This document shows positions 1 through 55,679 of a stretch of 55,679 nt of DNA, in pieces. Both the position numbers and the translations under genes were made by a program. The notes beneath the pieces are model-generated. The model saw nothing but the letters and a program-made list of their open reading frames with translations. It ran no database searches and was not told where the DNA came from. Position 1 is the first letter of the stretch. Every line of letters begins with the position of its first letter. The DNA comes from an uncultured Methanosarcinales archaeon (lineage in GTDB: Archaea > Nanobdellota > Nanobdellia > Woesearchaeales > CAYZNE01). The stretch is taken from positions 43,394 through 99,072 of the forward strand of contig CAYWRI010000001.1 of the NCBI GenBank assembly GCA_964461035.1, read 5' to 3'.

Positions 1-1587
1 CTTGAATTTATAAAATCGGGTGCAACTTTATTAATACCTGAAATAACTGAACAGCCAATAGCTATTGGAGATATTGATAAAAATTATCCTGGTTTAGAAT
101 TAGCATTTGTTGAACATCAAAACAGTTATTTACATGTATATCATTCAGATGGAACTATTGTGGAAAATTTTCCCACTCAAGAACGTATGAATGTGAACCA
201 ATATGTTGCAGTTGGCGATATTAATAATAATGGTCATTTAGAACTTGTAGCTATAGGTAGAAATAATCAGGATAATTACATATACATATTTAATGATGAA
301 GGAGAATTATTAAACACTATTGAATTATTTGAAAGTGGAACATCAGTTGTTTTAGAAGATATTAATAATGATGGAAATTTAGAATTGATTGTTTCTCATT
401 GGTATCAAGAAAACTCATGGATAACTAAAGTTTACAATTTACTTGGCGAAAATTTATATAATTTTTCAGGAGGAAATATGTTTTTTATGCCTTCTGTAGC
501 AGATATAGATAATGATAATTTAGTAGATATTATCATAAGCTCGGAAAATAATGATGATACAAATATAATTGCATATGATATTAATTCTGGTTTAAAATGG
601 CAAAGATTACTTCAAGGTGAAATAGCTGGAGAAGTAGTTATTGGAAATATTGATGCCACTTCAGAAGAATTAGAAATTGTGGCAATTACTTGCGAGTATG
701 GTGATTATTGTAAAATTCATGTTTTAGATTCTGATGGTGATTATTTGAATGAAAATTGGCCAAAAACGATTTCATACCCTGAAAATTTTTATGGAACAAG
801 CACTATATCCTTAAGTAATATGAATCCTACAGATAATAATTTAGAAATACTTTTTTCTATGTCTAACGAAATTCATGTTTTAGATTCTGAGGGTGAATAC
901 CTAAATGAAAATTGGCCAAAAACAGTAGCGGGTTATGGAATATCATCAATTTCTACTGCAGATTTAGATGATGATCAATTTCCAGAAATAATAGTTGGTT
1001 CTCCATCATCATTAAATATTTTTAATTATTTGGGTGAAAATTTTATTGATCCTATTCAATCACAAAGTCAAAATTTATACCCTGTTGTTTCAGATATTAA
1101 TGTAAATGGTTTTTGGGATATAATCACAAGTTCTCATGAAATGGGAATTTATTTTGTAGATTTAAACAATGACTATAAAAGCCATTCGCAAGAATGGTCA
1201 ATGTTTCAACATGATGTAAAACACACTGGAAAATATACAAATCCTGAACTAAATGTTCTATTAGGTGATGTTAATGATGATCAATTAGTTGATTCTTTTG
1301 ATGCAAGTTTAGTTTTAAACTATTTTGTGTTAAATGAAATAAATTTTGAAAATTGGCAGATTATTGCTGCAGATGTGGATTGTAATGGTGCAATAGAATC
1401 ATATGATGCAGCACTTATTTTAAGATATTCTGTAGGTATAATTGATCAATTTCCTTGTGAATTTGAAGGAAGATATGATAAAAATGAATTATCTGTGTTG
1501 AATAAATGTATAAATAATATTAATGTAGATTTAAACAAAAATAATCTTCAAAAAGAACTAACTAATTGTTTAAGCGTTATGCATTAA
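1..1587 (+). CDS. FG-GAP/VCBS-like repeat (beta-propeller) protein with C-terminal dockerin type I domain and Cys-containing tail; 5'-truncated by the window edge
   Basis: Frame is open from base 1 (LEFIKSG...). Repeats such as VAVGDINNNGHLELV, ADIDNDNLVDII and TADLDDDQFPEIIVGS; WSMFQHDVKHTG motif; paired dockerin Ca-loops GDVNDDQLVDSFD / ADVDCNGAIESYD. Confidence 0.8.
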   Translation, partial: LEFIKSGATLLIPEITEQPIAIGDIDKNYPGLELAFVEHQNSYLHVYHSDGTIVENFPTQERMNVNQYVAVGDINNNGHLELVAIGRNNQDNYIYIFNDEGELLNTIELFESGTSVVLEDINNDGNLELIVSHWYQENSWITKVYNLLGENLYNFSGGNMFFMPSVADIDNDNLVDIIISSENNDDTNIIAYDINSGLKWQRLLQGEIAGEVVIGNIDATSEELEIVAITCEYGDYCKIHVLDSDGDYLNENWPKTISYPENFYGTSTISLSNMNPTDNNLEILFSMSNEIHVLDSEGEYLNENWPKTVAGYGISSISTADLDDDQFPEIIVGSPSSLNIFNYLGENFIDPIQSQSQNLYPVVSDINVNGFWDIITSSHEMGIYFVDLNNDYKSHSQEWSMFQHDVKHTGKYTNPELNVLLGDVNDDQLVDSFDASLVLNYFVLNEINFENWQIIAADVDCNGAIESYDAALILRYSVGIIDQFPCEFEGRYDKNELSVLNKCINNINVDLNKNNLQKELTNCLSVMH

Positions 1588-1783
1588 GTTTGATAATATT
1601 CTTACGCTGTAACACATAATGTAAGATTAAATATGAAAATTTGATTTTATTAGTTCGTGTTTTTTGCGACCTAAACTTATTTCAAAAACACTAGTTTTTG
1701 TATGAGTTACAGTATTGGCTTTTTTGAGAATAAAATTCTTAAAAAAAGAAAATTAATTATACGAAAATAATAATTGGTTGAGA

Positions 1784-2731
1784 TCATTTTTCAACATTAT
1801 ATAAATTTGCAATATAATCTCTTGCTTCATGAAGAATCTTTATTTGGTCTTGAGTTACAGCCACTGTCGGATGATTTTCATCAATAGATTCGTCAAATAA
1901 TGCTACTGAAATTCTAAGGATGGGCTGTACTGGTTCAAAAGAATATTCAGGGGTTAACAAAAGACCTTTTTCTTTTCTTTCCCACGAACCACCCCTAAGA
2001 TGATCTTGCTTTGTACCAAAATCATAAATTGATTGCATATAAAAATCATTAAGTTTTTTACCTTCAGATCCTTCAGGTTTGAGAAATTTATTAACATCTA
2101 AATTAATATCCAAAATAAAATAGTTGTTATTATGATCGAAAAGCAATAGTTCTGGTTTTTTAAATGGATAACTTGGTAAATTGGAATGCGCAATACCTTT
2201 AATTTCTGAAGAATGAATGGGTAATTTATTAAGAATATTTTGAAAATCTATATTAAACCACCAATTATCAACAAGACTTAAAGTTAAATCTAAATTTGAA
2301 CTTTCTATTGCTCGAAGATTATCAAAACCTTTTAGAAATTCATTTTTAGGATCTGTATCTGGAAATTGAAGAACATAATTATCTCCAATTTTTTTTATAT
2401 TAAGTTGTGTTTTATCAAAGTCAGGATTTATTAATAATGTTCCAATACTCACCCTTACTTCATTTGATTTTGATAATTCTGAATCTATGTAGCCAATTAG
2501 AGATTCAACAAATTTGTTATTTTCTTTTTTTCTTTTTGAAATATAACTAGGGGGTACAGTTTCATCAAATTTAAGAACGGGATAACTTCGTAATGCTTCA
2601 TGTACTTTTTCAAGACTAGGAAAAACAATACCAACAATTCTATCTTCAAGAGAAATATTAATTATTTCTGATTCTTCCTGAAAATTTGTAGGAGTTTTTT
2701 TGAATTCTTCTGCAGGATTAAAAATTTTCAT
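1784..2731 (-). CDS. hypothetical protein (315 aa)
   Basis: Long ORF with an upstream TATA-like TTTATAAA; no family recognised. Confidence 0.6.
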   Translation of the reverse strand: MKIFNPAEEFKKTPTNFQEESEIINISLEDRIVGIVFPSLEKVHEALRSYPVLKFDETVPPSYISKRKKENNKFVESLIGYIDSELSKSNEVRVSIGTLLINPDFDKTQLNIKKIGDNYVLQFPDTDPKNEFLKGFDNLRAIESSNLDLTLSLVDNWWFNIDFQNILNKLPIHSSEIKGIAHSNLPSYPFKKPELLLFDHNNNYFILDINLDVNKFLKPEGSEGKKLNDFYMQSIYDFGTKQDHLRGGSWERKEKGLLLTPEYSFEPVQPILRISVALFDESIDENHPTVAVTQDQIKILHEARDYIANLYNVEK

Positions 2732-2830
2732 ATTGTTTGGAAGAAAATTATTATTTATAAACTTTTTTATTCAATTATCACTCTATAGAGAATAAAAATC
2801 AAAAAGAAAAAGATAAAAAATTAATTAAAA

Positions 2831-3706
2831 TCATGCTGCTATTTGATAATTATCTTTTTTATCATCATGAGTTATTTTATCTCTTATGTCTTTAATAACA
2901 GGGCCTGATTTCTTATCAGCATATATACCAATATCTTTGTAAAGATCATGATCTTTGAAAAGACCATCTTTAGTATGTTTATTATATGCTCTTATTGAAC
3001 TTAAAAAACTTGCTTTCATTAATTTAGTCATGTCCAATTTAACGCCCTGTGCATTTACTTTAGATAATAAATCATGTGATAAATCGAGTTGGTTCTTTTG
3101 ACTTCTTGAAAGTAAATCAGTATATACTGGTGAAACAAGATGACTATATGTTTTTTCCAAAACTTTGCTGTTAATGGAATGACCATACATAGAATCTAAA
3201 AATTTTTTCACAGTCATATCTTCATCTTTTGTCATAGAATCAAAAACATCTTTTAAAGCTTGTTCCCTTTGTCCATCACCAAAGCCAATATGTTCTCCAT
3301 ATTTATTCAAAACTAATTCTTCAAATTGTTCAGGAGTCATATGTTTTCTACCGTCTTTTAAAAGTTTATAAGCTTTAGAATCTAGTTCAGGTAAATGTTG
3401 TTGAGCAATAGCAACGAGCATCTTATAAAGTGCATCTTTGTTTTCTGCCATGGATTTTTTATCTGCATTTTCCATTAAATTGTTTTCAGAATTCATCATG
3501 TTATTACTGAGAGAATTATAAAACTTTCCTAAAACCCCTTTTGCCATTTCTTGAAATTTAAATGAATGTTTGCTGTCAAACATATCTACATGTTTTGATG
3601 CAACTTTGTAATCCGCACTTGGACCTCCATTAGCTCCGTAAATATCTTGTAAAATATCACTTATATCTGCAACTTCCACACCGTTTTTTTCTGTCATATT
3701 TATCAC
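2831..3706 (-). CDS. hypothetical protein (291 aa, predicted helical)
   Basis: Long ORF preceded by the AGGTGA Shine-Dalgarno motif; no family recognised. Confidence 0.6.
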   Translation of the reverse strand: MINMTEKNGVEVADISDILQDIYGANGGPSADYKVASKHVDMFDSKHSFKFQEMAKGVLGKFYNSLSNNMMNSENNLMENADKKSMAENKDALYKMLVAIAQQHLPELDSKAYKLLKDGRKHMTPEQFEELVLNKYGEHIGFGDGQREQALKDVFDSMTKDEDMTVKKFLDSMYGHSINSKVLEKTYSHLVSPVYTDLLSRSQKNQLDLSHDLLSKVNAQGVKLDMTKLMKASFLSSIRAYNKHTKDGLFKDHDLYKDIGIYADKKSGPVIKDIRDKITHDDKKDNYQIAA

Positions 3707-4069
3707 CTATTGATTATTTTTTTTTAATTTAATAGTTTATTAAAGGAGTATACTAAAATATAATCTGTATACTTAAATCATTAATAATAGTTATTTATCA
3801 CTTTATAGTAAACAATTGTTTATAAACTTTTTTGTTTTCCAATGTTTTTCAATAAATATATTTATAAATAAGTTACTATTCTAAAAACTTATATTTCTTT
3901 GATAATTTAAAATAACTAGTTTTCAAAAGAAATAAACCATAGTAATATTTAAATATTACGCTAATTTGTCATAATAATAAGATAAATTATAACAATTATG
4001 GCAATAATTAGATAAATTGTTATAATAATAGCATAAATTAATAAATACTTAGAATAGGTTTAAAGTAAA

Positions 4070-4735
4070 ATGATACAAAAAAATGACTTTATAGAATTTG
4101 ATTATACTGGTAAATTCGTTGATGATAATGAATTATTTGATACAACAAAAGAAAGTGTTGCAAAAGAAAATGGACTTTATAATGAAAATAACAAAAAAAC
4201 TTTTGTTCCATTAATTGTTTGTGTAGGACAAAGACAGGTTGTTCAGGGATTAGATGATGCACTTATAGGTAAAAATGTGGGAGAAGAGTTTAAAGTAACT
4301 GTAACTCCTGAAAACGGATTTGGAAAAAAGCGTTCAGAATTAATGAATCTAATGTCATTAAACACATTTAAAAAACAAGATATACGACCATTTCCAGGAC
4401 TTCAAGTAAATATTGATAATCAATTTGGAGTTGTTAAAACCGTTTCTGGAGGAAGAATAATAGTTGATTTTAATCATCCATTATCAGGAAAGGATTTGTT
4501 GTATGAAGTGAAAATTCTTAAACAAATAACTGATATTAAACAAAAAATAGGGCTAACACTAAAATCATTATTTCAACTAAACGGTGATGTAACATACAAC
4601 AAAGATGATAATACTGCATCAATTAAATTAAAATTACCGCAGGTTGCAGATAAAGATGTTATTGAAAATTTGGAAACTAAATTAAAAGAAAAACTGAAAG
4701 AAATAGTTGGAGTTGAAGTAACAATACACATGTAA
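4070..4735 (+). CDS. FKBP-type peptidyl-prolyl cis-trans isomerase (archaeal long/SlyD-like type)
   Basis: DFIEFDYTGK...FDTT...VGQRQVVQGLDDAL...VTPENGFG and VDFNHPLSGKDLLYEVKI motifs. Confidence 0.92.
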   Translation: MIQKNDFIEFDYTGKFVDDNELFDTTKESVAKENGLYNENNKKTFVPLIVCVGQRQVVQGLDDALIGKNVGEEFKVTVTPENGFGKKRSELMNLMSLNTFKKQDIRPFPGLQVNIDNQFGVVKTVSGGRIIVDFNHPLSGKDLLYEVKILKQITDIKQKIGLTLKSLFQLNGDVTYNKDDNTASIKLKLPQVADKDVIENLETKLKEKLKEIVGVEVTIHM

Positions 4736-4823
4736 TGTGTGGAGTATATACTTTCATAACCAAAATTTTATAAACTTTATGTATATATTATAATTTATTT
4801 TATATTCAAATGGGGGTTGTAAT

Positions 4824-5933
4824 ATGGATTCAATCATGAACAATGCTATGAGCAGAGCAGAAGAAGATGTAAAAAGAACTAATGTTAAAGATAGGACTGC
4901 TATGGATCGAGAACTCGAAGAACTACTAAGTCAACAAAATGCTAAAATAAAAGTAATTGGTAGTGGTGGAGCAGGAAACAATACAATTAATAGAATAAAC
5001 GAAGTTGGTATTGTTGGCGCTGAAACAATTGCTGTTAATACGGATGCACAAGACTTACTTTACACGAGTGCTGATAAAAAAATACTGATAGGAAAAGATC
5101 TTACAAAAGGTTTAGGTGCAGGTTCAATGCCTAAAATAGGTGAAGAAGCTGCAAGAGAATCAGAACATGAGTTAAAAAGTGCTATTCAAGGCGCAGACAT
5201 AGTTTTTATTACTTGCGGTCTTGGTGGTGGAACAGGAACAGGTTCTTCACCAGTTGTTGCAGAAATAGCTAAAAAATCAGGCGCATTAACAGTTGGTATT
5301 GTTACAATGCCGTTTATTATGGAAAGTCATAGAAGATATGAAAATGCTGTTATGGGACTTTCAAAATTAGAAAAGAATGTTGATACATTAATAGTTATTC
5401 CTAATGAAAAACTTTTGGAATTAGCTCCAGATTTACCATTAAAAACTGCATTCAAAGTTGCAGATGAAATTTTAACAAATGCTGTTAAAGGAATCGCTGA
5501 ACTTGTTACAAAAGCAGGACTCGTAAATCTTGATTTTGCAGATATAAAAGCAGTGATGGGTGATGGTGGAGTTGCATTGATTGGAGTTGGAGAATCAGAT
5601 ACAAATAATAGGGCGGAAGAAGCAGTAACTAAAGCTGTAAACAATCCCTTACTAGATGTTGATATTGGTGGAGCAACCGGTGCGTTAATTAATGTAACTG
5701 GTGGAAATGATATGACTCTTGCTGAAGCACAAGCTGTTGTTCAAAAAATATCTGATCAACTAGATGAAGATGCTAGAATAATTTGGGGAGCTCAAATAGA
5801 TGAAGACCTAGAAGGAATAATGAAAGTTATGCTAATAATAACAGGTGTTCAAAGCAGTCAAATAACTGGTAAAAGTGTTTCGTTAAATAAAAAAGAATAT
5901 GGTTCAGATTTAGGAATAGAATTTGTTGATTAA
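4824..5933 (+). CDS. ftsZ: cell division protein FtsZ (FtsZ1 type, linked to secE and spt5)
   Basis: [28 protein letters not shown] tubulin signature, [11 protein letters not shown]. Confidence 0.98.
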
Positions 5934-5934
5934 A

Positions 5935-6099
5935 ATGGTGAATTTAAAACAATTTATTAAAGAATGTAGACGAGTTTGGTCAATTACAAAAAAGCCAACC
6001 AATGAAGAGTATCAAGTTATAATAAAAGTTGCGGGTTTAGGAATACTTGCAATAGGACTTATAGGTTTTTTAGTATCAATAATAGGATTAGCACTATAA
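5935..6099 (+). CDS. secE: protein translocase subunit SecE / Sec61-gamma (54 aa, absent from the ORF track)
   Basis: Manual translation MVNLKQFIKECRRVWSITKKPTNEEYQVIIKVAGLGILAIGLIGFLVSIIGLAL; matches the archaeal RVxxxTKKPxxEEY + TM pattern; sits between ftsZ and spt5. Confidence 0.93.
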   Translation: MVNLKQFIKECRRVWSITKKPTNEEYQVIIKVAGLGILAIGLIGFLVSIIGLAL

Positions 6100-6113
6100 A
6101 CGATGTGATTTTT

Positions 6114-6704
6114 ATGAGTGAAGAAGAAAGCAAAATAAATATTGAATCTGAAACGGAAAAAATAAATGAATTAAAAACTCCGTACCAGATAGCAAAAGAA
6201 AAAGAAGAAAGCGCTGCTGAAGAAGTTAGTTCTGAAGATAAAGAACATGAGAAAAACACTAAAATATTTACTCTAAGAACAACAGCAAATCGAGAAGATC
6301 AAGTAATGGATTTTGTAACAAGCAATGCTATAAAAAAAGGTCTTGAAGTATACTCACTAATAAAACCACATGGACTGAGAGGATATATTTTTCTAGAAGC
6401 TGAAACTTTATCTGATGCAGAACAGGCAGCATATGGTGTTCCTTATGCTAGGGGAGTTCTACCAAAATCTTTAGCATATAATGAAATAGATCACATGGTT
6501 GAAACAGTTAAAAGAGAAATTAATATTCAAAAAAATGATATTGCTGAAATAATTTCGGGACCTTTCAAAAGAGAACAATGTAAAATTGCAAGAATTGATA
6601 AATCAAAAGGCGAAGTTGTTGTTGAACTTTTAGAGGCTGCTGTTCCAATACCAATAACTCTTAAACTAGATGATGTAAAAGTTATTCGAAGAGAAAAAGA
6701 TTAA
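6114..6704 (+). CDS. spt5: transcription elongation factor Spt5 (NusG family) with an acidic N-terminal extension
   Basis: NGN domain (IFTLRTTANRED...LRGYIFLEA) and KOW domain (DIAEIISGPFKREQCKI); ATG at 6114 follows a GTGAT SD-like motif. Confidence 0.95.
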   Translation: MSEEESKINIESETEKINELKTPYQIAKEKEESAAEEVSSEDKEHEKNTKIFTLRTTANREDQVMDFVTSNAIKKGLEVYSLIKPHGLRGYIFLEAETLSDAEQAAYGVPYARGVLPKSLAYNEIDHMVETVKREINIQKNDIAEIISGPFKREQCKIARIDKSKGEVVVELLEAAVPIPITLKLDDVKVIRREKD

Positions 6705-6727
6705 TTCTTTTTTTTATTTCTTTATTT

Positions 6728-6988
6728 TTAAGATAAAAATGTTTCTTTTAATACATCAATATATGCTTTTGTGATTTTACCTTCATTATAAAAAGCATTA
6801 AATTTAAGAGTTTTATTAAATTTATTCGTATGTTCAAATGCTACTGGTTCTGGTTGATCAAAACAAGATTCTCCTCCAGGACGAACATTTCTTTTTTCAC
6901 TCATATAAAAATTTTTGTTTCTAAATATGATAAATGAACCATTAAGTTGAACCAATTGAGCATTTTCAAATTTAAAAACAAATGGCAT
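6728..6988 (-). CDS. hypothetical protein (86 aa)
   Basis: ORF only; in tandem with the next minus-strand ORF. Confidence 0.4.
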   Translation of the reverse strand: MPFVFKFENAQLVQLNGSFIIFRNKNFYMSEKRNVRPGGESCFDQPEPVAFEHTNKFNKTLKFNAFYNEGKITKAYIDVLKETFLS

Positions 6989-7005
6989 GAGTATTCTATG
7001 ATACG

Positions 7006-7362
7006 CTAAAATTGAATCCTTTTTTTTTGTGTCATACTAATACGGGTTGTTGCTACCCAATTAGAAACAGGGGTGATATTAATTGTATGGGTTTCCAAAT
7101 AATCTTCATAACCAGGAATCAAAGAAGCCTTATCATAATTTTTCCGAAATTCATGAGATTCAACATTATTATAAGTTCTATTTTGTAAATCAATAACTTC
7201 ATCAAAAAAAGTAACTAAACCCTCCAGAATATCTGCAGATCTTCGATCTCGAGAAGACTCTATTTCTGGACGATATAATTCTAAAACTTTATTAGCATCC
7301 ATTGTAAACTCTTGAATGAGCTTTGAAATAATTTCATCAATTTTATTCGCGAATTTAGACAT
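7006..7362 (-). CDS. hypothetical protein (118 aa)
   Basis: ORF with an upstream TTTAAATAAA TATA-like element. Confidence 0.5.
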   Translation of the reverse strand: MSKFANKIDEIISKLIQEFTMDANKVLELYRPEIESSRDRRSADILEGLVTFFDEVIDLQNRTYNNVESHEFRKNYDKASLIPGYEDYLETHTINITPVSNWVATTRISMTQKKRIQF

Positions 7363-7440
7363 TTGTGAAAGGAATGAACAAGTTTATTTAAACTTTTCTT
7401 CATCATTAAAAAAAGATTTATAAAAACTTAAAATAAATTT

Positions 7441-8589
7441 ATGTTTATGAGGAAAGAAATATTTATTCTTATGATTTTTGTAGTTTCTTGCAGTAGTGTG
7501 TTTGCATCTACAATTACTAGATATGGTTCTGATTTTACTATTGTTGAGAAGGAAATTTCATTTAAAGTAAATGATAGATTAGGTACTGAAAGATTAAGTT
7601 TTGACTATGAGTATGTGGGTTCTGGATTTAATAATTTGCCTTATGGGCAACAATTAAAAAATAAAGATGTTAAATTAGGATTTAACAACAAAGAATTAGA
7701 CGATACTGATAACTACTATTTTAATGCTCGTTATTATGATTATGACTCTGGTAAGTTTTTAGGTGTCGATCCAATTAATGATAATCCTGCTTATGCTTTT
7801 GTTTCCAATAACCCAATGAATTATATTGATCCAAGCGGACTTATTGAAAAACAACCAATTGATACGGGTGAAATTTTTAACAGGAATGGATTAGCTTATT
7901 TCATTGATTTGAAAGTTGATTCTATTGGAGAAGAATTCATTAATCACATGTCTGATGAAATTCTCACCATTATGAATGAAGAATACAAGTCTGAAATACC
8001 TCAGGAAAATAAACGTATCTTATATCTTGCCAAATATGTTGATGATACAATTTGGGATAGCACTAATTACGCTGAAGAGAGACAAAAATCTGGCCATTAT
8101 CTTGATCCTTACTCACCAATTAAATTTTTGAATCCTTTAGGATTAGGCAACTTTTTTAGTTTAATTCATTCTATTGAAAGAGACATTGTTGAGGTAGTAA
8201 ATGAAGGGGTTTGCGTTGAGAAATCTATATTAACAGTGCTGATTCTTGAAGACTTCATTGACAAGCAAGAACTATCCGATAAATATGGTGTTTACTACGA
8301 AACAGTCAGTGCTAAAACCAAGAGGTATTTTATTGACGAAAACTATGAAGAAAAGACTCTTAGAACAGAAGCGTTATTTGGTCATGCATATGTTGTGATT
8401 GAAGACTTTTCTTCAGGCAAGGAATATTTTTTGACAAAAGGGAAGATATATGACTCTTTTGAAGACTTTACAGAAGTTGTTTACATGGGAAACTATGGTC
8501 CTGTAGATGTAAAGAATGGTCACACAATTTATTATGAAAATTCTTATGAAAGAGGAGAAAAACAATATTTACTTCAATCAGAAGAATGA
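7441..8589 (+). CDS. mini-Rhs protein 1: signal peptide + Rhs-associated core + transglutaminase-like (Cys/His) C-terminal domain
   Basis: DRLG, LPYGQ, YYFNARYYDYDSGKFLGVDP and NNPMNYIDPSG Rhs-core motifs; C-terminus has GVCVEKSILTVLIL and GHAYVVIED. Confidence 0.85.
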   Translation: MFMRKEIFILMIFVVSCSSVFASTITRYGSDFTIVEKEISFKVNDRLGTERLSFDYEYVGSGFNNLPYGQQLKNKDVKLGFNNKELDDTDNYYFNARYYDYDSGKFLGVDPINDNPAYAFVSNNPMNYIDPSGLIEKQPIDTGEIFNRNGLAYFIDLKVDSIGEEFINHMSDEILTIMNEEYKSEIPQENKRILYLAKYVDDTIWDSTNYAEERQKSGHYLDPYSPIKFLNPLGLGNFFSLIHSIERDIVEVVNEGVCVEKSILTVLILEDFIDKQELSDKYGVYYETVSAKTKRYFIDENYEEKTLRTEALFGHAYVVIEDFSSGKEYFLTKGKIYDSFEDFTEVVYMGNYGPVDVKNGHTIYYENSYERGEKQYLLQSEE

Positions 8590-8628
8590 TTTTTAATTAA
8601 ACGAGTGATAAATAATAGTATATAACCT

Positions 8629-8660
8629 ATTAAAAAAAGATTCATAAAGAATATATTAAT
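8629..8660 (+). promoter_or_regulatory. BRE/TATA-like element nearly identical to the tRNA-Lys promoter
   Basis: ATTAAAAAAAGATTCATAAAGAATATATTAAT vs ATTAAAAAAGATTTATAAAGAATATATTAAT at 10105-10135. Confidence 0.5.
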
Positions 8661-8850
8661 CACTCAAATGAACTAATTGATGAAGAGAATTTCTTAACGC
8701 TAACTTACAGTAATAGCTTTAAATTATCTGAGCCTGGATTAGTTAGAGTACATCCAGAATAATCATTTAATAAGATAAATAATGTGAGTTAATTTTTAGA
8801 GAAACAATAGAAAATCTGAAAAAAATTTATAAAACGCCAAAACAAAAATT

Positions 8851-10041
8851 ATGGTTATGCGAAAAGAAATATTTATTCTTATGATTTTTGTAGTTTCTTG
8901 TAGTTCAGTATTTGCATCTACAATTACCAGATATGGTTCTGACTTTACAATTGTTGAGAATGAAATTTCATTTAAAGTAAATGATAGATTAGGTACTGAA
9001 TGATTAAGTTTTGAAGATGAGTATGTGGGTTCTGGATTTAATAATTTGCCTTATGGGCAACAATTAAAAAATAAAGATGTTAAATTAGGATTTAACAACA
9101 AAGAATTAGACGATACTGATAACTACTATTTTAATGCTCGTTATTATGATTATGACTCTGGTAAGTTTTTAGGTGTCGATCCAATTAATGATAATCCTGC
9201 TTATGCTTTTGTTTCCAATAACCCAATGAATTATATTGATCCAAGCGGAATGGACAATATATTGTACATCCACGCCAACTATGAAACAACAGATCATAAT
9301 GATGCATTTGCAGATGAAACAAAAGAAAGCTATGAATCAGAAGGTCATACAGTTACAGAAATAGTTATTGAAACTTCTGAACAATTTGAACAAGCACTAG
9401 AAACTGCATACAAACAATTTGAAAATACAGGAGAAAAATACGATTTTTTCATTTTGGGAGGACACGGAAATAAATATGAGATAAAGTTGTCTGATTATGA
9501 TGTAAATCATAACGGAAAAGAAGAGTTATCGTATTCAGATATGAAAAAATTAAATGTTGATAAAAAAGACAAATATTTCAACATGTTATCTACTAACGCA
9601 GAAGGGTGTTTACATAGTTGTTCAGGTGCAGAAACCACTATTGGAAAATCTTATGATCTAGGAACTGATGCTGGCAGTCATCCTCGACATTATCCTAATT
9701 CTAAAGCCCAAGAACTTTCTAATTTATTAAATATTCCTATCTATGCAATGATTGGTCATGGCAACATCTTATTTGATAAGAAAGCTTTAACTCCTATGAA
9801 AATTAATTGGAATATTGTTAAAATTGAACATAAAAACTTAGAAATTATACATGGATCAATAGTTTATGAAGAAAGAATCATAGATTATTCTGATAAAACT
9901 GTAATTCAAATAATTAGAAGCATGTATTTCTTGGACGAACAGATTGCTCAAAAAATTAACGACATAATTACGGGTGCAAAGAAAATAAGTGAAAAAAAAC
10001 GTGTTATTAATCCAAACTTGGTCGTTGTTTATCCAGAATAA
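8851..10041 (+). pseudogene. mini-Rhs protein 2 interrupted by an in-frame TGA at 9001-9003; caspase-like (HG...SC) C-terminal domain
   Basis: 5' part aligns with copy 1 at offset 1410; the AGA codon of copy 1 is TGA here; the frame continues through DPSG into FFILGGHG...LHSCSG. Confidence 0.8.
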
Positions 10042-10104
10042 AAAAATTAATTATATTATGGAATCCCAAAAGTATTAAACTATTTATATCTATATTTTAA
10101 ATAG

Positions 10105-10135
10105 ATTAAAAAAGATTTATAAAGAATATATTAAT
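10105..10135 (+). promoter_or_regulatory. BRE/TATA promoter of tRNA-Lys
   Basis: A-rich BRE followed by TTTATAAA about 40 nt upstream of the tRNA 5' end. Confidence 0.6.
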
Positions 10136-10162
10136 TCTTAAGAAGATAAAGACTTACTATGC

Positions 10163-10236
10163 GACCTCATGGCTCAGTCTGGTAGAGCAGCCGGCTCTTA
10201 ACCGGCAGGTCGGGGGTTCGAATCCCCTTGGGGTCA
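10163..10236 (+). tRNA. tRNA-Lys (CTT)
   Basis: Acceptor GACCTCA/TGGGGTC, anticodon arm GCCGG-CT-CTT-AA-CCGGC, T-loop TTCGAAT. Confidence 0.96.
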
Positions 10237-10247
10237 TCAATTTATTT

Positions 10248-10991
10248 TTATATATCAATATCTATTAAGTCGTAAGCTAATATGGTATTTTGAAAAAACT
10301 CTTTTGTTTGTTTAAGTCTCACTTCTTCAGATATTGGATAAAGATGAGTGAGAACAAGCTTTTTGACCTTTGCTTTTGTAGCAATTAGACCGCATTCTTT
10401 AGGAATAAGATGCGATGAGGACTTACGATTATTATCAAAAGAACATTCTAAAACTAAAACATCTGCATTTTTTGAAAAGTTAATTATGTCTTCATTATAG
10501 TACATATCTCCTGCAATTACTAATGTTTTATTTTTTTCTATAAATTTGAATGCAAGACTTTCTTCAGTATGTACTGTACTAAGTGTGAAAACTGAAAAGT
10601 TATCAAATACGAGTTCATCTTGATTAATCTCTTTAATATTTATTTCAAATTTTGGCGGATTTTTAGTAAATACGAGAGGTTCAATATAAGTAGTATATAA
10701 TTTTTTAAAACCTTTCGGCCCAATTATTTGCAATTCTTTAGTTTTATCAAGATGTGGATATTTTAAAGCCCATAAAATAACATACAATTCTGCAAAATGA
10801 TCAATATGAAAATGAGAAATAAAAATTATGTCTATATCTTGAATAGGAATTTTGGCTTGTGATAGTCTAACTAGAGTTCCGCTACCGCAGTCTACTAATA
10901 TTTGTTTATTTCCAATTCTAATATAATTTGAAGCTGAAACTCTGTCTTTTGAAACTTGACTTGTTCCTGTTCCTAATATTTTAAGATTCAT
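10248..10991 (-). CDS. MBL-fold metallo-hydrolase (RNase Z/BN-like)
   Basis: ILGTGTS, LVDCGSG, SHFHIDH, GDMYY, LECSF, SHL, LTHLYP motifs. Confidence 0.88.
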   Translation of the reverse strand: MNLKILGTGTSQVSKDRVSASNYIRIGNKQILVDCGSGTLVRLSQAKIPIQDIDIIFISHFHIDHFAELYVILWALKYPHLDKTKELQIIGPKGFKKLYTTYIEPLVFTKNPPKFEINIKEINQDELVFDNFSVFTLSTVHTEESLAFKFIEKNKTLVIAGDMYYNEDIINFSKNADVLVLECSFDNNRKSSSHLIPKECGLIATKAKVKKLVLTHLYPISEEVRLKQTKEFFQNTILAYDLIDIDI

Positions 10992-11069
10992 AAACTCATA
11001 TTTGTAAATTGATTATATAAATTTTTTGAAAAATTGGATTGATTCGAATGAATTCAACAATTAAAAGGG

Positions 11070-11636
11070 CTATTCTCCGAATACAATGGCTTCAAAAGTG
11101 TAAACTGAAGTTGAAGAAGAATCTTTCCAAGCATTAACATTAAGACTTGCTTTCTGACAAGTCATTTGAAGTGCTTTTAAAGGTGTAGCGTCCCATTCAG
11201 TAAAAACTTGGGGTAATAAAATCCCTGAATAATAATTAGGTCCTTCAATAAATAATCCGTGTTTTCCAATCATAATTTTTTTCACGTATTTTTCAGGTTC
11301 ACATTTCAACTTTTCAAGAGGTGTCAAAACAGATATTTCTAATGTTATAAATGGAATTTCATCTCGTTTTAGAGGAGAAAATCTAGGATCATTAAATGCT
11401 GCTAATCTCGCATTGTCCCTTATTGCTTGCCACAAAGGAGCAATTGGTAGTGTGTGACCTATGCAACCTCTTAATTCCTTATTCTTATGCAAAGTTACAA
11501 ACGCACCTTGTTTCAAACTAAATTTTTGAACTTTTTTCTTTAGAAACTCGTCTACATCTTCTTTATTAAACTCAGATTCAATAGAATTTCTTGCTAAATC
11601 CAATAATAATGTTTTATCTTCTTTTGATATCTCCAT
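11070..11636 (-). CDS. AMMECR1-domain protein (AmmeMemoRadiSam protein A family)
   Basis: GAFVTLH...LRGCIG...AAFNDPRF...EISVLTP...GKHGL...GILLPQV...CQKA. Confidence 0.92.
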   Translation of the reverse strand: MEISKEDKTLLLDLARNSIESEFNKEDVDEFLKKKVQKFSLKQGAFVTLHKNKELRGCIGHTLPIAPLWQAIRDNARLAAFNDPRFSPLKRDEIPFITLEISVLTPLEKLKCEPEKYVKKIMIGKHGLFIEGPNYYSGILLPQVFTEWDATPLKALQMTCQKASLNVNAWKDSSSTSVYTFEAIVFGE

Positions 11637-11668
11637 TTTTTAATATGCTCACCTAATTTATAATAAAC

Positions 11669-11735
11669 GCGCTCTTCAGTTACTCATTGTAATCATTTCC
11701 TTGCGGATCATCGGGTGTTCACTAAATCATGGCGC
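11669..11735 (-). ncRNA. putative box C/D sRNA (67 nt)
   Basis: GCGC-C-[ATGATTT]-12-nt guide-[ATGA]-TCC/GCAA/GGA-A-[ATGATTA]-10-nt guide-[CTGA]-AGA-GCGC; the internal motif forms a complete K-turn; TTTTTTAAAG TATA-like element 22-31 nt upstream. Confidence 0.7.
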
Positions 11736-11854
11736 AAATTACGATAATACTTTACACTTTAAAAAATTAGTGGGTAAATAGTTTACTTATGTTACTAACC
11801 GTAATTGTTGTCAAATCAACAACACATTTAAATGATTAAATTCAAGCAGATATT

Positions 11855-12574
11855 ATGACAATCAAAATAATAAAATATGGTGGTTCAATAGTTAATCCTG
11901 ATGGAAATTTTAATTCAAATTCTTTAACTCAATTAATTAATTTGATAAAAGAATTTTCAGAAGATAAATTCATATTTATAATAGGTGGTGGTAAAATGTC
12001 AAGAATATTACAAAATAATATTGATAAAACAATTTCTTCTTCAATAATTAAGGATTATGAAAATTATGCGAGAGATTGGTTGGGAATATCTGCTTCAAGA
12101 ATTAATGCAGAAATTGTAAGAAATAAAGTCAGTAAAGTTATTAAAGGAGTTCATTCTGAACTTCTATTAAACCCCGAAATAAGTTCTCTTCCAGATAATT
12201 CCAGAATCTTCTTTTCTGGCGGATGGAAACCAGGTTGGTCAACAGATTTTGTATCATTAAAATTTGCAGAATTTTTAAATGTAAATGAAGTCTATAAAGT
12301 TTCAGATTTTGTTCAAGTTTTGGATGTTTCTCCTGAAGAAATTGATAAAAATAATTTAGACAAATATTCTGCTCTTCCAAAAATATCTTGGGACAAGATG
12401 ATTGAAATTGTAGGAACTTCTTGGATTCCTGGAAGAAATGCACCGCTTGATCCTGAGGCCGCAAAATTAGGGAAAAAAATGTCTTTTAACGGATTTAAGC
12501 TTTTAATAGGTCAAATGCCTGAATTAATAAAAATGATTAAAAAACAAGATTTCATAGGAACAATTGTCGAATAA
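11855..12574 (+). CDS. pyrH: archaeal-type UMP kinase
   Basis: IIKYGGSI, IIGGGKMSR, DWLGISASRINA, GGWKPGWSTD, PLDPEAAK. Confidence 0.9.
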   Translation: MTIKIIKYGGSIVNPDGNFNSNSLTQLINLIKEFSEDKFIFIIGGGKMSRILQNNIDKTISSSIIKDYENYARDWLGISASRINAEIVRNKVSKVIKGVHSELLLNPEISSLPDNSRIFFSGGWKPGWSTDFVSLKFAEFLNVNEVYKVSDFVQVLDVSPEEIDKNNLDKYSALPKISWDKMIEIVGTSWIPGRNAPLDPEAAKLGKKMSFNGFKLLIGQMPELIKMIKKQDFIGTIVE

Positions 12575-12625
12575 AACGCGTTGAATTAAAAATATTTATA
12601 AACAACAAAGGTAAATAATTGAAGT

Positions 12626-12985
12626 ATGTTAGAAGATACATTACAAAAAATCGAGAATAAAAAATATCAATCAGATAAAAATAATAGTGATGAGATAAAA
12701 ATTTCTAAAGACAAAATAACTTCCATAGCAGTTTTGAGTGCATTAATAATAATAATTTGCTTTCTTTCATTATATTCAATTGCATATAGAGCAGGGATGC
12801 AAGATAATAAAAATTCTTTACAATATCCTTCTTCAGGTATGGCTTCAGAACAACCTGTTGCAGAATGTATTTTATATTCAGATCAAATTATTATAACCTC
12901 TCAAGAATGTTCTGTTCCTGTTGATTGTGCACCTAATGGTATTTGTCTTACTGATTACGGTGTGTGTGCTTATTTTATTAACTAA
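12626..12985 (+). CDS. single-pass membrane protein with a Cys-rich C-terminus
   Basis: One hydrophobic helix; C-terminal C..C..C..C..C pattern. Confidence 0.55.
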   Translation: MLEDTLQKIENKKYQSDKNNSDEIKISKDKITSIAVLSALIIIICFLSLYSIAYRAGMQDNKNSLQYPSSGMASEQPVAECILYSDQIIITSQECSVPVDCAPNGICLTDYGVCAYFIN

Positions 12986-13021
12986 TTTTCTATTCAATAA
13001 AATAAAAAAAGATAAAAGAAT

Positions 13022-13390
13022 TTATTTAAGTTGATTTTCAAAACTTCTAAATATTTCTGAAAGACCCATAAAAATATTTCTATTTGTTGTTTCAGCGTTT
13101 TTTACTTTTCCAGAATATATTAATTCAGCATGTAATTCATGATTCATACTTTTTTCCGTTTTATGTATTGGTTTAAGATGCACCTTTAATCGTTCAAAGT
13201 TGTCAAGAGATTCCTGTATTTTTCTAACTTGATTGCCAACTATTTTTTTTACTATACTCATATTTCCGCGATCAATTTGTTTGAATCCTGATAATTGAAT
13301 TTTTTCTCCAAGATTCATTAGTTCTTCTTGAGCTTCAAAATTTTGTATGGGCTCACTTATCTCATTAAGGGCATTTATTTTAGTTTCCAT
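13022..13390 (-). CDS. hypothetical protein, possibly HPF/RaiA-like fold
   Basis: Beta-alpha-beta-beta-beta-alpha pattern (IQLSGF / IVKKIVGNQVRKI / LKVHLK / HELHAELI / NIFMGLSEIFRSFENQL). Confidence 0.45.
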   Translation of the reverse strand: METKINALNEISEPIQNFEAQEELMNLGEKIQLSGFKQIDRGNMSIVKKIVGNQVRKIQESLDNFERLKVHLKPIHKTEKSMNHELHAELIYSGKVKNAETTNRNIFMGLSEIFRSFENQLK

Positions 13391-13402
13391 TAGTTAATCA
13401 CC

Positions 13403-13909
13403 TCACACTTTGTAACGATTCATATTTAAATGAGCTTTGAATTCTTCTTGAAATAATTTACATTTTTCCACACAAAATTTCATATAATGATTTTCATGGC
13501 TTCCGAATACAAACTTTTCAAAAACGGTTTTTAAGAAAAAATATAATGGTAATGTTTCCCATTTGTTTTCATAATCTGTTTCAAGATATCCTGTTAAAGT
13601 AAAAGTTATATGACCCTTGTGCATATCTTTTTGTATACCATCTAGTTCTACTCTAACTTTTTGAACATGTTCAAATAATATGTGGACGTGCATAACAACT
13701 TTAGCATAATCTGAAAACTTTTTATATGGTCTGTACCTATATTCTATTTGTTTTTCTTGACCAAAGACTTTTTCTGCAGTTAGTTCCTCTACAAAATCAT
13801 AACCATGGTTTGCAAACCAATTAAATATAAATTTATGAACTTTTGTTACATGGAAGAAACCACTATATTGTACTTCTCTTGTTGGATATGCTACTCTATA
13901 TTCACTCAT
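13403..13909 (-). CDS. hypothetical protein (168 aa)
   Basis: ORF in an operon-like arrangement; its stop is directly followed by the GGTGAT SD of the next gene. Confidence 0.6.
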   Translation of the reverse strand: MSEYRVAYPTREVQYSGFFHVTKVHKFIFNWFANHGYDFVEELTAEKVFGQEKQIEYRYRPYKKFSDYAKVVMHVHILFEHVQKVRVELDGIQKDMHKGHITFTLTGYLETDYENKWETLPLYFFLKTVFEKFVFGSHENHYMKFCVEKCKLFQEEFKAHLNMNRYKV

Positions 13910-14144
13910 CTTTGCCTCATATTACTACAATCCCTATTATGAAACTCTTGGTTTAAAAATATTTTGGATTAGCAGGTGTATCCCAAAGGAATGAATTGCA
14001 TACTTTCTTTTTGTGACCTATTTTCGTTTTTGATAATACGTTGAACTTTTTTAAAAATTGAAGATGTATTTTATTCATTCTTTCAACAATTTCGCCTAAA
14101 TTTAATAAATAAATTCTATTTATGATGTGTGATCTTTTTGAAAA

Positions 14145-15434
14145 TTAAATTCTAATGTGTTGTTTAGCAATAGCTTCAACTTTTTTCTTGGTCCGTCTCA
14201 TATTAATAAATAATCTTTCTGTTAGTGTTAATTTAGGTTTAAATTTTTTAGGCCAGGTTTTGTGTTCAACACATATTTCATTATTTTTACAACTTATAAT
14301 AAAATAACTTAGCTCAATTTTTGAATAGAAAATATCTGGTAAGAATATGTATTTACTTTTAACTCTGTACACTTTTCTTAACCAGGTGCCCGTATTGATT
14401 ATTACATTGCCTTTTTCTTTTGTTATGCCTTTTCTATGTGTGTGTGCATAAACATAAAAATCTACACTTTTATTATTTTTAAAAACTTTTTTAGCTTTTT
14501 TTTCAAATGAAGATCCTTTAAACCTTGTAAAATTTTTATTTCCTATAATTCCATACTTAACAAGTCTTCTTTTAATGTCTTTAATTACAAAAAGTCCTGG
14601 AATAGATATGAATATAAAACTAATTATTAATCCTATATCTATAGATATGATGATCCAAATAAACTTTCCCCAGATACCAAATGAATTAATACTTTTTGTT
14701 AAAAAATAATGTAATCCTTCCATAATTCCTAAATAATTCAAAATTATTATTCCTAAAATGAAAATGCTTAATAAAAGCATTAATATGAATGGTAACAAAA
14801 TCCATCTTAATATTGGATTCATTTCTTTATAAAAATAATTAGAAAATATCCAATAAGGGACAGTTTCTTCAGGAACTACTGATTCTATGTATCTTAACCA
14901 GGGTCTTTTAGATATCTTAGAAATTCTTTGAGCAGCACAGTTTATTTTTGTTGTGGTGTAAAACCCTAATGGCCTAAATTCTTTACTATCATAAGGTTCA
15001 AATCTAGTGTATGCATCTTGTTGATGTCCGTGTTCTATCCAAATTTTTCGATTTTTAATTTTTCTCATTATATGTTCTTTTTGTTCTAAGTTAATATTAC
15101 ATTCTGCAAGCTTTTTTTTAAACTTGATAGAATAAAGTAATTCTTGATCATGATTTCCCGGAATAATACTTATGTTTATTTTCTCACCGGTTTTTTTAAA
15201 TTGATTAAATAGTTTTTTATGAGTTCTAATAATAAAATCTAATTTAGCAATTCCTTTATATTTTGTGATTTCCCACAAACTAAATGCATCTCCCACAATT
15301 ATTAATTCAGTTGTTTTGTTCTTATTATAGAAACTTTGTAGAAACTCTATCAATTCTTTTTCATTTTCAAAATCATTGAGTGCACCATCTCCTCCAATGT
15401 GCATGTCGCTAATAAAATAGTATTCTTTTGTCAT
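14145..15434 (-). CDS. calcineurin-like metallophosphoesterase with two inserted transmembrane helices
   Basis: ISDMHIG, VGDAF, PGNHD, EHGH and YAHTHR metal-binding motifs; hydrophobic segments between motifs IV and V. Confidence 0.85.
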   Translation of the reverse strand: MTKEYYFISDMHIGGDGALNDFENEKELIEFLQSFYNKNKTTELIIVGDAFSLWEITKYKGIAKLDFIIRTHKKLFNQFKKTGEKINISIIPGNHDQELLYSIKFKKKLAECNINLEQKEHIMRKIKNRKIWIEHGHQQDAYTRFEPYDSKEFRPLGFYTTTKINCAAQRISKISKRPWLRYIESVVPEETVPYWIFSNYFYKEMNPILRWILLPFILMLLLSIFILGIIILNYLGIMEGLHYFLTKSINSFGIWGKFIWIIISIDIGLIISFIFISIPGLFVIKDIKRRLVKYGIIGNKNFTRFKGSSFEKKAKKVFKNNKSVDFYVYAHTHRKGITKEKGNVIINTGTWLRKVYRVKSKYIFLPDIFYSKIELSYFIISCKNNEICVEHKTWPKKFKPKLTLTERLFINMRRTKKKVEAIAKQHIRI

Positions 15435-15613
15435 GCAAGGTTATTAGATTCAATCTTTTTTAAATTCTTTGATTATTTGAGTATGTTTAAAAAGAAGTAA
15501 CAAAGTATGTTCACTAATTTTTATTGTTTAGTTTTTCACACTTTAAGGTATTGTTCAGTACTCATTCGTTTATTTTTGCATGTATATACATACATATTAG
15601 CTTATTAACATAT

Positions 15614-16012
15614 TTACAGAACTATTGTATCAAATGCAAATCTCATATTGCTTGGAAAATCAGACATTTTTAGATAATCTTGAGTGGCGTCTTTTTTATT
15701 TATCATTTCGAATAATTGATTAAATTCATTTGCAATATTTTCAAGATCTTCAGAATTTGCGTTTCCCTGAAGAGAAATATAAGGTGTTTCCCCTTTTCCA
15801 ATAAAAGGGCCTAAAAAGAATGCTGCACTAGTGTGAAGATTTTTATATCCTGTATTAATTTCATTATTATCTCCCACATAAATGTTTAATTCAATTCAAC
15901 TCCAATTTGCACGTACAGCAAGTTCAGAGAGTCTTTTTAAATATCTTATTGGAAAACTCTGATTTAAGGGTTTATATTTTCTACAAAGAACGTTAAATTT
16001 TTCTTTACCCAT
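15614..16012 (-). pseudogene. hypothetical gene interrupted by an in-frame TGA at 15896-15898
   Basis: ATG at 16012 (GTGAT SD upstream) reads MGKEKFNV...RANWS*IELNIYVGDNNE, in frame with the 87-aa track ORF. Confidence 0.5.
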
Positions 16013-16090
16013 TTATATCACAATCTATGTAATGATTCTAAAATATATAAATCTTTGGTTTGCTTTTTTAAATTATCTAAGAATAAAAAA

Positions 16091-16173
16091 CGCCAAGGCC
16101 CAGATTCGAACTGGGAATAGCCTAAGCTACTGGATCTCAAGTCCAGCCGAGTACCGGATTGTCGCACCTTGGC
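16091..16173 (-). tRNA. tRNA-Ser (TGA)
   Basis: Acceptor GCCAAGG/CCTTGGC, G73, anticodon arm CTGGA-CT-TGA-GA-TCCAG, long variable arm, T arm CCCAG-TTCGAAT-CTGGG. Confidence 0.93.
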
Positions 16174-16175
16174 AA

Positions 16176-16298
16176 TGCGGATGAGGAGACTTGAACTCCC
16201 GACCTCCAGATGGCTCAGCACACGAATAATCATTGCCTTGCAGCTCATCACTCATGGATTTATGAGTCTGGCGCTCTAACCAACTAAACTACATCCGC
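16176..16298 (-). tRNA. tRNA-Met (CAT, probably elongator) with a 49-nt intron at 37/38 (intron 16212-16260)
   Basis: Acceptor GCGGATG/CATCCGC, CCAGA-CT-CAT-A|intron|A-TCTGG; central BHB helix C32-A35 pairs with the intron's 3' TGAG. Ile2 identity cannot be excluded from sequence alone. Confidence 0.9.
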
Positions 16299-16394
16299 TT
16301 TTCAATTTGAGAAAAACTAGCGCTTTAAAAATATTTATGTTTAATAACTACGAAAAAGAATTAAATAATTTTTAATTAATAAAAAAAATAAAAA

Positions 16395-17192
16395 TTAAGA
16401 TTTATTATTTATAACGTATGAAGTTAAAACATCGTTCTTATACATCACACCTGCCACAGCAACTCTAAAATCATCTTGACCTTTTTTATCATCTCCAGGA
16501 ACTGCATGAAAAACAGCTTCAACAATGGTTTGTATATTCGAACATGATTCAGGAAGAACCAGCATTATGGGTCCGCCAGTAAAAGAAGGTAAAGGATTTA
16601 TGTTTTCACCAGAATATGTTGAAATAAAACCAATTTCTCCATTTTCCAAATTTAAAACGGAAATAAGCTTACCATCAATGCCTTTTTCATCAATATACAT
16701 ATTGCAAATTGCTGCATTATCCTTAGTGATTAATCCTGTTATTCGGGGAGTATAATTGGGCTTATCTGGTTCATGTTCATGAATATTAATAAAAGTTCCT
16801 GATGACTGATCAAAACGTAAATTAGGTTTCTTAAAAGCATCACTTAGACGAGTTATTGATTTAACCGAAGGATTTGGATAATACTTCCACTCTGAAATAA
16901 CACTTTCTGTTTGCACACCATTACCAACAATAATTCCGTAAAGACCGTTACAAATAGGAATGAATGCAGGATATAAAAGTAAATTTGGATTTCCTTCTGC
17001 TAATACTTCAGGATTTGTTGGTTTAGTACTAATAACCCTTGAATTCGGATCTTCCTCAGCTTCTCTGGCCTGACTTGAATCACTTCTACCACTCAAAATG
17101 TAAACGGCACCATAACCACCTTCATGATCACGAAATAACATCAGACCTCTGCCCAAATATTCAAAACTATTTAATTCTTCAAAATTTGCCAT
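16395..17192 (-). CDS. IMP cyclohydrolase-like protein (PurO-like, Ntn-hydrolase fold)
   Basis: EYLGRGL...YILSGRSDSSQAR...LLLYP...VGNGVQT...HEPDKPNYTPRITG...FISTYSG...DDFRVAV. Confidence 0.82.
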   Translation of the reverse strand: MANFEELNSFEYLGRGLMLFRDHEGGYGAVYILSGRSDSSQAREAEEDPNSRVISTKPTNPEVLAEGNPNLLLYPAFIPICNGLYGIIVGNGVQTESVISEWKYYPNPSVKSITRLSDAFKKPNLRFDQSSGTFINIHEHEPDKPNYTPRITGLITKDNAAICNMYIDEKGIDGKLISVLNLENGEIGFISTYSGENINPLPSFTGGPIMLVLPESCSNIQTIVEAVFHAVPGDDKKGQDDFRVAVAGVMYKNDVLTSYVINNKS

Positions 17193-17444
17193 TAATATAC
17201 CCCCTAAATAGACTAAAATAACTTTTAATTAATACAATTTAAGATGAAATATATAAATCTATCGTTGAGTAACAAAAATAAAACCACAATTATTTATAAA
17301 GAAAGAATTATTACGCAAAAAGTATATAAATAATACGATTAATCTGTAATTGGGAGTGATAAATTACAATTAACCGTAGCTAGATTATTAATTATTATAA
17401 ATATTGATTAGTTTACTAAATTTTACAAGGTAAGGGTGTGAAAA

Positions 17445-18494
17445 ATGAAAAACAAAGAGCTTGTTGATGAAGAATTTCCTGATGACTTTTATCCATATGA
17501 TAAAGAAAACATGCTTCAATTCTATAAAGAAATAATTAATAAAATAAAAGAAGCATATAAACTTGCTGAATCAACTCAAATAGAATTTCAGAATAAAGAA
17601 CCATTTGATGAAATTGTTGTTGCGGGAATGGGTGCTTCAGTTATATCTGGGTTTGTTTTGAAAGACTATTTAGATTCAATAGATTCAGATATTGAAATTA
17701 AAATAGGAAATGATTATGCTTTACCAAAACACATATCAAAAAACGCATTAGTATTTTGTGTTAGTTATTCTGGAAACACAGAAGAAACTTTAAGTATGTT
17801 TAAAGATGCTCAAAGAAGAAATATTAGAATTATAGCAATCACAACAAGTGGTAAACTAAAAGAATTAGCTGATAATTATAAAGTTCCAATTGTTGAAATA
17901 CCTTCACACTATCCTTCAAGAGTTGCTTTTACTTATCTTTTCTTTCCTTTAATTAAAATATTAGAAAAAATAGGCTTGATTGAATCTCATGCAAAAATTA
18001 TTGAAAATCTTTTGGAAGTTATAAGAAAAAAGGATTTTGAGAAAATGGCAATAGAATTAACAGAAAAAGTTTATGGAAAAACAGTCATAATATATAGTTC
18101 TAATAAAATGAAAGGTATTGCTTACAGATGGAAAACTCAGATTAATGAAAATGCAAAACTTCCTGCATTTTATCATTCTTTTCCAGAATTATGTCATAAT
18201 GAACTTGTTTCGTATTCTCAAGAGCTTGCAGATTTTCATATCATAATATTAAAATCTAATACTGATTCTAGAAGAATGCAGAAAAAAATGGAAATAACTA
18301 AAAAATTAATATCAAAAAATTGTCCAATAACAGAAATTAATATTACTGGGGACAACGAATTTACAAAAATGTTTACAACAATTTTAATAGGAGATATGAC
18401 TGGCTATTATCTAGCAATAAAGAACAGAATCGACCCTTCGCCTAATGATATTATAGATTGCTTAAAAAAAGAAATGGGACCTTTCATAAATTAG
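17445..18494 (+). CDS. bifunctional phosphoglucose/phosphomannose isomerase
   Basis: SIS domain VAGMGAS...CVSYSGNTEETL...TTSGKL; C-terminal RWKTQINENAK...FPELCHNEL. Confidence 0.92.
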   Translation: MKNKELVDEEFPDDFYPYDKENMLQFYKEIINKIKEAYKLAESTQIEFQNKEPFDEIVVAGMGASVISGFVLKDYLDSIDSDIEIKIGNDYALPKHISKNALVFCVSYSGNTEETLSMFKDAQRRNIRIIAITTSGKLKELADNYKVPIVEIPSHYPSRVAFTYLFFPLIKILEKIGLIESHAKIIENLLEVIRKKDFEKMAIELTEKVYGKTVIIYSSNKMKGIAYRWKTQINENAKLPAFYHSFPELCHNELVSYSQELADFHIIILKSNTDSRRMQKKMEITKKLISKNCPITEINITGDNEFTKMFTTILIGDMTGYYLAIKNRIDPSPNDIIDCLKKEMGPFIN

Positions 18495-18498
18495 TAAA

Positions 18499-18996
18499 AT
18501 GAACAAAGAAAGAATAAATATACTAAGAGCCTTGGTTCAAGAAATTAGAAATCCAAGACAAAAAATGGCTACTGGAATAATAGTATCCAAGAAAAGAGGA
18601 ATTATGCTTCTTGTAAAAGAGCGTAAACGATTTGAAGTTGCAGGAGATAGGGGATATATTTGGTTTGACATTCCAACATGTATAGAATTAGGATTAATAC
18701 CTGATAATTCAGAATTATATTCTAACGATAATAACTTAAATAATTGGCTAAATGCAAATGTTACTAATAAATCTTTTTATATTAAAGTTCCAAGATTACA
18801 TAGAAAAGTAAAGCTTATTGGAAAACGAAATCAGGGAGCCAGCTCTAGTAGAGTAAATAAACAAAAAGAATTAATTAATTATATAAAGAAAAATAAAGCT
18901 AAAATTCCTAATGCACGTAAACATATAACTGCAATAAAAAAGAAAAATATTAAGAATGTTGAGGAGTTTAGAGAGCATTTAAAAAAATCTGCTTAA
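18499..18996 (+). CDS. basic hypothetical protein (165 aa)
   Basis: ORF starts 4 nt after PGI/PMI; Lys/Arg-rich. Confidence 0.5.
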   Translation: MNKERINILRALVQEIRNPRQKMATGIIVSKKRGIMLLVKERKRFEVAGDRGYIWFDIPTCIELGLIPDNSELYSNDNNLNNWLNANVTNKSFYIKVPRLHRKVKLIGKRNQGASSSRVNKQKELINYIKKNKAKIPNARKHITAIKKKNIKNVEEFREHLKKSA

Positions 18997-19015
18997 ACCA
19001 ATTTAATTTTTTTAA

Positions 19016-20278
19016 TTATTTATACTTGATAAGTTTGACACTTTTTATTCCTTTTTTTGTTACAGAAACAACTTCAATCATAACATTATTTTTTAAACGA
19101 ATTTTCTCACCTTTTATAGGTATTCTTTTAAGTCGATGTTCGATAAATCCTGCTAAAGTATTAAAATTTTCTTTTTTAAGATTGAGAGAAAATATTTTAT
19201 TAACATCATTAATACTTATTTTAGGATCAATTAAAGCTTGTTTTTTATTTAATCTTTTTACATAAACACTATTTGTCCTACTCTTATCAAATATGTCTCC
19301 AACTATTTCTTCAAGAATATCTTCAAGAGTAACAAGTCCTAGTATTGCGCCATATTCATCAACAACCATTGCTGCAGGAATATCCTTTCCTTCAAACTCA
19401 TTTAGCAAGTCTTCAACCCTTTTTGATTCAGGAACAAAAGGAATTTTTTTAATCAAGAATTTAATTTTGATTTCTACTTTTTTATTTTTTAGATATTTTA
19501 AAACATCATCAATGTGTAAGAGTCCAATGATATTGTTATTTGTACTTGAATAAATGGGAAATTTTGAATATCTTGATTTAATTATAAAATTAAGAATTTG
19601 TTTTAATTTTTTATTACCGTCAAGCATTTCAACATATTCAAAAGGAGTCATTATATCTGTAACTGTTCTTTCTTCAAATTCAAGAACATTGTTCATCATG
19701 TCTGCAACATCTTTGCTTAAAATCCCTTCTTTTTCACCCATTACAACAATTGTTCTTATTTCATCTTCTGAAATATGTGCTGATTTTTTCCCACCGAAAA
19801 ATTTTGTTGCTGTTTTAGCAATAAATTCAAAAAATTTTACAATTGGATAAATAGCATATATGAAAATTTCTAAAGGCTTAGCAACCTTTAGTGCTATATT
19901 TTCAGGGTTATGTGCCGCTATTGACTTAGGACATATTTCACCAAAAACTAATATCACAAAAGTCATTATTCCTGTTGCAATACCAACTCCAGAAGAACCA
20001 AATAAATCTGTGAAAATAACAGTGGCCAATGTTGCTGCAGAAATATTAACCAGATTATTCATTAAAAGTATTGTAATAATTAATTTATGTGGTTCTTGTT
20101 TCAATCTGAGAAGTGCATCTGCACCTTTTATTTTTCTTCTTTCAAGAGAATGAGCTTTAATCATAGTAATAGAAAGCATTGCTGTTTCCATACCTGAAAA
20201 AATTCCTGATAATATTATAAGCAATATCAAGAATATTATTAAACCCATCATCTTTATTAAATAACTAAATATGTTCAT
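19016..20278 (-). CDS. hemolysin/CNNM family protein (DUF21 + CBS pair + CorC_HlyC)
   Basis: SGIFSGMETAMLS, VFGEICPKSIA, DIMTP, YSKFPIY, VVDEYGAILGLVTLEDILEEIVGDI. Confidence 0.95.
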   Translation of the reverse strand: MNIFSYLIKMMGLIIFLILLIILSGIFSGMETAMLSITMIKAHSLERRKIKGADALLRLKQEPHKLIITILLMNNLVNISAATLATVIFTDLFGSSGVGIATGIMTFVILVFGEICPKSIAAHNPENIALKVAKPLEIFIYAIYPIVKFFEFIAKTATKFFGGKKSAHISEDEIRTIVVMGEKEGILSKDVADMMNNVLEFEERTVTDIMTPFEYVEMLDGNKKLKQILNFIIKSRYSKFPIYSSTNNNIIGLLHIDDVLKYLKNKKVEIKIKFLIKKIPFVPESKRVEDLLNEFEGKDIPAAMVVDEYGAILGLVTLEDILEEIVGDIFDKSRTNSVYVKRLNKKQALIDPKISINDVNKIFSLNLKKENFNTLAGFIEHRLKRIPIKGEKIRLKNNVMIEVVSVTKKGIKSVKLIKYK

Positions 20279-20372
20279 TTATATAATTTTTGGAAGAAAC
20301 TATTGTTCAAAATAAATTGAAGATAAATAAATCAATAAATTTTTATAGATTTGTATTTTTATTAAGAATAAT

Positions 20373-20930
20373 ATGACTAATATATTTATCATTCATGGAG
20401 CATATGGAAATCCTGAAGAAAATTGGTTTCCTTGGTTAAAAGTTGAGCTTGAAAAAATAAATTGTAAAGTTTTTATTCCTGAATTTCCAACACCTGAAAA
20501 CCAATCATTAACAACTTGGTTAAATGTTTTTGAAGAATATAACCAATACGTGGACGAAAATTCTATTTTTGTAGGACATAGTCTTGGTCCCGCATTTATA
20601 TTAAACATTCTTGAGAAAATAGAAAAACCTGTAAAAGCTTGTTTCTTTGCTTCAGGGTGGATTGGTTTATTAGGAAATCCTTATTTTGATAAAATAAATA
20701 AGACCCTGGTTGACAAGAAGTTTGATTGGCGAATTATCAAGCAAAATTGTAAAAAGTTTTTTATTTTTTATTCTGATAATGATCCCTATGTTTCTCTAAA
20801 AAAATCAGAAGAATTATCAAGAAATTTGGGTACTGAAGCGATTCTTGTTAAGAATGCAGGACATTTCAATAAAGAGACGGGTTATTCTAAATTTGAATTA
20901 CTTTTAAAGGAAATTAAAAATTCACTTTAA
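20373..20930 (+). CDS. RBBP9/YdeN family alpha/beta serine hydrolase
   Basis: IIHGAYGNPEENWFPWL, VGHSLG, SDNDPYV, AGHFN. Confidence 0.92.
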   Translation: MTNIFIIHGAYGNPEENWFPWLKVELEKINCKVFIPEFPTPENQSLTTWLNVFEEYNQYVDENSIFVGHSLGPAFILNILEKIEKPVKACFFASGWIGLLGNPYFDKINKTLVDKKFDWRIIKQNCKKFFIFYSDNDPYVSLKKSEELSRNLGTEAILVKNAGHFNKETGYSKFELLLKEIKNSL

Positions 20931-20952
20931 TAAATTAAAATGAAACAAGAAA

Positions 20953-21438
20953 CTATTTTTTCAGTTTTTTCTTGATCATATCGCCAAGAGTCATTGGAGA
21001 ATCATTTTCATCTTCAAACTTTTTAATACTTGTTTTTTTATTTTCCATAGTAATCATAAGTTTTATATGAAGAAACTTTTCTAGTTTATGTATTATTACT
21101 TCTGTTGGCTCAAAATGGCCTGATTCTATATTGTGCAATAACGATTCTTTAATTGCTAGCTTTTTAGCCAAATCTTCTTGTTTCCAATTTTTATTTTCTC
21201 TCGCACTTTTAACAAGCTTTCCATAATTTTCAACAAGAACACTTACAACTTCAGAACTTGAAAAATCATTATTAGTATTATTTGAAAAATTAGAATAATT
21301 ATTATTTACAGGAGTCTCTGAACTATTTATTATTGTACCTAGTTTTGCACAATTTTTGCAGACTTCAATATCTGCACCCTCTATTCTTGAAAGAAATAAT
21401 TCATCTGTTTCTTTACCACAAATTACGCATTGACCCAT
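20953..21438 (-). CDS. mbf1: archaeal multiprotein bridging factor aMBF1 (Zn ribbon + HTH)
   Basis: CVICG...VCKNCAKLG; ARENKNWKQEDLAKKLAIKESLLHNIESG; TLGDMI. Confidence 0.92.
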   Translation of the reverse strand: MGQCVICGKETDELFLSRIEGADIEVCKNCAKLGTIINSSETPVNNNYSNFSNNTNNDFSSSEVVSVLVENYGKLVKSARENKNWKQEDLAKKLAIKESLLHNIESGHFEPTEVIIHKLEKFLHIKLMITMENKKTSIKKFEDENDSPMTLGDMIKKKLKK

Positions 21439-21448
21439 TTATATCACC

Positions 21449-22660
21449 CTATTTTCTAGTTATGATAAGATAATTTAACTCTAATTCACCAATTACTATC
21501 TTTGATGAACTTTCAAGCTTAAAAGTTTTGTGATTTAAGAGTTCTATAAATAATTCAGGCTTTTGAATCAAAATACCCATTTTACCCGTTTCTTTAAGAA
21601 CATATTCTGTCTGATATAAAAATTCTTTATACATTTTTGAAACTCTTTTAGACGCTGTATGTTTAGATTCAGATGGAAGAAAAGTTGCTATTTTATCAAC
21701 ATCATGCTTTTCAAATTTTGTATCTAACCAATCTAAAGATATTTTTGAAAAGTTAATAATATCAAGAATTCCTGCAACTTTTGCATTACTTTTTCCAGAG
21801 TTCATTTCTTGTAATAATTCCGAATAAGCAAATATTTTATTTTTATTTAATTTAATTAAATTTGCTTTAGCTTTTTCTTTTAATTTTTTTAATTCTTCTT
21901 CTAAAGCAATATCTTTGAATAATATATTGCTTGTTTCTGAAGCTAATGCCTCATAAAAATTATGCATTCCTGAAAGATAAAGTCCTGCTTCTATTGATGT
22001 TTCAGCAGTTTTAGAATTAGGATCAAGAAGAATTTCACCTTCTTTATAATCAATTTCTCTAATTAAATGATATGCGACTGTTGCATTTAATGATTTTCCA
22101 GAGTTTATTAATTTATATTGTCTTTTACTTAAGTTTTCTCTTGCAATGTCAACACCAAAAATTGCATGAGTTTTATTTACATGTAATACAAATCTTAAAG
22201 CAGAAGAATCAAATTTTACTTTTTTATCAGCATATTTCTTAAGAATCAATTCGCCAAGAGCTGGTTCTATTTCTCTTGAATCAAGATCAGAATTTAAACG
22301 ATTAGCTCTTACATAAAAATTATCATAATTTTGAGTCCAAAATTTGAATTCTTTAGTATTAATGCTTTTTTCTATTTTTTTATATAAGTCTTCAACGTCT
22401 TTAAAGTCAAATTCATCAACAACACACATTATTTTACTTGCTGCCTGAGATAATATTGTTAATTTAAACAGATTCAATAAATCTTTTTTAGTATTGTTAA
22501 TATTAAAGACTAAAACAGATTCTTTTTTTACTGTATCTTTGTTCATAATCTCTTTTATTTCTTTTTCTGCTGAATTCTCTATTCCTATTTCTGTTATGAG
22601 TACAATTTTTAATTTTTTACCTAATAAACTAGTTTTTATTGATTGTTTTATATTTTTCAT
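21449..22660 (-). CDS. THUMP-domain RNA methyltransferase-like protein (Trm14/RlmL family) with degenerate catalytic motifs
   Basis: THUMP region, then LSKRQY...SLNATVAYHL; DPNSKTAET replaces DPxCGSGT and TFLPS replaces NPPY. Confidence 0.7.
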   Translation of the reverse strand: MKNIKQSIKTSLLGKKLKIVLITEIGIENSAEKEIKEIMNKDTVKKESVLVFNINNTKKDLLNLFKLTILSQAASKIMCVVDEFDFKDVEDLYKKIEKSINTKEFKFWTQNYDNFYVRANRLNSDLDSREIEPALGELILKKYADKKVKFDSSALRFVLHVNKTHAIFGVDIARENLSKRQYKLINSGKSLNATVAYHLIREIDYKEGEILLDPNSKTAETSIEAGLYLSGMHNFYEALASETSNILFKDIALEEELKKLKEKAKANLIKLNKNKIFAYSELLQEMNSGKSNAKVAGILDIINFSKISLDWLDTKFEKHDVDKIATFLPSESKHTASKRVSKMYKEFLYQTEYVLKETGKMGILIQKPELFIELLNHKTFKLESSSKIVIGELELNYLIITRK

Positions 22661-22875
22661 CTTACAAAAGAAAGAATGAATGATTTGTTTTAAAGTGTTT
22701 CTATTGTTTAACCAGATAATTCAATTTTTACTAAAATAAAAAAATGTTACCCCTAGTTATTTATTTTCAATATTATAGTCTCTAAAAAGAGACAACTGTT
22801 AAAATAGAAATGCTTAAATAGTTTTATTATTTTCTAATGTTTATCTAATGAATGTAATAAAAAATGGTGATTTAA

Positions 22876-24459
22876 GTGTATGAAGAAGTATTTACGTTAA
22901 TTGAAAAACACCTACAACAAGTTATGGCGGCATCTCTTAAGCATCGAGATCATGCTCAAAATCAAACAAAATCCTATCAACCTTATTTTTCATCGATACT
23001 TATTCGTGATGACACAGATTTTGCAATAGATATGAGTAATGGTGCAGTAATTCAAAGAGAAGAAGACAATAGAATTAGAAGGGGAAGATTTGAAACAAGA
23101 TTTGGAGATTATACTAGGGGTGGTGGTAGAGCAAAAAGTGCATTTACCTTACCTTATGAATTAGATTTAAGAGCATCGAAAAAAATTTTGGAAAATTCTA
23201 CTACAGAAACCATGTGGGCGGCTCTGAGAGATTTTTCAAGAAAAAATATTCAAAATATTGGAAGTCGAACCACAGATAATAGATTTAAAAAATTCTTAAA
23301 AGAACAATCACATTTATTTATAGATGCGGAGAAAAAAATTACTAATAATTTAGAAGAATTAGTTGAAGACCTAAAAGAAGTTTCAATAAAAACTGAACAC
23401 AAAGACATATACTCAACAGATTTTTACATGGGGATAGAAAAAATTAACAAGTACATTGTAAACTCAGAAGGAAGTAAAATATTTATGAGTTCTATACGAA
23501 ATCGTTTGGAGTTAACAGTATCGACCACTGATGTTAAAGGAAGACTTATTCTTAATTCTCAAGTACTACATTGGTTTGATAATTCGCCTCGACCTACTAA
23601 AGAAATAATTTATCAAGAAATGAGTACACTTATTAAAGATATCCTTGAAATTGCAAAAGCACCTTTTATGAAACCGGGTCATTATCCTTGTATATTAGAT
23701 GGTTTAAATCATGGGGTCTTTTGGCATGAAGTGATAGGTCACGGTTTAGAAGGACAAAGAATTGGAGACACATCTGAAGAATCAGAATCCATTTTTGCAA
23801 AAAGAATCGGAACAAAAGTTTGTCCTGAATTTATATCTTTATATGATGATCCTACACTGGAAGGACAAGCAGGTTCTTATCTTTATGATGATGAAGGGAT
23901 CCCTGCTCAAAAAGTGACACTAATCGAAAACGGAGTTTTAAGAAATTATTTGTATTCTAGAGAAAATCAATCGATAATTCCCACAAGATCTAATGGTCAT
24001 GGTAGATGTGATTTAGAATACCTACCGCGAGCTAGAATGAGTAATCTTATTCTTAAATCAGAAAAACAACTATCTCCCGAAATTCTAGAAGAACAATTAA
24101 TTCAATTATTACGTGAAGAACATTTTGATTTTGGACTTATAGTTTTGGGAACTGAAGGAGGATATACAATTCCTGAAGATAGCACTTTTACTACATATCC
24201 CAGCAAAACATACAAAATAGATAAAAACGGAAATAAAACATTAGTTAGAGGTTTAACTATTGTTGGAACACCATTTACATCATTGGATAGTATCATAGCA
24301 ACAGGTAAAAATCATCTTTGGTTCTCAGGAGATTGTGGTGCAGAGTCAGGTAATGTTCCTTCTGCACAATATGCACCTGAAGTATTACTAAGGTCTTTAG
24401 AATTTGGAAAAATATCTAAGGATACTTACTCCGAAGTATCTCAACCTATTTTCAAATAG
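22876..24459 (+). CDS. tldD: TldD/PmbA family metalloprotease
   Basis: FWHEVIGHGLEG, ISLYDDPT, YDDEG, LIENGVL, SNGHGR, RMSNL, GDCGAESG.VP. Confidence 0.9.
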   Translation: MYEEVFTLIEKHLQQVMAASLKHRDHAQNQTKSYQPYFSSILIRDDTDFAIDMSNGAVIQREEDNRIRRGRFETRFGDYTRGGGRAKSAFTLPYELDLRASKKILENSTTETMWAALRDFSRKNIQNIGSRTTDNRFKKFLKEQSHLFIDAEKKITNNLEELVEDLKEVSIKTEHKDIYSTDFYMGIEKINKYIVNSEGSKIFMSSIRNRLELTVSTTDVKGRLILNSQVLHWFDNSPRPTKEIIYQEMSTLIKDILEIAKAPFMKPGHYPCILDGLNHGVFWHEVIGHGLEGQRIGDTSEESESIFAKRIGTKVCPEFISLYDDPTLEGQAGSYLYDDEGIPAQKVTLIENGVLRNYLYSRENQSIIPTRSNGHGRCDLEYLPRARMSNLILKSEKQLSPEILEEQLIQLLREEHFDFGLIVLGTEGGYTIPEDSTFTTYPSKTYKIDKNGNKTLVRGLTIVGTPFTSLDSIIATGKNHLWFSGDCGAESGNVPSAQYAPEVLLRSLEFGKISKDTYSEVSQPIFK

Positions 24460-24485
24460 AATATTAACAAAATGACCTCTTCTAC

Positions 24486-24739
24486 AACCTAAATCTTAGA
24501 CTTATTATTGATTGAAAATCAATAATGACCAAAATTTTCAATTTTGCTTTATGTGTTAGCATGACCAAAAACTAAGTTTTTGATTTCAAAAACCTTAGAT
24601 TTTTGCACAGATTGTGGTATTCAACAAAAAGGATGTTTATACAAAAACAAATTTTTGAGCATTAAACAAAAGTTTAATAGTCACAAAAAAGCCCAAGTCA
24701 TAACCTAAATCTTGGATTTATTATTGGCTTTTTTGAGAA
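24486..24739. repeat. intergenic repeat cluster: 25-bp direct repeat plus inverted repeat; partly shared with 1660-1730
   Basis: AACCTAAATCTT(A/G)GA(C/T)TTATTATTG at 24486 and 24702; CAAAAAAGCCCAA...TTGGCTTTTTTG hairpin; TATTGGCTTTTTTGAGAA identical at 1713-1730 and 24722-24739. Confidence 0.55.
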
Positions 24740-24815
24740 CAATAAGTAAATTGTTTTAAAGTGTTTTTATTGGGATAAAATAGATTAAATTAACTTATGT
24801 CCAAAATTAAGGACT

Positions 24816-25988
24816 TTATTCAAATCTTCTAGCTTCTGCTTCAAAAACATTCTTTTCTAAATAATTTTCACCAAAATCAAAATCTCCTGATAACTTATAC
24901 TCTATATGAAAAGGTGCTGCTTCTGCAATAAAGTTAGTTATTGTTTTTATTAACACGCCTGTAAAAACAGATACTTCTTGTTCTTTATAATCCTCTTTGG
25001 TCCATTTAGATAATCTTGGTTGTACAGATTGAGTAAAAAGAGTAGTACGTTCCTCAAATTGTAGCGTATGAATCCATTCATGGCGAAGAATAGAATTTTT
25101 ATCCTTATAACCATTAGTTGAGACAACTATTGAATTACCTGAAGAATCTCCTCCCCAAGAAGAATCATGAAAAATTAATGAACCTGTTTTAACACTATCT
25201 TTAAAAGAAAATTTCTGGCCAAGTATTATACGACCTGTAGTTACCAGTAGAGTAAGAGGAGAAGGAGTTAATTTTAATCCTTCAGATCCTACTTCTACAT
25301 ATGCTGGACCAATAAGAGTTCGATAGGAAGAAAACCAATTATCTCCTTTTATCGCATTGCCTTTTATTGAAGTACCCGCACTATGCATCAGTTTTGTGGG
25401 GTAGAATTGATTCTGGTTATGAATGAAAAACTCTTTAGATCCTGCTTCAATAGCGCCTCCAAGCAATCCTGCTGCAAATCCCTTCCAAAATCCGTTTCCT
25501 TCAAAATATGAATTAGTTCCAGTCCATATAGCGCTTGAAGTCATTGCAACCATAAAACTTTCAGCAGTATTTCCTACTCTTTCATCAGGATTATTACCAT
25601 CAGAATCAACATAATTCATTGGATTATTAGAAACATAGGAATAAGCATGATTGTCACGCACAGGATCAACTCCAAGGAACTTACCAGAATCATAGTCATA
25701 ATAACGAGCATTAAAATAATAATTATTTGTATTATCTAATTCTTTACCTGTAAAACTGAATTTAATATTATTATTTTTTAATTGTTGACCATAAGGTAAA
25801 ACATTCGATTCAGTAACAACATTCTCATCATCGAGAGTTAGTCTATCACTACCTAACCTATCAGTAACCTTAAAATTAATTTCATTATTAACAATCTCGA
25901 AATCAGAACCATAACGCGTAATTGTTGAAGCATTCACACTGTTTAAACAAAGTAAAAACAATAATAAAAATATGGTAAATTTATTCAT
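24816..25988 (-). CDS. mini-Rhs protein 3: signal peptide + Rhs core (DSDG) + Gly-rich hydrophobic segment + HExxH zincin-like C-terminus
   Basis: Rhs-core motifs as in copy 1; ILRHEWIHTLQ...FEAEARR. Confidence 0.85.
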   Translation of the reverse strand: MNKFTIFLLLFLLCLNSVNASTITRYGSDFEIVNNEINFKVTDRLGSDRLTLDDENVVTESNVLPYGQQLKNNNIKFSFTGKELDNTNNYYFNARYYDYDSGKFLGVDPVRDNHAYSYVSNNPMNYVDSDGNNPDERVGNTAESFMVAMTSSAIWTGTNSYFEGNGFWKGFAAGLLGGAIEAGSKEFFIHNQNQFYPTKLMHSAGTSIKGNAIKGDNWFSSYRTLIGPAYVEVGSEGLKLTPSPLTLLVTTGRIILGQKFSFKDSVKTGSLIFHDSSWGGDSSGNSIVVSTNGYKDKNSILRHEWIHTLQFEERTTLFTQSVQPRLSKWTKEDYKEQEVSVFTGVLIKTITNFIAEAAPFHIEYKLSGDFDFGENYLEKNVFEAEARRFE

Positions 25989-26094
25989 ATGTACAAAATA
26001 GAATTAAATCTTTAAAAATATTCTTGTAAAAAGAATTAAGAAAACAAGAATTAAAAAATAAGCACAGCATTGTAGTTAATAACTTCAAATCAAA

Positions 26095-27318
26095 TTAATT
26101 ATCATCCTTAGTTTCTGGTGAAACTTTAACAAGGTGATACGAATGCGTTTGAAAATTAGCAGTATTATCTAAAAGCTTAGTGGGATCAAAAACAACAGAA
26201 GACGGATCCTTTACATCTCTAATCTTAGCAACAATATTTTTAGACGAAACATATATATCCGGAGTAAGATGAAGATTAAGATACTCATCAAAAGAATAAC
26301 CAATACGTAAATATTCATTTTCATTTACTTTATAATAAACATATGAAACAAGAGTGTTTGGAGGATTTAGATAAGCATATTTTTTTTGCACATTTGTATA
26401 TTCAGCTATATCCTCTATAGGATCAAACGTAACAAGTCTATTATCATCAGGATCACAACTCTTAGGTATTAAAGTTTCCGCATCAATATTCATACTCCCT
26501 TCAATATCAATTGACCAAATATCCAAATTAAGCATATTCGCAAATGCCTGTGCATTAGAACAACCATCTTCTCTGGACGCCGCACCAGAGCAACTCTTTA
26601 AAATGCCTTCAGACCCACCTTTAAACATCTGCTGATACTCCGAACCCATATCCTCAATATTACTACCAAATAAATACATATCACCTAAAAGCATCATTCT
26701 TGGTTGACCATGAGCTCCAAATATAAAAAAATCATATTGTTCTCCCGTGGCTGAAAATTTCTCCAACGCCAAAGTAAAAGCCTCCTTAAACTCCGCAAGA
26801 TCATTTATAACATACTCATCAACAGTATGACCTTTAGACTCATATTTTTTACTAGTTTCAGACTTAAAAGCACCATTATAATCACCAGTCTCATAATTTG
26901 CATGTATATACAAAATATTCTCCAATCCTGAAGGATCAATATAATTCATAGGATTATTAGAAACATAAGCATAAGCATGATTGTCAGAGACAGGATCAAC
27001 TCCTAGGAACTTACCAGAATCATAGTCATAATAACGAGCATTAAAATAATAATTATTTGTATTGTCCAATTCTTTACCTGTAAAACTAAATTTAACATTA
27101 TTATTTTTTAATTGTTGACCATAAGGTAAAACATTCGATTCAGCAATAACATTTTCATTGTTAAGTGTTAGTCTATCACTACCCAACCTATCATTAATTT
27201 TATAAGAAATCTCATTACCAATAATTTTGAAATCAGAACCATAATGCGTAATTGTTGAAGCATTTACACTGCTTAAACAAAGTAAAAATAGTAATAAAAA
27301 TATGGTAAATTTATTCAT
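26095..27318 (-). CDS. mini-Rhs protein 4: signal peptide + Rhs core (DPSG) + caspase-like C-terminus homologous to that of copy 2
   Basis: LENILYIHANYET...FFIFGAHG...LKSCSG, matching copy 2. Confidence 0.85.
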   Translation of the reverse strand: MNKFTIFLLLFLLCLSSVNASTITHYGSDFKIIGNEISYKINDRLGSDRLTLNNENVIAESNVLPYGQQLKNNNVKFSFTGKELDNTNNYYFNARYYDYDSGKFLGVDPVSDNHAYAYVSNNPMNYIDPSGLENILYIHANYETGDYNGAFKSETSKKYESKGHTVDEYVINDLAEFKEAFTLALEKFSATGEQYDFFIFGAHGQPRMMLLGDMYLFGSNIEDMGSEYQQMFKGGSEGILKSCSGAASREDGCSNAQAFANMLNLDIWSIDIEGSMNIDAETLIPKSCDPDDNRLVTFDPIEDIAEYTNVQKKYAYLNPPNTLVSYVYYKVNENEYLRIGYSFDEYLNLHLTPDIYVSSKNIVAKIRDVKDPSSVVFDPTKLLDNTANFQTHSYHLVKVSPETKDDN

Positions 27319-27416
27319 ATACACAAAATGGAGTTAAATCTTTAAAAATATTTTTAAAAATTTAGAATCGAACAATAAGAATCTACGGAAGAGTATGAAA
27401 AGAATTTATAAATAAA

Positions 27417-28403
27417 ATGTGCTTTGTGAAGTGTATGTATGTTATTGAAATTAATAAAACAAATATCGGAATGAGTATTGCAGAAGCACTTAGTATGTTG
27501 AAGCCTAAAAAATATAGTATAATTGATGATTATTTAATCATTGAAAAAAATAATATTAATACTAAAAAACTAAGTTTTGGTCTTGTAAAAAACATATATG
27601 AAATTATTACTTCTGCAAAAAGCATTGAAGAACTTAAAATCAATATTAGTAAAATTAATTTTAAGAAAATAATAAATAATACTTATAAAGTTGATACTTT
27701 GAATTGTAAAGAAGAAAAAATTGATATCATAAATTCTATTGCACAGTTCATAAAAAAAGAATTAAATTCTAAAAATGTTAAAAGAGATGTTTCTCTTAAT
27801 AATCCTGGTTCTTTTTTTGTGTGCATCAAAACAAAAAGTAAATATTTTTTTACTCAAAAAATCTGGACAAATATTGATAATATTAAGACAAGAGAATTAA
27901 AAGAGTTACCTCAAAGATTGCCAACTGCTACAGATCCAAAAATAGCAAAAGCAATGGTTAATCTTACAGGGAAAAATAAAGTTAAAATTCTTGATCCTTT
28001 TTGTGGTAGTGGCGGAATACTTATAGAAGCAGCACTTTTAGGTCACAAAATAAAAGGTTTTGATATTGATAAAAGAGCACTTGGATCTGCTAAACTTAAT
28101 ATGTTGTATCTTGGAATAAAAAATTTTTCTCTTGAATTAAAAGATTGTCTTACTATGAATCTTAAAGCAAATGCGATAGTAACCGATTTACCTTATGGAA
28201 AGAATTCAAAAATTAATCAAGACTTAAAAAAATTATACAAAGAATTCTTACATTATTCTTCTAAATTCACAAAAATTTTAATTATTGGTTTTCCATCAGA
28301 AATTGATGAAAGTTTTATAACAAATGAATGGAAAATCGATAACTTCTTTGAAATTTATATACATAAAAGCATGTCTAAGAAGATTTTTGTTTTAAAGCAA
28401 TAA
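27417..28403 (+). CDS. trm11: tRNA (guanine-10-N2)-methyltransferase, Trm11/TrmG10-like
   Basis: TATDPKIAKAMVNL, ILDPFCGSGGILIEAA, GFDID, VTDLPYG, IYIHKSMSKKI. Confidence 0.82.
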   Translation: MCFVKCMYVIEINKTNIGMSIAEALSMLKPKKYSIIDDYLIIEKNNINTKKLSFGLVKNIYEIITSAKSIEELKINISKINFKKIINNTYKVDTLNCKEEKIDIINSIAQFIKKELNSKNVKRDVSLNNPGSFFVCIKTKSKYFFTQKIWTNIDNIKTRELKELPQRLPTATDPKIAKAMVNLTGKNKVKILDPFCGSGGILIEAALLGHKIKGFDIDKRALGSAKLNMLYLGIKNFSLELKDCLTMNLKANAIVTDLPYGKNSKINQDLKKLYKEFLHYSSKFTKILIIGFPSEIDESFITNEWKIDNFFEIYIHKSMSKKIFVLKQ

Positions 28404-28410
28404 AAAATAA

Positions 28411-28692
28411 TTAATTTCCTTTTTTTACATAAGAATCACACAACTTTTTTATTCTATAAATTATTCCTGTGCAATTAGGACCTGAATTTCCCCCTGTTTT
28501 TTTATATGTTTCAGAAACACCTAATAAATAAACATCAATTGAGTTTTTTAAATCTTGAGGTAAGCCCATAGTTAAATTACTAATCTCTTCACCAATACAA
28601 TCAGGTCTAAATTGTTGATCTTTCTGTTCTATTTCTCCTAATTGAGCTATAAATGTACTATAATACTTAGGCATATTACTTTCTTTAGGCAT
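28411..28692 (-). CDS. hypothetical protein (93 aa)
   Basis: ORF with a GGTGATG SD-like motif upstream. Confidence 0.5.
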   Translation of the reverse strand: MPKESNMPKYYSTFIAQLGEIEQKDQQFRPDCIGEEISNLTMGLPQDLKNSIDVYLLGVSETYKKTGGNSGPNCTGIIYRIKKLCDSYVKKGN

Positions 28693-28822
28693 ATAATCAT
28701 CACCGAATCTCGTGAAGTCATAGTTATATTTAAATCTATCTTTTTTGTACTATTAGAATATTTCTTTCTAATCTTGCAATAACTCAACAATATTTTTAAA
28801 CAAGTTAATATTTATTAGCATA

Positions 28823-28972
28823 ATGAAATGCGATATATGCAATGTAAAAATAGAAAAAACTTTTTTAGGAAAGATAATAGGAACTTATCTATTTAAAGAC
28901 AAGAAAAAATTTGTTGTTTGTCCTAACTGTCAAAAGGCAAACTCAAAGCAAGAACTTATTGATAAATTATAG
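28823..28972 (+). CDS. small Zn-ribbon protein (49 aa, absent from the ORF track)
   Basis: Manual translation MKCDICNVKIEKTFLGKIIGTYLFKDKKKFVVCPNCQKANSKQELIDKL; two CxxC pairs. Confidence 0.7.
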   Translation: MKCDICNVKIEKTFLGKIIGTYLFKDKKKFVVCPNCQKANSKQELIDKL

Positions 28973-29016
28973 TTAAAGTTATTATTAGACTATGATTATG
29001 TAACTATTATTTTCTT

Positions 29017-29088
29017 GCCTTCGTAGCATAGTGGTAGTGCTTCTGCCTCGTAAGCAGAGGGTCAAGGGTTCGATTCCCTTCGAGGGCT
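29017..29088 (+). tRNA. tRNA-Thr (CGT)
   Basis: Acceptor GCCTTCG/CGAGGGC, U73, TCTGC-CT-CGT-AA-GCAGA, AAGGG-TTCGATT-CCCTT. Confidence 0.95.
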
Positions 29089-29177
29089 TTTATTTGTAAC
29101 TTATTTAATAGGTTGACAAATAGATTCATAAACTTAATAAAAAGGTTACGAATGTATATTAAATAACAAATAAACAC

Positions 29178-29309
29178 AAAAATCCATTTGATTTGCTATT
29201 TCATCGGAGCAGAGCTTGGGGGTATTACGTAAATCTCCAAGATGGATTTTTGGTCATTACAACTTGAATACCGCAGTAAAACCGCGGGATATTAAACCTA
29301 AGTTGTAAT
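29178..29309. ncRNA. unidentified structured element (two long hairpin domains) between tRNA-Thr and the nucleotidyltransferase gene
   Basis: 10-bp inverted repeats AAAAATCCAT/ATGGATTTTT and ATTACAACTT/AAGTTGTAAT, each enclosing GC-richer internal stems. Confidence 0.45.
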
Positions 29310-29338
29310 AAAAAATTAATTTATCAGGTTGTGATATT

Positions 29339-30046
29339 ATGAAAGCATTAATTATGGCTGCAGGAAAAGGAACAAGAATGCGTCCTCTAACTGAAACTAT
29401 TCCCAAAGTTCTTATTCCTATAAATAATAAACCTTTTCTTTATTATGTTATTGAAAATTTAAGAAAAGCAGGAATAACTGAATTAGGAATAATTGCGGGA
29501 TATATGAAAAATAAAATTATTAAATTTTTAGAAGAAAATAATATTAACGCAACTATTATTGAACAAACAGAGCAAAAAGGAACAGGTCATGCAATTGCAC
29601 AAGCAAAAACTTTTTGTGGAGATTCAAATTTTATTACATTAGGTGGAGATAATCTTTGGTCAGCAAATGATTTTAAATTATTTTGCAAAGACGATGAATT
29701 TAATTATATTGGTTATATAGAATCTTCAACTCCAGAAAAATATGGTGTTTTAATTTTTGATAAAGAAAACAATTTAATTGAGATAAAAGAAAAACCCAAA
29801 GAATTTATAGGAAATAATATTAATACAGGTCTTTACAAATTTACTCCAAAAATATTTTCTGAGTTAGATACAATTAAACAATCAGATAGGGGAGAATATG
29901 AACTTTCTGATGCAATAGATTCTTTAGCAAAAAAAGGAAAATTTAAAGTAATTAAAACTCAAGATTATTGGTTGGATTTAGGTTGTTTAGAAGATATTCC
30001 TAAAGTTAGTCTTTTTCTAAAAGGATTGTTAAATAAATCCAAATAA
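29339..30046 (+). CDS. sugar-phosphate nucleotidyltransferase (NTP_transferase family)
   Basis: MKALIMAAGKGTRMRPLTETIPKVL, EQTEQKGTGHAI, LGGDNL, EIKEKP, RGEYELSDA. Confidence 0.92.
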   Translation: MKALIMAAGKGTRMRPLTETIPKVLIPINNKPFLYYVIENLRKAGITELGIIAGYMKNKIIKFLEENNINATIIEQTEQKGTGHAIAQAKTFCGDSNFITLGGDNLWSANDFKLFCKDDEFNYIGYIESSTPEKYGVLIFDKENNLIEIKEKPKEFIGNNINTGLYKFTPKIFSELDTIKQSDRGEYELSDAIDSLAKKGKFKVIKTQDYWLDLGCLEDIPKVSLFLKGLLNKSK

Positions 30047-30883
30047 ATTTAGTAGTTTTGTCCAAGAATTATTTTTTCTACAAATATTTTTAAGACAGAA
30101 TTGGGTTGCACATTCAAAATCGTGATCACAAGTTTCTTTTGCATTTTTTAAATTTCTAAATTCGTTCATTTTCGCACAATATTGATTTGTTTTTTCATTT
30201 ATTGTTCCAATATAATAACAAGTTTCATTAGCTAAACAACCATAACAAACTACGTCATTTGTAATATTAACAGAATCGTTATCTGATAAATTATTTCCAG
30301 TATTATTTAATTCTGTTTGGTTTGTTGATAAGTTTATTAGTATTTGCGTATTGTTTATAGTTTCATTCGATATATTCATTTGAGGATTTAGTGAATTATT
30401 TTCAAGGGTGTTATTATTTGTTTCATTTTCTAAGTTTGTATTATTAATAGTGTTATTATTAACTCCGGTTATTGTAAAAAAGATATCATTGTTTGACCCC
30501 CAAGTGGTGCTATTTCCATTGAATTTGTGACATTCGAGATTCCATGCATAAATTCCAGAAATATCAAAGTTTGCAGGTATTACTTTTTCTCCTTGAAACA
30601 CTATGATGTCACTAGAAGGATAGTTTGTCCAGGTTCCTGAATAATTAGTTTTAAGATTACATTGACAAGTTTCTTCAACATAAAAAACAAAAGAATCAAG
30701 TTTGTCAATAACCGCATTTCTTATGGGAAAAATTAAATCAATGTTTATTGCTTTAGAATAATTTTCAACAGGAGTATGACTTACATATCCTGTAATAGAT
30801 TGAGTTTGACCTAAAATTATGAGAATTACTAAAGATCCGAGTAAAATTACAAATTCAAACAAAACAAGTATGTTTTTAGTCAT
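30029..30883 (-). CDS. membrane-anchored surface protein with an Asn/Thr-rich linker and Cys-rich C-terminal domain
   Basis: N-terminal hydrophobic helix; many N-x-T/S sequons; C..C..C...C...CDHDFECATQFCLKNIC. Confidence 0.65.
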   Translation of the reverse strand: MTKNILVLFEFVILLGSLVILIILGQTQSITGYVSHTPVENYSKAINIDLIFPIRNAVIDKLDSFVFYVEETCQCNLKTNYSGTWTNYPSSDIIVFQGEKVIPANFDISGIYAWNLECHKFNGNSTTWGSNNDIFFTITGVNNNTINNTNLENETNNNTLENNSLNPQMNISNETINNTQILINLSTNQTELNNTGNNLSDNDSVNITNDVVCYGCLANETCYYIGTINEKTNQYCAKMNEFRNLKNAKETCDHDFECATQFCLKNICRKNNSWTKLLNLFGFI

Positions 30884-31086
30884 GCATACACCTTAGATTT
30901 TTTTATTTATAAATTCTTTTAATCTACTAGCAAATATAAAACATTTCTTTTCGTGTTTATTTATTTTCTTTTGTAATTTATATCCTTTGTTATCTTAATA
31001 TGTTAGTTCTTTGAGTAAACTTTTTAAATGCATAAATCTATTTTTGACTGAATTAATATATTTAATATAATAAGAGGTGAATTTGA

Positions 31087-31248
31087 ATGGCAAAAAGAAT
31101 GCATGAGAGTGTTGGACCACTAACAATATTTATATTGTCGATTGTTATAGCAATTTTGGGAATTGTTAAACCAGATACGGGCATGATTTTTATGTTACTT
31201 GCAATATTTGTAATCTGTTCAGCAATTTTTGTTAAAATGCATAGTTAA
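31087..31248 (+). CDS. small two-helix membrane protein (53 aa, absent from the ORF track)
   Basis: GAGGTGA SD, then MAKRMHESVGPLTIFILSIVIAILGIVKPDTGMIFMLLAIFVICSAIFVKMHS. Confidence 0.55.
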   Translation: MAKRMHESVGPLTIFILSIVIAILGIVKPDTGMIFMLLAIFVICSAIFVKMHS

Positions 31249-31337
31249 TTTATGTATTTTATTTTATTTTTTTTATTTTTGAAAAAAAATTGTAAAATGA
31301 TTTTTTTAAGTGTTTACAATATAGTTGGTGGTATCTG

Positions 31338-31892
31338 ATGAGGAAAAAGAAAGCACAATCTGCCGTGGAATTTCTGTCTACATATGGGTGGGTTTTATTA
31401 ATCTTGCTTGCAGCATTAGGAATTTTAATGAAATATGGATTTTTAGAACCTGGAAAGTATTTACCTGAAAAAGTAGAATTTGGTAATCAACTTGTAGCAG
31501 AAGAATATTTTATGGACGTTGACGCTAATGTTGATGGGATTGAAATAGATCACGTCGTTGCTATCAAATTTAGAAATGGTTTTCCAAGAGATATTAATAT
31601 TGCTGCGATGATGTATGATATTGGTGATGGAGAACATGATTGTCAGATTATGTCTGCAGATTTAGAATCAGGTGATAATGCAATTTTTGCTTGTAAAGTT
31701 ACAGGATTAAGTAAAAGAACCAAAAATAAAATAACTTTTAAAGTTAAGTTTAGCAGAACTAATCCTTCAGCACCACCACATGTCATAACAGGAATAGTCT
31801 ATGCAGAACCAGCATCTGGAGAATATTGTACGCTAGAATATGAAACTGGACATCGTATTCATGAAATTGATCACAATAATGAGGTTTGTTAA
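31338..31892 (+). CDS. archaeal type IV pilin-like protein 1 (class III signal peptide)
   Basis: MRKKKAQ|SAVEFLSTYGWVLLILLAALGIL: basic leader, AQ processing site, Glu near +5, hydrophobic helix. Confidence 0.82.
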   Translation: MRKKKAQSAVEFLSTYGWVLLILLAALGILMKYGFLEPGKYLPEKVEFGNQLVAEEYFMDVDANVDGIEIDHVVAIKFRNGFPRDINIAAMMYDIGDGEHDCQIMSADLESGDNAIFACKVTGLSKRTKNKITFKVKFSRTNPSAPPHVITGIVYAEPASGEYCTLEYETGHRIHEIDHNNEVC

Positions 31893-32059
31893 ATCAATAA
31901 AATTAATCCAATAAAATAATAACGAATAACTGATAAAATGGCAGATGTAATGAATTACAAAGGAACCGCGGAAGAAGTTACTTTTGCAGGAAGAAAGTTT
32001 TTGAAAGTAAATTGTAAAATGATTTTTTTAAGTGCTTACAATATAGAAGGTAATATCTG

Positions 32060-32647
32060 ATGAGAGGGAAGAAAGCACAATCTGCTATGGAATTTCTGTC
32101 GACGTATGGTTGGGTTTTATTAATCTTGCTTGCAACATTAGGAATTTTAATGAAATATGGATTTTTAGAACCTGGAAAGTATTTACCTGAAAAAGTAGAA
32201 TTTGGCGATCAACTTGTAGCAGAAGAGTATTTTATGGATATGGATGCAAATGGTGATGGATCAAATAGTGATAAAGTCGTTGCAATAAAACTTAGAAATA
32301 ATTTTCCAAGAGATATAAAAATATTAAATCTAACAGATAGTGGTCTAACTGTAAGCAAAGATTCGGGAGTACAAAGCCTCTGTTGGAATGATGAAGTAAT
32401 TATTGCATCAGGAAAAAGTGAAATAATTGCTTGTTTTATGCCTTCAATTGATTTAACTGAAAGAACTAAAAATAAACTAAATTTTCAAGTTAAATTTATG
32501 AGAGTTGATGGAACTAAAGAACACATTATATTTGGAACGATTTATGCTGAACCTGTATCAGGAGAATATTGCACTCTTGAAGATGAAGATGGAAATAATA
32601 TTTATGAATTAGACCATAATTCTTTGACAGGCCAATGCGTGCCCTAA
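32060..32647 (+). CDS. archaeal type IV pilin-like protein 2 (paralog of pilin 1)
   Basis: MRGKKAQ|SAMEFLSTYGWVLLILL; first ~60 aa nearly identical to pilin 1, middle region divergent. Confidence 0.82.
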   Translation: MRGKKAQSAMEFLSTYGWVLLILLATLGILMKYGFLEPGKYLPEKVEFGDQLVAEEYFMDMDANGDGSNSDKVVAIKLRNNFPRDIKILNLTDSGLTVSKDSGVQSLCWNDEVIIASGKSEIIACFMPSIDLTERTKNKLNFQVKFMRVDGTKEHIIFGTIYAEPVSGEYCTLEDEDGNNIYELDHNSLTGQCVP

Positions 32648-32659
32648 TAAAACTAAAAA

Positions 32660-34150
32660 ATGACAGATTTAATGCATTACAAAGGAACCGCAGAAGAAGT
32701 TACTCCTGCATGGAGAAAGTTTTTGAAAGAAGCAAAGATGAAGCCAGAGATGGCTGAAATAGAAGATGAATTCTATGCAGAAACTGGTTTTCCTGTTCCT
32801 GAAAAAAGTTATCGTCTAATTGTTGAAGGAGTTCAAGGTTCAATTGAAGATACGTATTATTGGTTTTTAACAGAGATAAGGCAGAGCACTAAGTTTCCAT
32901 ATATTGATAAGATTATTGATAGTTTTGCTGCAAGTGAAACTAGTTCTTTTTGGGGAAATTCTACTCAAAGACTTAATATGCAACAAGAAAAAGCAGGAAA
33001 TTATCTCAGAGTTATTTCAGAATTAATAAAACAATTATTTCAGATAGTTCGAGAATTAAGAATGATTGATGAAAAACTCAATATTAGACAAGCCTGGAGT
33101 GATCCAAAGACTGGTGAAAAATTAAAAAGTGCTGATGTTACATTAAAATCCGAATTTGTTGAACTTGTAGAAGGCGGTGCTAAAGATGTTAATTCTGTTT
33201 ATGGTTTAGCAAGAGAAGTAGGTTATAGTATACTTCCTGATTTATTCTTTAATACTCATATTTACAAACCAAAAGACATTGATAGAGTTGTTGATAATAT
33301 GCATTATAATTTAAGAGTTAAAAATGTTTTAAAGAAAAAAATTTATAATTTCATAAATTGGAAAAGAAGCACGGATAAAGAATTTAATGCTAGGAGAGAT
33401 TTTGAACTAAAATACTTATATCAACATTGGCAAACTATTCGTGCGTATATGCAATGGCTTTCACCATACTTAAGAAATATAAAACGTTTAACAATGAATT
33501 CAAAATTTATTAAAAATCCTGACATCATTTTAGCTTTTGAAACTGCAATGTCTGAAATAGAAATTCTGGCTTGGCGACCCATGCCCTTAAATGGAAAGAA
33601 TACAGGTGTTAATCTTTGCGCTTTAGTTAATTTTACTTATAGTACACGACCTGCCATGAATTTTCATACACCAGATTATGGTCAAAAAGGTCCTGTTCAT
33701 AGTGGAAAATGTGTTGTAACATTTAAAGGTTATGTTTGGAGCGATCAACAGATTAAGCTATATAAAAAATATAAAGAAGATGAAGATCTAGAACTTTTGG
33801 GGTTAGCTGATGAAAAAATGCAATCTGCAATTGATATGCTTGGAGATACTTTTAAAAAATATTTGGCAGAATGTGGTGAAGATATTGCTTCAAAATCAGA
33901 AGACAAACCAAAGCCAAAAAAACCGAAACAAGATTCTGTGTTGGATCCTTTTTTGGGTGTGTTCAGAGCTTTTGGTGAGATTGGTGGTTCTTTTTTCCCT
34001 TCGAATAAAACAGAAAAATTCAAACCTATCGAAGTTGATCCTAAAAAATTAAATCCTCAAGCACATGCAGTTGCTAAAGGTCTTCTTAAATTCACAATGT
34101 ATACTATGTATAAGAATTATAAGAAAGCTCATAAAATGCTTTCATGGTAA
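32660..34150 (+). CDS. hypothetical protein (496 aa)
   Basis: Long ORF closely following pilin 2; no family recognised. Confidence 0.7.
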   Translation: MTDLMHYKGTAEEVTPAWRKFLKEAKMKPEMAEIEDEFYAETGFPVPEKSYRLIVEGVQGSIEDTYYWFLTEIRQSTKFPYIDKIIDSFAASETSSFWGNSTQRLNMQQEKAGNYLRVISELIKQLFQIVRELRMIDEKLNIRQAWSDPKTGEKLKSADVTLKSEFVELVEGGAKDVNSVYGLAREVGYSILPDLFFNTHIYKPKDIDRVVDNMHYNLRVKNVLKKKIYNFINWKRSTDKEFNARRDFELKYLYQHWQTIRAYMQWLSPYLRNIKRLTMNSKFIKNPDIILAFETAMSEIEILAWRPMPLNGKNTGVNLCALVNFTYSTRPAMNFHTPDYGQKGPVHSGKCVVTFKGYVWSDQQIKLYKKYKEDEDLELLGLADEKMQSAIDMLGDTFKKYLAECGEDIASKSEDKPKPKKPKQDSVLDPFLGVFRAFGEIGGSFFPSNKTEKFKPIEVDPKKLNPQAHAVAKGLLKFTMYTMYKNYKKAHKMLSW

Positions 34151-34151
34151 A

Positions 34152-34619
34152 ATGATTGATAAGATGCCTCCTGAAGAGAGAATAAAATTTTTGAAAAGAA
34201 TAAAAGAATTGGAAGAAGAAAAACTTAAAAAATTTGAAGAGCTTAAAAAAAAAGAGCTTGAAGAATTAAAAAAGAAAACTCAAGATATTGAATACAGTAT
34301 TTCAGATGATATAAATGAATCAATAGATGAACTGGCAAATAATGAAGCTAAACAATTAAATCCTGAAGATGAAGAATTTTTAGAAATTCTATTAAAAGAA
34401 ACTTCAAAAGAAACTTCATTTGGTTATGATTCAAGCAAATTGCCTCTGAATGGAAATAGTTCAGATGCTTACAAATCACAGGAAGAAGAATTAAGAAAAT
34501 ATGATTCAGAATCATCAGAAAAAATGTATGAAAGCGAAAATTCAAAAGAAGAAAAAGAACCAAAAAGTTTTATTGATAAATTAAATGAACAGGATGAAAA
34601 AGATTTTGTTTACAAGTAA
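34152..34619 (+). CDS. acidic coiled-coil hypothetical protein
   Basis: ATG 1 nt after the previous stop, in frame with track ORF 34065..34619; Glu/Lys-rich. Confidence 0.6.
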   Translation: MIDKMPPEERIKFLKRIKELEEEKLKKFEELKKKELEELKKKTQDIEYSISDDINESIDELANNEAKQLNPEDEEFLEILLKETSKETSFGYDSSKLPLNGNSSDAYKSQEEELRKYDSESSEKMYESENSKEEKEPKSFIDKLNEQDEKDFVYK

Positions 34620-34823
34620 ACTGGTTTGTCCAGAATTATAAAAAATATTGCCTTGGAGTAAACTAAGCGAAATACATTTTGTGTGAAAACATAAAATTAT
34701 CGTATTTCACGATTAAAATTTGGTCACGCATTGGCCAACAACTCTTTGTAGTATAAAAAAAGATTCCATTTTGGACATACCCAAATAAATAATTAATTTA
34801 TAAAAAAAAGAATTAATTATTAG

Positions 34824-36956
34824 GTGAGACAAATGAATTATGATACATCATATTATAGAGTTATGGATTCGGATTATCTTAGTACTCACGATCCTGATTA
34901 TCCTGAACTAGAAGCGCCAATTCTAAGTCATCAATTAATAGAAGAAAATAGAGAAGATTCTGACAGAGTTACATTAACACCAAGTGAGTTGGGTATTGGA
35001 ACTAATCCATTTATTCATCCATTACAGGGTGTTAATGCACGTTTGCATGATGGTGCAAGCAAAATGGAGATAAGCTTTTTTGGTCAGGGTAAAGGTAATA
35101 AAGAAAGATTTACTCCTGAAAGTATTGATAAAGTAGAAAGAGAAGACATAAAGAATTTACTCAAGATTAATGAAGCAAAAATGAGTGTTCATGCAAGTGT
35201 TGCTGTTGAAGGTTTATCCGGATTTAATGCTAGAGAAGGATTTAGTGAAGAACAGAGAGAAGTATCAATAAGAGAAATTGAAAAAGCAATAGATTTTGCA
35301 AGAGATGCAAGTACTGGTGGAGCAATTGTTTTTCATACAGGAGAATGGCAAAGACCAATTAGTGAGCAACCATTTGGAACTTCTAAAGGTGGAATGTTCA
35401 GAGGACATGATACTGAAGAAGACAAAGCATCATTGTATGTTGTTGATAGTAGAACAGGACAAATAAACGGTGTTAAAAAAGATCATCTGGTATATGAACC
35501 AATATATTTGGATGTTAAATTATTTGCTAAAGATAGAGGATTTTCAAAAGATAAAAATGGAAACTATAGAGATAAGAAAGGAAAAGTTTTTTTTGAGTAT
35601 CAACATAAAAAAGATGAAGCAGGAGTTAAACTCTATAAAGATACTACTGGAAAGGACATTTTTGAAGATGATTGGGTCAACAAAAAAGGTGAATTAATTT
35701 TACCCGATCCGAATAAACCTGATGCCTGGTTTGAAAGAATACCTCTTTGGGATTCTCAGAAAACACAGTTTAAAGTAGATCCAAGAGATTTTAAATTTTA
35801 TGAAAAAAAAGCAGAAATATACAAAAAAAGATATGGTATTGATTTAACTCCTGAAGAATTATTTGTAAAATCCCAATTAAGCAATAAAGTTTTACAATAT
35901 AAAGGAAATTCTTTGTATCATGGTCAGAGATATGATGATATAAAATTTAGAAGAGATAAATATGCTGAAGCACTTAAATTCTATGAAAAATTAGAGGTCA
36001 GTTTGTCTGAAAAAGAAAAATGGAAATTAACCCGAAAAAAAATGTCAGGTTATAGTTTTGATCCCCAATTTGATATGTCTCCAGAGTATGAAACAACAGT
36101 TGATTATCTCAGGCAAAAAGTTAAAGATGAACAAGATCAAATGCGACACATTCACTCATCCAGTGCAAGTGCAGATGCTGAAGCAAAGCAGACAGAAGAT
36201 CAAATTAAAAGAACAGTTAGCTTAGATAAATATGCTCTTGACAAGACCGCAGCGTCAATAGCAAGACTTGCAAGAAAAGTTTATGTTGCAAATCAAAATA
36301 AAAAAGATCCATCTCAAAAAGATTTATATTTAGCTCCTGAAAATTGGCAAACAACAATGTTTGGAGGTCATCCTGACGAAATGATACAAATAGTTCAAAA
36401 AGCAAGAAAAAGATTTGCCGAAGAAAATAGTGATATTATTGGTGCAGAAAAAGCAAAAAAAGTTGCAAATGATGTTATTAAATCAACTATTGATGTTGGT
36501 CATTTAAATGTATGGCGACGACATTTTAAAAGAAAAAGTGAAATGGAATCTGATGAATCATTTAATAATAGATTTGATGATTGGCTTTTAAAAGAAATAG
36601 ATAAAATGGATAAAGCAGGAGTTCTCGGGCATTTTCATCTTGCAGACAATTTTGGGTTTGATGATGAACATCTAACTCCTGGTCGAGGTAATGCTCCTAT
36701 AAAAGAGTTTGTTAAAAAACTCAAGGCAAAAGGGTATGATGATTTTATAGTGGAAGCAGGTAGTTTTAATACTGTTTCAACTTTGCATGATACTTGGTCA
36801 TATTTTGGAACTCCTATTTATTCACATTCTCCCAGAGGAAGTTTCAGACAAATGCATCAAGCACACTTTCCATACAAATCAACCCCCTTATACATTGCAG
36901 GAGCATATGCGCCTAGCAATGAATTCAAAATGTGGACTGAAGTCCCACTTCATTAA
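34824..36956 (+). CDS. xylose-isomerase/AP-endonuclease-2-like TIM-barrel protein with a large internal insertion
   Basis: SVHAS, VFHTGEW, LAPEN, TIDVGHL, HFHLADNFGFDDEHLTPGRG; more than 300 aa lie between FHTGE and APEN. Confidence 0.8.
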   Translation: MRQMNYDTSYYRVMDSDYLSTHDPDYPELEAPILSHQLIEENREDSDRVTLTPSELGIGTNPFIHPLQGVNARLHDGASKMEISFFGQGKGNKERFTPESIDKVEREDIKNLLKINEAKMSVHASVAVEGLSGFNAREGFSEEQREVSIREIEKAIDFARDASTGGAIVFHTGEWQRPISEQPFGTSKGGMFRGHDTEEDKASLYVVDSRTGQINGVKKDHLVYEPIYLDVKLFAKDRGFSKDKNGNYRDKKGKVFFEYQHKKDEAGVKLYKDTTGKDIFEDDWVNKKGELILPDPNKPDAWFERIPLWDSQKTQFKVDPRDFKFYEKKAEIYKKRYGIDLTPEELFVKSQLSNKVLQYKGNSLYHGQRYDDIKFRRDKYAEALKFYEKLEVSLSEKEKWKLTRKKMSGYSFDPQFDMSPEYETTVDYLRQKVKDEQDQMRHIHSSSASADAEAKQTEDQIKRTVSLDKYALDKTAASIARLARKVYVANQNKKDPSQKDLYLAPENWQTTMFGGHPDEMIQIVQKARKRFAEENSDIIGAEKAKKVANDVIKSTIDVGHLNVWRRHFKRKSEMESDESFNNRFDDWLLKEIDKMDKAGVLGHFHLADNFGFDDEHLTPGRGNAPIKEFVKKLKAKGYDDFIVEAGSFNTVSTLHDTWSYFGTPIYSHSPRGSFRQMHQAHFPYKSTPLYIAGAYAPSNEFKMWTEVPLH

Positions 36957-36972
36957 AAGAAAAATTGAGTTT

Positions 36973-37452
36973 TTATTTACTTAAGTATTCAATAAGTGTA
37001 TATACCAAACCAGAAGCCACTCCTATACAGGTCATTTTAGCTGTGTTAGGATGTTCGTGTACCCATATTCTTAAACCTGAATAACCTAATTCTTTTCCTG
37101 CTTGTATTCTTACCTGTCCAAGATCATTATTTTGATACGTTTTTATTAACACATCTTTCAAATTGTCAATACCTTCTCTGTAAAGTGTACCAATCTGATT
37201 AACCGCTTTAAGTCTTGTAGAAACATCTGGTTTTGTCTCACCCCTTCTATCTATATCGTTTGTTCCATATTCAGATGCTGTATGTAGTAATTCTCCATTT
37301 TCATCAAAATAATCTGTATAAGATTGTTCTCCATAATCGCCATTTATACCACACCTTCCACTTTTTGAAGAAACAGTTTGAACTTCAACTCTTGCAGATA
37401 AATCTTCCATTAAATTATCAATATTTTCAAGAGCATCTTTTGAAGTTGTCAT
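36973..37452 (-). CDS. hypothetical protein with a C-terminal hydrophobic segment
   Basis: ORF with an upstream TTTATAAAAA TATA-like element. Confidence 0.5.
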   Translation of the reverse strand: MTTSKDALENIDNLMEDLSARVEVQTVSSKSGRCGINGDYGEQSYTDYFDENGELLHTASEYGTNDIDRRGETKPDVSTRLKAVNQIGTLYREGIDNLKDVLIKTYQNNDLGQVRIQAGKELGYSGLRIWVHEHPNTAKMTCIGVASGLVYTLIEYLSK

Positions 37453-37782
37453 ATTAACAATAAGAGTAAACTCATTTTTATAAATTTTCCCTTCATAACT
37501 ACTTCAAAGTTAATAATGATTTCAATTTTCTAAGAACCAAACTAAAAACAAAACGAATGAGTGAGAATTCAGTAACAAAAGAAAATTCTTTTTTTTATAA
37601 TCTAAAATCAATTTTATTATTAGCATAATCACTTCGACCATTAGTAATTATATCTTTTAAAGAAGCAAAAACAACTGAATTCCCCTGTTCTGCACACATA
37701 TTTGTTCGCTTTGCTAATATTACACAACAATAATCGAAAAACTAAAACATTTATATGTAGATAACTATTTTAAATTTAAAAG

Positions 37783-37959
37783 ATGAAATCAAACTATTTA
37801 ATTCCTATTATTGTATTTATTGGATTAATAGTTTTATTTTTTTTCCCAGAACCAGAAACAAATTTTTTGGCATATGTTGGAACTACTTTATTTTTTATAG
37901 CCTTGATAGTATTTTTAATAGTTTGGCAAAAAAGAAAGAATAAGACTTCTAAACAATAG
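37783..37959 (+). CDS. small two-helix membrane protein (58 aa, absent from the ORF track)
   Basis: MKSNYLIPIIVFIGLIVLFFFPEPETNFLAYVGTTLFFIALIVFLIVWQKRKNKTSKQ. Confidence 0.5.
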   Translation: MKSNYLIPIIVFIGLIVLFFFPEPETNFLAYVGTTLFFIALIVFLIVWQKRKNKTSKQ

Positions 37960-38177
37960 ACTAATTAATAAAAACGAATAATTATGTTAGGGTGTAAACT
38001 TTCAATACTTTCTCTATATTAATCATCTAGAATTTTGCTAAAAGATGTGGCTGTTTCACCCATATGTTCTAAAACGATTTTTAGTGATGCCTGTATATGG
38101 ACTGCAAGCAATATTCCAATAGAATCCCCCACACTTAATGTAACATAAACAACTACTTCTTCAATGCATCGATGAGT

Positions 38178-38700
38178 TTATAGAAGTATTTCCGTTATGT
38201 CTTTCTTTTTAACTTCAGAAGTATTGTCTGCAGGATAACCAACAGTAATCACATAAGGTACTATAATTATCAGGTAAATTAAAAATTTCTTTTAATTTAG
38301 GTTTATTAACTCAGCTCACATAACAAGTTCCTAAACTTAAATATGCGGCTCTTAGAACTATATGTTCTGTTGACATCGCCAAATCCCTAATTGCTCTCAT
38401 TTCAAAAGGATCATCAATACCTTTTTTATATTCAGATAGAGGATATACGCTCGGATCACCACAACAAAGAATAAACGCCGGAGCATTATAAAAAAAACCT
38501 TGTGAAAATATTTTATTTAATTTCAAAACTTCTTTTTCTTTAGAACTCGTAATTATTTTATATCGTCATGGTTACGCATTATTTCCCGAAGGAGCTTGTC
38601 TTGCTGTACCTATAAGCTCCATTAAAAGATTCATGGGAACTGGTTTATCTAGATACTTTCTTACACTTCTTCTATTTTTGATAGCATCATTCAATTCCAT
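38178..38700 (-). pseudogene. nitroreductase family pseudogene
   Basis: MELNDAIKNRRSVRKY...APSGNNA*P*RY...LGTCYVS*V...; stops at 38572-74, 38566-68 and 38311-13; frameshift near 38262 before VPYVITVGYPA. Confidence 0.88.
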
Positions 38701-38835
38701 AATTTAAGGAAAAACATTTTCACATATAACTTTGTTGAATGCTTTCGGCTTAGTGGTCTTCGACCAAGTAATTATCTGTGAAATGGGGGAATATTTCTAG
38801 AAACATTTATATATAAAATAACTTGATATTGTTCT

Positions 38836-39639
38836 ATGTTAAACTTATTTTTAATTAAATTATTTGTTGCAGTTGGAGTTGTTGTCGGACTATCAATTAT
38901 TGCAGAACATGTGAGTCCAAAAGTTGCAGGAATTTTATTGGGATATCCTACCGGTTCAGCAATAACATTATTCTTTTTCGGATTAGAACTAAGTCCTCAA
39001 TTTGCAGCAAACAGTGCCGTCTATAATATGATGGGATTAGTTGCAATGCAATCTTTCATATATTTTTACTATAAAACATCATCGTATTTCAAAAAATTCA
39101 ACATATTATTATCTTCTGTCATTTCAATAATTGGATATTTTATAGTAATATGGTTACTTCATTTCATTAAGTTAAACAAATTTATTGCAGTAATCATTCC
39201 AATCCTCTCCATGATATTATTCATATATCTCTTTAAAGAAATAAAAAATGTAAAAATAAAAAATAAAATAAAATTAAACTATGTTGTTTTATTTATTAGA
39301 GCATTATTTGCAGCAGTGATTATACTGATAGTGATTGGTTCTGCCAAATTAGTTGGATCAACTTGGGCAGGATTATTTTCTGCATTTCCTACAACACTTT
39401 TTCCATTAATATTAATAGTACACTTTACTTATGACACTAAACACGTTCATACAATCATAAAAAATGTTCCAATAGGAATAGGATCATTAATTTTCTATTC
39501 TTTAACAATATCTATTGTCTATCCATTACTAGGAATTTATATTGGAACTATAATTTCATTTATTGTTGCAACTGCATACATGTTTATATTCAAATTTGTT
39601 CAAAACAGATTTAAAAAGAATGTTCCTCTTTCTTCTTAA
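38836..39639 (+). CDS. multi-pass membrane protein with two internally repeated halves
   Basis: About 8 hydrophobic helices; AGILLGYPTGS and AGLFSAFPTTL repeats. Confidence 0.65.
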   Translation: MLNLFLIKLFVAVGVVVGLSIIAEHVSPKVAGILLGYPTGSAITLFFFGLELSPQFAANSAVYNMMGLVAMQSFIYFYYKTSSYFKKFNILLSSVISIIGYFIVIWLLHFIKLNKFIAVIIPILSMILFIYLFKEIKNVKIKNKIKLNYVVLFIRALFAAVIILIVIGSAKLVGSTWAGLFSAFPTTLFPLILIVHFTYDTKHVHTIIKNVPIGIGSLIFYSLTISIVYPLLGIYIGTIISFIVATAYMFIFKFVQNRFKKNVPLSS

Positions 39640-39679
39640 ACTAAAATGTTGTGCTTAATCGAGAATGAATTCTAAAAAA
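39638..39679 (+). repeat. 42-bp direct repeat, copy A
   Basis: AAACTAAAATGTTGTGCTTAATCGAGAATGAATTCTAAAAAA; 4 mismatches to copy B. Confidence 0.8.
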
Positions 39680-39710
39680 GGATTTATAATAAAAAGGGTT
39701 GAAGCTAAAC

Positions 39711-40559
39711 TTATGCTCTTGACTTCTCAAAATGATTGGGTAACATTATTGGTACACAAAACGTTGCTAATAAATGAAAAGAACTTACATATTTTTTAAC
39801 ATTCTCATAATTTCCTGCAAATATGTTTCTTCGTATTGAATCAACAATTTCACTGGGTGTTTGACCTTCAACAGGTGAAATTATTCTTGATGTTCCCATA
39901 TATTGTAAATATCTTTTTGTTCTTGCGTGTAAATCTGTATCTGCAATTAGGGGCACATTATATCCTTGTTTTTTCAATGAATTAGATAACTTTTCTACTC
40001 TTTTATTAACATCATGATATTTTATGTTAAATCCGACAGCATTTAATCCATATTTTAATACTTGTCTCATCCACGGAATACAATAGCTATTCCATTCTAA
40101 AGTGACCTGTCCAGAATATTCTTTACATATTTTTTCTAATTCTAATGTTAATTCATCTGAAATATGCCCTGCCGTTTTTGTTTTTCCATTATCAATAAAC
40201 GGATGATCTAATAAGATTAATGCCTCATTTGATAATCCTTCATCAATAATTCTTCTTATTTCTGTATTTGGACTGGCTGAATCCATTGAATAACCAATTG
40301 TTAATATGTGAAGATTTTCTCGCGTATTATATTCTCGAGCATTTAACAAATACTTTCCATTAGGTAATATTATTCCAGATTTATCAGTTACCGCAGTTGG
40401 ATAAGCTTTTTTTGCTTCTTCTACAATAAATGGAAATAAAGAATCATTTAAGGATTCCATTGCAAGAATATCTAATCCTTGATTGTCCATAGCTTGCACT
40501 ACATCAGTTATAGTATTTTTTCCTAAAAATGGATGAACCTGCAATTCTATATTTGTCAT
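39711..40559 (-). CDS. PHP-like metal-dependent phosphoesterase (tentative)
   Basis: N-terminal LQVHPF, central LDHPF, EWNSY and IADTDLH resemble PHP metal ligands. Confidence 0.55.
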   Translation of the reverse strand: MTNIELQVHPFLGKNTITDVVQAMDNQGLDILAMESLNDSLFPFIVEEAKKAYPTAVTDKSGIILPNGKYLLNAREYNTRENLHILTIGYSMDSASPNTEIRRIIDEGLSNEALILLDHPFIDNGKTKTAGHISDELTLELEKICKEYSGQVTLEWNSYCIPWMRQVLKYGLNAVGFNIKYHDVNKRVEKLSNSLKKQGYNVPLIADTDLHARTKRYLQYMGTSRIISPVEGQTPSEIVDSIRRNIFAGNYENVKKYVSSFHLLATFCVPIMLPNHFEKSRA

Positions 40560-40560
40560 T

Positions 40561-41226
40561 TTAATCTCTCACAGATTTCCAATTCATTTTCAATCCGTAA
40601 TATCCTAACATTCCTAATAGTGTTGTTTTAAGATAACCTTCTTTTTGATATCTTCGTGGAGATGTTTCTACAAATGAGTCTTTATCAAAGAATAATTTTC
40701 CAGATTGATTTAACTTTCTTTGAAAAAATAATTCATCACCTAATTCAATTACATCTGACCAACCATCAGTCTTATCATAAATTTCTCTTGAACAAAAAAC
40801 ATAAGGTGTGTATAGTGGTGCAATGAACCTTGCCCAGTTATTCAATATTGATGTTTGAATTTTTGCAGCAAATATATCTTCCGGGGCTCGTATTATACAT
40901 CGCCCTCCAACAAAACCCTCAGTCATGTATTTTACAGCATTTTTAATTCCATTAACACTTAATGAAGAATCTCCATCGAGAAATGCAAGATATTCGCTAT
41001 CTGAATTGTTTGCTCCATAATTTCTTACTGAACCACGATTATGTGAATCTGAAAATTGTAAAACCTTATCTGCTTCTGAGCAAAAAGTCAGAGTAGAATC
41101 TGTACTTCCATTATTAACAATAATAATTTCAAGATCCTTGAACGATTGGGATTTTAATGAAGCTATCGCTTTTGCTATATTTTTCTCTTCATTAAATGTG
41201 GGTATAATTACACTTACTCGGGGCAT
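40561..41226 (-). CDS. glycosyltransferase family 2
   Basis: VSVIIPTFNEE, IIVNNGSTDST, RNYGA, AFLDGDS, TSPRRY. Confidence 0.92.
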   Translation of the reverse strand: MPRVSVIIPTFNEEKNIAKAIASLKSQSFKDLEIIIVNNGSTDSTLTFCSEADKVLQFSDSHNRGSVRNYGANNSDSEYLAFLDGDSSLSVNGIKNAVKYMTEGFVGGRCIIRAPEDIFAAKIQTSILNNWARFIAPLYTPYVFCSREIYDKTDGWSDVIELGDELFFQRKLNQSGKLFFDKDSFVETSPRRYQKEGYLKTTLLGMLGYYGLKMNWKSVRD

Positions 41227-41315
41227 ATTTCACAGTAAATAGTTAGAATTTATAAACATTTTTATTTCATACCACTATAAAGTAATTAATGAATTCTTTA
41301 GTTCCGAACTTTTTC

Positions 41316-41357
41316 AAACTAAAATGTTGTGCTCAATCAAGAATGAGTCCTAAAAAA
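41316..41357 (+). repeat. 42-bp direct repeat, copy B
   Basis: AAACTAAAATGTTGTGCTCAATCAAGAATGAGTCCTAAAAAA. Confidence 0.8.
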
Positions 41358-41427
41358 ATAGAAAGGAGAAAATTCTTTATTACATAATAAAATAATTTAT
41401 ATACTAAATAGTCCCTTTTGACTATTA

Positions 41428-42618
41428 ATGTATGTCAAAGATAATGTTTGGAAATTTGGAATATATTCATTTATTGATCATATTAGATTAATTTGGATGA
41501 TTACTACTTTGTATCTTTTATGGTTGAGTTTTTCATTTACAAATATTGGAATCCATGAAACAATTTTTGCATTAGTTATTGTTCTTTTTGAACTACCTGC
41601 GGGTGCATTAGCTGATTTAATTGGTAAGAAAAAAGTAATTATTATTTCATGTGTTTTGAACGCTATTGGTTTTACAGCAATTGGTTTAATGAATCTGCCA
41701 ACACAATATTATATGATTGCACTAATTATGGGTATTGCTTTCTCATTTGTATCTGGTGCAGATGTTGCTTTATTATATGATTCTGTCAAAAAGATAAATC
41801 GAACAAAAGATTATAAAAAAATTAGGGGAAAAATCAACACGTTTAATCAAGTTGCTTCAGTAATTGGAGTTTTTTTAGGACCTTTTTTATATACAATTAA
41901 TCCGCGATTAGGATTTTTGGTCACAGGAATCGTATATCTTTTTGCAGCAATGGTCATGAGTACAACTGTAGAACCATATAAAACACACGAGAAAGCAACT
42001 TTCAAAACACACTGGAAAAAAACAATAACTGGATTTAAATTTGCTACAAAACATAAAAGAATCATGTGGTTAATTGCTTTTTTCTTTTTATCAACTATTG
42101 GAATAGAATTTTTCTTTGATTTTTGGCAACAACCACTTTTAGTAAATAATGGATTCAATGTTAAATTTTTTGGAATTATATTTGCATTCATGATGGGAAT
42201 CAGAGCATTAATTTCCTGGTTCACATATAAAATAGAAAATAAACTTAAAGAAACTGGCTCTTTACTGTTAATTTTATTATCTCAAGTAATTATTTTTATT
42301 GTATTTGGACTAAATAATCCAATCACTTTACTAATTTCTTTTGGAGCTTTTTATGCAGTTATGGCATTTCAAGAAATAATCTTTGAAGATTATGTTAATA
42401 GCCACATATCTTCATCAAATAGGGCAACCGTTTTATCTGTAAAAAGTTTGATTTATAATTTAGTTGCTGCAGGATTATATGTTTCTTTAGGTATTTTCAT
42501 GGACTTATACTCAATTAATAAAGTATTAATTGGGGTGTCCGTATTTATTTTAATCGGGACAATAATATTATTCAGTTTTAAGAATGGATCAATAAAAAAT
42601 AACTCTTCAATAACTTAA
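41428..42618 (+). CDS. MFS transporter
   Basis: FELPAGALADLIGKKK, SGADVALLYDS, SNRATVLS; about 12 TM helices. Confidence 0.92.
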   Translation: MYVKDNVWKFGIYSFIDHIRLIWMITTLYLLWLSFSFTNIGIHETIFALVIVLFELPAGALADLIGKKKVIIISCVLNAIGFTAIGLMNLPTQYYMIALIMGIAFSFVSGADVALLYDSVKKINRTKDYKKIRGKINTFNQVASVIGVFLGPFLYTINPRLGFLVTGIVYLFAAMVMSTTVEPYKTHEKATFKTHWKKTITGFKFATKHKRIMWLIAFFFLSTIGIEFFFDFWQQPLLVNNGFNVKFFGIIFAFMMGIRALISWFTYKIENKLKETGSLLLILLSQVIIFIVFGLNNPITLLISFGAFYAVMAFQEIIFEDYVNSHISSSNRATVLSVKSLIYNLVAAGLYVSLGIFMDLYSINKVLIGVSVFILIGTIILFSFKNGSIKNNSSIT

Positions 42619-42794
42619 CGAGAATTTCACAATTAATGCCCTTTCTTGATTAATCCAGATATTAGTTTCAATTTTTTGAAATACTTAATTTTTAAAAAGA
42701 GGCAAAACTTTATAAAATATATATGTATTTCTTTAAACAAAGAGGTGACTAGTTAATCGCTTCAAGATTTCTTGGGGATTTAGGAGGAGTAAAA

Positions 42795-43169
42795 ATGAAT
42801 AGAAAACTTTCACCAGAACAAAAACAATATCTTCACGAAAGAGGATTTGAAATCATTGAAGGACAACCACGTGAAGATGAACCTTTTCCTTATGTTACTT
42901 TAGACAAATTTGACGCAGAGTTTAAAAAACCAGATATATCCTATAATAAAACAAGTTCGTTCTCATGTGAAATAACAATAGGTAGTGTGCTTCACCCTTT
43001 AAATGAGCATGAAGATGAATTAGTTGAAATAATTGAAAGTGCAGTTGGAAGCGATATGATCTTGGATGGAAAACTTTTTTATACTATGCCTGGTAATCCT
43101 ATCAAAGTTTATGTAATTAATTCTTCGTGGAATACTACTGCTCAAAAACTGGCTGCAAAATATAAGTAA
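42795..43169 (+). CDS. hypothetical protein (124 aa)
   Basis: Strong AGGAGG SD upstream; no family recognised. Confidence 0.55.
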   Translation: MNRKLSPEQKQYLHERGFEIIEGQPREDEPFPYVTLDKFDAEFKKPDISYNKTSSFSCEITIGSVLHPLNEHEDELVEIIESAVGSDMILDGKLFYTMPGNPIKVYVINSSWNTTAQKLAAKYK

Positions 43170-43333
43170 AACTTTTACTCAGGTTATTCTTTCATTTTAC
43201 ATATTATATTCACTCATTTGATGATTGCTAAACCACAGATTGAAGAATTAAAGCAATATTTCTATCATTTAGAACATAAATATTAATTAACTTTTTAAAT
43301 GATGGAATTAAAAGTTTAGAAAAGGGGTGAGTA

Positions 43334-44140
43334 ATGGATTTTGAAATAAAAAAGAACCCTCTGCTTAAAAAAAAGGAAAAAGAGTATGAGCAGAGAGAAG
43401 TGGATATAGCATTACATTTTTCTAAAGAGATGTTAAATGAATTTAAAGGTTTCATCAAATCCATTGTTCTATTTGGCAGTACTGCTAGAAGAAATAAGAA
43501 AAAAGGAGATATTGACATTCTTGTTATTATAGATGATATATCTATTGAATTTAATAAAGCAATCGTTCAAGGTTATAGAATATTAACTGAAAAAATAGTT
43601 GATAAAACATCTCACGAATTACATATAACTTCAATGCGTTTAACTAATTATTGGGAATATGTTAGAGCAGGAGATCCAATAGCAGTAAATATTTTAAGAG
43701 AAGGAATTGCAATAATGGATACGGGGATTTTCAATCCTATGAAAGTTCTTCTTTATCAAGGCCGAATAAAACCAAGTCAAGAGTCAATTTTAAATTATAT
43801 TTCTCGTTCAGAATTTCAATTTGATAGTGCTAAACGTCATATTTTAGCTGCTTGTATTGATTTATATTGGGGGGTTGTAGATGCTGCAGAATCTGCTTTA
43901 ATGAAAGTTAATGATATACCTCCAGGACCTGCGCACATTCATCATTTATTTGAAAAAAGATTTGTTAATACTGGAAAATTATCTAGAAAGTATAGTATTG
44001 TTCTACAAGAATTATATCATCTAAATAAGAGCATAACTCATCACGAAGTTACATTTATCAGTGGAGAACAATTCGATAAATATAAAATAATGGCTGAAGA
44101 CTTTATTTTCCAAATGCAAAAGATTGTCAATCAAGATTAA
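43334..44140 (+). CDS. minimal nucleotidyltransferase (MNT) domain fused to a HEPN-like domain
   Basis: LFGSTAR...GDIDILVIIDD; helical C-terminal domain YWGVVDAAESALM...LYHLNKSITH. Confidence 0.8.
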   Translation: MDFEIKKNPLLKKKEKEYEQREVDIALHFSKEMLNEFKGFIKSIVLFGSTARRNKKKGDIDILVIIDDISIEFNKAIVQGYRILTEKIVDKTSHELHITSMRLTNYWEYVRAGDPIAVNILREGIAIMDTGIFNPMKVLLYQGRIKPSQESILNYISRSEFQFDSAKRHILAACIDLYWGVVDAAESALMKVNDIPPGPAHIHHLFEKRFVNTGKLSRKYSIVLQELYHLNKSITHHEVTFISGEQFDKYKIMAEDFIFQMQKIVNQD

Positions 44141-44198
44141 TTCTTTGAATACCTTAAACAAACAAAAATTAATAAATGATGAAGCTTCTTTTTAGGTA

Positions 44199-46706
44199 AT
44201 GCGTCAAAAAAAGAGTTTTTTAAAGCAAAGTTTGAATATGATTTCAAGCACATTTAACAAAACAAAGGAATTTATTAAAAAAAGAAAAAAAGTTCTTATT
44301 ATAATCCTGGGTTCATTTATTTTATTTCTTATTCTTCTATTTATTCTAGGAATAAAAATTGGTTTTATGACTCAAACAGAATTAAATATCAGAATTAATC
44401 CGCTTCACGAAGTTATAAATGCTGAAGTAAACAAACCTGTTGAAGTCGAATTTAAAATAGAAAACAATAATTTTTGGATGTGCAACACACAATGCGAATT
44501 TACATTATACGATCCTTATACTCAAAAAATAATTCAACAAGAAAGTGAAGCTGTAAACTCAAATATTTTACTAAAAAAAACATATGTGATTAGTTCATCT
44601 GAAGCTGAGCGAGGTCAGAGATTATTTTATTTTGAAGCCAAATGTCGTAATATAAAATCAACACTTTGTCAAACAGAAGAAAAAGAATATTATTCTTCAT
44701 CTTTAATTACTGCTAATTATGAATATTCAAAAGAAACAAAAACAGAAATTGAAGCGCTTTTAACAGATTTAAACAAATTTATTTCAGGTTCTGAAAAATC
44801 TAATTCTCTTGCTAAAGATATAAATTTAATATTGAATAATATCAAAGGAAAAATTAATTACTCAACCGATATTTCTAATGAAGAAAAAATTATTTCTGAA
44901 AATCTTCAAAAAAATCAAATGATTCAAGACTTTTGGCAGAATAATTCTTATGATTCAATAAAAAATATTTTCAATACTGACAATACTTTAGAAATAACAA
45001 AGATATTTGAATCATTATCTATGAAAAAATCCCTGCTTCTTAGTAATATAGAAACTTATAATTTGCTAGTAGATAAAATGGATTTTCTTAATAATTTAGT
45101 AGATAAAGAAATTCTTAATGCAGAACAATTCTATAGATTATTTAATTTTGATGACAAAGTTGAAAATATAACGATTGTTAGGTTAAGATTGAATAATTTA
45201 AAATCTAATTTTTATAAAACAAATATTGAATCCATTCAAACATTATTAATTAATGCAGAATCTATTGAAACGTATGCAGTCAAAATTCTTAATCAATATA
45301 ACCAAGATTATGTTGAATATTTGACTGGATTAAAATTAGGAGAACATAAATTAATTCAAGAAAGATATAATTCTTTGCGTTTAGAAGCAAACATGTCTTT
45401 AGATTTAAATTATGAGAAAGACGAATGTGATGCAGTTGATTTAATCCTCAATAACTATATTACTACAAGAATTTTTGCAAATGAAAAAATAATTGAAAAT
45501 CTTGGTGTTGAATTTATTTGTGAAAACAATTGTTCAGAAGAAATATTAAATAATAACTCTATGAAAATACTTTCAGGTCTTAGAAATAGTATTAAGCTTG
45601 AAGATTATAATTTTGAATTTAATTCAACTGAAAATAAATATACTTTTAATAATACAGAAACAATTTATGATTCAAATGGATTAAGTTTTATTGATTATAT
45701 AAAAATGGTAAAAGTATATGAATCAGAGTTCAGTGATTTAAATTTCTTTTTGATGAATCTTTGTTTTCTTGATAATATACGAAGAATATCACAGACGAAA
45801 ATGAACAAAATAAATAACACATTTTCTTTTGATAATTATTTGAATTTACTGGCCAAATTAGAATATCCTGAAGAGAAATGTTGTATATTTAATTCTTGTC
45901 AAAAATGTGTGGATAAATCTGATAAATATCCTGTGATTTTGTTACACGGTCATAATTTTAATAAATATAACCCCATACAAAGTATTGTGAATTCTATGAC
46001 ATCTATTCAAAGAAAACTAAGTGTTGATGCACATTTTATTAATGGTGCCGAAGTCGATCTTGCAGATGTAAATGAATCTGAAATGTGGTCAAAAATGAAT
46101 GTGCCTCTTGCAATTAGAGCAAGTTATTATTATATATCTTATTATGATTTTGAAATATATTCAGTTTCAACCATGTCTGAAGAAAGTATAGAGAATTATG
46201 CAATAAGATTAAGAGAAATAATAAATCTTGTAAAACAAAAAACTGGTGCAGAAAAAGTAGATATTATTGCTCATTCAATGGGTGGACTTGTTGCTAGGTA
46301 TGAATTATTTTTATTTGATGATGAAGATGTTAATAAACTAATTCTAATTGGAACACCAAATAAAGGAATCATTGGAAAAGTTGAAGAACTATGTCCAACA
46401 TTTGGTGCTAAGAAAGAATGTGCAGATATGAATATTAATAGTATAATTCTAAAAAAACTTAATTCTGTAAGAAATATCCCTGAAAATACTAACGTGTTCA
46501 ACATATATGGAACAGGTTGCGATATGGATGGCGAAGATGGAGATGGAATTGTAATTGCTAAAAATGCACACTTAGATTTTGCAACAAATATAGAAATAAA
46601 AGGTCAATGCAATGATTTTCTTAATTTAGAAATGCATAATAATTTAATTAGGGTTAATGAATATCCTGAAGTATATGATGCAGTCATTGATATATTAGAG
46701 AATTAA
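44199..46706 (+). CDS. large membrane-anchored protein with a C-terminal alpha/beta hydrolase (lipase/PGAP1-like) domain
   Basis: N-terminal TM helix; PVILLHG, IAHSMGGL, IGTPNKG, GDGIV, MHNNL (Ser-Asp-His triad). Confidence 0.82.
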   Translation: MRQKKSFLKQSLNMISSTFNKTKEFIKKRKKVLIIILGSFILFLILLFILGIKIGFMTQTELNIRINPLHEVINAEVNKPVEVEFKIENNNFWMCNTQCEFTLYDPYTQKIIQQESEAVNSNILLKKTYVISSSEAERGQRLFYFEAKCRNIKSTLCQTEEKEYYSSSLITANYEYSKETKTEIEALLTDLNKFISGSEKSNSLAKDINLILNNIKGKINYSTDISNEEKIISENLQKNQMIQDFWQNNSYDSIKNIFNTDNTLEITKIFESLSMKKSLLLSNIETYNLLVDKMDFLNNLVDKEILNAEQFYRLFNFDDKVENITIVRLRLNNLKSNFYKTNIESIQTLLINAESIETYAVKILNQYNQDYVEYLTGLKLGEHKLIQERYNSLRLEANMSLDLNYEKDECDAVDLILNNYITTRIFANEKIIENLGVEFICENNCSEEILNNNSMKILSGLRNSIKLEDYNFEFNSTENKYTFNNTETIYDSNGLSFIDYIKMVKVYESEFSDLNFFLMNLCFLDNIRRISQTKMNKINNTFSFDNYLNLLAKLEYPEEKCCIFNSCQKCVDKSDKYPVILLHGHNFNKYNPIQSIVNSMTSIQRKLSVDAHFINGAEVDLADVNESEMWSKMNVPLAIRASYYYISYYDFEIYSVSTMSEESIENYAIRLREIINLVKQKTGAEKVDIIAHSMGGLVARYELFLFDDEDVNKLILIGTPNKGIIGKVEELCPTFGAKKECADMNINSIILKKLNSVRNIPENTNVFNIYGTGCDMDGEDGDGIVIAKNAHLDFATNIEIKGQCNDFLNLEMHNNLIRVNEYPEVYDAVIDILEN

Positions 46707-46734
46707 AAAAGAAAGGAATAAAAAATTCAAAAAA

Positions 46735-49281
46735 TTAAGTTTTCTCTTTTAAAGACAAGGATGATTTTTTATCTTCAATACATTTCATTAACTCTTCTTC
46801 AAGTAATTGAGTGTCTGACGTTATTTTGATACTAGCTATACAAGTATTTGTTTTTTTAACTAGTTCTTCATCATACCTTCCACCACTATTACAAGGAAAT
46901 TCGTCTATTATCTCAGTTATGTATTGAAGAATAAAGCTAGAATCAAAAGATTCAATAACTTCATTACAATCCACATCTGCAGAAATTAATTGCCAATCTT
47001 CAAACGCAATCATTTCTGCTGAATATCTTAAGACCAAAGCAACATCGTATGAATCAATAACTCCATTACCATCAACATCACCTAATGGGTGAGTGTTTGC
47101 ACAAGTTCCATCTAATTGACAATAAGTTTCTTCTGAACAACCACATTGCTGACAATTATTAATTAATTCGCCTTCAACACAATAGAACGGCTGTTCGTCA
47201 GAACAAGAATCATCCATGGTTCCATCATCACAAGTAATCCAAACTTCATTGCAATATAAATAATTTTCATTATACGCTGGCCACCCATCTGCGCAAGAAC
47301 TTACTTCACCGAAATTATTTCCATAACCTGAAGTACTTTCTGAACCCGCACACAAAACATCTCCCATAAAAGTGTCTGAGTCACAAATTCTATTATTTGT
47401 AATTATTGTATTATGGGAAAGTAAAATAGATAATCCTGCATCAAACATTAGATATCCAAAAGAATAAATAATATTGTTATTTATTAAAGTTCCATCATTT
47501 GTAATATGCAGTTTAATTCCCCCTTTATTGCTATTATTGATATTGTTGTTTATTAAGGAAAAATTGTCTGAGTTTTCTATGAGTATTCCTTCTAAACCAT
47601 TATTATTGATATTGTTGTTTATTAAGGAAAAATTGTCTGAGTTTTCTATGAGTATTCCTTCTAAAGAACTATTGGTTAGATTATTATCAATTATGAAAAA
47701 ATGGGTTGAATCCTTTATGATGATACCCTCCTTAGTAAAACAAATACTATTATTAACTATAGATATATTGTGTGAGTTCCATATGTTAATTTTCGATTTA
47801 TGGTTCATAATATTGTTTTTTATTTCAACATTGTTAGTTTCCGAACCTAAATCAAAAGACTGTCCATTATGACTAAAAGAATTATTAGTAAGTAATAAAT
47901 TTTCAGAATAAGAAAAATCAAATCCTGCATTAAAACCTGCAAGAATACAATTTTTTATAGTTGCATTATTAACGTGCCATAACTCCAAATAAGTTCCCGA
48001 ACTTGGTTTTGGAGCAACAATTTCTGCTTGTTCTAGCGCATCACAATCTATTAACAAATTATTCTCATATATGATTTGAATTGTGGGTTCATCGTAATTA
48101 TACACCCAAATTTCGGTTTCGACAACATTATCTTTACTAAATCCTTGAGTTTCTTGATTTAAATCAGAAACTATAATTTCAAATTTTAGAATAGTATATT
48201 GTAATTTACTAATAGTCCAAGTAAAATCTGTTACTTCTATAAAATTTTGATTAGGAACTGCATTAACAAATCGTGTTTCTTCTAATATGTTATCAATATA
48301 AAAATTAACCTGTAATTCTGAAAGTTCTAAATTATTATATCCTGAAAAATTTATTGTTAAATTAAAAATTTTTTCTAGATTTTCAGAGTCAAATATGATA
48401 TTAGAACCATAGTAACCTTGAAATACATTGAAACTTGATTCAAGTTTATCAATCCAAACATTTTTTAATAGATTTACTGAAAAGTCATCGTCATTTAAAT
48501 CCTTTATAAGATTACCTTCAGAATCCTCAACACAATTATTACTACAATTAGTAGTATCTTCAGATTTACCCCAATAACAATAATCATCATTATCATTATC
48601 AGAACAATAAACAGAAATATCATTTGTTGGATAGGGATATTTAGAGAAACCAAACGCACTTAATTCATTTAAAATAACATATCCTTCTTCCCCCCAGTCT
48701 TCTCCCCACGAATTTTTAATAATAAGATTATCATCTTCAGTATATCCTGTAAAAACCATTGCATGTCCCCAAGACCCCACCACTACTCCTCCAGGACCAT
48801 ATTTAAATAAACTTGATTTCGTTGAATAGGGAGAGAGATATTCTGTTGTTAAGTCGCCAATATTCCACGCATTTTCAGGATTTTCACAAATATTACAAGC
48901 AATATTTTCTGCCTGATAAGGGAAGCAATCTTCTAAAACCAATGAACCGTCTAAAAGATATTCATATGCATTACTTACTCCGCCACCAGCACAATCTCCA
49001 CAATCCTCGCAACACTCACCATCATTTGAAACTAATTGTTGTTCAGATAAATCAACATCTAACTGTTGATTGTAAAATAAATTTATTTGACCTTCAATTG
49101 ATCCAACAGCAGAAAAAGCCCAGCAACTTCCACATTGTTCCTGATTTTTAACAGGGGTCATCCAATTTTGACCCATGTAATCACGGTAATCTAAAGAATC
49201 TGGATAATTCCCTAGAGATTCTGCATTCACTAAAGATATTAACAGTAAAGATAATAAGATTAATAAAAATATTTTTTTCAT
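46735..49281 (-). CDS. secreted papain-family (C1A) cysteine protease with Ig-like domain, parallel beta-helix repeats, Cys-rich region and C-terminal dockerin + tail
   Basis: Signal peptide; DYR...WMTPVKNQEQCGSCWAFS, DLSEQQLV, GHAMVFTGY, KNSWG; IENSDNFSLINNNI repeats; GDVDGNGVIDSYD / ADVDCNEVIESFD. Confidence 0.9.
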   Translation of the reverse strand: MKKIFLLILLSLLLISLVNAESLGNYPDSLDYRDYMGQNWMTPVKNQEQCGSCWAFSAVGSIEGQINLFYNQQLDVDLSEQQLVSNDGECCEDCGDCAGGGVSNAYEYLLDGSLVLEDCFPYQAENIACNICENPENAWNIGDLTTEYLSPYSTKSSLFKYGPGGVVVGSWGHAMVFTGYTEDDNLIIKNSWGEDWGEEGYVILNELSAFGFSKYPYPTNDISVYCSDNDNDDYCYWGKSEDTTNCSNNCVEDSEGNLIKDLNDDDFSVNLLKNVWIDKLESSFNVFQGYYGSNIIFDSENLEKIFNLTINFSGYNNLELSELQVNFYIDNILEETRFVNAVPNQNFIEVTDFTWTISKLQYTILKFEIIVSDLNQETQGFSKDNVVETEIWVYNYDEPTIQIIYENNLLIDCDALEQAEIVAPKPSSGTYLELWHVNNATIKNCILAGFNAGFDFSYSENLLLTNNSFSHNGQSFDLGSETNNVEIKNNIMNHKSKINIWNSHNISIVNNSICFTKEGIIIKDSTHFFIIDNNLTNSSLEGILIENSDNFSLINNNINNNGLEGILIENSDNFSLINNNINNSNKGGIKLHITNDGTLINNNIIYSFGYLMFDAGLSILLSHNTIITNNRICDSDTFMGDVLCAGSESTSGYGNNFGEVSSCADGWPAYNENYLYCNEVWITCDDGTMDDSCSDEQPFYCVEGELINNCQQCGCSEETYCQLDGTCANTHPLGDVDGNGVIDSYDVALVLRYSAEMIAFEDWQLISADVDCNEVIESFDSSFILQYITEIIDEFPCNSGGRYDEELVKKTNTCIASIKITSDTQLLEEELMKCIEDKKSSLSLKEKT
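47532..47665. repeat. exact 65-bp tandem duplication (69-bp period) adding one beta-helix turn
   Basis: 47532-47596 is identical to 47601-47665; the protein has LEGILIENSDNFSLINNNINN twice. Confidence 0.9.
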
Positions 49282-50162
49282 CTTCTTAATCCCCCATTAA
49301 TTGTATCATCAACCGTATAGACCCCTCCTTTATAGAAGAAGAACTCATAAGGTATTCTTAGTGTTTCTGTGTCATATTGAAGTTGTTTTAAATCTCGATA
49401 AAGCTTTTTTGAAACAGTAGTATCTCCTGATGTCCAATCCAAATTTTTTTTCCCAACATAATAGTTTACCAAATCAACTTTAGCATTATGTTGCTCAGTT
49501 CTTAAATCTGTCTGAGTTTTATCTGTTCTTTTATCAGTAAAGCTTTGGAAATTTATTTTATCAATCTCTATTTTTGAATCAAGTAATTCTACTTCTATTG
49601 ATTTCACAATTACTGGAGAATCAAATAAGCAAGTTTCTTCACAAATATTATCGAATTGAGCATAATTATCAATGAACATAAAATCACTACCCAAAATTAA
49701 CCATTTTTGATTATTAGAATCTACCATTATTATTCTTGCAAACCCTGAAGAGGAATATATTCTTGTATTACCTGAAACACTAATAGCTGAAATTGGAGTG
49801 GAAGGTATATTAAAATTGACATCAAAATGTGAAACTTCAGGAATAGAATCAGAAGAATATGAAGTATCATGATCATATTTAAATTTTTCATTAATTACTT
49901 TTTTTTCTACAGGCGTGTCTTTTTTAATGGAAAAAAGATTAACATCAGAATCAGATAGAACATTTTCGCCGGTAGAAAGAATGCTTGCAGAATCTAAAGT
50001 TTCTAAAGAACTAGAAGATTTGGTTACTCTATCAGGTAAAGATTTCCTAAACTTAGCATCGCCTGCAATATTATCATTACAACCTGATAAAACGATTACT
50101 AGAAGAATAATTAAAATAAAAGCTAAAAAGCTTAATTTCATAGATTTGAATTTATTATTCAT
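49278..50162 (-). CDS. secreted/lipoprotein-like protein resembling a C1A protease prodomain; overlaps the protease gene by ATGA
   Basis: Signal peptide ending LSGC; C-terminal KVDLVNYY...WTSGDTTVSKK...FYKGGVY. Confidence 0.6.
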   Translation of the reverse strand: MNNKFKSMKLSFLAFILIILLVIVLSGCNDNIAGDAKFRKSLPDRVTKSSSSLETLDSASILSTGENVLSDSDVNLFSIKKDTPVEKKVINEKFKYDHDTSYSSDSIPEVSHFDVNFNIPSTPISAISVSGNTRIYSSSGFARIIMVDSNNQKWLILGSDFMFIDNYAQFDNICEETCLFDSPVIVKSIEVELLDSKIEIDKINFQSFTDKRTDKTQTDLRTEQHNAKVDLVNYYVGKKNLDWTSGDTTVSKKLYRDLKQLQYDTETLRIPYEFFFYKGGVYTVDDTINGGLRR

Positions 50163-50250
50163 TTTGTTTACCTCATACCAATTATAAAACTAGAAATTTA
50201 TAAAAGTTTACATAAAAAAACAATTTATTGATTATAAGACAATAAATTAA

Positions 50251-51273
50251 TCAATAATCAAAAATGCTTTTTTGCTTATTTAATTCTGCTGTTTTTTCTA
50301 GCTTTTCAAATAATCTGGCCATTCTTTCTTCAGAAAAATCGTGTTTGTCAACAAGAATAGCTCTTATTTTTTCTTTGTCAAAAGGTTTCCATTCTAAAGA
50401 ATAATCATCAATTACTGCTACATTGATTAGAGCATCATAAACATCTTTCCAATCAACAGTAAAATGATTAAACCACTTTACTTCTTCAAATAATTCTTCA
50501 GGTTTATCATATTTTTTTACTAAAGAAATTGCGGTTTTAGGACCAATACCTTTTATTCCACCAACATTATAATCAGTTCCTACAAGCATTGCTAATAATA
50601 TTAATTTTTTTCTATCAATTTGAAGATGATTAAGGGTCTCACTTAATTCAATTATTTCTGGATAAACTTTTTTGTAAGTAGCACCCATCTTTCTTTTTCC
50701 TGCAATATTAAGATTTCTTACAACTCTTGTTGCACCAAATAAAAGTGAGTCTGCATCTTGACTTACTATTGCATAAGCATCACCATTCGCAACAATTCTT
50801 GCAGCTTGTGCTTCTCCTTCACTTGGCGCTTGAACAATCGGAAGACCTATTGCATCAATTAATACTTTAGCTTCTTCGAGAAGATCAGGAGTTAAACGAG
50901 TTGTTCTTGAAGCGTATTTTTTCATGTCTGCAATATTTTCTTTAGCTTTAGCTGTTTCGTATTTTTCTTGAGCTGAAATTTTTACTTCTTTTCTTTTTTG
51001 CAATTCTTGTTTTTTAAGATCAGGAACTTTACCATCAAATACAAATATTATTTTTAAATTATTTTGAAGAAAATTTGTTAACCTTGATATTAAACCAATA
51101 AGATGACTTGTAACATTTCCATTTTTATCTGTTAATAAAGAACCATCCTGTTGTCTGATAGTTGTTAAAAATTGATACAACATATTTTGTCCATCGATAA
51201 CTAATGTTTTACCTGACAGTTCCTTAATACTTGTCTCTTTAATTTTTAAAAGTGATGTTATTGCTGTTCCCAT
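50251..51273 (-). CDS. fen: flap endonuclease 1
   Basis: MGTAI, IDGQNMLYQFLTTIRQQDG, FVFDGK, APSEGEAQ, SQDADSLLFG, GTDYN..GIKGIGPKTA, QKSIFDY PIP box. Confidence 0.97.
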   Translation of the reverse strand: MGTAITSLLKIKETSIKELSGKTLVIDGQNMLYQFLTTIRQQDGSLLTDKNGNVTSHLIGLISRLTNFLQNNLKIIFVFDGKVPDLKKQELQKRKEVKISAQEKYETAKAKENIADMKKYASRTTRLTPDLLEEAKVLIDAIGLPIVQAPSEGEAQAARIVANGDAYAIVSQDADSLLFGATRVVRNLNIAGKRKMGATYKKVYPEIIELSETLNHLQIDRKKLILLAMLVGTDYNVGGIKGIGPKTAISLVKKYDKPEELFEEVKWFNHFTVDWKDVYDALINVAVIDDYSLEWKPFDKEKIRAILVDKHDFSEERMARLFEKLEKTAELNKQKSIFDY

Positions 51274-51277
51274 TTTA

Positions 51278-52513
51278 TTATTTTCCAAAATTTTCTACAA
51301 TCATCACATTATGGAATAATGTGTTTGTTTTTTGTTTTGTTTTTTTGCTTAGTTCTCCTGATGTAATGAATGCGACAGGAAGATGTTTTGATTGTCCTAT
51401 TACTATTGCGGTGCTTATATCTGAATCATTACACCTTTTTTTATTTTTGAATTTAGCAAAAAATCTTGAAAAGCCAATTGTGGTTTTTACTTTTATTACC
51501 AGATCATATTCTTTTCCTTTTCGAACTAAAGATGCACTTTCTAAAACTATATTTTTATCTTCAAGAGCTCTTTTTACTTCAATAAAGGTAGTATCTACTT
51601 TTAATTTATCATCTATATTTATTTCTGCTTCAAGTACATCCTGTGATTCTTTTGGTTTTGTAATATTTTCTTTTGGTTTAACCGTAGTTATGTTTTTTAA
51701 TAATTCTTTTCTAGAAGATTCATCTTTTTTATCTGAGACTTTAATAGTTTTACTTTGAGCAGATTTTGTTAAAGTTTCTTCTTTTACAGAAGTTGTTGAT
51801 TCAGGCTTTGATGATTGAGTTATTTTTTTTGATTCAACTTCTGATTCTTTTTTCTTTACAACATCCTGTTTTTGTTCTGATAAATTAACTTGAGCAGGTT
51901 CTTCAAGATTTTTAAGTGCAGGATTTAATATTTCTCTTATTCTTTGTTTAGCTTCTTCCTCTTTAATTAAATAATAAACCCAGAATATTTCTGATTCATC
52001 ATCAGAATGATTTACTTTTATAGGTATTGCAAAATCTTTTATTTTTCTTATTGATGCCCTAACAAAAAGTGTTTGGTCATAATCTCTTAAAACTTTTTTC
52101 TCTTTAAGAAGATGTACTGTTCCTTGATCTTTTTCATTTAAATATTGAGTAAGATATTCTAATTTTGCGTTTTGTTCAGGAAAATAATAAAAAACACTTG
52201 AACCTAATTGCACAGATGTTACCTTAACAAGTTTTTTATTTACAAATTCAGATAAATATGCAGATATTATTACAGAATCAGCATGAAGTTCCCTTTTTAA
52301 CTGATTAATTGTTATTGGACCTTTTTGTTTGACAATTTCCAAAACTTTATCTTGATTAACATTTTTTAAGAATATATTTGGTTTTGAAGTAGAATTGTGA
52401 GATTTTGCATTTGAATTTTGAGAATTTGTATTATTATTACTTTTTTCTGTAAGATTTCGAGCATTTATAATACTTTCACCCTTATTTATTAGTATTCTGC
52501 CATGATTTTCCAT
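51278..52513 (-). CDS. hypothetical protein: N-terminal winged-helix-like domain, low-complexity linker, C-terminal alpha/beta domain
   Basis: VLEIVKQKGPITINQLKREL...SAYLSEFVNKKLV; likely ATG at 52513 (the track ORF's extension overlaps the divergent gene's promoter region). Confidence 0.65.
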   Translation of the reverse strand: MENHGRILINKGESIINARNLTEKSNNNTNSQNSNAKSHNSTSKPNIFLKNVNQDKVLEIVKQKGPITINQLKRELHADSVIISAYLSEFVNKKLVKVTSVQLGSSVFYYFPEQNAKLEYLTQYLNEKDQGTVHLLKEKKVLRDYDQTLFVRASIRKIKDFAIPIKVNHSDDESEIFWVYYLIKEEEAKQRIREILNPALKNLEEPAQVNLSEQKQDVVKKKESEVESKKITQSSKPESTTSVKEETLTKSAQSKTIKVSDKKDESSRKELLKNITTVKPKENITKPKESQDVLEAEINIDDKLKVDTTFIEVKRALEDKNIVLESASLVRKGKEYDLVIKVKTTIGFSRFFAKFKNKKRCNDSDISTAIVIGQSKHLPVAFITSGELSKKTKQKTNTLFHNVMIVENFGK

Positions 52514-52651
52514 TATAAACTCTGACAAGATTAGCATATATTTAAAAGTAGTGTTTTTCATTATTATATGCATCACAACATATTTACATATGCAAATATT
52601 TATAAAGTTAGGATTTTTAGTAATCATTATCTTAAAGTGGGGTGTATTAAC

Positions 52652-53251
52652 ATGGTAAATACTGACTTTAACCTTGATATGGATAATTATATTAGAAAAA
52701 TAAAAAAGAAAAGAACAGATCCTATAGATTATGATCATGGTGAAGCCAAAGGAAAAACTGTTTTATCAAGCGAGAGCATTGATCAGTTTAGTGATAAAGA
52801 AATTATTATTGAATCTCAGGAAGATAATAAATTTAAACGATTTATATTATCAATATTCAGTCGACCTAAAAATACTGATGAAGATGAATTTGAATGTGTT
52901 GTTGAAGAAGAAATTGATGGAAAACCTGTAGAAAATATGACTGAGCAAGATGTTGAAGAACTTGAGGACGATATTGAAGAATTAGAAGTAGAAACAGAGG
53001 GATTTTTTCACAAATTATTAAAGTTGTTCAGTTCAAGAAGAAATGATGAATACATAGATGATGAAGAGTTTTATGAATCCGATACTGATAATGAACCTGA
53101 AATGCTTAGTGATACAAAAAATGCATTTAAAGCAATTAATAACTGGCTTAATAAATTATCTCCTGAGGAAAAAGAGAAATTTAAAGATTCAATGGACTTT
53201 AAAATATACAAAGCATTTCTTGAAAAATACAATCTCATAAAAAAAGATTGA
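52652..53251 (+). CDS. highly acidic hypothetical protein
   Basis: ATG at 52652 after a GGGGTG SD-like motif; Asp/Glu-rich. Confidence 0.6.
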   Translation: MVNTDFNLDMDNYIRKIKKKRTDPIDYDHGEAKGKTVLSSESIDQFSDKEIIIESQEDNKFKRFILSIFSRPKNTDEDEFECVVEEEIDGKPVENMTEQDVEELEDDIEELEVETEGFFHKLLKLFSSRRNDEYIDDEEFYESDTDNEPEMLSDTKNAFKAINNWLNKLSPEEKEKFKDSMDFKIYKAFLEKYNLIKKD

Positions 53252-53364
53252 ATTATTTTTTTTAATTTCTTATTTTATTATTTAAAATAAACAATTCTAA
53301 TAATAATTAATGATTTTAATTAATTTATATTAGAAACAAAAGCATACCTGAAAAACTAATCGCT

Positions 53365-54552
53365 TTACTCATCAATATCTTCTAAATTCAAATCAGTTGT
53401 TTGAATTGTAGAATCAGGAAATATTGGCTCATACAAAATAAAATCAAAAGAGTCAGAAAATTTATCATAGTTTCTAGGAGTTCTAGCATAAATTGAATAA
53501 TAGTCATCATCAAAATCTGAATATTTTAGAAAAATATCATAATAAAATCTTTCAGGCATGCCTTTTATTCTTCTACCAATATTTTCCGAAGCTATTGCAA
53601 CAGATTCACCGTAGGTTAATCTATTCGTTTTATCGGGAGATAACAATAAACCTCTCACATGACCTAATTCATGAATTAAAGCAATAGCGGGGTCACTAAA
53701 CGAAATTTCTTGCCCCCACTTGCCAAGATTTAAAACAGAATTATCAATAGACGTAGATTCTTGAATAACTAAATGATTCTTACCTATAAAAAATCCTGCA
53801 GGATTTAAACTTCTCATATAAACAATATTAACTTCTTCTGAATGTTCAATAACATCATTAATTATTCTAAATAAACTCCTCTTATCACTATTTGTTCCAT
53901 CGTAAACCTCTTTTGAAGTAATATATCCAAAATCATCAGCATAAAATAAATCATCCTCAAAAAAAGAATTTAAGTTATCAACAACATTAACAAGAGTATC
54001 ATCAAAATTTAAAACTTCACGATTAGCATCTTCACCCAAAACATAAGTTGAAATATCAACAATATTAAGAAGAGTATCTTCAAGATAAACATTCTCATCA
54101 TCAATATAAGTTGAAATATCCATACATGCCTCAGAAACAGGAACCACTTTAAGTCGCATACCATCAGGATCAATCATATTCATAGGATTATTGGAAACAT
54201 AAGAATAAGCATGATTATTACTCACAGGATCAACTCCAAGGAACTTACTAGAATCAAAATCATAATAGCGTGCATTAAAATAATAATTATTACTTGCATC
54301 TAATTCCTTACCCGTAAAACCAAACTTAACATTACTATTTTTTAATTGTTGACCATACGGTAAATTATTTGATTCAGCAACAACATTCTCATCGTCAAGA
54401 GTTAATCTATCACTACCCAATCTATCATTAATTTTAAAAGAAATCTCATTACCAACAATTTTAAAATCAGAACCATAACGCGTAATTGTTGAAGTAGCTA
54501 CACTGCTTAAACAAAATAAAAATAGTAATAAAAATATGATAAATTTATTCAT
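53365..54552 (-). CDS. mini-Rhs protein 5: signal peptide + Rhs core (DPDG) + HExGH zincin-like C-terminus
   Basis: Rhs-core motifs; DPAIALIHELGHV...GESVAIASENIGRRIKGMPERFYY. Confidence 0.85.
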   Translation of the reverse strand: MNKFIIFLLLFLFCLSSVATSTITRYGSDFKIVGNEISFKINDRLGSDRLTLDDENVVAESNNLPYGQQLKNSNVKFGFTGKELDASNNYYFNARYYDFDSSKFLGVDPVSNNHAYSYVSNNPMNMIDPDGMRLKVVPVSEACMDISTYIDDENVYLEDTLLNIVDISTYVLGEDANREVLNFDDTLVNVVDNLNSFFEDDLFYADDFGYITSKEVYDGTNSDKRSLFRIINDVIEHSEEVNIVYMRSLNPAGFFIGKNHLVIQESTSIDNSVLNLGKWGQEISFSDPAIALIHELGHVRGLLLSPDKTNRLTYGESVAIASENIGRRIKGMPERFYYDIFLKYSDFDDDYYSIYARTPRNYDKFSDSFDFILYEPIFPDSTIQTTDLNLEDIDE

Positions 54553-54611
54553 ATAATCAAATTAGATTTAAACGTTTAAAAATATATTCATTTAAAAGAA
54601 ACAGATTAAAA

Positions 54612-55679
54612 CTATCGATTAGCGGCAATCTCAATTACATCGAGATGTTTTAATGGATATTCTTTACCGTGTGTGCGTTTTGTTTTAACATCAATGCATC
54701 TAATAAAGTTTTTACCAAAGTCTGTGTGTAGTTTGTATGCAAAGTCTATTGCAGTGCTACCTTCTTTCATGAGAAAACAATCAGGAATAACATTCCCATT
54801 CTGATCTTCTAATTTATTTACTCCCCCAGGATGTATTGCAATATATTTTAATAATTCAAAAACAGCAGAATTCAATATGTTCTGACAACCAGTTCCAAAT
54901 TCAAACTTGTCAAGAACATTGGATTTTAAGAAAGTAAGTGCTTTTTTTTGCTGTTCATTTAATTTTTCATTACCTAATTCAGTAATTTTAAAATCTTTAG
55001 AACCCGGAATATAATCTATTAAATTATGTTTTGCAGCTTCTTTTAATGCTAATTCTGATTCAGAAGAGCAAGGTAAAATAATTCTGTCTGAAAATTGCGT
55101 TCTTAATTTTTCATAGTTTTCTTGAGCACCAGGAATATCTACTTTATTAGCTGCAACAATCATTGGTTTTGTTTTTTTTCTTAAAAATGCTGCTAAACTA
55201 AATAAATTCTTTTCAGTCCATTCGCTTGGTTTTTGAGGAGGAAGTGATAATTCAGATATTCCTTGTTTTATCATGTCTTCGTCTACACCAAGGCCTGATA
55301 ATTGTTTTGCTAGTGCTTTATTTATTTCTGTGTGTTCCTGCTGTATTTGTCTTGCGAATTTTTCCCAACCTTTATTTAATATTCTTAAATACCAATAATC
55401 CATTTCTTCTTCTAAGAATAAAACATCTTGAGCAGGATCATAACTTCCTTGTTCAACGGGTTCACCTTTTTCATTTGTAGAACCAGAAACATCTATTACA
55501 TTAATAAGCACATCTGCCTGTCTTAAATCATCTAAGAACTGTGAACCCATTCCTTTTCCTTCATGTGCTCCAGGAACAAGACCTGCTACATCAATCAGAT
55601 CAACAGGCACAAATCTGTATTTATCTAAAATAAATCCTTCTCTTGGATTTGCTATTTTGTCAAATTCTCTTGCAACATC
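54612..55679 (-). CDS. ychF: archaeal YchF/Obg-family translation-associated GTPase/ATPase with TGS domain; 5'-truncated by the window edge
   Basis: IDVAGLVPGAHEGKGMGSQFLDDLR, VAANKVD, C-terminal TAIDFAYKLHTD...IDVKTKR...LKHLDVIEI. Confidence 0.93.
   Translation of the reverse strand, partial: DVAREFDKIANPREGFILDKYRFVPVDLIDVAGLVPGAHEGKGMGSQFLDDLRQADVLINVIDVSGSTNEKGEPVEQGSYDPAQDVLFLEEEMDYWYLRILNKGWEKFARQIQQEHTEINKALAKQLSGLGVDEDMIKQGISELSLPPQKPSEWTEKNLFSLAAFLRKKTKPMIVAANKVDIPGAQENYEKLRTQFSDRIILPCSSESELALKEAAKHNLIDYIPGSKDFKITELGNEKLNEQQKKALTFLKSNVLDKFEFGTGCQNILNSAVFELLKYIAIHPGGVNKLEDQNGNVIPDCFLMKEGSTAIDFAYKLHTDFGKNFIRCIDVKTKRTHGKEYPLKHLDVIEIAANR

What the first reader, a model, noticed from the sequence alone, without database searches (positions are those of the whole stretch)
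1252..47090. Two unrelated secreted proteins end in the same dockerin + Cys-tail module
Seen: the FG-GAP protein (ends at 1587) and the papain-like protease (ends at 46735) both finish with GDVxxxxxxDSxD...W...ADVDCN..IES(Y/F)D...IL.Y...IID.FPC..GRYD......CI...........EL..C. The ~45-aa extension after the dockerin is conserved in pattern. Known: dockerins bind cohesins in cellulosomes and also occur on non-cellulosomal proteins, including archaeal ones. Inference: a dockerin-based surface display platform assembling an adhesin and a protease on the cell, with a previously unnoticed disulfide-bonded accessory subdomain.
Basis: partly seen in the sequence, partly recalled or inferred. Interest (0 to 1): 0.62.

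Follow-up and report, generated by a model that had tools for sequence, protein, structure and literature searches.

The report
Cysteine-stapled dockerin tag on archaeal proteases
Four secreted proteases of a tiny symbiotic-type (DPANN) archaeon end in the same calcium-binding "plug" (dockerin) followed by a previously undescribed two-helix, four-cysteine extension, yet the genome encodes no matching "socket" (cohesin), and the plug's closest relatives belong to a bacterium living in the same sample.

Summary
The two C-termini align at 46% identity over 104 residues (E 1e-33). Both contain a Pfam-positive dockerin followed by about 42 conserved residues. Four cysteines are invariant across the module, two inside the dockerin and two in the tail.

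- **Carriers.** The genome has four carriers, all secreted proteases: two papain-type (C1) and two subtilisin-type (S8). The "FG-GAP adhesin" is the C-terminal half of one subtilase.
- **Distribution.** I found one further carrier, in a related metagenomic archaeon. None turned up in 401 genomes of the phylum, the GTDB species representatives or the 1.84-billion-protein library.
- **Structure.** AlphaFold (pLDDT 91.6) gives a canonical type-I dockerin plus a helical hairpin. No Pfam family or PDB entry matches the tail.
- **Changes in the core.** Against 80 bacterial relatives, only three core positions changed: the clasp residue Y(-1) to L, G40 to C and V65 to C. The cohesin-contact positions are unchanged.
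- **Partner.** No cohesin is detectable in the 92.5%-complete genome, although the same profile finds cohesins elsewhere.
- **Closest dockerins.** These are 55-61% identical and belong to Cloacimonadota (Ca. Stygibacter), which has a published cohesin scaffoldin and co-occurs in one of the two runs holding this archaeon.

Best reading: an acquired dockerin, braced by a disulfide-stapled hairpin and spread onto four proteases, with an unidentified partner. It is a new variant of a known kind.

The parts
1..1587 (+). C-terminal 528 aa of protease S8b (FG-GAP/VCBS beta-propeller region plus dockerin plus tail). Its subtilisin half lies upstream of the window, beyond a 100-N scaffold gap (genome C1:41810-43293).
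   Evidence: FG-GAP_3 at E 3.2e-16, Dockerin_1 at E 2e-9; upstream half has Peptidase_S8 at E 2.8e-49; the gap is exactly 100 N.
1261..1458 (+). Dockerin core of S8b (LGDVNDD...IIDQFPC). It includes Cys461 (DVDC, nt 1381-1383) and Cys486 (FPC, nt 1456-1458).
1459..1584 (+). Tail of S8b (EFEGRYD...C...C...SVMH), predicted as a two-helix hairpin. It holds Cys503 (nt 1507-1509) and Cys523 (nt 1567-1569).
   Evidence: predicted helices by homology to the modelled paralogue.
46735..49281 (-). Protease C1a, 848 aa. Order of parts: Sec signal peptide, papain-family C1 domain (about nt 49203-48664), right-handed beta-helix/NosD region (about nt 47835-47383), 8-Cys module, dockerin, tail.
   Evidence: Peptidase_C1 E 2e-31, NosD E 1.4e-18, Beta_helix E 3.1e-18, Dockerin_1 E 1.3e-6.
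47086..47232 (-). 8-Cys module (CDDGT...C...C...C..C.C...C...DGTC) directly before the dockerin. It is also present before the dockerin of S8a. It forms the extreme C-terminus of related C1+beta-helix proteases that lack a dockerin.
   Evidence: S8a; P0152 and P0154 end with this module.
46891..47085 (-). Dockerin core of C1a (module residues 1-65), with Cys40 (DVDC, nt 46966-46968) and Cys65 (FPC, nt 46891-46893).
46738..46890 (-). Tail of C1a. It has the GRYD linker, helix A (module 73-84, Cys82 at nt 46840-46842) and helix B (module 92-106, Cys102 at nt 46780-46782), then a short Lys/Ser-rich end.
   Evidence: AlphaFold pLDDT 82-91 over the tail, helices 73-84 and 92-106; no known family or structure.

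Best explanation
The shared ending is a two-part C-terminal cassette.

**Part 1: a canonical type-I dockerin (shown).**
- It has two EF-hand-like Ca loops with all ligand positions intact.
- The residues at the usual cohesin-contact positions are the same as in its bacterial relatives.

**Part 2: a lineage-specific extension of about 42 residues (structure predicted).**
- It is predicted to form a helical hairpin.

**How the tail most likely works (inferred).**
- The hairpin folds back along the dockerin and is fixed to it by two disulfides.
- The proposed pairs are C40 in Ca-loop 2 with C82 at the end of helix A, and C65 with C102 at the end of helix B. C65 directly follows the 'FP' clasp motif.
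- This would be a covalent elaboration of the known non-covalent N/C-terminal 'clasp' that stabilises dockerins.
- It would keep the plug folded and protease-resistant on proteins that are themselves proteases.

**Origin (inferred from similarity and a tree).**
- The dockerin came from the Cloacimonadota-type dockerin pool.
- It acquired the Cys/hairpin brace in a Woesearchaeota-type DPANN lineage.
- It was then appended by domain shuffling to the C-termini of four otherwise unrelated secreted proteases (2 x C1, 2 x S8) and to one non-protease protein in a relative.

**Function (inferred).** The cassette tethers these proteases to a protein partner on a surface. That partner is not a recognisable cohesin of this genome and remains unidentified.
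For: **Dockerin identity.**
- Pfam is over its cut-off in three of the four carriers (38.0, 28.9 and 30.8 bits); the fourth, C1b, scores 22.2 bits, just under the 22.9 cut-off.
- D3/D5/N7/D14 and D37/D39/N41/D48 are conserved.
- The AlphaFold model built on an 85-row alignment has pLDDT 91.6 and pTM 0.72.
- Residues 1-66 superpose on 8x39, 4uyq, 2ccl and 1ohz at rmsd 0.8-1.4 A.

**The tail is real and new.**
- Four in-genome copies plus P0019 share four invariant Cys plus R70 and L99.
- Tail-only scores are z 4.5-17 above shuffles.
- There is no Pfam hit and no PDB hit. Foldseek matches never extend beyond column 66.
- Predicted helices are 73-84 and 92-106, with pLDDT 82-91.

**Link between C40 and the tail.**
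- C at position 40 occurs in 5 of 5 tail-bearers and 0 of 80 tail-less relatives, which mostly have G.
- Only Y(-1)->L, G40->C and V65->C distinguish the dockerin core. The cohesin-contact positions are unchanged.
- FPV and residue -1 are the published clasp residues (PMC3821032).

**Cargo.** All four carriers are proteases.

**Accretion of the cassette.**
- Related C1+beta-helix proteases end at the 8-Cys module with no dockerin.
- The two congeneric genomes have no dockerin at all.

**Origin.**
- The dockerins are 55-61% identical to Cloacimonadota and metagenome dockerins, against 36-51% to other dockerins of the same archaeal order.
- In the tree the five tail-bearers cluster (92/88, together with two dockerins of one other genome of the order) inside a 98/93 clade of bacterial dockerins.
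Against: - No coordinates were available, so Cys-Cys distances, the disulfide pairing and the face of the dockerin covered by the hairpin are untested.
- The tail part of the model rests on only five sequences.
- All five sequences keep all four Cys, so there is no covariation to discriminate between pairings.
- Related dockerins in genome G069 also have DVDC, but with a different extra Cys (C-x-DVDC) and no hairpin. C40 therefore does not strictly require a tail partner.
- The habitat appears anoxic and saline (marine and salt-lake metagenomes), so extracellular disulfide formation is assumed rather than shown.
- No partner was found, so 'tethering' is an inference from what dockerins do elsewhere.
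- The 65-residue tree has few columns and open forks.
Confidence: 0.55

Rival explanations
1. Own-cell display after all. The archaeon has a cohesin or cohesin-like receptor that was missed. It could lie in the unassembled ~7.5% of the genome or be too divergent for sequence profiles. One candidate is an Ig/CARDB-like, membrane-anchored surface protein. The four proteases would then be hung on the archaeon's own surface.
For: - The genome is 92.5% complete, in 34 contigs with 19 N-gaps.
- Cohesins occur in 26 of 201 genomes of the order.
- The single weak Cohesin hit (13.8 bits, E 0.029) falls in a 662-aa secreted protein with a C-terminal TM anchor at genome C11:13031-15028.
- The S8 enzymes would lose their N-terminal lipobox anchor on propeptide removal, so they would need a second tether (inference, Inhibitor_I9).
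Against: - Pfam Cohesin and an order-specific cohesin HMM run with --max find nothing (best E 0.35 over 4842 ORFs).
- The same HMM detects cohesins across phyla.
- In the order-HMM search the C11 protein scores 6.6 bits, which is noise.
- Both congeners lack cohesin as well as dockerin.
Confidence: 0.2
2. Orphan dockerin. The module is only a Ca-dependent, disulfide-braced structural or solubility domain, or it binds a non-protein ligand. It has no cohesin-type partner at all, as is suspected for many non-cellulosomal dockerins.
For: - No cohesin is detectable in the genome.
- Dockerins without cohesins are common in genomes (Peer et al. 2009, cited in PMC8542988 and PMC3821032; my knowledge of its content).
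- A fifth protein (genome C24:6758-8764) carries three N-terminal Cys-braced dockerins with no obvious enzyme domain.
Against: - The canonical cohesin-contact positions are kept like those of relatives that come from cohesin-bearing bacteria, even though the paralogues have diverged to ~45% identity.
- The same cassette was recruited four times, specifically onto secreted proteases.
Confidence: 0.15
3. Cross-species docking. The proteases plug into cohesins of co-resident Cloacimonadota (Ca. Stygibacter-like). They would either exploit that bacterium's surface scaffoldin or attach the archaeon to it.
For: - The nearest dockerins (55-61% identity) are Cloacimonadota-type, including Ca. Stygibacter frigidus.
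- Stygibacter has a published cohesin scaffoldin carrying dockerin-tagged S8 and C25 peptidases (PMC8542988). I found 17 cohesin matches in that genome.
- Run X1 holds 0.87 of the sampled words of the archaeal protease gene and 0.84 of those of a Stygibacter-like contig that is 86.8% identical to S. frigidus.
- X1 also contains 229 contigs matching the S. frigidus scaffoldin at >=80%.
- Contact positions are conserved.
Against: - Run X2 holds the archaeon (0.84) but no Stygibacter-like scaffoldin contigs, and it is not listed for the Stygibacter-like contig.
- 55-61% identity is not recent sharing.
- The similarity is equally explained by an old horizontal transfer with no continuing interaction.
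- I know of no precedent for interdomain cohesin-dockerin pairing.
Confidence: 0.1

Closest known systems
Type-I dockerin modules (Pfam PF00404; e.g. C. thermocellum Xyn10B dockerin in PDB 1OHZ/2CCL, the double dockerin 8X39, the ScaB dockerin 4UYQ)
   Same: - Two tandem Ca-binding loop-helix segments.
- Ca-ligand residues present.
- Near-symmetric contact residues ((S/A)(Y/F) ... L(Q/R)).
- A C-terminal F-P clasp motif.
- The model superposes at 0.8-1.4 A.
   Different: - A Cys at loop-2 position 4 and a Cys after the FP motif.
- A ~42-residue C-terminal helical hairpin with two more Cys, which no solved dockerin has.
- The hosts are proteases of a DPANN archaeon.
- No cohesin in the genome.
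Cellulosome-like system of Ca. Stygibacter (Cloacimonadota, Ace Lake; Williams et al. 2021, PMC8542988)
   Same: - The closest dockerin sequences, at 55-61% identity.
- Dockerins sit on secreted peptidases (S8/S53, C25) as well as on glycoside hydrolases.
- The habitat type is the same, and the organisms co-occur in one run.
   Different: - Stygibacter has a multi-cohesin scaffoldin with a T9SS anchor; the archaeon has none.
- The bacterial dockerins have G40 and V65, Y at -1, and no hairpin tail.
Intramolecular clasp of dockerins (Slutzki et al. 2013, PMC3821032)
   Same: It is a stabilising contact between the residue just before the first Ca loop and the C-terminal F-P-x motif. The changed positions here (Y-1->L, V65->C) sit exactly at that clasp.
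   Different: The known clasps are non-covalent (stacking or salt bridge). Here a covalent, disulfide-based brace through an added hairpin is proposed, not shown.
X-module-dockerin dyads (type II/III XDoc, e.g. C. thermocellum SdbA-binding XDoc; R. flavefaciens CttA XDoc, PDB 4IU2). From my own knowledge.
   Same: An accessory module contiguous with the dockerin stabilises it and can contribute to binding.
   Different: The X-module is an N-terminal Ig-like beta module of ~100 aa without a Cys staple. Here the accessory part is C-terminal, ~42 aa, helical and Cys-linked.
Non-cellulosomal dockerin/cohesin modules of archaea (Peer et al. 2009; A. fulgidus cohesin PDB 2XDH, from my own knowledge). 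Cohesins in other genomes of this order were found here.
   Same: Dockerins on non-glycosidase cargo, including peptidases, in archaea.
   Different: I found no description of this hairpin-extended, four-Cys variant. The two searches 'dockerin' with 'DPANN' and 'dockerin' with 'Woesearchaeota' returned 6 and 4 papers, none with a title or abstract on dockerins in these archaea; I did not open them.

Membership tests
Dockerin type I (PF00404) | Profile match above the curated cut-off | tested here: met
   Scores are 38.0 and 28.9 bits (window proteins) and 30.8 bits (S8a), against a 22.9 cut-off. C1b scores 22.2 bits, just under the cut-off.
Dockerin type I (PF00404) | Two duplicated segments, each an EF-hand-like Ca loop (ligands at loop positions 1, 3, 5, 12) followed by a helix | tested here: met
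   G-D-x-D/N/S-x-N/D...D and D-V-D-C-N...D are conserved in all five. Predicted helices are 12-22 and 46-56.
Dockerin type I (PF00404) | Dockerin fold | tested here: met
   Foldseek gives probability 1.00, rmsd 0.8-1.4 A and target-normalised TM 0.8-0.92 to 4uyq, 4dh2, 2ccl and 1ohz over 60-66 columns. The model has pLDDT 91.6.
Dockerin type I (PF00404) | Ca-dependent binding to a cognate cohesin | not testable with these tools
   This needs biochemistry or a complex prediction.
Self-contained cohesin-dockerin display system (cellulosome-like) | A cohesin-bearing scaffoldin or anchor encoded by the same organism | tested here: not met
   PF00963 gives a best of 13.8 bits (cut-off 24.1) in the own genome. 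The order-specific cohesin HMM with --max gives a best E of 0.35. The positive control works. The genome is 92.5% complete.
Self-contained cohesin-dockerin display system (cellulosome-like) | Several secreted enzymes carrying the same dockerin type | tested here: met
   Four proteases carry the same cassette, and a fifth protein carries dockerins.
X-module-dockerin (XDoc) dyad | An Ig-like beta X-module immediately N-terminal to the dockerin | tested here: not met
   The accessory part is C-terminal and predicted all-helical. Upstream there is either an 8-Cys module or an FG-GAP region.
Archaeal C-terminal sorting/anchor signals (PGF-CTERM / archaeosortase type) | A C-terminal hydrophobic transmembrane helix followed by a basic tail | tested here: not met
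   The tails are hydrophilic and amphipathic and end in ...CIEDKKSSLSLKEKT...CLSVMH and similar. Only C1b has an extra extension, with a short hydrophobic end.

The most novel reading that the evidence does not exclude
A host-dependent DPANN archaeon has equipped four secreted proteases with disulfide-hardened copies of a dockerin type used by co-resident Cloacimonadota (Ca. Stygibacter-like). It encodes no cohesin itself. The proteases, or the archaeal cell through them, would dock onto the bacterium's cohesin scaffoldin. This would be an interdomain 'cellulosome-crashing' or attachment strategy, and the extra hairpin would make the foreign plug robust on a protease-laden scaffold.
Probability: 0.1. 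Interest if true: 0.85.

Novelty: new variant of a known kind. Interest (0 to 1): 0.45.

Why it matters
**Engineering interest.**
- Dockerins are the standard plug of cellulosome biology and of designer enzyme scaffolds.
- Their weak points are Ca-dependent folding and a labile N/C-terminal clasp.
- A natural dockerin locked by a short disulfide-stapled hairpin would be a new way of stabilising the module, if that is confirmed.
- It would also be a compact part for protein engineering.

**Biological interest.**
- Surface tethering in DPANN archaea appears here as a shuffled cassette on proteases rather than on glycosidases.
- The case gives a concrete, testable example of an orphan dockerin whose nearest relatives and plausible sockets sit in a different domain of life within the same community.

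Tried and rejected
1. **Word-indexed homologue search with the tail region.** It found only the query and one paralogue, so it was too insensitive. I replaced it with the exhaustive profile search.
2. **First AlphaFold run on the four-sequence alignment.** It gave pLDDT 55.6 and was unusable. I redid it with 85 rows.
3. **Apparent extended matches in the representative search** (P0040, P0062, P0074, P0087, P0121, P0135, P0136, P0103, P0111, P0120). On reading the sequences they are ordinary dockerins followed by unrelated sequence, with no Cys pattern.
4. **Extended hits in the order.**
   - G110:C75 (profile positions 2-99) is an S8-dockerin followed by thrombospondin-type repeats.
   - G171:C32 is a T9SS-type bacterial-looking protein.
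   - Neither is a tail.
5. **Metagenome scan.** The only full-length hit, L061, is the same organism's C8 gene at 100% nucleotide identity. It is therefore not independent.
6. **The C11 'cohesin' hit (13.8 bits).** I rejected it as evidence, because Pfam sees CARDB/Ig-like signals there and the order-specific HMM scores it as noise.
7. **The region between dockerin and T9SS domain in bacterial relatives as a hidden cohesin.** There is no Pfam or HMM support.
8. **The tail as a sorting signal or TM anchor.** Rejected on composition.
9. **Neighbourhood comparison of the four loci for a shared partner gene.** I read the gene lists and eight neighbouring proteins and recognised no shared family. 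I did not run an all-against-all comparison.
10. **Cys-Cys distances.** The model's coordinates are not exposed in the Python box, so these could not be measured.

Full report
**1. Observation**

The window is AT-rich (27-30% GC). It contains an intron-bearing tRNA of 123 nt at 16176-16298. It lies in a 1.26-Mb, 34-contig genome estimated 92.5% complete. Earlier notes of this scan call the organism a Woesearchaeota-type DPANN archaeon. I did not verify that taxonomy independently.

- The ORF at 1..1587 (+) and the ORF at 46735..49281 (-) both exist.
- Their last ~105 residues align at 46% identity over 104 residues, E 1e-33.
- Both carry Pfam Dockerin_1 above its cut-off.
- The part after the dockerin is significantly similar on its own: z 4.5-17, with 0-2 of 2000 shuffles reaching the score.

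**2. More carriers than reported, and all are proteases**

A profile of the two tails found four full-length copies in the genome. Searches with the whole module and with the tail alone confirmed them.

| Name | Location | Domains |
|---|---|---|
| S8b | C1:41810-44977 (window 1..1587 is its C-terminal half) | Peptidase_S8 (E 2.8e-49), FG-GAP, cassette |
| C1a | window 46735..49281 (-) | papain C1, beta-helix/NosD, 8-Cys module, cassette |
| C1b | C8:37268-40423 | papain C1, PEGA, FG-GAP, cassette |
| S8a | C1:14105-18262 | Inhibitor_I9, S8, FG-GAP, UnbV_ASPIC, 8-Cys module, cassette |

- The S8 half of S8b runs into a 100-N scaffold gap and the window ORF runs out of it. Continuity is therefore inferred.
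- A fifth protein (C24:6758-8764) has three N-terminal Cys-braced dockerins and no tail.
- Four cysteines are invariant. In the numbering of the C1a module these are C40 (in DVDCN, position 4 of Ca-loop 2), C65 (FPC), C82 and C102.

**3. Distribution**

- *1.84-billion-protein library.* An exhaustive profile search returned many multi-dockerin proteins. Only one further protein had full-length coverage: P0019, 646 aa, 127.6 bits. Other 'extended' hits are ordinary dockerins.
- *P0019.*
  - It lies on archaeal contigs from two JGI metagenomes and one SRA run.
  - These contigs are 66-83% nucleotide-identical to this genome.
  - It shares the signal/lipobox region and the cassette with S8a but has a different middle part.
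- *GTDB species representatives.* The pattern scan gave only tail-less dockerins.
- *Same order.* In 201 genomes, 11 have a matching dockerin and none has the tail. The two congeners have no dockerin at all.
- *Same phylum.* The tail-only profile found nothing convincing in 401 genomes of 281 genera.
- *JGI metagenomes.* The scan's only full-length hit is the same organism's C8 gene at 100% identity.

The cassette is real but narrowly distributed.

**4. What the module is**

- With an 85-row alignment AlphaFold gives pLDDT 91.6 and pTM 0.72. The helices are 12-22, 30-36, 46-56, 64-67, 73-84 and 92-106, and pLDDT over the tail is 82-91.
- Residues 1-66 superpose on solved type-I dockerins at 0.8-1.4 A. 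No PDB entry covers the tail.
- Sequence searches of the PDB match only positions 1-69. The tail profile has no PDB hit at E<=10 and no Pfam hit at E<=10.
- I compared the five tail-bearers column by column with 80 tail-less relatives.
  - Only three dockerin-core positions are lineage-specific: Y(-1)->L, G40->C (C in 0 of 80) and V65->C (C in 2 of 80).
  - The Ca ligands are unchanged.
  - The usual cohesin-contact positions are also unchanged ((S/A)(Y/F) at loop positions 10/11, L(Q/R) at 17/18).
- The C-terminal F-P-V motif and residue -1 are the published intramolecular clasp, whose disruption lowers Tm and cohesin binding (PMC3821032).

From the dockerin topology (established knowledge), helices 1 and 3 are antiparallel and loop 2 and the C-terminus sit at opposite ends. 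I therefore infer that the hairpin runs from C65 back to loop 2 (C82 near C40) and returns (C102 near C65). That would give two staples.

Dockerins of another genome of the order (G069) also carry DVDC, but with different extra cysteines. One has an FSCGERIYD motif resembling the start of the tail. Cys-bracing of dockerins is therefore a theme in this order, and the hairpin is one elaboration of it.

**5. Partner**

- Pfam Cohesin has no hit over its cut-off in the genome.
- Cohesins do occur in 26 of 201 genomes of the order.
- An HMM built from 14 of those cohesins and run with filters off finds nothing in the genome's 4842 ORFs (best E 0.35).
- The same HMM detects cohesins in other dockerin proteins and in a Cloacimonadota protein.
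- I recognised no shared neighbour family at the four loci from the gene lists and eight neighbouring proteins; no all-against-all comparison was run.

A self-contained display platform is therefore not supported. The genome is incomplete, however, and a divergent receptor cannot be excluded.

**6. Origin and context**

- The dockerin cores are 55-61% identical to Cloacimonadota and metagenome dockerins. They are only 36-51% identical to other dockerins of the same archaeal order.
- In a tree with few columns and rough support, the five tail-bearers cluster (92/88, with the two G069 dockerins). This cluster sits inside a 98/93 clade otherwise made of the bacterial sequences. S8a and P0019 are sisters (97/82).
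- Ca. Stygibacter (Cloacimonadota) is published as having dockerin-tagged GH18, GH57, S8/S53 and C25 enzymes and a 3755-aa cohesin scaffoldin (PMC8542988). I found 17 cohesin matches in the Ca. Stygibacter frigidus genome.
- Contig L066 carries a GH57-dockerin 59% identical to the archaeal dockerin. It is 86.8% identical over 7.4 kb to an S. frigidus contig.
- Run X1 holds 0.87 of the sampled words of the archaeal protease gene and 0.84 of those of L066. X1 also contains 229 contigs matching the S. frigidus scaffoldin at >=80%.
- Run X2 holds the archaeon but not these bacterial sequences.
- Related C1+beta-helix proteases elsewhere end at the 8-Cys module without a dockerin. The congeners lack an orthologue of C1a.

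The simplest history has three steps:
1. an old transfer of a Cloacimonadota-type dockerin into this archaeal lineage;
2. gain of the Cys/hairpin brace;
3. spread by domain shuffling onto accessory secreted proteases.

**7. Mechanism, committed**

- *Shown.* The module is a canonical dockerin plus a conserved, unannotated extension, with four invariant Cys across the two parts. It sits on four proteases, and no cohesin is detectable.
- *Predicted.* The extension is a helical hairpin.
- *Inferred.*
  - The hairpin is disulfide-stapled onto the dockerin as a covalent clasp.
  - This would stabilise a plug that must survive beside proteases.
  - The conserved contact face still binds a protein partner, which is unknown.
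  - For the two subtilases, the lipobox-type signal lies upstream of the propeptide. Autoprocessing would therefore release the enzyme from its lipid anchor, which gives the C-terminal plug a tethering role.

**8. Verdict**

- The module is a new variant of a known kind, with moderate interest.
- The most novel reading not excluded is docking onto cohesins of co-resident Stygibacter-like bacteria. I put its probability at about 0.1.

Noticed in passing
window 49278-50162 (-): A 294-aa gene overlaps the start of the papain gene by 4 nt. It has a lipobox-like signal (…VLSGC) followed by an N-[IMV]-[AS]-G-D-A motif. The same motif follows the lipobox of S8a, S8b and P0019. It has no Pfam hit. Another first-reader note suggests it is a split-off papain prodomain; I did not test that.
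   Followed up: partly
window 47086-47232 (-); also genome C1:~17750-17905 (S8a): A conserved 8-Cys module (C..DGT...C....P.YC..G.LI..C..C.C......C..DG.C) precedes the dockerin. In relatives P0152 and P0154 it forms the extreme C-terminus of C1+beta-helix proteases. No Pfam family is assigned.
   Followed up: partly
window 44199-46706 (+): An 835-aa protein lies convergent to the papain gene. It has an N-terminal TM segment, a long unannotated region and a C-terminal PGAP1/lipase-like alpha/beta-hydrolase domain (PF07819 E 2.2e-9).
   Followed up: no
genome C24:6758-8764 (-), outside the window: A 668-aa secreted protein has three N-terminal dockerins, each flanked by extra cysteines (…LCDAHANG…, …YCDVNNDG…). 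They are followed by ~450 residues of charged, probably helical sequence. It has no tail and no enzyme domain.
   Followed up: partly
window 16176-16298 (-): A 123-nt tRNA match, so probably an intron-containing tRNA gene. This is consistent with an archaeal origin.
   Followed up: no
window edges (genome C1:43294-43393 and 99073-99172): The window is bounded on both sides by exactly 100-N scaffold gaps. The genome has 19 such gaps, so genes at the window edges are truncated by assembly rather than by biology.
   Followed up: yes
genome C8:28100-30976 and 31087-33957 (-), near C1b: Two tandem ~950-aa paralogues have an N-terminal TM anchor, long beta-helix-like repeat regions and a shared Cys-rich C-terminus (…CECEVICPP…CCIPEGF…). 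I did not analyse them.
   Followed up: no
L030 (G171:C32) in the same-order genome sample: A high-GC gene has a T9SS-type C-terminal domain and a dockerin, in a genome classed in the archaeal order. It looks like bacterial contamination of that MAG.
   Followed up: no
L029/L039 (G069:C84): Dockerins of another genus of the order carry C-x-D-V-D-C and FPQC/FSC, plus a Cys 7-8 residues before the first loop. This suggests an alternative covalent N-to-C-terminal clasp. One continues FSCGERIYD, like the start of the tail.
   Followed up: partly

Follow-up and report, generated by a model that had tools for sequence, protein, structure and literature searches.

Short Rhs-core genes in an archaeal genome: candidate plug-and-payload subunits of a split Rhs system

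Five paralogous genes and their surroundings

The analysis of the window (the whole stretch of DNA that was analysed, 55,679 nt) revealed five paralogous genes at the positions and on the strands given in an earlier note on this DNA. They are scattered among housekeeping genes and none of the copies trails a main gene. An archaeal host, also proposed earlier, agrees with the archaeal hallmarks in the window (Spt5-NGN/KOW, FtsZ, FKBP26, a PurO-like protein and FEN1) and with a tRNA that contains an intron; the GC content is 28%. The paralogs encode proteins of 382-407 aa, each composed of a signal peptide, a conserved block of about 112 aa (the Rhs tip module) and an unrelated C-terminus of about 250-275 aa (the payload). 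The signal peptides, as previously claimed, were recognised by sequence and a hydropathy scan: a K/R n-region is followed by a hydrophobic core of 12-15 residues and a V-x-A type cleavage site.

Copy 1 (7441-8589, top strand, 382 aa) has its signal peptide at aa 1-22 (7441-7506) and its module at aa 23-134 (7507-7842), which ends in IDPSGL and matches the TIGR03696 profile with 58 bits at aa 67-134. Its payload (aa 135-382, 7843-8586) was a singleton on clustering, with no relatives among the best 150 representatives and no Pfam match. The remaining intact copies are all on the bottom strand. In copy 3 (24816-25988, 390 aa, 55.7 bits) the signal peptide at 25988-25929 is followed by a module (25928-25593) ending in VDSDGN, with Ser replacing Pro, and by a payload (25592-24819) with a zincin-like HEWIH motif, as read from the sequence; this payload is also present in P0010. 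Copy 4 (26095-27318, 407 aa, 60.8 bits) comprises a signal peptide (27318-27259), a module ending in IDPSGL (27258-26923) and an alpha/beta payload domain (26922-26098), in which D64, H71, G72 and C111 are invariant in a seven-member payload alignment. Comparison of this domain with the PDB gave sub-threshold hints only (caspase, E 0.45; DUF4347, E 1.1). Copy 5 (53365-54552, 395 aa, 59.2 bits) has its signal peptide at 54552-54493, its module at 54492-54157, ending in IDPDGM, and its payload at 54156-53368. The last contains a gluzincin-like HELGH...E...N..R pattern, with H162, E163, H166, E184, N192 and R195 invariant in a five-member payload alignment, and had no match in the PDB or Pfam.

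Copy 2 (8851-10041, top strand, 57.2 bits) is disrupted. An in-frame TGA at 9001-9003 occupies the site of an invariant Arg, encoded by CGA in copy 1, and the open reading frame restarts at a GTG at 9025. Since TGA terminates 7 of the 48 open reading frames of the window, and is thus an ordinary stop with no sign of recoding, copy 2 either is a pseudogene or contains a sequencing error. The earlier note, which lists copy 2 with the other four, does not mention this interruption. The N-terminal module of copy 2 is 95% identical to that of copy 1 at the DNA level and its payload (9253-10038) and the copy 4 payload are homologs with 36% identity, so that copy 2 combines a module of copy 1 type with a payload of copy 4 type.

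A TATA-like octamer is located 24-30 nt upstream of each ATG, in agreement with the earlier description of such a region for each unit. It is at -24/-25 in copies 1 and 2 (TTTATAAA at 7417-7424, 24 nt before the ATG of copy 1; the corresponding box of copy 2 at 8826-8833, both top strand) and at -30 in copies 3-5, on the bottom strand (TTTTTAAA at 26011-26018, 30 nt before the ATG of copy 3; 27341-27348 for copy 4; 54575-54582 for copy 5). The boxes of copies 3-5 are within a shared upstream segment of about 45 nt; the similarity of copies 3-5 noted before amounts to 70-90% identity over these final nucleotides. Such boxes have a background of 1.3 per kb per strand and, because the copies are paralogs, they represent about two independent events. 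Downstream of all five copies we found no plausible co-directional open reading frame, and hence no immunity-like gene; in the Rhs loci of low-GC bacteria in this data set, tightly coupled open reading frames of 100-290 aa do occur.

The conserved module and its junction with the payload

All five copies match TIGR03696 (Rhs_assc_core) over residues ~65-132 with 55.7-60.8 bits (E 1e-15 to 1e-16), well above the curated cutoff of 32.5 bits. A Pfam scan of the five proteins detected neither RHS_repeat nor any other Pfam domain. About 45 aa precede the core, and the conserved block consists of the Rhs-associated core with two YD-type hairpins in front of it. Profile positions 31-132 align to the C-terminal ~110 residues of the TccC3, TccC2, YenC2 and RHS2 cages, and the chains of cleaved cages (6h6g_A, 4o9x_A, 4igl_B and 6l7i_G) terminate exactly at module position 132. 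The identification of the block as an Rhs-associated core was thus borne out by both the profile and the solved structures.

The Asp of SSDP and the Asp of DPDGL in TccC3, 23 residues apart (D651 and D674, the equivalents of the two catalytic aspartates), correspond to D108 and D128 in copy 5 numbering. These positions are consistent with the Asp-mutant structures 6h6f (D651A) and 8uxt (D1369N, D1391N). Among the best 150 cluster representatives R95, D108, P123, D128 and G131 are invariant. As for the DPxG junction and catalytic Asp described earlier, the Asp pair is kept in the paralogs and the motif itself deviates in copy 3, where DSDG stands in place of DPxG with the Asp retained. From the conserved residues we infer that the proteins would cleave themselves at DPxG.

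The junction between conserved and variable parts falls exactly at the cleavage motif. Residues 1-133 of the five proteins contain about 70 invariant positions and beyond them the sequences cannot be aligned; at the DNA level the paralogs are 85-100% identical as far as codon ~130-134, and identity then drops to about 50% (background) inside one 30-nt window. The switch to a variable domain is therefore as abrupt as had been claimed. A dN/dS of 0.21-0.31 indicates that the module evolves under purifying selection.

Structure prediction for the module alone, with 41 diverse sequences, gave no confident compact fold (pLDDT 66, pTM 0.33). When the model was used in a Foldseek search the top 27 matches were all Rhs, Tc or teneurin cages, with a TM of about 0.3. 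The weak predicted fold would fit a piece that needs a partner; it may also be an effect of the shallow alignment only.

A family of short Rhs-core genes and separate cages in related archaea

An exhaustive search produced 32,617 matches, including 922 below 1e-10. Among the best 150 cluster representatives the median length is 396 aa and a signal-like N-terminal hydrophobic segment is present in 135; a motif could be recognised in 148 of them and is DPxG in 143. The polymorphism of the C-termini seen earlier extends to these relatives: 149 payloads of the best representatives fell into 111 unrelated groups, with a narrow length distribution (interquartile range 225-262 aa, maximum 366). LysM, NlpC/P60-like, pesticin-lysozyme, beta-lactamase-like and C39 peptidase domains were the recognisable payloads. 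Contigs with these genes, which we call mini-Rhs, are low-GC and archaeal. We found no description of an archaeal mini-Rhs family in the searchable literature. Mini-Rhs genes are a large, polymorphic, undescribed archaeal family.

The same search returned short, signal-less Rhs-core open reading frames from higher-GC bacterial contigs, which could suggest that mini-Rhs genes are fragments of full-length YD-repeat Rhs genes that arose through breaks in the assembly, frameshifts or faulty gene calling. This explanation is effectively refuted. The five copies are interior to a 55-kb contig with unrelated genes on both sides; the upstream DNA has no YD-coding frame and the signal peptide begins at the first Met; copy 4 is present in identical form on three independent assemblies; and RHS_repeat was matched in just one of 117 family members scanned. 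The combination of signal and core without YD repeats recurs in at least 135 sequence clusters.

The absence of a cage, for which the earlier note called the family shell-less, is true of the five polypeptides and of the whole 55-kb window, where no cage gene was detected by tblastn or by Pfam analysis of large open reading frames. The lineage is probably a different matter. At loci L014, L030 and L089 (the latter with two cages) there are signal-bearing YD-repeat proteins of 1095-2047 aa that match RHS_repeat or TIGR01643 and the middle of NF041261, and not TIGR03696. Each is followed on the same strand, 6-154 nt on, by a mini gene (TIGR03696 70-77 bits). L088 and L090 have a core-less cage gene near mini genes, and for each of the five close cage homologs found, the contig also encodes a mini protein. 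None of the archaeal-type loci examined contained a cage with its own core or a complete archaeal Rhs. The cage proteins of relatives carry lectin or carbohydrate-binding domains. The description as shell-less thus applies to the genes and probably does not extend to the lineage.

As core-less YD cages adjoin mini genes in related archaea, a split Rhs is more probable than a cage-free system. We consider, with a probability of roughly 45%, that the five genes encode interchangeable plug-plus-payload subunits of a split Rhs whose cage is supplied in trans. A more specific form can be proposed tentatively: a bipartite Rhs assembled outside the cell, in which various interchangeable plug-and-payload proteins of about 400 aa, with dispersed and independently promoted genes, could each close and load in trans a generic, Sec-exported, core-less YD cage. 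We know of no experimental case in which a cage and its plug come together outside the cell once Sec has exported them both.

The main competing explanation, in essence the view of the earlier note and somewhat doubtful in our judgement yet a serious possibility, is that the ~112-aa Rhs tip folds alone after Sec export and acts as a self-cleaving pro-domain that frees a secreted enzyme, with no cage for the dispersed copies; cage-adjacent pairs elsewhere would then be the ancestral state from which the free-living minis escaped. This agrees with the absence of a cage from the window and from the vicinity of most mini genes. A cage was present at only 2 of 12 unbiased low-GC loci of at least 12 kb, and none was found in about 90 kb of sequence from the nearest subclade, in which the signal peptide directly precedes the module (the window, L005 and L007-L010). 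Every one of the copies is equipped with a promoter-like box and a signal peptide of its own, and the catalytic residues are all inside the module. The recognisable payloads of relatives are extracellular-acting hydrolases or binding modules, of which those with LysM and NlpC/P60-type hydrolase domains could act as ordinary free secreted enzymes, and the lack of immunity genes suits enzymes acting outside the producer. However, the two pre-core hairpins are conserved and have no known role besides cage wall, and the module has no confident stand-alone fold in the prediction. Core-less cages would be functionless unless plugged by minis, and the narrow payload size would be unexplained in the absence of a container; a cage that has to accommodate the payload would account for it. 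The payload size is inside the 201-400 aa range that covers 97.9% of TcC payloads (PMC7861908).

Comparison with known systems and meaning

Mini-Rhs proteins have in common with classical Rhs/WapA-type toxins the TIGR03696 core, the aspartyl pair, DPxG, a hypervariable C-terminus and recombination at the junction, and WapA-type members also have a Sec signal peptide. Classical Rhs proteins, in contrast, are bacterial, have 1,000-2,200 aa and include the YD cage, a beta-cocoon of at least about 600 aa, in the same polypeptide; mini-Rhs proteins are archaeal, have about 400 aa (382-407 in the window) and no cage, possess a signal peptide only instead of a PAAR, VgrG, T7SS or TcB-binding delivery domain, and are not followed by an immunity gene.

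A close parallel to a split Rhs is the Tc BC cocoon, a two-polypeptide cage (TcB and TcC) in which core and cleavage site belong to the payload subunit. As controls, classical TcB/TcC-like pairs were recovered at L038 and L052. Orphan TcC genes provide several interchangeable payload subunits per genome, with a similar payload size range, and some lie far from the partner gene (PMC7861908). TcC supplies roughly half of the cage, whereas a mini subunit supplies only about two hairpins and the plug. Unlike the Tc components, the archaeal cage and mini each bear a Sec signal, from which extracellular assembly would follow. The Pfam tables of the loci gave no indication of a TcA-like translocator.

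Enterobacterial Rhs orphan cassettes similarly begin within or close to the core, encode alternative toxin domains and have the same recombination junction, but they possess neither a start nor an export signal of their own, are located behind a main rhs gene and are accompanied by immunity genes. By analogy the mini genes could be a silent reservoir of alternative toxin ends, used after recombination into an expression site; the start near the Rhs core, the position of the identity break at the classical recombination junction and the disruption of one copy are in line with this. We regard it as very improbable: the genes are full open reading frames with start codons, signal peptides and promoter-like boxes, the dN/dS values indicate selection on the module, the complete architecture is repeated in the 135 or more clusters, the copies are dispersed without a main gene ahead or an immunity partner, and the cage genes offer no core for recombination.

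Sec-exported polymorphic toxins with a self-releasing pre-toxin module such as HINT (Zhang et al. 2012, PMC3482391) follow the same logic of a conserved trafficking or processing N-terminus and a variable toxin released by proteolysis. Their fold and chemistry differ from those of the Rhs aspartyl site, and the classical ones have immunity genes. With regard to the features by which polymorphic toxins are defined (Zhang et al. 2012), mini-Rhs proteins have the sharply delimited hypervariable C-terminus and their genes lack the downstream immunity gene. Polymorphic toxins are reported to be rare in archaea (PMC3482391).

In the proposed split Rhs the exported module would dock on the open end of a separately exported cage with the payload inside, and the Asp108/Asp128 pair would cut after DPxG-[L/M], freeing the payload within the cage. 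The cage could then bring the payload, in the window putative proteases and in relatives peptidoglycan hydrolases, to a non-self target. Dispersed mini genes with their own promoters would allow one cage to be used with different payloads, comparable to the orphan TcC genes of Tc toxins, and payloads may be swapped by recombination at the DPxG junction. An immunity gene would be unneeded because the targets are absent from the producer or never exposed to the payloads.

If such a bipartite Rhs exists, small-genome archaea would gain a modular weapon against bacteria or hosts without immunity genes. The family comprises at least 135 clusters in low-GC archaea; their payloads are for the most part uncharacterised and immunity genes are lacking, which points to a sizeable unexplored archaeal effector set. 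Peptidoglycan-directed domains in some relatives are relevant to the question of archaeal antagonism towards bacteria (PMC12352652).

In mini-Rhs the closing plug and the payload form a separate protein, predicted to be exported. Rhs, Tc and teneurin cages are regarded as folding in one unit around a toxin of their own. Either such a cage can receive its load in trans, or the Rhs core is a portable module that cleaves itself and works cage-free; either outcome would alter the picture of Rhs encapsulation and would give a small engineerable release module.

Mini-Rhs genes of the window and their conserved block

Examination of the window revealed five open reading frames coding for mini-Rhs proteins of 382-407 aa, in the positions where the earlier note had placed five paralogs: copy 1 (7441-8589) and copy 2 (8851-10041) on the forward strand, and copy 3 (24816-25988), copy 4 (26095-27318) and copy 5 (53365-54552) on the reverse strand. 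Alignment of the five paralogs identified about 70 invariant positions across the first ~133 residues; the remainder could not be aligned. Copy 2 is disrupted by an in-frame TGA (9001-9003, forward strand) at an invariant Arg codon, which is CGA in copy 1, and an intact ORF of 338 aa, starting with GTG at 9025, lies 3′ of it. Because TGA closes 7 of 48 ORFs in the window and is thus a normal stop there, recoding of UGA was rejected, and the TGA of copy 2 is either a nonsense mutation, the gene being a pseudogene, or a sequencing error. Just downstream of copy 5, two ORFs on opposite strands (51278-52738, reverse; 52568-53251, forward) overlap by ~170 nt and have no Pfam match; one of them is probably mis-called at its 5′ end.

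The signal peptides proposed previously were supported by reading of the sequences and by a hydropathy scan: in each copy Lys/Arg is followed by 12-15 hydrophobic residues and then V-x-A, so that the N-termini look like Sec signal peptides. A TATA-like octamer, in line with the TATA-like upstream regions of the earlier note, precedes every ATG by 24-25 nt (copies 1 and 2) or 30 nt (copies 3-5), a spacing that suits short-leader archaeal transcripts. The background frequency of such boxes is 1.3 per kb per strand and, as the upstream ~45 nt are themselves paralogous, the five boxes count as only about two independent events.

The conserved block had been taken for the Rhs-associated core, and the HMM for this region (TIGR03696) matched all five copies with 55.7-60.8 bits at a cutoff of 32.5. 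A Pfam scan of the five copies detected neither RHS_repeat nor any other Pfam domain. In profile alignments, block positions 31-132 correspond to the C-terminal ~110 residues in the cage structures of TccC3, TccC2, YenC2 and RHS2; mosquito SGS1 is aligned as well. The self-cut cage chains 6h6g_A, 4o9x_A, 4igl_B and 6l7i_G terminate exactly at block position 132. Two Asp residues of TccC3 located 23 residues apart, in SSDP and DPDGL, match D108 (GVDP) and D128 (DPxG) of the block, and these also fit the residues mutated in PDB entries 6h6f (TcC-D651A) and 8uxt (D1369N, D1391N). In Tc and Rhs toxins these residues form the catalytic Asp pair. Together, the cage alignment, the chain ends and the Asp pair indicate that the block represents the final two YD-type hairpins together with the plug, in which the aspartyl self-cleavage site lies. 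Cleavage is predicted to follow DPxG-[L/M/N], at residue 132 in copies 3-5 and 134 in copies 1 and 2.

AlphaFold2 modeling of full-length copy 5 gave a pLDDT of 43, too low for the model to be of use. For the module alone (41 diverse sequences), beta-hairpins were predicted at residues 24-60 and 90-107 with pLDDT of ~70-84; the active-site segment scored low and no confident global fold was obtained (mean pLDDT 66, pTM 0.33). All of the top 27 Foldseek matches to this model were Rhs, Tc or teneurin cages (TM ~0.3), which agrees with homology. The prediction would also fit, weakly, a piece that needs a partner for folding.

Extent of the family and its archaeal hosts

When 1.84 billion cluster representatives were searched exhaustively with an HMM, 32,617 matches were obtained, 922 of them below 1e-10, and family statistics were taken from the best 150 representatives among these matches. 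Their median length is 396 aa, an N-terminal hydrophobic segment is present in 135 of the 150, the block ends at residue 154 (median) and is followed by 225-262 aa (interquartile range). Of the 148 in which a motif could be detected, 143 have DPxG, and R95, D108, P123, D128 and G131 are invariant (150/150). RHS_repeat was matched in only one of 117 family members scanned; the combination of signal and core without YD repeats, the recurrence of which was to be checked, does recur. Fragments of long Rhs genes were rejected on the basis of this count, of the lack of a cage match in the window and of the occurrence of copy 4 on other assemblies. Copy 4 is identical on three such assemblies, and it is unlikely that the mini-Rhs genes are an artefact.

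Eighty metagenomic loci split cleanly. The best ~30 have 27-39% GC (most 27-34%) and signal-bearing products of 350-540 aa; those with weaker scores are classical Rhs genes of 1,000-2,200 aa or signal-less orphans in higher-GC bacteria. The low-GC contigs with mini-Rhs genes are archaeal, their markers being aEF1A, aEF2, TBP, intein-containing MCM, thermosome, aIF2-gamma, a wyosine-formation radical-SAM enzyme (Taw1/Tyw1-type), ELP3, RtcB, STT3/AglB and RpoN. At locus L035 the archaeal MCM helicase gene (11897-15304, reverse strand) is split by an intein with a LAGLIDADG endonuclease. The densest array seen, on a 3.5-kb contig of 30% GC (L024), has four tandem mini-Rhs genes at positions 3-3556 with gaps of ~10-40 nt. 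A word-index search of proteins with the first 132 aa as query gave one match, a bacterial one, and a scan of a genome collection found one Christensenellaceae locus. Three family members (alignment A4) match Por_Secre_tail, a bacterial type IX secretion C-terminal sorting domain, which one would not expect in a family that is archaeal throughout.

The window itself is archaeal, as follows from the neighbors of its mini-Rhs genes (Spt5 with NGN and KOW domains, FtsZ, FKBP26, a PurO-type IMP cyclohydrolase and a FEN1/XPG nuclease), its GC content of ~28% and an apparently intron-containing tRNA. The latter (123 nt, 16176-16298, reverse strand) covers the whole Rfam model, was missed by ARAGORN and adjoins a tRNA-Ser (16090-16174, reverse strand); it is probably an archaeal tRNA with an intron. 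A DPANN-like host is plausible. Three large putatively secreted proteins are also encoded: one with FG-GAP repeats and dockerin (160-1587, forward strand), an 835-aa lipase/PGAP1-like alpha/beta hydrolase (44199-46706, forward strand) and a papain-family C1 protease with NosD/beta-helix and dockerin (46735-49281, reverse strand). The presence of dockerins on hydrolases of a small low-GC archaeon suggests that enzymes are scaffolded at the cell surface.

Payloads and immunity genes

Analysis of 149 payloads, the regions following DPxG, yielded 111 BLAST groups, 91 of them singletons. In the window copies, paralog DNA identity is 85-100% through the module and then, at codon ~130-134, falls to the background level over at most 30 nt, in agreement with the abrupt switch to a variable domain reported before. 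Copy 2 has 95% DNA identity to copy 1 in the module and 36% amino-acid identity to copy 4 in the payload; this pairing of a copy 1-type module with a copy 4-type payload is direct evidence of cassette exchange at the junction. The dN/dS values of the module (0.21-0.31) point to purifying selection, and it is unlikely that the genes are silent orphans.

An alpha/beta domain in which Asp, His-Gly and Cys are invariant is common to the payloads of copies 2 and 4. PDB sequence searches with these payloads gave only sub-threshold matches (caspase-3/6/7, E 0.45; DUF4347, E 1.1), and a word-index search of proteins with the profile of the copy 4 payload found family members only. Copy 5 carries HELGH...E...N..R, kept in five relatives, and matched nothing in the PDB sequence search; copy 3 carries HEWIH; the copy 1 payload has no relative among the representatives. 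As none of the five payloads matched Pfam or NCBIfam and the PDB hints are sub-threshold, we infer zincin-like and Cys/His-hydrolase-like payloads at the level of motifs. Payloads of other family members contain LysM, NlpC/P60-like or TIGR02594-like, pesticin-lysozyme, beta-lactamase-like, isochorismatase and C39 peptidase domains, which suggests that at least part of the repertoire targets bacterial cell walls.

Classical toxin-immunity pairs were rejected, since no credible co-directional ORF is present downstream of any of the five window copies. An immunity-like downstream ORF is likewise absent at most archaeal relatives; in low-GC bacterial Rhs loci of the same data set, ORFs of 100-290 aa do follow in tight coupling. 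Among the archaeal-type loci seen, an array that resembles immunity genes occurs downstream only on the contig of protein representative P0038 (JGI 3300072015): three small genes for 151, 147 and 135 aa, overlapping one another and co-directional, come after its mini-Rhs.

Core-less cages beside mini-Rhs genes

At metagenomic locus L014 a signal-bearing mini gene begins 11 nt after the gene for a 1784-aa YD-repeat cage, itself signal-bearing, that combines RHS repeats (Pfam E 4.7e-19) with a C-type lectin domain and, near its N-terminus, a TcB/SpvB-like motif. This cage ends with ...TTYYFYGLGINPLIEH and a Cys-rich tail and has no core. The arrangement at locus L030 is the same, the gap being 6 nt and two more mini genes lying nearby, and all retrieved homologs of the L014 cage are on contigs with mini genes. 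The 116-kb archaeal contig L089 encodes two cages without a core and has four mini ORFs, of which two carry LysM-type hydrolase payloads; the association recurs in L088 and L090. Of three cages scanned against NCBIfam, those of L030 and L089 gave matches to YD repeats (TIGR01643) and to the central part of the RHS element model, and none of the three matched TIGR03696; the adjoining minis score 70-77 bits with TIGR03696. NCBIfam thus confirmed that, judged by their sequences, cage and mini are complementary halves. As positive controls for a two-gene cage, the analysis also picked up the classical TcB/TcC-like pairs L038 and L052.

The contig L070 (1543-11014; 43% GC, bacterial-like) encodes a YD protein of 2625 aa that lacks the core and has an Ig-like tail, followed after 14 nt by a signal-bearing 353-aa mini-Rhs and then by a 169-aa membrane protein, which could be an immunity protein. 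The contig is probably bacterial, and the split arrangement may extend beyond archaea.

The cage had been described as missing. This holds for the window, where tblastn with the L014 cage found no match, and probably not for the lineage, where core-less cages adjoin minis in L014, L030 and L089. The lack of a cage near the five window genes would suit a self-cleaving secreted effector that acts without one, and several payload types could act as free enzymes; of 12 unbiased low-GC loci represented by 12 kb or more of DNA, only 2 had a cage. We consider such a cage-free effector possible but the less probable account. Tentatively, with a probability of about 0.45, we favor a split Rhs in which the mini would provide plug and payload and the cage would be supplied in trans: core-less cages would be without function unless minis exist, the hairpins before the core are conserved, structure prediction does not make the module look autonomous, and payload sizes fall within the range known for caged payloads of TcC.

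Polymorphic toxins of archaea were surveyed chiefly by Makarova et al. 2019 (mBio). Full-text literature searched for DPANN or archaea with Rhs or YD phrases, a scope that did not take in this survey, contained nothing on shell-less or split Rhs. In the survey of Zhang et al. 2012 (PMC3482391), archaea were found to have such toxins only rarely. Overall, the sequence data firmly support a large archaeal family of exported polymorphic effector precursors, the conserved part of which is an Rhs cage tip with an intact predicted self-cleavage site and arose by fission of a full Rhs. With its predicted cleavage, docking and targets, the mini-Rhs family matters both for Rhs mechanism and for archaeal antagonism.

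Follow-up and report, generated by a model that had tools for sequence, protein, structure and literature searches.

How can two neighbouring genes be identical up to one particular codon and unrelated beyond it, and what would proteins built in this way be for? The window that raises this question, the whole stretch of 55,679 nt of archaeal DNA analysed here, carries on its forward strand c1 (7441..8589, +), an intact gene, and c2 (8851..10041, +), an open reading frame of c1-like architecture interrupted by a premature stop. On alignment, 7607..7839 (+) in c1 and 9017..9249 (+) in c2 agree in 233 of 233 bases, a tract of the Rhs core that runs up to and includes the final base of GGA, which encodes the Gly in GAT CCA AGC GGA (DPSG). 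The first codon past this motif is CTT (Leu) in c1 and ATG (Met) in c2, the tails that follow (CT1 and CT2) are unrelated (BLASTP E=1.5), and 15 mismatches were counted in the 166 nt 5′ of the tract (7441-7606 against 8851-9016). An earlier note on this DNA had described the 233-bp identity, its end point and some 15 preceding differences, all of which our alignment reproduces, and had proposed that recent recombination or gene conversion in the core reshuffles payloads, as in the C-terminal displacement of bacterial Rhs loci.

The encoded proteins begin with a signal peptide, continue with the final ~110 residues of an Rhs protein (the TIGR03696 core, PxxxxDPxG[L/M]) and close with a variable tail of ~250 aa; the N module is 131 codons long, and the junction in the window copies reads NNPMNYIDPSG[L/M]. 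TIGR03696 scores of 57-61 bits against a cut-off of 32.5 were obtained for the copies scanned, c1 to c4 (58 bits for c1), c5 being assigned via the likeness of its N module to those of c3 and c4. In c1, a TATA-like box (TTTATAAAA; 7417..7425, +), read from the sequence and putative in function, lies ~20 nt 5′ of the first ATG. It is followed by a predicted Sec-type signal peptide (MRKEIFILMIFVVSCSSVFA; 7447..7506, +), a hydrophobic N-terminus of mean KD 2.84 that is presumably cleaved, by the DPSG codons (7828..7839, +), which form the core's second DPxG motif and mark the junction, and by the 249-aa tail CT1 (7840..8586, +), with a TGA stop at 8587-8589. The D and G of this motif, and both DP motifs of the core with their Asp, are invariant in 36 relatives. 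Tail comparison and a Pfam search gave CT1 no relative among 149 tails and no Pfam match.

In a profile comparison, the N module aligned with the C-terminal ends of TccC3, YenC2 and T6SS Rhs structures (E down to 6e-19). A YD-repeat shell was not found, there being no Pfam RHS_repeat match and only ~110 mature residues before the junction, and at most 170 aa lie ahead of DPxG in 133 of 147 relatives. Nor did Pfam match a delivery domain (PAAR/T6SS, LXG/T7SS or TcB); the proteins open with a short, hydrophobic segment resembling a signal peptide, and such a peptide is predicted in 119 of 128 short relatives. For the isolated N module AlphaFold returned no confident fold (pLDDT 50), which makes autonomous self-cleavage doubtful. 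An exhaustive HMMER search yielded 27173 relatives; at least 768 representatives have E<1e-10, and the top 150 are nearly all 350-430 aa long. That the c1 N module and CT2 found no match in word-indexed protein searches thus reflects a sensitivity limit. A scan of species-representative genomes gave a distant Bacilli match only, a viral contig scan for the region gave none and so no sign of a viral or mobile carrier, and the region occurred in none of the RNA-seq runs searched. Archaeal markers scoring above cut-offs in the window are Spt5, a Sec61-gamma-type SecE and an archaeal FEN-1.

The family has five copies in the window rather than the four listed in the earlier note. The additional c5 (24816..25988, −) lies in tandem behind c4 (26095..27324, −), 106 nt downstream of it, and has a degenerate junction (VDSDG, with DSDG where the others read DPxG) and a tail with HEWIH; its N module shares 81-85% protein identity with those of c3 and c4. 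In c4, a group-B N module meets a caspase-like tail between 26925 and 26926, a junction spanned by Logan contigs, and in c3 (53365..54552, −) a group-B N module precedes a tail with HELGH (HExxH...E). As the earlier note had also observed, N modules and tails are differently related: CT2 and CT4 are homologous (32% identity, E=8e-35) on N modules of only 72.8% DNA identity, and the N modules of c3 and c4 are 86.8% identical in DNA, their likeness ending at residue 133. N modules group as (c1,c2)(c3,c4,c5), whereas tail grouping pairs c2 with c4. The group-B N modules are themselves mosaic, since their halves have different nearest relatives (breakpoint nt 175/183, P=0.0018). A weak tblastn likeness between CT1 and CT5 was discarded, being non-significant once the tails were compared alone.

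Beyond the window, 149 tails from 150 related proteins fall into 114 unrelated groups. Among these 150 relatives, the tail relative sits on the closest N module in only 7 of the 56 proteins that have a tail relative, an apparent core/tail incongruence that is inflated because the relatives library was clustered at 50% identity, which removed pairs alike over their whole length. When 210 pairs whose cores are near-identical and whose tails are unrelated are compared, identity is 1.00 at the Gly and has dropped to background by +3. Tandem arrays are present in contigs L002, L003, L004 and L006; two of these, L003 and L006, agree at 99.77% over 1284 bp before splitting exactly after the GGT of DPSG, a contrast between short-read contigs in which L003 stops 18 nt past the junction and which may include a chimeric join via the long identical core. 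The incongruence, the mosaic group-B N modules and the switch between L003 and L006 support, at the level of sequence comparison, a reshuffling of tails at the DPxG junction through core recombination.

As to what is being shuffled, CT2 and CT4 look like caspase/CHAT-like (clan CD) putative cysteine proteases. Residues H72-G73 and C112 are invariant across six CT2/CT4 homologues, the predicted model of residues 1-157 is mostly of high confidence (10-residue block means 62-97), and Foldseek ranks SAVED-CHAT first (E=2.6e-5), ahead of caspases, MALT1 and legumain, at modest TM-scores of 0.3 over the full length. The tails of c3 and c5 look like putative enzymes with HExxH metalloprotease motifs: H163, E164, H167 and E185 are invariant in five homologues of the CT3 family, and HE[WF]IH is common to CT5 and P0009. 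Pfam and PDB sequence searches with the tails, including CT2/CT4, CT3 and CT5, returned nothing usable.

No credible same-strand ORF for an immunity gene was found in the intergenic gaps after c1, c2 and c4 (262, 122 and 106 nt), nor is c3 or c5 followed by any ORF on its own strand; the arrays in L003, L004 and L006 are as tightly spaced. A 35-aa ORF with a TTG start (25981-26088) was considered as an immunity gene and rejected, as it coincides with the conserved c5 promoter and its equivalent upstream of c4 has stops. Without an immunity gene after any copy, the tails, as putative effectors, most likely hit targets that the producer lacks or does not expose.

The absence of immunity genes would also suit an account in which recombination proceeds as proposed and the proteins are diversifying secreted or surface hydrolases for feeding or host attachment, with the core as a pro-domain or anchor. 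This account agrees with the recognisable tails, which are protease-like and not nuclease- or deaminase-like, and with the dockerin-bearing secreted hydrolases that the window encodes (papain + beta-helix + dockerin, and FG-GAP + dockerin). We nevertheless regard it as somewhat unlikely, since 114 unrelated tail types on one conserved handle are a hallmark of conflict systems and no tail matches a nutritional hydrolase family in Pfam.

Returning to c1 and c2, the placement of their differences supports recombination limited to the core, whether homologous exchange or gene conversion, as the likely origin of the 233-bp tract. Of the 15 mismatches, one sits in the alternative upstream start and the other fourteen lie in the 160 nt behind the start codon of MRKE. 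Random placement of 14 differences over the 393-nt N module gives a clean run of at least 233 nt with P=3e-5 (permutation), and the analytic probability that all 14 fall within the first 160 nt is 2.4e-6. Other paralogue pairs show 20-57 differences (8-24% diverged) across the equivalent 233-nt segment, with 91.4% identity in the tandem pair c4/c5, so that nucleotide-level constraint is no explanation for the identity of c1 and c2. Because the differences are so far from randomly distributed, a recent exchange or gene conversion within the core, as the earlier note had suggested, is the best reading. The 3′ end of the tract falls at the Gly codon because the homology of c1 and c2 stops there, and the tract itself is a core homogenisation, short of a completed tail swap.

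It is improbable that the tract is instead an assembly artefact, with similar cores merged into one consensus path or unlinked N modules and tails joined. In favour of an artefact, the window is metagenome-assembled, an exact repeat of 233 bp exceeds the usual k-mers, and related contigs from short reads end in or close to these repeats: JGI contig L011 stops within copy 2, and L003 goes no further than 18 nt beyond the junction. In run X2 the shared unitig has a depth of 6.8, less than its two branches add up to (4.25+4.77), and the c2-specific T9001, A9015 and G9016 are missing from the Logan contigs of runs X1 and X2, which could be due to bubble popping or to a real population difference. 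However, L011 is independent and 100% identical to 6800-9086, covering the copy-1 repeat, CT1, the TGA-bearing 5′ part of c2 and 70 nt of the second repeat arm. Both junctions are present in X2 with a 30-nt overlap each, one unitig ending exactly at 7839 and two beginning 30 nt before the junction and running into CT1 and CT2, and neither run has an alternative contig over 9017-9249 (≥97% likeness); in this comparison of contigs and unitigs of low-depth runs (~5-7x), the linkage from the 5′ part of c2 across the repeat to CT2 is supplied by the window's own assembly only. Moreover, the 15 differences directly 5′ of the tract were kept separate, which indicates that the assembler could resolve near-identical copies. 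One X2 contig joins 7546 to 9040, with just 25 nt on one side and 83 nt out of register.

A recent tandem duplication of promoter and N module, followed by faster 5′ change or by nucleotide selection on the core and involving no recombination between paralogues, deserves very little credence: the tandem layout is typical of such an event and a repeat unit including the promoter is traceable from 7409 to 7839 at 91-100% identity, but 15 changes in 166 nt against none in 233 nt are incompatible with a single age (P ~1e-5 to 1e-6), the 5′ changes are mostly synonymous (7 synonymous versus 4 non-synonymous codons) and give no sign of relaxed or positive selection, synonymous sites of the core segment are free to vary in c3, c4 and c5, and simple duplication cannot yield a pair with unrelated tails.

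The mostly synonymous divergence also implies that both 5′ parts were functional during most of it and that the stop codon in c2 is recent. Downstream of a TATA-like box with the same motif as that of c1 (8826..8834, +; read from the sequence, with a putative function), c2 has an in-frame TGA at 9001..9003 (+), where c1, c3, c4 and c5 align with AGA for an invariant Arg; independent contig L011 has the same TGA, which the JGI gene caller translated there as Trp. A sense reading of TGA (code 4 or 25), which would leave c2 intact, was rejected on the grounds that TGA closes 8 of the 46 long ORFs of the window, including archaeal FEN-1, that TGG usage in the window is normal (0.90%) and that the position is otherwise an invariant Arg. 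TGA thus works as a stop in this genome, and c2 is a silenced gene with an intact tail. This tail, CT2 (9250..10038, +), runs for 263 codons in a stop-free frame (0 of 20000 shuffles) and, by its homology to CT4 and predicted fold, appears to be a caspase/CHAT-like His-Cys domain. A tRNA-Lys(CTT) gene (10163..10236, +), 122 nt 3′ of c2, forms the boundary of the c1-c2 pair. With its nonsense codon 5′ of the tract and its tail intact, c2 behaves like a stored cassette.

As an explanation of the whole locus, we consider it probable that these are tandem, secreted, polymorphic Rhs-core genes of a low-GC marine archaeon that exchange tails by core recombination. Each gene would combine its own TATA-like promoter, a signal peptide, a 131-codon N module and an exchangeable tail of ~250 aa, with the N module equivalent to the final shell strands and the aspartyl-protease 'plug' of an Rhs/TcC protein. 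The conserved core would be the recombination handle for swapping unrelated tails, a role that we infer from the family-wide incongruence and from related contigs that show another tail switch at this codon. The two arms of the tract form a 233-bp direct repeat, and one crossover at any point in it would remove 1410 bp, leaving CT2 attached to the intact promoter, signal peptide and 5′ N module of c1. By analogy with Rhs/TcC biochemistry, the core of the Sec-exported protein probably cleaves itself behind DPxG[L/M], freeing a tail whose targets may be host or neighbouring cells, or extracellular proteins.

A more far-reaching proposal is offered tentatively, as one that we hold to be rather doubtful: in DPANN-type archaea, the freed end piece of Rhs may have become a Sec-exported, self-cleaving release module and recombination handle for an immunity-free effector arsenal with silenced copies as its reservoir. 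Such an arsenal would serve against host or neighbour cells, and silenced array members like c2 would be switched on or repaired by gene conversion or crossover in the core; on this view, contigs of two other samples that lack the stop letters of c2 could represent a repaired state.

Polymorphic toxin systems and immunity families have been reported to be scarce in archaea (PMC3482391). One 55-kb archaeal window holds five Rhs-core genes, of a family with at least 768 diverged metagenome representatives, and raises the questions of what role an Rhs 'plug' has without its cage and how more than 100 unrelated effector domains are deployed without immunity proteins. Tails that acted on the hosts or neighbours of episymbiotic archaea would offer a first way to study the molecular weaponry of these organisms. 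The window genes are members of the same family, with the same short architecture, as proteins of 260-400 aa called 'RHS repeat-associated core domain-containing protein' at NCBI/JGI, a database name borne by short proteins in, for example, Candidatus Woesearchaeota and Spirochaetota; a literature search found no paper on the shell-less architecture, the tandem arrays or the tail diversity.

Among known systems, enterobacterial Rhs shares with the window genes a core that ends in PxxxxDPxGL with abrupt divergence behind it, near-identical cores with unrelated tails, and core homology as the recombination substrate. Orphan rhs-CT/rhsI 'silent cassettes' and C-terminal displacement have been described in Rhs (Poole et al. 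2011, PMC3150448; Jackson et al. 2009, as cited therein). Like c2, downstream copies keep upstream core sequence, sometimes with an in-frame stop, as in a downstream Yersinia orphan that has both (PMC3150448). Unlike the window genes, enterobacterial Rhs has a YD-repeat shell of ~1000 residues, a PAAR/VgrG or other delivery domain and an immunity gene after the tail; the window genes also differ in their archaeal host and in the residue after the junction Gly, which is Met in 83 of 150 relatives as against Leu. Rhs cassettes further contrast with the window copies, each of which, even silenced c2, has a promoter, start codon and signal peptide of its own and is complete as a gene. The likeness to bacterial Rhs drawn by the earlier note therefore holds for the core ending at DPxG and the abrupt tail divergence, but does not extend to the shell and immunity gene, which are absent, or to the promoter and signal peptide that every copy has of its own.

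The window N module aligns with the ~110 residues that immediately precede the cleavage site in TcC and T6SS Rhs effectors (TccC3, YenC2 and P. laumondii Rhs1). In TcC/Rhs the Asp of the second DP belongs to an aspartyl autoprotease that releases the tail (PMC8636562), and the window core likewise has two DP motifs with an invariant second Asp. There, however, the piece is a plug buried in a closed beta-barrel around the toxin (PMC8636562), whereas the window N module has nothing to plug. In CdiA-CT/CdiI orphan modules, a short peptide motif (VENN) marks the exchange point (PMC3150448), and stored cassettes in tandem are homologous to the expressed gene, both as in the window, although the CdiA-CT/CdiI proteins are of an unrelated family, take an unrelated secretion route and always need immunity genes. 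Exchange by core recombination ending at DPxG is a known Rhs principle and not new, and the window genes are a shell-less archaeal variant of this known mechanism.

The cores of the first two copies of the short Rhs-core gene family, c1 (7441-8589, + strand) and c2 (8851-10041, + strand), have been homogenised by recent exchange that runs up to the end of their homology. The window also holds a second tandem pair, c4 (26095-27324, - strand) and c5 (24816-25988, - strand), and a single copy, c3 (53365-54552, - strand); the four copies counted in the earlier note all exist, but c5 had been overlooked, as had an in-frame TGA in c2. Alignment bore out the 233-bp identity claimed in that note, with 7607-7839 and 9017-9249 matching at 233 of 233 positions, and likewise its end at the Gly codon of DPSG, the final common base being the third of GGA in GAT CCA AGC GGA. 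The first codon past this tract is CTT in c1 and ATG in c2; beyond it there is no kinship in DNA or, between the variable tails CT1 and CT2, in protein (BLASTP E=1.5), again as claimed, with 15 differences in the 166 nt 5' of the tract, the density that had been reported. Compared position by position, the N module (the N-terminal part ending at DPxG) is exactly 131 codons long and indel-free in all copies. With 14 differences between c1 and c2 over its 393 nt, a clean run of at least 233 nt is expected by chance at P=3e-5, and the probability of all 14 landing in the first 160 nt is P=2.4e-6. The 233-nt segment is 76-91% identical between other paralogues, including c4/c5 at 91.4%, and its DNA is therefore under no unusual constraint. 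Seven of the 11 differing codons 5' of the tract are synonymous, which argues that both 5' parts evolved as functional genes during most of their divergence.

It is improbable that the 233-bp identity is an assembly artefact, judging from Logan contigs (not reads) of two low-depth public runs containing the window, X1 and X2, together with JGI contigs. In X2, a unitig covering 7552-7839 halts exactly at the junction, and unitigs 7810-8266 and 9220-9623, each starting 30 nt ahead of it, overlap it into CT1 and CT2, so that in this independent sample both tails are reached from one core end. A single X1 contig spans 7552-8892 with zero mismatches, and window 6800-9086 is matched at every base by JGI contig L011, which takes in the copy-1 repeat, CT1 and the TGA-bearing 5' part of c2 and ends 70 nt into the copy-2 repeat. 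At 9001, 9015 and 9016 the Logan contigs lack the letters specific to c2, as an artefact would have it, but this may be due to bubble popping, or the tract may reach 8962 in those samples, with the stop codon gone; moreover, no other Logan contig shows at least 97% likeness over 9017-9249, and the c4 and c5 junctions are spanned by unbranched contigs in both runs. In X1, a contig passes 7839 into CT1 unbranched and no contig covers the first 250 nt of CT2 (9250-9503), though contigs for the 5' part and the remainder of c2 exist; the gap may be a dropout at low coverage, or the arrangement may differ in this sample.

Evidence of tail exchange at the junction extends beyond c1 and c2, and unrelated tails sit on near-identical cores throughout the family. 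By N module the copies form the groups (c1, c2) and (c3, c4, c5), and by tail c2 pairs with c4, consistent with the earlier claim that homologous tails occur on different N-terminal subtypes. The N modules of c3, c4 and c5 are themselves mosaic, the nearest pair being c3/c4 (91%) up to nt 175 and c4/c5 (91%) from nt 183 (maximum chi-square test, permutation P = 0.0018). Like the 5' edge of the c1/c2 tract (nt 160/161), to which it is close, this breakpoint falls near where the Rhs core begins. When 1.84 billion representative proteins were searched exhaustively with HMMER, 768 relatives scored E<1e-10; of these, the 150 best are nearly all 350-430 aa long and carry the module N-terminally. Directly behind DPxG, 83 of these 150 have Met, versus Leu in classical Rhs, and ATG occupies this position in c2 and c3; the Met may point to a favoured cleavage site or to a start codon inside the gene from which the tail is translated. 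BLAST sorted the 149 tails into 114 clusters, 93 of them singletons, and among 56 proteins with a tail relative only seven have it on the nearest N module. In 210 pairs combining unrelated tails with cores that are at least 85% identical, identity drops from 1.00 at the Gly to 0.38 at +1, 0.23 at +2, 0.11 at +3/+4 and about 0.06 from +5. The contrast between cores and tails in this set of relatives is exaggerated by clustering of the library at 50% identity, which removes pairs alike over their full length.

Tandem arrays of relatives also occur on contigs from three related JGI metagenomes. Here, L003 (1563-2846) and L006 (1-1284) are 99.77% identical, with all three mismatches in the final 66 nt of core sequence, and part completely directly past the GGT of DPSG. 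L003 leads into the tail of contig L004 through a 57-nt overlap at 100% identity (L003 to 2864, L004 1-57), and L006 into the tail of protein P0004, an arrangement found again in three separate assemblies. With the chimera risk usual for short-read contigs, this appears to be a second, independent homology switch at the same codon. Both of its tails occur in sample Ga0307990.

The second copy has been silenced 5' of the tract, with its tail unbroken. The in-frame TGA (9001-9003) replaces an AGA present in c1, c3, c4 and c5 that encodes an Arg invariant in the family; the independent contig L011 carries it, and the Logan contigs from X1 and X2 do not show it. In this genome TGA does act as a stop: 8 of 46 long ORFs in the window terminate with it, among them that of the archaeal flap endonuclease, and TGG, the Trp codon, has a normal frequency of 0.90%. 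The JGI gene caller reads TGA as Trp (protein P0159, contig L011/L022, window 6800-9086), the P0159 call running past the c1 stop codon and the c2 call past the premature stop, which we regard as a code-4 artefact on low-GC contigs and not as recoding. Since the CT2 frame is free of stops over 263 codons, as in none of 20000 shuffles of its sequence, c2 is a gene silenced recently or a stored cassette whose tail is intact. In every gene a TATA-like box stands about 20 nt ahead of the ATG (TTTATAAAA in c1 and c2, ATATTTTTAAA in c3, c4 and c5), so the silenced copy too is a complete gene rather than a promoterless fragment.

Copies c1-c4 match NCBIfam TIGR03696 (Rhs-associated core domain) at 57-61 bits (cut-off 32.5) in a scan that covered these four, and the c5 N module is 81-85% identical at the protein level to those of c3 and c4. 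A Pfam search of the copies found no RHS repeats. The N-module profile aligns with the ~110 C-terminal residues that lead up to the cleavage site in TccC3, YenC2, RHS2, several T6SS Rhs and teneurin-like proteins (E down to 6e-19); in every solved structure 550 to 2600 shell residues precede this stretch, whereas c1-c5 have only a hydrophobic, signal-peptide-like N-terminus ahead of it. Modelled alone, the N module reaches a pLDDT of 50, which makes independent folding and self-cleavage outside a shell doubtful. It terminates in NNPMNYIDPSG[L/M], except that c5 has VDSDG at the junction (Pro to Ser), and the Asp of both DP motifs is invariant among 36 relatives. PxxxxDPxGL is the motif demarcating Rhs tails (PMC3150448), and in P. 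laumondii Rhs1 the second-motif Asp is catalytic for C-terminal autocleavage after DPLGL (PMC8636562). Spt5, Sec61-gamma-type SecE and archaeal FEN-1 score above curated cut-offs in the window and identify the host as an archaeon; these markers, the low GC (28%), the marine origin of both metagenomic runs and a relative labelled Candidatus Woesearchaeota archaeon by NCBI suggest a DPANN-type origin.

CT2 is a homologue of CT4 (32% identity, E=8e-35), and four more homologues bring the set to six, with a His-Gly and a Cys invariant throughout. The AlphaFold model is mostly confident at residues 1-157 (10-residue block means 62-97), and among PDB folds it fits a SAVED-CHAT protease best (E=2.6e-5), then caspases, MALT1 and legumain, at modest TM-scores; we read it as a predicted caspase/CHAT-like cysteine protease domain. 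The CT3 family has an invariant HExxH and an invariant Glu 18 residues on. CT5, which contains HEWIH, shares HE[WF]IH with its single relative, P0009, where this tail type is attached to a normal DPSG core. No relative of CT1 was found among the 149 tails, and the tails gave no Pfam or PDB sequence match. Reading frames in the downstream gaps revealed no candidate immunity gene behind any copy: the gaps measure 262 nt (c1), 122 nt to a tRNA-Lys(CTT) gene that the c1-c2 pair abuts (c2; 10163-10236, + strand) and 106 nt to c5 (c4), c5 is followed by a non-coding stretch and an opposite-strand gene, and c3 by a convergent ORF at about 110 nt. Gene spacing in the related-contig arrays is just as tight.

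The high depth of this tRNA-Lys in the runs reflects tRNA conservation. Adjoining it, a metallo-beta-lactamase-fold protein (10248-10991, - strand) matches the anti-Pycsar Apyc1 family weakly, below threshold (30 bits, cut-off 50); an ordinary enzyme of the MBL or RNase Z-like type is the likeliest reading. ARAGORN predicted a tRNA-Ser(TGA) (16090-16174, - strand) and missed an adjoining 123-nt Rfam tRNA match that is probably intron-bearing (16176-16298, - strand). Among further large proteins that are probably secreted are an FG-GAP repeat protein with dockerin (160-1587, + strand), a protein of 835 aa carrying a PGAP1-like alpha/beta hydrolase domain (44199-46706, + strand) and a papain-family protease with beta-helix and dockerin (46735-49281, - strand).

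We propose that the conserved core could serve as the substrate of crossovers and conversions that shift tails among genes and arrays. Through a crossover inside the 233-bp direct repeat, 1410 bp would be lost and CT2 would come to lie behind the unbroken 5' end of c1. The proteins may be exported via Sec and their tails freed by aspartyl autocleavage after DPxG[L/M]; because immunity genes are missing, the tails would act on targets absent from, or unexposed by, the producer.

The earlier note had likened the locus to Rhs C-terminal displacement, and the exchange principle is indeed the same as in displacement with silent cassettes (PMC3150448), where an Rhs orphan with an in-frame stop in the kept upstream sequence has also been described. 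The likeness does not extend to the shell, delivery domain and immunity gene, three defining features of classical Rhs toxins that this family lacks, and we therefore file it as a shell-less variant rather than a classical Rhs locus. Databases label such proteins 'RHS repeat-associated core domain-containing protein', our literature search found no description of the shell-less Rhs-core architecture in archaea, and polymorphic toxin systems are reported to be scarce in archaea (PMC3482391). Recombination at DPxG is expected for this kind of protein and such exchange is already known in Rhs; the shell-less archaeal setting is moderately interesting.

Follow-up and report, generated by a model that had tools for sequence, protein, structure and literature searches.

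Organization of the sRNA locus

The DNA analyzed here, the window, is a stretch of 55,679 nucleotides. Its minus strand harbors, at positions 11735-11669, an element of 67 nt with the structure GCGC-C-AUGAUUU-AGUGAACACCCG-AUGA-UCC-GCAA-GGA-A-AUGAUUA-CAAUGAGUAACUG-AAGA-GCGC. The GCGC termini noted in the original prediction were confirmed, as the 5′ strand (11732-11735) and the 3′ strand (11669-11672) pair with each other to form a terminal stem. Proceeding from the 5′ strand of this stem, the element contains box C (AUGAUUU, 11724-11730), a variant of RUGAUGA, the D′ guide AGUGAACACCCG of 12 nt (11712-11723) and box D′ (AUGA, 11708-11711), a variant of CUGA. The C′/D′ motif is closed by the hairpin UCC-GCAA-GGA (11698-11707) and is thus a K-turn, not a K-loop. 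On the other side of the hairpin follow box C′ (AUGAUUA, 11690-11696), the D guide CAAUGAGUAACUG of 13 nt (11677-11689) and box D (AAGA, 11673-11676), a second variant of CUGA, which abuts the terminal stem. All of these features lie on the minus strand. While the D′ spacer has a length of 12 nt, the D spacer comprises 13 nt, compared with the canonical 12.

The hairpin is also present in the predicted MFE fold of the RNA. The MFE z-score of -0.91 is unremarkable, as expected for a mostly single-stranded guide. Since this value is uninformative for C/D sRNAs as a class, MFE folding was dropped as structural evidence. Searches with the Rfam models, including the archaeal sR and snoPyro_CD models, gave no match to the element when gathering thresholds were applied; relaxing the cut-off to E<=10 disclosed only two chance snoRNA matches, both outside the sRNA element.

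Downstream of the element and on the same strand resides the AMMECR1 gene (11636-11070; Pfam PF01871, E 6.8e-49), whose ATG at 11636 is located 32 nt behind the sRNA, in agreement with the predicted position just upstream of this gene. The upstream neighbor is a divergent gene of the amino-acid-kinase family. A TATA-like element (UUUUUUAAA, 11758-11766, minus strand) was found approximately 27 nt upstream of the 5′ stem. The proposal that the sRNA has a TATA-like box of its own was corroborated by 28 homologous loci, in which the equivalent upstream position shows an A+T content of 93-96%. A TATA-like hexamer occurs at this fixed position in 23 of the 28 loci, compared with 2-4 of 28 in flanking windows. 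A scan for sigma-70 promoters and intrinsic terminators was set aside as inapplicable to archaea. The sRNA is followed by a U-rich tail (GUUUAUUAUAAAUUAGG, 11652-11668, minus strand), which was read from the sequence; a run of at least four T within 22 nt of box D exists in 16 of 28 homologues. The tail is likely the terminator region of the sRNA and/or the TATA box of a leaderless AMMECR1 mRNA.

Conservation and covariation of the sRNA family

By DNA searches, homologues of the element were identified across families of the same order, and 30 of them were aligned over 86 columns. Three blocks are unchanged in all 30 sequences: the GUGA(A)CACC core of the D′ guide, the UG of box C′ and GUAACU of the D guide. 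Conservation of at least 90% was determined for UGA of box C, GA of box D′, GA of box D and the A following the UG of box C′. All 30 homologues form the four core pairs of the terminal stem, among which compensatory changes (GC/AU/UA; CG/UA/UG) are seen. The D′-C′ hairpin, whose loops are of the GNRA or UUCG type, is paired in 97% of the cells and exhibits double-sided changes in four of four pairs. Taken together, the eight pairs of the terminal stem and the four pairs of the hairpin revealed double-sided changes in 12 of 12 cases. In these helices 86.5% of the cells are paired, compared with 66% in shuffled alignments, none of which (0/500) attained the observed value, and pairing fell to 22-55% when the partners were slid against each other. 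For all tested pairs, double-sided changes were found in 16 of 16, and 82% of the cells are paired versus 59% after shuffling (again 0/500). Judged from the aligned sequences, conservation and covariation of the family are far beyond chance.

The alignment also settled the register of box D. It had been proposed that box D is CUGA and that the guides are 12 nt and 10 nt long. However, this CUGA is made up of the last three bases of the D guide and the first base of the true box D (AAGA, 11676-11673). The tetramer is variable in the homologues (CUGA, CUGC, CUAC, CUUA and others), whereas the GA that follows four bases later, immediately before the stem, is conserved. We assigned box D to AAGA because position 6 of box C covaries with the base situated 4 nt in front of the stem (UA 16, GC 9, CG 3, unpaired 2). 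The assignment also fits the K-turn geometry, in which GA is followed by the canonical stem; a CUGA box with a 10-nt guide is excluded by this geometry and by the C6:D1 covariation. Therefore, the D guide is the 13-nt sequence CAAUGAGUAACUG, so that of the two proposed guide lengths only that of the D′ guide was retained. A corresponding covariation connects position 1 of box D′ with position 6 of box C′ (CG 15, AU 11, GC 2, UA 2, unpaired 0).

The boxes of our element deviate from the consensus in a regular manner. AUGAUUU and AAGA retain the G.A and A.G pairs together with a compensated U-A pair, and the variants are compensated forms of the canonical G6-C1 pair, with U6-A1 in both K-turns. 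The suggestion that AUGAUUA and AUGA represent a lineage-specific box consensus did not hold, as a second sRNA of the same genome and many orthologues use canonical boxes. The deviating boxes are thus compensated variants specific to the 11735-11669 sRNA and not a lineage-wide consensus. The locus displays every defining feature accessible to sequence comparison and is, on these grounds, a bona fide archaeal box C/D sRNA.

A covariance model made for the sRNA family (R1) gave matches in 52 of 61 genomes of the order, in 49 of which the A-loop guide was seen on inspection. The matches in three genomes (G016, G030 and G045) have at most the other, non-A-loop guide in common. In a further genome, G035, both guides are present in swapped order, which raises the number of genomes with an A-loop guide to 50 of 61. 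The permuted sRNA of G035 is located on its contig C27 (L133:1760-1830) and reads GAGUAACUA-CUGA, then UGAUGA-GGUGAACACCAG-CUGA; a second copy of the A-loop guide lies approximately 275 nt upstream, and R1 missed both copies. The model also found the sRNA in other orders of the class Nanoarchaeia.

The D′ guide and the A-loop of 23S rRNA

The assembly (1.26 Mb, 28% G+C, 34 contigs, 92.5% complete) contains only the first ~750 nt, i.e., the 5′ half, of the 16S rRNA gene (contig C27:1-730), which is located at the contig end, and no 23S rRNA gene. As the organism's own 23S sequence is absent, targets were read from two MAGs of the same genus and from more distant relatives. In all eight full-length 23S rRNAs of relatives and in both same-genus fragments, the A-loop (helix 92) is GG(G)UGUUCAC; the two fragments (G001, G002) read GGGGGUGUUCACCCAUUAAAAGGG at this site. 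Three of the full-length genes are conspicuously long, with 3646 nt (L036, G009), 3618 nt (L037, G034) and 3219 nt (L035, G017) compared with ~2905-2915 nt in the five other relatives, and probably carry introns or expansion insertions.

Between the D′ guide and the same-genus 23S sequence GGGUGUUCAC, 10 bp are formed (-19.3 kcal/mol), the next best site reaching -12.7 kcal/mol. Counted upstream from box D′, the fifth base of the guide (A20) is opposite the first U of the loop, which corresponds to U2552 of Escherichia coli. The predicted pairing with the A-loop and the N+5 position on U2552 were thus supported. The one mismatch assumed for this duplex disappeared, because GGGUGUUCAC of this lineage is a perfect 10-bp complement of the guide. 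For five of seven archaea, sRNA-guided methylation of U2552 has been predicted (Dennis et al. 2015, PMC4644070).

The D guide and helix 74

For the D guide, UUACUCAUUG had been given as a target sequence not matched to any RNA. It is the complement of the presumed 10-nt guide and lies in the wrong register; its matches in the organism's own genome are scattered, and none was seen in a tRNA or rRNA gene. The corrected register leads to helix 74 of the 23S rRNA and to U2438. The conserved core GUAACU is complementary to AGUUAC, and AGUUACU occurs exactly once in each of the 23S rRNAs of the eight relatives, within GAAAAGUUACUCCGGGGAUAACAG, the 3′ strand of helix 74, while it is absent from two complete 16S rRNAs, the partial 16S rRNA of the organism itself and the 32 tRNAs of its genome. 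The same-genus 23S rRNA has this sequence, too. The E. coli numbering of this helix was checked against the pairs listed in PMC3351187.

With AGUUACUC (2435-2442) on the 3′ strand of helix 74 the D guide forms 8 bp (-10.5 kcal/mol). This was its best site, narrowly, as the runners-up reached -10.2 kcal/mol in the G001 locus and -9.6 kcal/mol at a site at the 3′-end of the 23S rRNA of G002. The commoner form of the guide, ACGGAAGUAACU, pairs by 7+3 bp with helix 74 if one guide A is bulged, which is needed in most families of the order. Of nine genome/guide pairs analyzed by RNAduplex, seven had helix 74 as top site and two had not.

More stringent evidence came from other orders, in which the sRNA contains GUAGCU and faces a 23S sequence reading AAAAGCUAC(U/C)C, so that the pair GUAACU:AGUUAC is replaced by GUAGCU:AGCUAC. 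In G069 the guide CAGGGUAGCU and its target AGCUACCCUG form 10 bp with -19.9 kcal/mol, which leaves a margin of 7 kcal/mol to the next site, and in G105 the D guide pairs by 9 bp (-17.0 kcal/mol) with helix 74. In every case compared, N+5 is the same invariant U (U2438). We assigned the D guide to helix 74 because guide and target change together in other orders, an observation that we regard as decisive. U2438 in helix 74 is thus the predicted second target, backed by guide-target covariation.

Several other candidates were rejected. The anticodon loop of tRNA-Met was considered, as the guide holds AUGAG, but pairing is restricted to 6 bp, N+5 is opposite the wrong base and a U would be required at position 37. 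A perfect complement of the common guide form CGGAAGUAACU was not found in rRNA or tRNA among the 26 inspected of 38 order-wide AGTTACTTCCG matches; these 26 are either the C/D sRNA genes themselves or unrelated, apparently coding sequences. The 16S site CAGUUAAGUCUGG requires two central mismatches and is poor for the guide of our organism. Finally, the 23S 3′-end site GCAGUUACUA of G002 (see above) was discarded as a general target, since other families have not conserved this site, although they have kept the core of the guide.

A second sRNA and the tRNA-Met intron

A second C/D sRNA was detected in the same genome on contig C9 (39287-39356, minus strand). It has the sequence UUGUC-GAUGAUGA-AGUUAUUCCCGG-CUGA-ACUAGU-UGAUGA-GAAUGAGUAACUG-CUGA-GACAA and canonical boxes (GAUGAUGA/CUGA/UGAUGA/CUGA). 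While its D guide duplicates the U2438 guide, its D′ guide has its best site at CCGGGGAUAAC of the 23S rRNA (-18.1 kcal/mol), directly 3′ of the helix-74 site, with N+5 on G2446. By our own count, this nucleotide is the equivalent of yeast Gm2815. Orthologues of the second sRNA exist in G018, G016, G027 and G039.

The hairpin-capped K-turn of our element resembles that of the intron in the tRNA-Met gene (16176-16298, minus strand), which contains GAUGA-GCU-GCAA-GGC-AAUGAUUA. As predicted, the two K-turn hairpins are of the same kind and their stems, although different, are both complementary (UCC/GGA vs. GCU/GGC). Common to both are AUGA as a D′-type box, the 3-bp stem and the GCAA loop. In the intron the fifth base upstream of AUGA falls on C34, a known Nm site. 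Unlike the sRNA, the intron comprises a single K-turn and guide, acts in cis on its own pre-tRNA and is devoid of such a terminal C/D stem; sR-tMet of Haloferax volcanii is a comparable system. The tRNA-Met gene was missed by ARAGORN when run without the intron option. A tRNA-Ser(UGA) gene (16090-16174) is separated from it by a single base, which suggests a dicistronic tRNA transcript.

Methylation proteins and distribution of RrmJ

Genes for the protein components of C/D RNPs were identified in the genome. Fibrillarin (PF01269, 227 bits) and Nop5 (PF01798, 166 bits) are encoded side by side on contig C6 (56656-58005), and L7Ae (PF01248, 94 bits) on contig C4 (62340-62618). The original prediction had asked whether rrmJ/ftsJ is absent, and indeed a profile search of the genome, the assembly of which is 92.5% complete, found no RrmJ. 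The sole match to the FtsJ profile is an m5C methyltransferase of the NOL1/NOP2/Sun type and not RrmJ, and the sole SpoU-type enzyme belongs to the TrmJ family.

Among the 61 genomes of the order, 50 contain the guide, four RrmJ, none both and seven neither. Full-length RrmJ (138-195 bits) was encountered in the order only in G005, G015, G042 and G048, all of which are without the guide. At the level of the class (151 genomes), the sRNA was found in 37 and RrmJ in 23 genomes, none had both and 91 had neither at the thresholds used. This exclusivity corresponds to a naive hypergeometric P of 8e-4, a figure inflated by kinship as the genomes are not phylogenetically independent. In this lineage, guidance by RNA thus seems to have taken the place of RrmJ/RlmE, the stand-alone methyltransferase for Um2552.

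Discussion

We interpret the element at 11735-11669 as an independently transcribed box C/D sRNA of 67 nt guiding the methylation of U2552 and U2438, apparently in RrmJ's stead, and estimate the probability of this reading at roughly 0.8. For the organism studied here, we infer that the RNA is expressed, assembles into an RNP and directs both methylations. The terminal C/D motif (AUGAUUU and AAGA with the GCGC clamp) and the internal C′/D′ motif (AUGA and AUGAUUA with the 3-bp, GCAA-capped hairpin) would form one K-turn each. From the established behavior of this class of RNPs, the K-turns should be bound by L7Ae, upon which Nop5 and fibrillarin would be recruited. Each guide would then pair with the 23S rRNA, and methylation would take place at the ribose of the nucleotide facing the fifth base of the guide, counted upstream from box D′ or D. 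The D′ guide would direct this reaction to U2552, with which the A-loop of helix 92 begins, and the D guide to U2438 in helix 74. Both nucleotides belong to domain V and to the peptidyl-transferase center, 114 nt apart from each other.

A first rival reading concerns the second target. The RNA might be a genuine C/D sRNA in which the D′ guide alone directs methylation, the D guide being either an orphan or a folding chaperone that tethers helix 74 without modifying U2438. The short D duplex in the genus with its near-equal competitors, the bulged guide A required in most families and the D spacer of 13 nt are in line with such a function, and to our knowledge neither yeast nor human rRNA has an Nm at the position corresponding to U2438. 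On the other hand, GUAACU is unchanged in the 30 homologues and precisely in register with box D, guide and target change in concert from order to order with N+5 always on the same invariant U, and the same D guide has been retained in the second sRNA of the genome as well as in sRNA14 of Nanoarchaeum equitans. We therefore consider methylation by the D′ guide alone rather unlikely.

Two further explanations have much less in their favor. The element could be an L7Ae-binding K-turn leader, i.e., a regulatory 5′ UTR, of the AMMECR1 mRNA rather than a trans-acting guide, as the start codon of this gene follows on the same strand after only 32 nt and as binding of archaeal L7Ae to mRNA K-turns is reported (PMC5539422). 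However, AMMECR1 adjacency is limited to four genomes of the genus and was found at 0 of ~45 loci in other families; since the gene is adjacent only within the genus, the leader hypothesis fails. In addition, the most conserved parts of the element are the guide sequences and not just the K-turns, the sRNA has its own conserved promoter, and a T-rich tract and a second TATA-like element reside between the sRNA and the AMMECR1 ATG, which makes a leader very improbable. Least probable of all is a chance resemblance or a decaying, non-functional pseudo-sRNA. Such a reading could draw on four of four boxes being off consensus (AUGAUUU, AUGA, AUGAUUA, AAGA), on the lack of an Rfam match and on the fold z-score of -0.91. 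The box deviations are, though, compensated pairs that preserve the K-turn, and this covariation effectively refutes decay and chance; moreover, the guides are intact and complementary to the same-genus 23S rRNA, searches of the genome disclosed no other enzyme for Um2552, and the family has been kept in dozens of genomes.

The closest described relatives of our sRNA, as suggested by comparison of the guides, are two RNAs of N. equitans, sRNA10 for the D′ half and sRNA14 for the D half. For sRNA10, the guide AGUGAACACCCU followed by CUGA, the predicted target GGGGUmGUUCACC and expression (3,200 RNA-seq reads) have been reported (Randau 2012, Genome Biol 13:R63, PMC3491384; guide and target in Additional file 2). 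We recovered both RNAs in the N. equitans genome (G070) at the published coordinates, and the 23S rRNA of this genome matches as well. Like our element, sRNA10 comes from the class Nanoarchaeia and has a D′ guide (AGUGAACACCC) in front of box D′ that is directed to the first U of the A-loop. It differs by its own D guide, AAAAAUCCACACA, by a short K-loop spacer with canonical boxes instead of a hairpin-capped K-turn and by ends that are reported to be unpaired, whereas the present family has a GC-rich terminal stem of 4-8 bp. A search of the N. equitans genome with R1 reported no match at E<=1e-9. For sRNA14, the targets were listed as 'no prediction' (Randau 2012, PMC3491384). Its D guide AAGGAGUAGCUG with the non-canonical D box CAGA is the counterpart of our D guide and pairs with GAAAAGCUACUCCG of the N. 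equitans 23S rRNA by 9 bp (L166; G070:C1:323020-323115, minus strand; -16.8 kcal/mol), which is its top site, with N+5 on U2438. However, sRNA14 is an RNA of its own, and its D′ guide is unrelated. In the order studied here a single RNA unites the two guides and has, in addition, a GC-rich terminal stem and an internal K-turn capped by a hairpin.

RNA-guided methylation of the near-universal Um2552 by fibrillarin, instead of or beside RrmJ/RlmE, links our sRNA to the archaeal sRNAs of Dennis et al. (2015) and to snR52 of yeast, which together with Nop1 guides Um2921 (PMC12123411). Those systems belong to hyperthermophiles or eukaryotes and have other partner guides, while the present one was found in a mesophile-like DPANN archaeon with 28% G+C. 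A further difference is that in the present lineage none of 151 genomes combines the sRNA with RrmJ.

A more far-reaching interpretation is offered only tentatively and is, in our opinion, doubtful. Um2438 might be a hitherto unrecognized 2′-O-methylation common to the whole class Nanoarchaeia, whose guide would have followed its target across three or more sequence states, which would explain sRNA14 of N. equitans. The order might then have fused the helix-74 and the A-loop guides, and the sRNA might serve both as modifier, substituting for RrmJ, and as chaperone, keeping helices 74 and 92 together while the peptidyl-transferase center folds.

RNAs of this kind are well known, the new aspect being their description in the present lineage of tiny genomes, and knowledge of how C/D RNPs work is unchanged by our findings. 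Modestly new are the corrected anatomy, the U2438 target, the exclusivity of sRNA and RrmJ and a candidate target for an orphan guide of N. equitans. The data point to an RNA-guided A-loop route in Nanoarchaeia, a group of largely uncultured DPANN archaea with tiny genomes (50 of 61 genomes of the order with the guide), and the genome-by-genome exclusion of guide RNA and RrmJ represents an apparent non-orthologous displacement. The predicted methylation of U2438, next to the peptidyl-transferase center, is a testable new site, and R1 can be used to annotate this so far unannotated gene in MAGs.

The label Methanosarcinales attached to three MAGs that encode close AMMECR1 relatives, two of them from the same genus, looks wrong; the sRNAs resembling those of N. 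equitans and the genomes of ~1 Mb fit Nanoarchaeia.

Follow-up and report, generated by a model that had tools for sequence, protein, structure and literature searches.

A tRNA-Met intron family of DPANN archaea and Hadarchaeota with a C'/D'-type K-turn and an antisense element in register for C34: a candidate natural monopartite guide for methylation of its own tRNA

What might a 49-nt tRNA intron be doing if it places, directly 5' of a K-turn-like hairpin, a hexamer complementary to the anticodon loop of the very tRNA that it interrupts? The question is raised by a tRNA-Met gene on the minus strand, at 16176-16298 of the window, by which we mean the whole analyzed stretch of 55,679 nt from a contig labelled as that of an uncultured Methanosarcinales archaeon (CAYWRI010000001.1 of assembly GCA_964461035.1). 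The gene is recovered by the Rfam tRNA model (RF00005) with 56.7 bits and is not called by ARAGORN in its default mode because it carries an intron. With its G1-C72 pair and an anticodon stem of CCAGA/UCUGG the gene cannot be that of an initiator tRNA, and we class it provisionally as elongator-type by virtue of the homology of its intron to that of a Nanoarchaeum equitans gene annotated as an elongator tRNA-Met. The 5' exon ends in the anticodon loop segment CUCAUA, and the components of the gene, with the intron numbered from i1 to i49, are as follows:

16176..16298 (-): elongator-type tRNA(CAU) gene with an intron, spliced length 74 nt (Rfam RF00005 and dissection)
16261..16298 (-): 5' exon, 38 nt, covering positions 1-37 of the tRNA plus an additional nucleotide in the D loop (dissection)
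16212..16260 (-): intron, 49 nt, at the canonical 37/38 position (dissection)
16176..16211 (-): 3' exon, 36 nt, positions 38-73 (dissection)
16262..16267 (-): target stretch A31 C32 U33 C34 A35 U36, with the anticodon CAU at 16264-16262 (direct reading)
16264 (-): C34, the predicted 2'-O-methylation site (box-D'+5 register)
16256..16260 (-): pre-guide linker AAUCC (i1-5), variable in relatives
16250..16255 (-): putative antisense guide AUGAGU (i6-11), in which G8 (16253) is N+5 and pairs with C34 (dissection)
16249 (-): spacer G12, the N+1 nucleotide (direct reading)
16245..16248 (-): D'-like box AUGA (i13-16), which forms the K-turn strand without the bulge (direct reading)
16235..16244 (-): K-turn C stem and loop GCU-GCAA-GGC (i17-26; covariation)
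16227..16234 (-): C'-like box AAUGAUUA (i27-34), with the bulge AAU, the sheared G30 and A31, U32 (U.U) and U33, which pairs with A13 (direct reading)
16218..16226 (-): tail UUCGUGUGC (i35-43; MFE fold)
16214..16217 (-): strand UGAG of the BHB central helix (i44-47), pairing with C32-A35 (MFE fold)
16090..16174 (-): tRNA-Ser(UGA), context only, outside the guide (ARAGORN)

[quoted passage not shown]

Read along its own strand (16260..16212), the intron runs AAUCC-AUGAGU-G-AUGA-GCU-GCAA-GGC-AAU-GAUUA-UUCGUGUG-CUGA-GCC, which is both the sequence and the order of elements that an earlier note on this DNA had given; an identical copy of this intron is found in the metagenome contig L307. The hexamer A6-U11 is complementary to A31-U36 over 6 bp, with no extension in the window, and counting from A13 by the box-D'+5 rule makes G8 the N+5 nucleotide, opposite C34, so that the self-complementarity and the register claimed in that note are borne out by direct reading. 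The D'/C' K-turn that it described is likewise legible in all its parts, viz., a C stem of three pairs (G17-C26, C18-G25, and one wobble, U19.G24) capped by a GNRA loop (GCAA), a 3-nt bulge (A27 A28 U29), the tandem pairs A16.G30 and G15.A31, and beyond them U14.U32 and A13-U33. With the C stem, the 3-nt bulge, the tandem pairs predicted to be sheared, and the non-canonical stem all present, the element is assigned on its primary structure to the K-turns. The two caveats of the note, namely a guide of just 6 bp and the lack of a terminal C box, are also correct, and the CUGA close to the 3' end of the intron (i43-46; 16215-16218) indeed overlaps the UGAG (i44-47). This CUGA had further been bracketed as a possible D box, a reading that we abandon: it is unconserved in relatives and belongs to the BHB strand.

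Individually, such features come cheaply. In dinucleotide-preserving shuffles of the intron (n=200,000), a K-turn-like arrangement of GA, hairpin, and GA arises in 31% and the guide hexamer in 13%, frequencies that might be taken to favor a chance resemblance in an AT-rich intron; the intron is GA/UG-rich, and it is in this context that the single features are common. The compound motif (RUGAGU-N-NNGA, a hairpin of at least 3 bp, a 3-nt bulge, and GA), however, is reached by merely 101 of the 200,000 shuffles (5e-4), and its conservation with covariation across several phyla, set out below, practically refutes chance, to which we accord next to no credence. Rfam searches of the intron in E-value mode returned CD-box matches at chance level alone (E = 2-6).

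The comparative data come from three genome scans and one metagenome scan. The first of these, across 185,579 species genomes, constrained the exons alone and left the intron content unselected, whereas the second and third imposed the guide sequence and the guide-to-D' spacing, so that scan 1 alone is unbiased for both. Scan 1 recovered at least 120 intron-containing tRNA(CAU) genes, at least 15 of which have the same intron architecture (16 of 121 with the window included, among the matches listed). Taken over all four scans, the family comprises at least 69 tRNA(CAU) genes, i.e., that of the window and 68 others, with 62 distinct guide regions, and its hosts are labelled as Woesearchaeota, Nanoarchaeota/Nanoarchaeia, Hadarchaeota, or Micrarchaeota (Anstonellales and Fermentimicrarchaeum among the latter); a gene from Aenigmatarchaeota (L007) with a deviant version of the architecture is kept outside the 69. 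Introns of this type also occur in complete genomes, namely those of N. equitans (AE017199), Ca. Fermentimicrarchaeum (CP058998), and Ca. Micrarchaeum A_DKE (NZ_CP060530), and in OY970229. We define the family by an intron at position 37/38 of an elongator-type tRNA(CAU) with the layout RUGAGY-N-NUGA-(hairpin or loop)-RAU-GA, every element of which is found in the window. Its members begin with a pre-guide segment of 3-19 nt, frequently a small hairpin, followed by the guide RUGAGY, a one-nucleotide spacer, and the D' box (CUGA in 31 genes, AUGA in 30, UUGA in 5, and ACGA, AAGA, and GUGA in 1 each). The D' box leads into a hairpin of mostly 2-5 bp or, in Hadarchaeota and some Nanoarchaeia, a plain loop, and then into a 3-nt bulge (GAU in 40, AAU in 18), the GA, and a tail ending in the splice-motif strand, for a total intron length of 37-83 nt. 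The members from Hadarchaeota display consensus CUGA and AUGAUG boxes in a K-loop arrangement. The closest relatives of the window version (L094 and L107) are syntenic with the window down to the neighboring tRNA-Ser(UGA). As for the source organisms, several of the metagenome-assembled genomes (MAGs) labelled 'uncultured Methanosarcinales', among them the two with these closest relatives, look mislabelled; the gene content of the window fits a DPANN archaeon, and the nearest relative of its FEN1 protein is from a Woesearchaeota MAG (48% identity).

One member of this family has been in the literature since 2012: the 66-nt intron of the N. equitans elongator tRNA-Met was reported as a stable, abundant, C/D-like RNA (Randau 2012, Genome Biol 13:R63; PMC3491384), with 31,500 reads and the target entry 'no prediction' in the supplement of that study. 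The earlier note had mentioned a C/D-like proposal for this intron, and it does belong to the same family: it sits at 37/38 and reads GCAUGGGCU AUGAGC U CUGA CCC GAAA GGG GAU GA..., differing from the window version in its length of 66 nt, a tail with an additional GC hairpin of 6 bp, and a consensus CUGA as D'. Its guide ends in C, opposite G31 of its own tRNA (genome locus L250). That study draws the intron as a C/D pair, without self-targeting of C34, a single K-turn, or a wider family (PMC3491384). Our full-text literature searches for a guide in a tRNA-Met intron returned Randau 2012 alone, an earlier mention being possible in Joardar 2011, Clouet d'Orval 2001, or Clouet-d'Orval 2005 (Biochimie); in the literature searched there appears to be no description of C34 as a self-target, of a design with a single K-turn, or of a family this broad.

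Aligning the tRNA-Met introns of relatives, as the earlier note had advised, reveals covariation both in the K-turn stem and between the guide and tRNA position 31. For the C stem we used the 28 length-compatible sequences of the 35 members with a hairpin, leaving out seven with longer stems that MAFFT misaligned. Across these 28, the C stem is 97.6% paired, all three pairs (3/3) are changed on both sides, and the covariation score of 0.427 compares with 0.123 +/- 0.035 in shuffles (0/500 reach the score) and with 0.086 or less when the register is slid. In the same 28 sequences, the GA of D', the GA of C', and the U of the bulge do not vary at all. Conservation was not found for the 4b-4n pair of the K-turn (A13-U33 in the window), which is paired in 21% of the family alignment. 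The target stretch corresponding to A31-U36 is 100% paired with the guide in the 62 distinct family members, and position 31, the sole variable position of the target, was left free in every search pattern. At this position the base in the tRNA and the last base of the guide form A:U in 47 and G:C in 15 cases and are unpaired in none (62/62 distinct sequences, among the matches listed), the window conforming with U11 opposite A31; chance matches to the same patterns outside tRNAs display all eight combinations of position 31 and guide end. On the D' side, the N+1 nucleotide pairs with position 30 in 4.8% of the family and is unpaired in 95%, as in canonical guides, and at the other end A37 pairs in 76% with the nucleotide preceding the guide. 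We therefore regard it as strongly supported by these comparisons that the intron carries a C'/D'-type K-turn and an antisense element in register for C34 of its own tRNA, and the intron feature is real and conserved, and almost certainly functional.

The same position-31 data bear on whether the antisense element might be meant for another molecule. Randau 2012 searched for rRNA targets of the N. equitans intron, and excised tRNA introns of Haloferax are circularized and stable; one could thus envisage an excised, possibly circular, intron acting in trans as a guide for some other RNA such as rRNA, with the match to its own anticodon being incidental. That search found no rRNA target, the sole conserved antisense bases are those matching positions 31-36 of the intron's own tRNA, and these bases track position 31 of that tRNA across lineages, making a foreign target very improbable.

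To which class of guide, if any, does the intron then belong? It shares with the canonical bipartite box C/D sRNAs the internal C'/D' motif and the D'+5 register. It lacks a terminal K-turn made of a box C (RUGAUGA) with a box D (CUGA), the exon lying no more than 12 nt 5' of D', and its guide offers 6 bp (6-11 bp in relatives) against the canonical guide of about 10-12 nt with at least 8-10 bp; lacking the terminal C/D motif and with so short a guide, the window intron falls outside the canonical bipartite class. Two ways of supplying the missing motif were considered and rejected. The segment GUGAUGA (i10-16) could be taken as a terminal C box together with the CUGA at i43-46, a pairing that has no closing stem and a 3' CUGA that is unconserved; although GUGAUGA matches the C consensus, relatives read GUGCUGA at this place, and hence the site works as D'. 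Nor could a second K-turn formed upon circularization of the intron be drawn from the sequence.

A closer counterpart is found among engineered RNAs. The monopartite guides MMG4 (K-turn) and MMG5 (K-loop) likewise have a 5' single-stranded guide, one hairpin, and a target at position 5 (PMC9670817), and they were efficient and site-specific in vitro once L7Ae was added (Wang, Yang and Ye 2022; PMC9670817); the RNA in the half-mer RNP structure of Xue 2010 is of the same design class. The family shows this half-mer layout, i.e., one K-turn or K-loop hairpin, one 5' guide, and a target at guide position 5. MMG4 and MMG5 are synthetic, have 12-nt guides, and act in trans on substrates with 8-11 bp, whereas the window element is natural, limited to 6 bp, and covalently linked to its target (PMC9670817). 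Since its layout equals that of the engineered RNAs, we read the intron as what is probably a naturally occurring monopartite ('half-mer') guide of the box C/D kind, directing the formation of Cm34 in its own tRNA. Under this proposal, the single C'/D'-type K-turn hairpin (AUGA / GCU-GCAA-GGC / AAU-GAUUA) would bind L7Ae and nucleate a Nop5-fibrillarin complex, the 6-nt antisense element 5' of D' would pair with A31-U36, as its sequence and covariation indicate, and C34, which the register places at +5, would be converted to Cm34. The intronic element would in this way take over the job of the stand-alone sRNAs of the sR-tMet/sR49 type in Haloferax and Pyrococcus.

Those sRNAs and two further systems delimit the proposal. 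The elongator tRNA-Met of H. volcanii carries Cm34, guided by a stand-alone C/D sRNA on the precursor; sR-tMet of Haloferax and sR49 of Pyrococcus share with the window intron the target nucleotide, the tRNA, and an intron-containing precursor as substrate (PMC2584109), and differ from it in being bipartite C/D RNAs from separate genes (Joardar 2011; Grosjean 2008). The intron of the euryarchaeal pre-tRNA-Trp (Clouet d'Orval 2001; Singh 2004) resembles it in holding a guide to C34 of its own tRNA that competes with the splicing fold. That intron, however, is about 100 nt long and has a full set of C, D', C', and D boxes with two guides (for C34 and U39), in contrast to the CAU host, one K-turn, and one guide of the window intron and the 37-83 nt of its family. 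Human SNORD97/SCARNA97 (Vitali and Kiss 2019; PMC6601510) also direct RNA-guided Cm34 formation on elongator tRNA-Met(CAU), but are eukaryotic, stand-alone, bipartite snoRNAs located outside tRNA introns.

Several observations count against the guide reading, namely the 6 bp of the window relative to the 8-11 bp in the tests of engineered half-mers, the presence of one K-turn alone with neither a second one nor a terminal C/D motif, a window fold that pairs the guide with the intron tail, and an unconserved 4b-4n pair, to which comes the restriction of unbiased guide and spacing data to scan 1. As regards the protein partners, none of the 55 ORFs of 100 aa or more in the 55.7-kb window encodes fibrillarin, Nop5, or L7Ae, and no canonical stand-alone C/D sRNA was found in the window either. 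Genomes with this type of intron encode fibrillarin (L300; 175.6 bits against the Pfam model) and L7Ae (L219, L253, and L277), according to a search that covered a few kb per locus with approximate probe sequences, its matches being confirmed by Pfam; Nop5 was not seen within the few kb around the family loci or beside the fibrillarin gene of L300.

The main rival is an explanation without methylation, in which the K-turn is an L7Ae-binding structural or chaperone element for the folding, splicing, or stability of the intron and the hexamer serves as a structural helix. In its favor, L7Ae is bound by K-turns of numerous RNAs that have no part in methylation (RNase P, SRP, mRNAs), the intron of N. 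equitans shows unusual stability, a second K-turn is missing, and many members form a duplex of no more than 6-7 bp. Moreover, a hairpin in cis between guide and anticodon is the minimum free energy (MFE) structure of anticodon arm plus intron in 33 of 46 relatives and may be mere precursor structure. We nonetheless hold a purely structural role to be unlikely: it predicts neither the unpaired D'-proximal base, nor the consensus CUGA/AUGAUG boxes of the Hadarchaeota, nor the one-nucleotide D' spacing that puts C34 at +5, which is constant in all listed scan-1 introns with the K-turn architecture, and the cis hairpin competes with the BHB fold instead of aiding it.

The competition arises because both duplexes draw on the same bases of the anticodon loop. 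The MFE fold of the anticodon arm in the window version joins UGAG to C32-A35 in the central helix of the BHB, which has 4 bp (C32-A35:U44-G47); predicted beside it are a 3' bulge of C48 C49 A38 and, on the 5' side, a 6-nt loop facing a 3-nt one, so that the motif is a relaxed one. The guide duplex needs C32-A35 as well, whence the two states are mutually exclusive, and the overlap of CUGA with UGAG and the conflict of guide pairing with splicing put forward in the earlier note agree with these folds. The splicing-type structure is the MFE of the window version (-18.8 kcal/mol; forcing the guide duplex to form gives -12.6 kcal/mol) and also of the other members of its clade, L094/L107, L040, L196, and L164.

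A related idea is that the intron, by pairing with C32-U36, masks the anticodon and shields C34 from other modifiers until splicing, with a K-turn-bound protein stabilizing the mask; the tRNA-Ile2 agmatidine synthetase and an acetyltransferase are examples of such modifiers. Discrimination is a real problem in that three CAU tRNAs have the same anticodon loop, and the duplex spans exactly this loop. Masking of this kind seems quite improbable to us all the same, as it is without precedent in the literature searched, leaves the D'+5 register and the C/D consensus boxes unexplained, and would duplicate what the BHB helix already does for C32-A35 in any 37/38 intron.

If the intron is a guide, does it act in cis or in trans? 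Extensions of the guide beyond U36 are lineage-specific, averaging 1.7 bp whether the target is taken as spliced or as unspliced (null 0.6): in Micrarchaeota they fit the spliced tRNA better (AUU pairing with A37-A38-U39), in a few genes they fit the precursor better, and in Hadarchaeota they suit either one. Given a guide of 6 bp and three CAU tRNAs (initiator, elongator, and Ile2), affinity and isoacceptor specificity would be gained most economically by action in cis on the unspliced precursor, which we consider the more plausible route.

The window fold adds a further layer. In its MFE structure the guide region (i5-14) pairs with i31-40, i.e., the tail just 3' of C', and is thereby sequestered. 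This guide:tail helix is confined to the immediate clade of the window, where it has thermodynamic support and one weakly informative change, from U.G to U-A, among very close relatives; a metagenome scan for covariation in the helix returned near-identical relatives alone. The helix lies one nucleotide out of step with the K-turn register and takes up A31 of the C' GA; the K-turn and sequestration therefore exclude each other, which suggests that binding of L7Ae would free the guide. One may then tentatively picture a naturally occurring methylation guide with one K-turn that operates in cis and whose conformation is switched by a protein. As long as L7Ae is absent, the intron of the window clade would form a 10-bp helix, hiding the guide and presenting the splice motif; L7Ae would force the K-turn register through a one-nucleotide slip and release the guide for invasion of the anticodon loop; C34 would be methylated first, and the BHB would re-form for splicing only afterwards. 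The covalent tether would both give a 6-bp guide enough affinity and restrict Cm34 to the elongator among the three CAU tRNAs. We consider this full scheme possible but doubtful. It comes close to the self-guiding methylate-then-splice switch that the earlier note had proposed, the C34 register of which stands, reinforced by covariation, while the proposed order of events is conjectural and the window's MFE is of the splicing type with the guide sequestered.

Beyond the window, the family assigns a predicted target, C34, to the abundant N. equitans tRNA-Met intron RNA, an orphan since 2012. The guide for Cm34 has been described as 'always intronic' for tRNA-Trp and 'always exonic', i.e., stand-alone, for tRNA-Met (Grosjean 2008; PMC2584109); if the proposed guide function is correct, the family would be an exception to the latter rule (PMC2584109) from lineages unavailable at that time, and in DPANN archaea and Hadarchaeota the guide would lie within its own substrate. 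Among natural RNAs, it also seems to be the first family of monopartite, single-K-turn guides of the C/D type. An intron that itself encodes the modification guide would make a separate sRNA gene unneeded, offering a rationale for the retention of the tRNA-Met intron in reduced genomes, and at about 50 nt it may provide a compact natural system in which to study how L7Ae binding, guide pairing, and BHB splicing influence one another.

Genes for two proteins of the box C/D guide set, L7Ae and fibrillarin, were found close to tRNA-Met genes whose intron carries the K-turn/guide module (coordinates are those of each locus recovered by the scans):
L219, 4660-4983: L7Ae gene
L253, 4689-5012: L7Ae gene
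L277, 2816-3148: L7Ae gene
L300, 4411-5196: fibrillarin gene
L300, 5159-5998, minus strand: ORF upstream of fibrillarin, AP-endonuclease-2/xylose-isomerase-like TIM barrel

The distance to the L7Ae gene is 0.7-2.5 kb in three lineages (L219, L253, L277), and that to fibrillarin is 0.7 kb in one further lineage (L300). Against a chance expectation of about 0.5 L7Ae and about 0.5 fibrillarin genes in the sequence searched, these counts (three and one, respectively) hint at a possible linkage of the two genes to K-turn-intron tRNA-Met but are too low for a judgement. The nop5-fibrillarin operon, the usual archaeal arrangement, is absent at the L300 fibrillarin locus; the upstream ORF is not Nop5.

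The following features lie in the window around the tRNA-Met gene and beyond it:
16090-16174, minus strand: tRNA-Ser(UGA), beginning 1 nt past the tRNA-Met 3' end
16219-16222, within the tRNA-Met intron: GUGC, the window copy of a recurrent tail motif
160-1587, plus strand, and 46735-49281, minus strand: two large dockerin-bearing surface proteins
21449-22660, minus strand, and 27417-28403, plus strand: two THUMP/UPF0020-type RNA methyltransferase genes

Given the 1-nt gap, tRNA-Met and tRNA-Ser(UGA) are probably made as a single transcript; the pair, with a tRNA-Lys close by, is kept in L094 and L107, and a metagenome contig (L307, Ga0307992_1074364) has a tRNA-Met gene identical to that of the window, intron included, and probably represents the window's own population. 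One dockerin-bearing protein contains FG-GAP and the other a papain-like protease with a beta-helix. About half of the window ORFs have no Pfam match, as is typical of DPANN.

The tail motif, G(C/U)GC(U/C), recurs slightly 5' of the splice-motif strand in the introns of the window and of L040, L066, L074, L094, L099, L141, L155, L196, and L216, and is often palindromic (e.g., AAGCGCGCUU or UAGCGCUA); it could form an h' helix, pair with tRNA positions 24-27, or mediate half-mer dimerisation. The Aenigmatarchaeota intron L007 retains the guide AUGAGU and its spacing; its D' position reads CUUA, lacking GA, followed by a 9-bp hairpin and AAU-GA. This variant member may be a K-turn in degenerate or alternative form.

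Among the first-scan matches listed (L001-L120; e.g., L011, L022, L026, L060), the most frequent class of tRNA-Met intron, GGG...GAGGCGYY...CCUGAGA, occurs in Methanosarcinales, Methanomicrobiales, and Methanoperedens and lacks the K-turn/guide module. In its Methanoperedens members, a UGAUGA precedes the terminal CUGA by about 14 nt, and the two could constitute a different C/D-like pairing. The Asgard introns of L056 (Odinarchaeota), L103 (Thorarchaeota), and L091 (Hermod-labelled) are a third class with box-like motifs, sharing GGGUCAGA-...-AUGAUGA/AUGAUUA-CUGGCGC-(CUGA), where CUGGCGC complements positions 24-30 of the tRNA; a different target is possible.

DPANN-type introns are also found in 12 MAGs titled 'uncultured Methanosarcinales archaeon' (L094, L107, L074, L108, L141, L155, L164, L214, L226, L300, L302, L306), with L094 and L107 being syntenic with the Woesearchaeota-like window. 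Because true Methanosarcinales have an intron class other than the DPANN type, these 12 labels look wrong.
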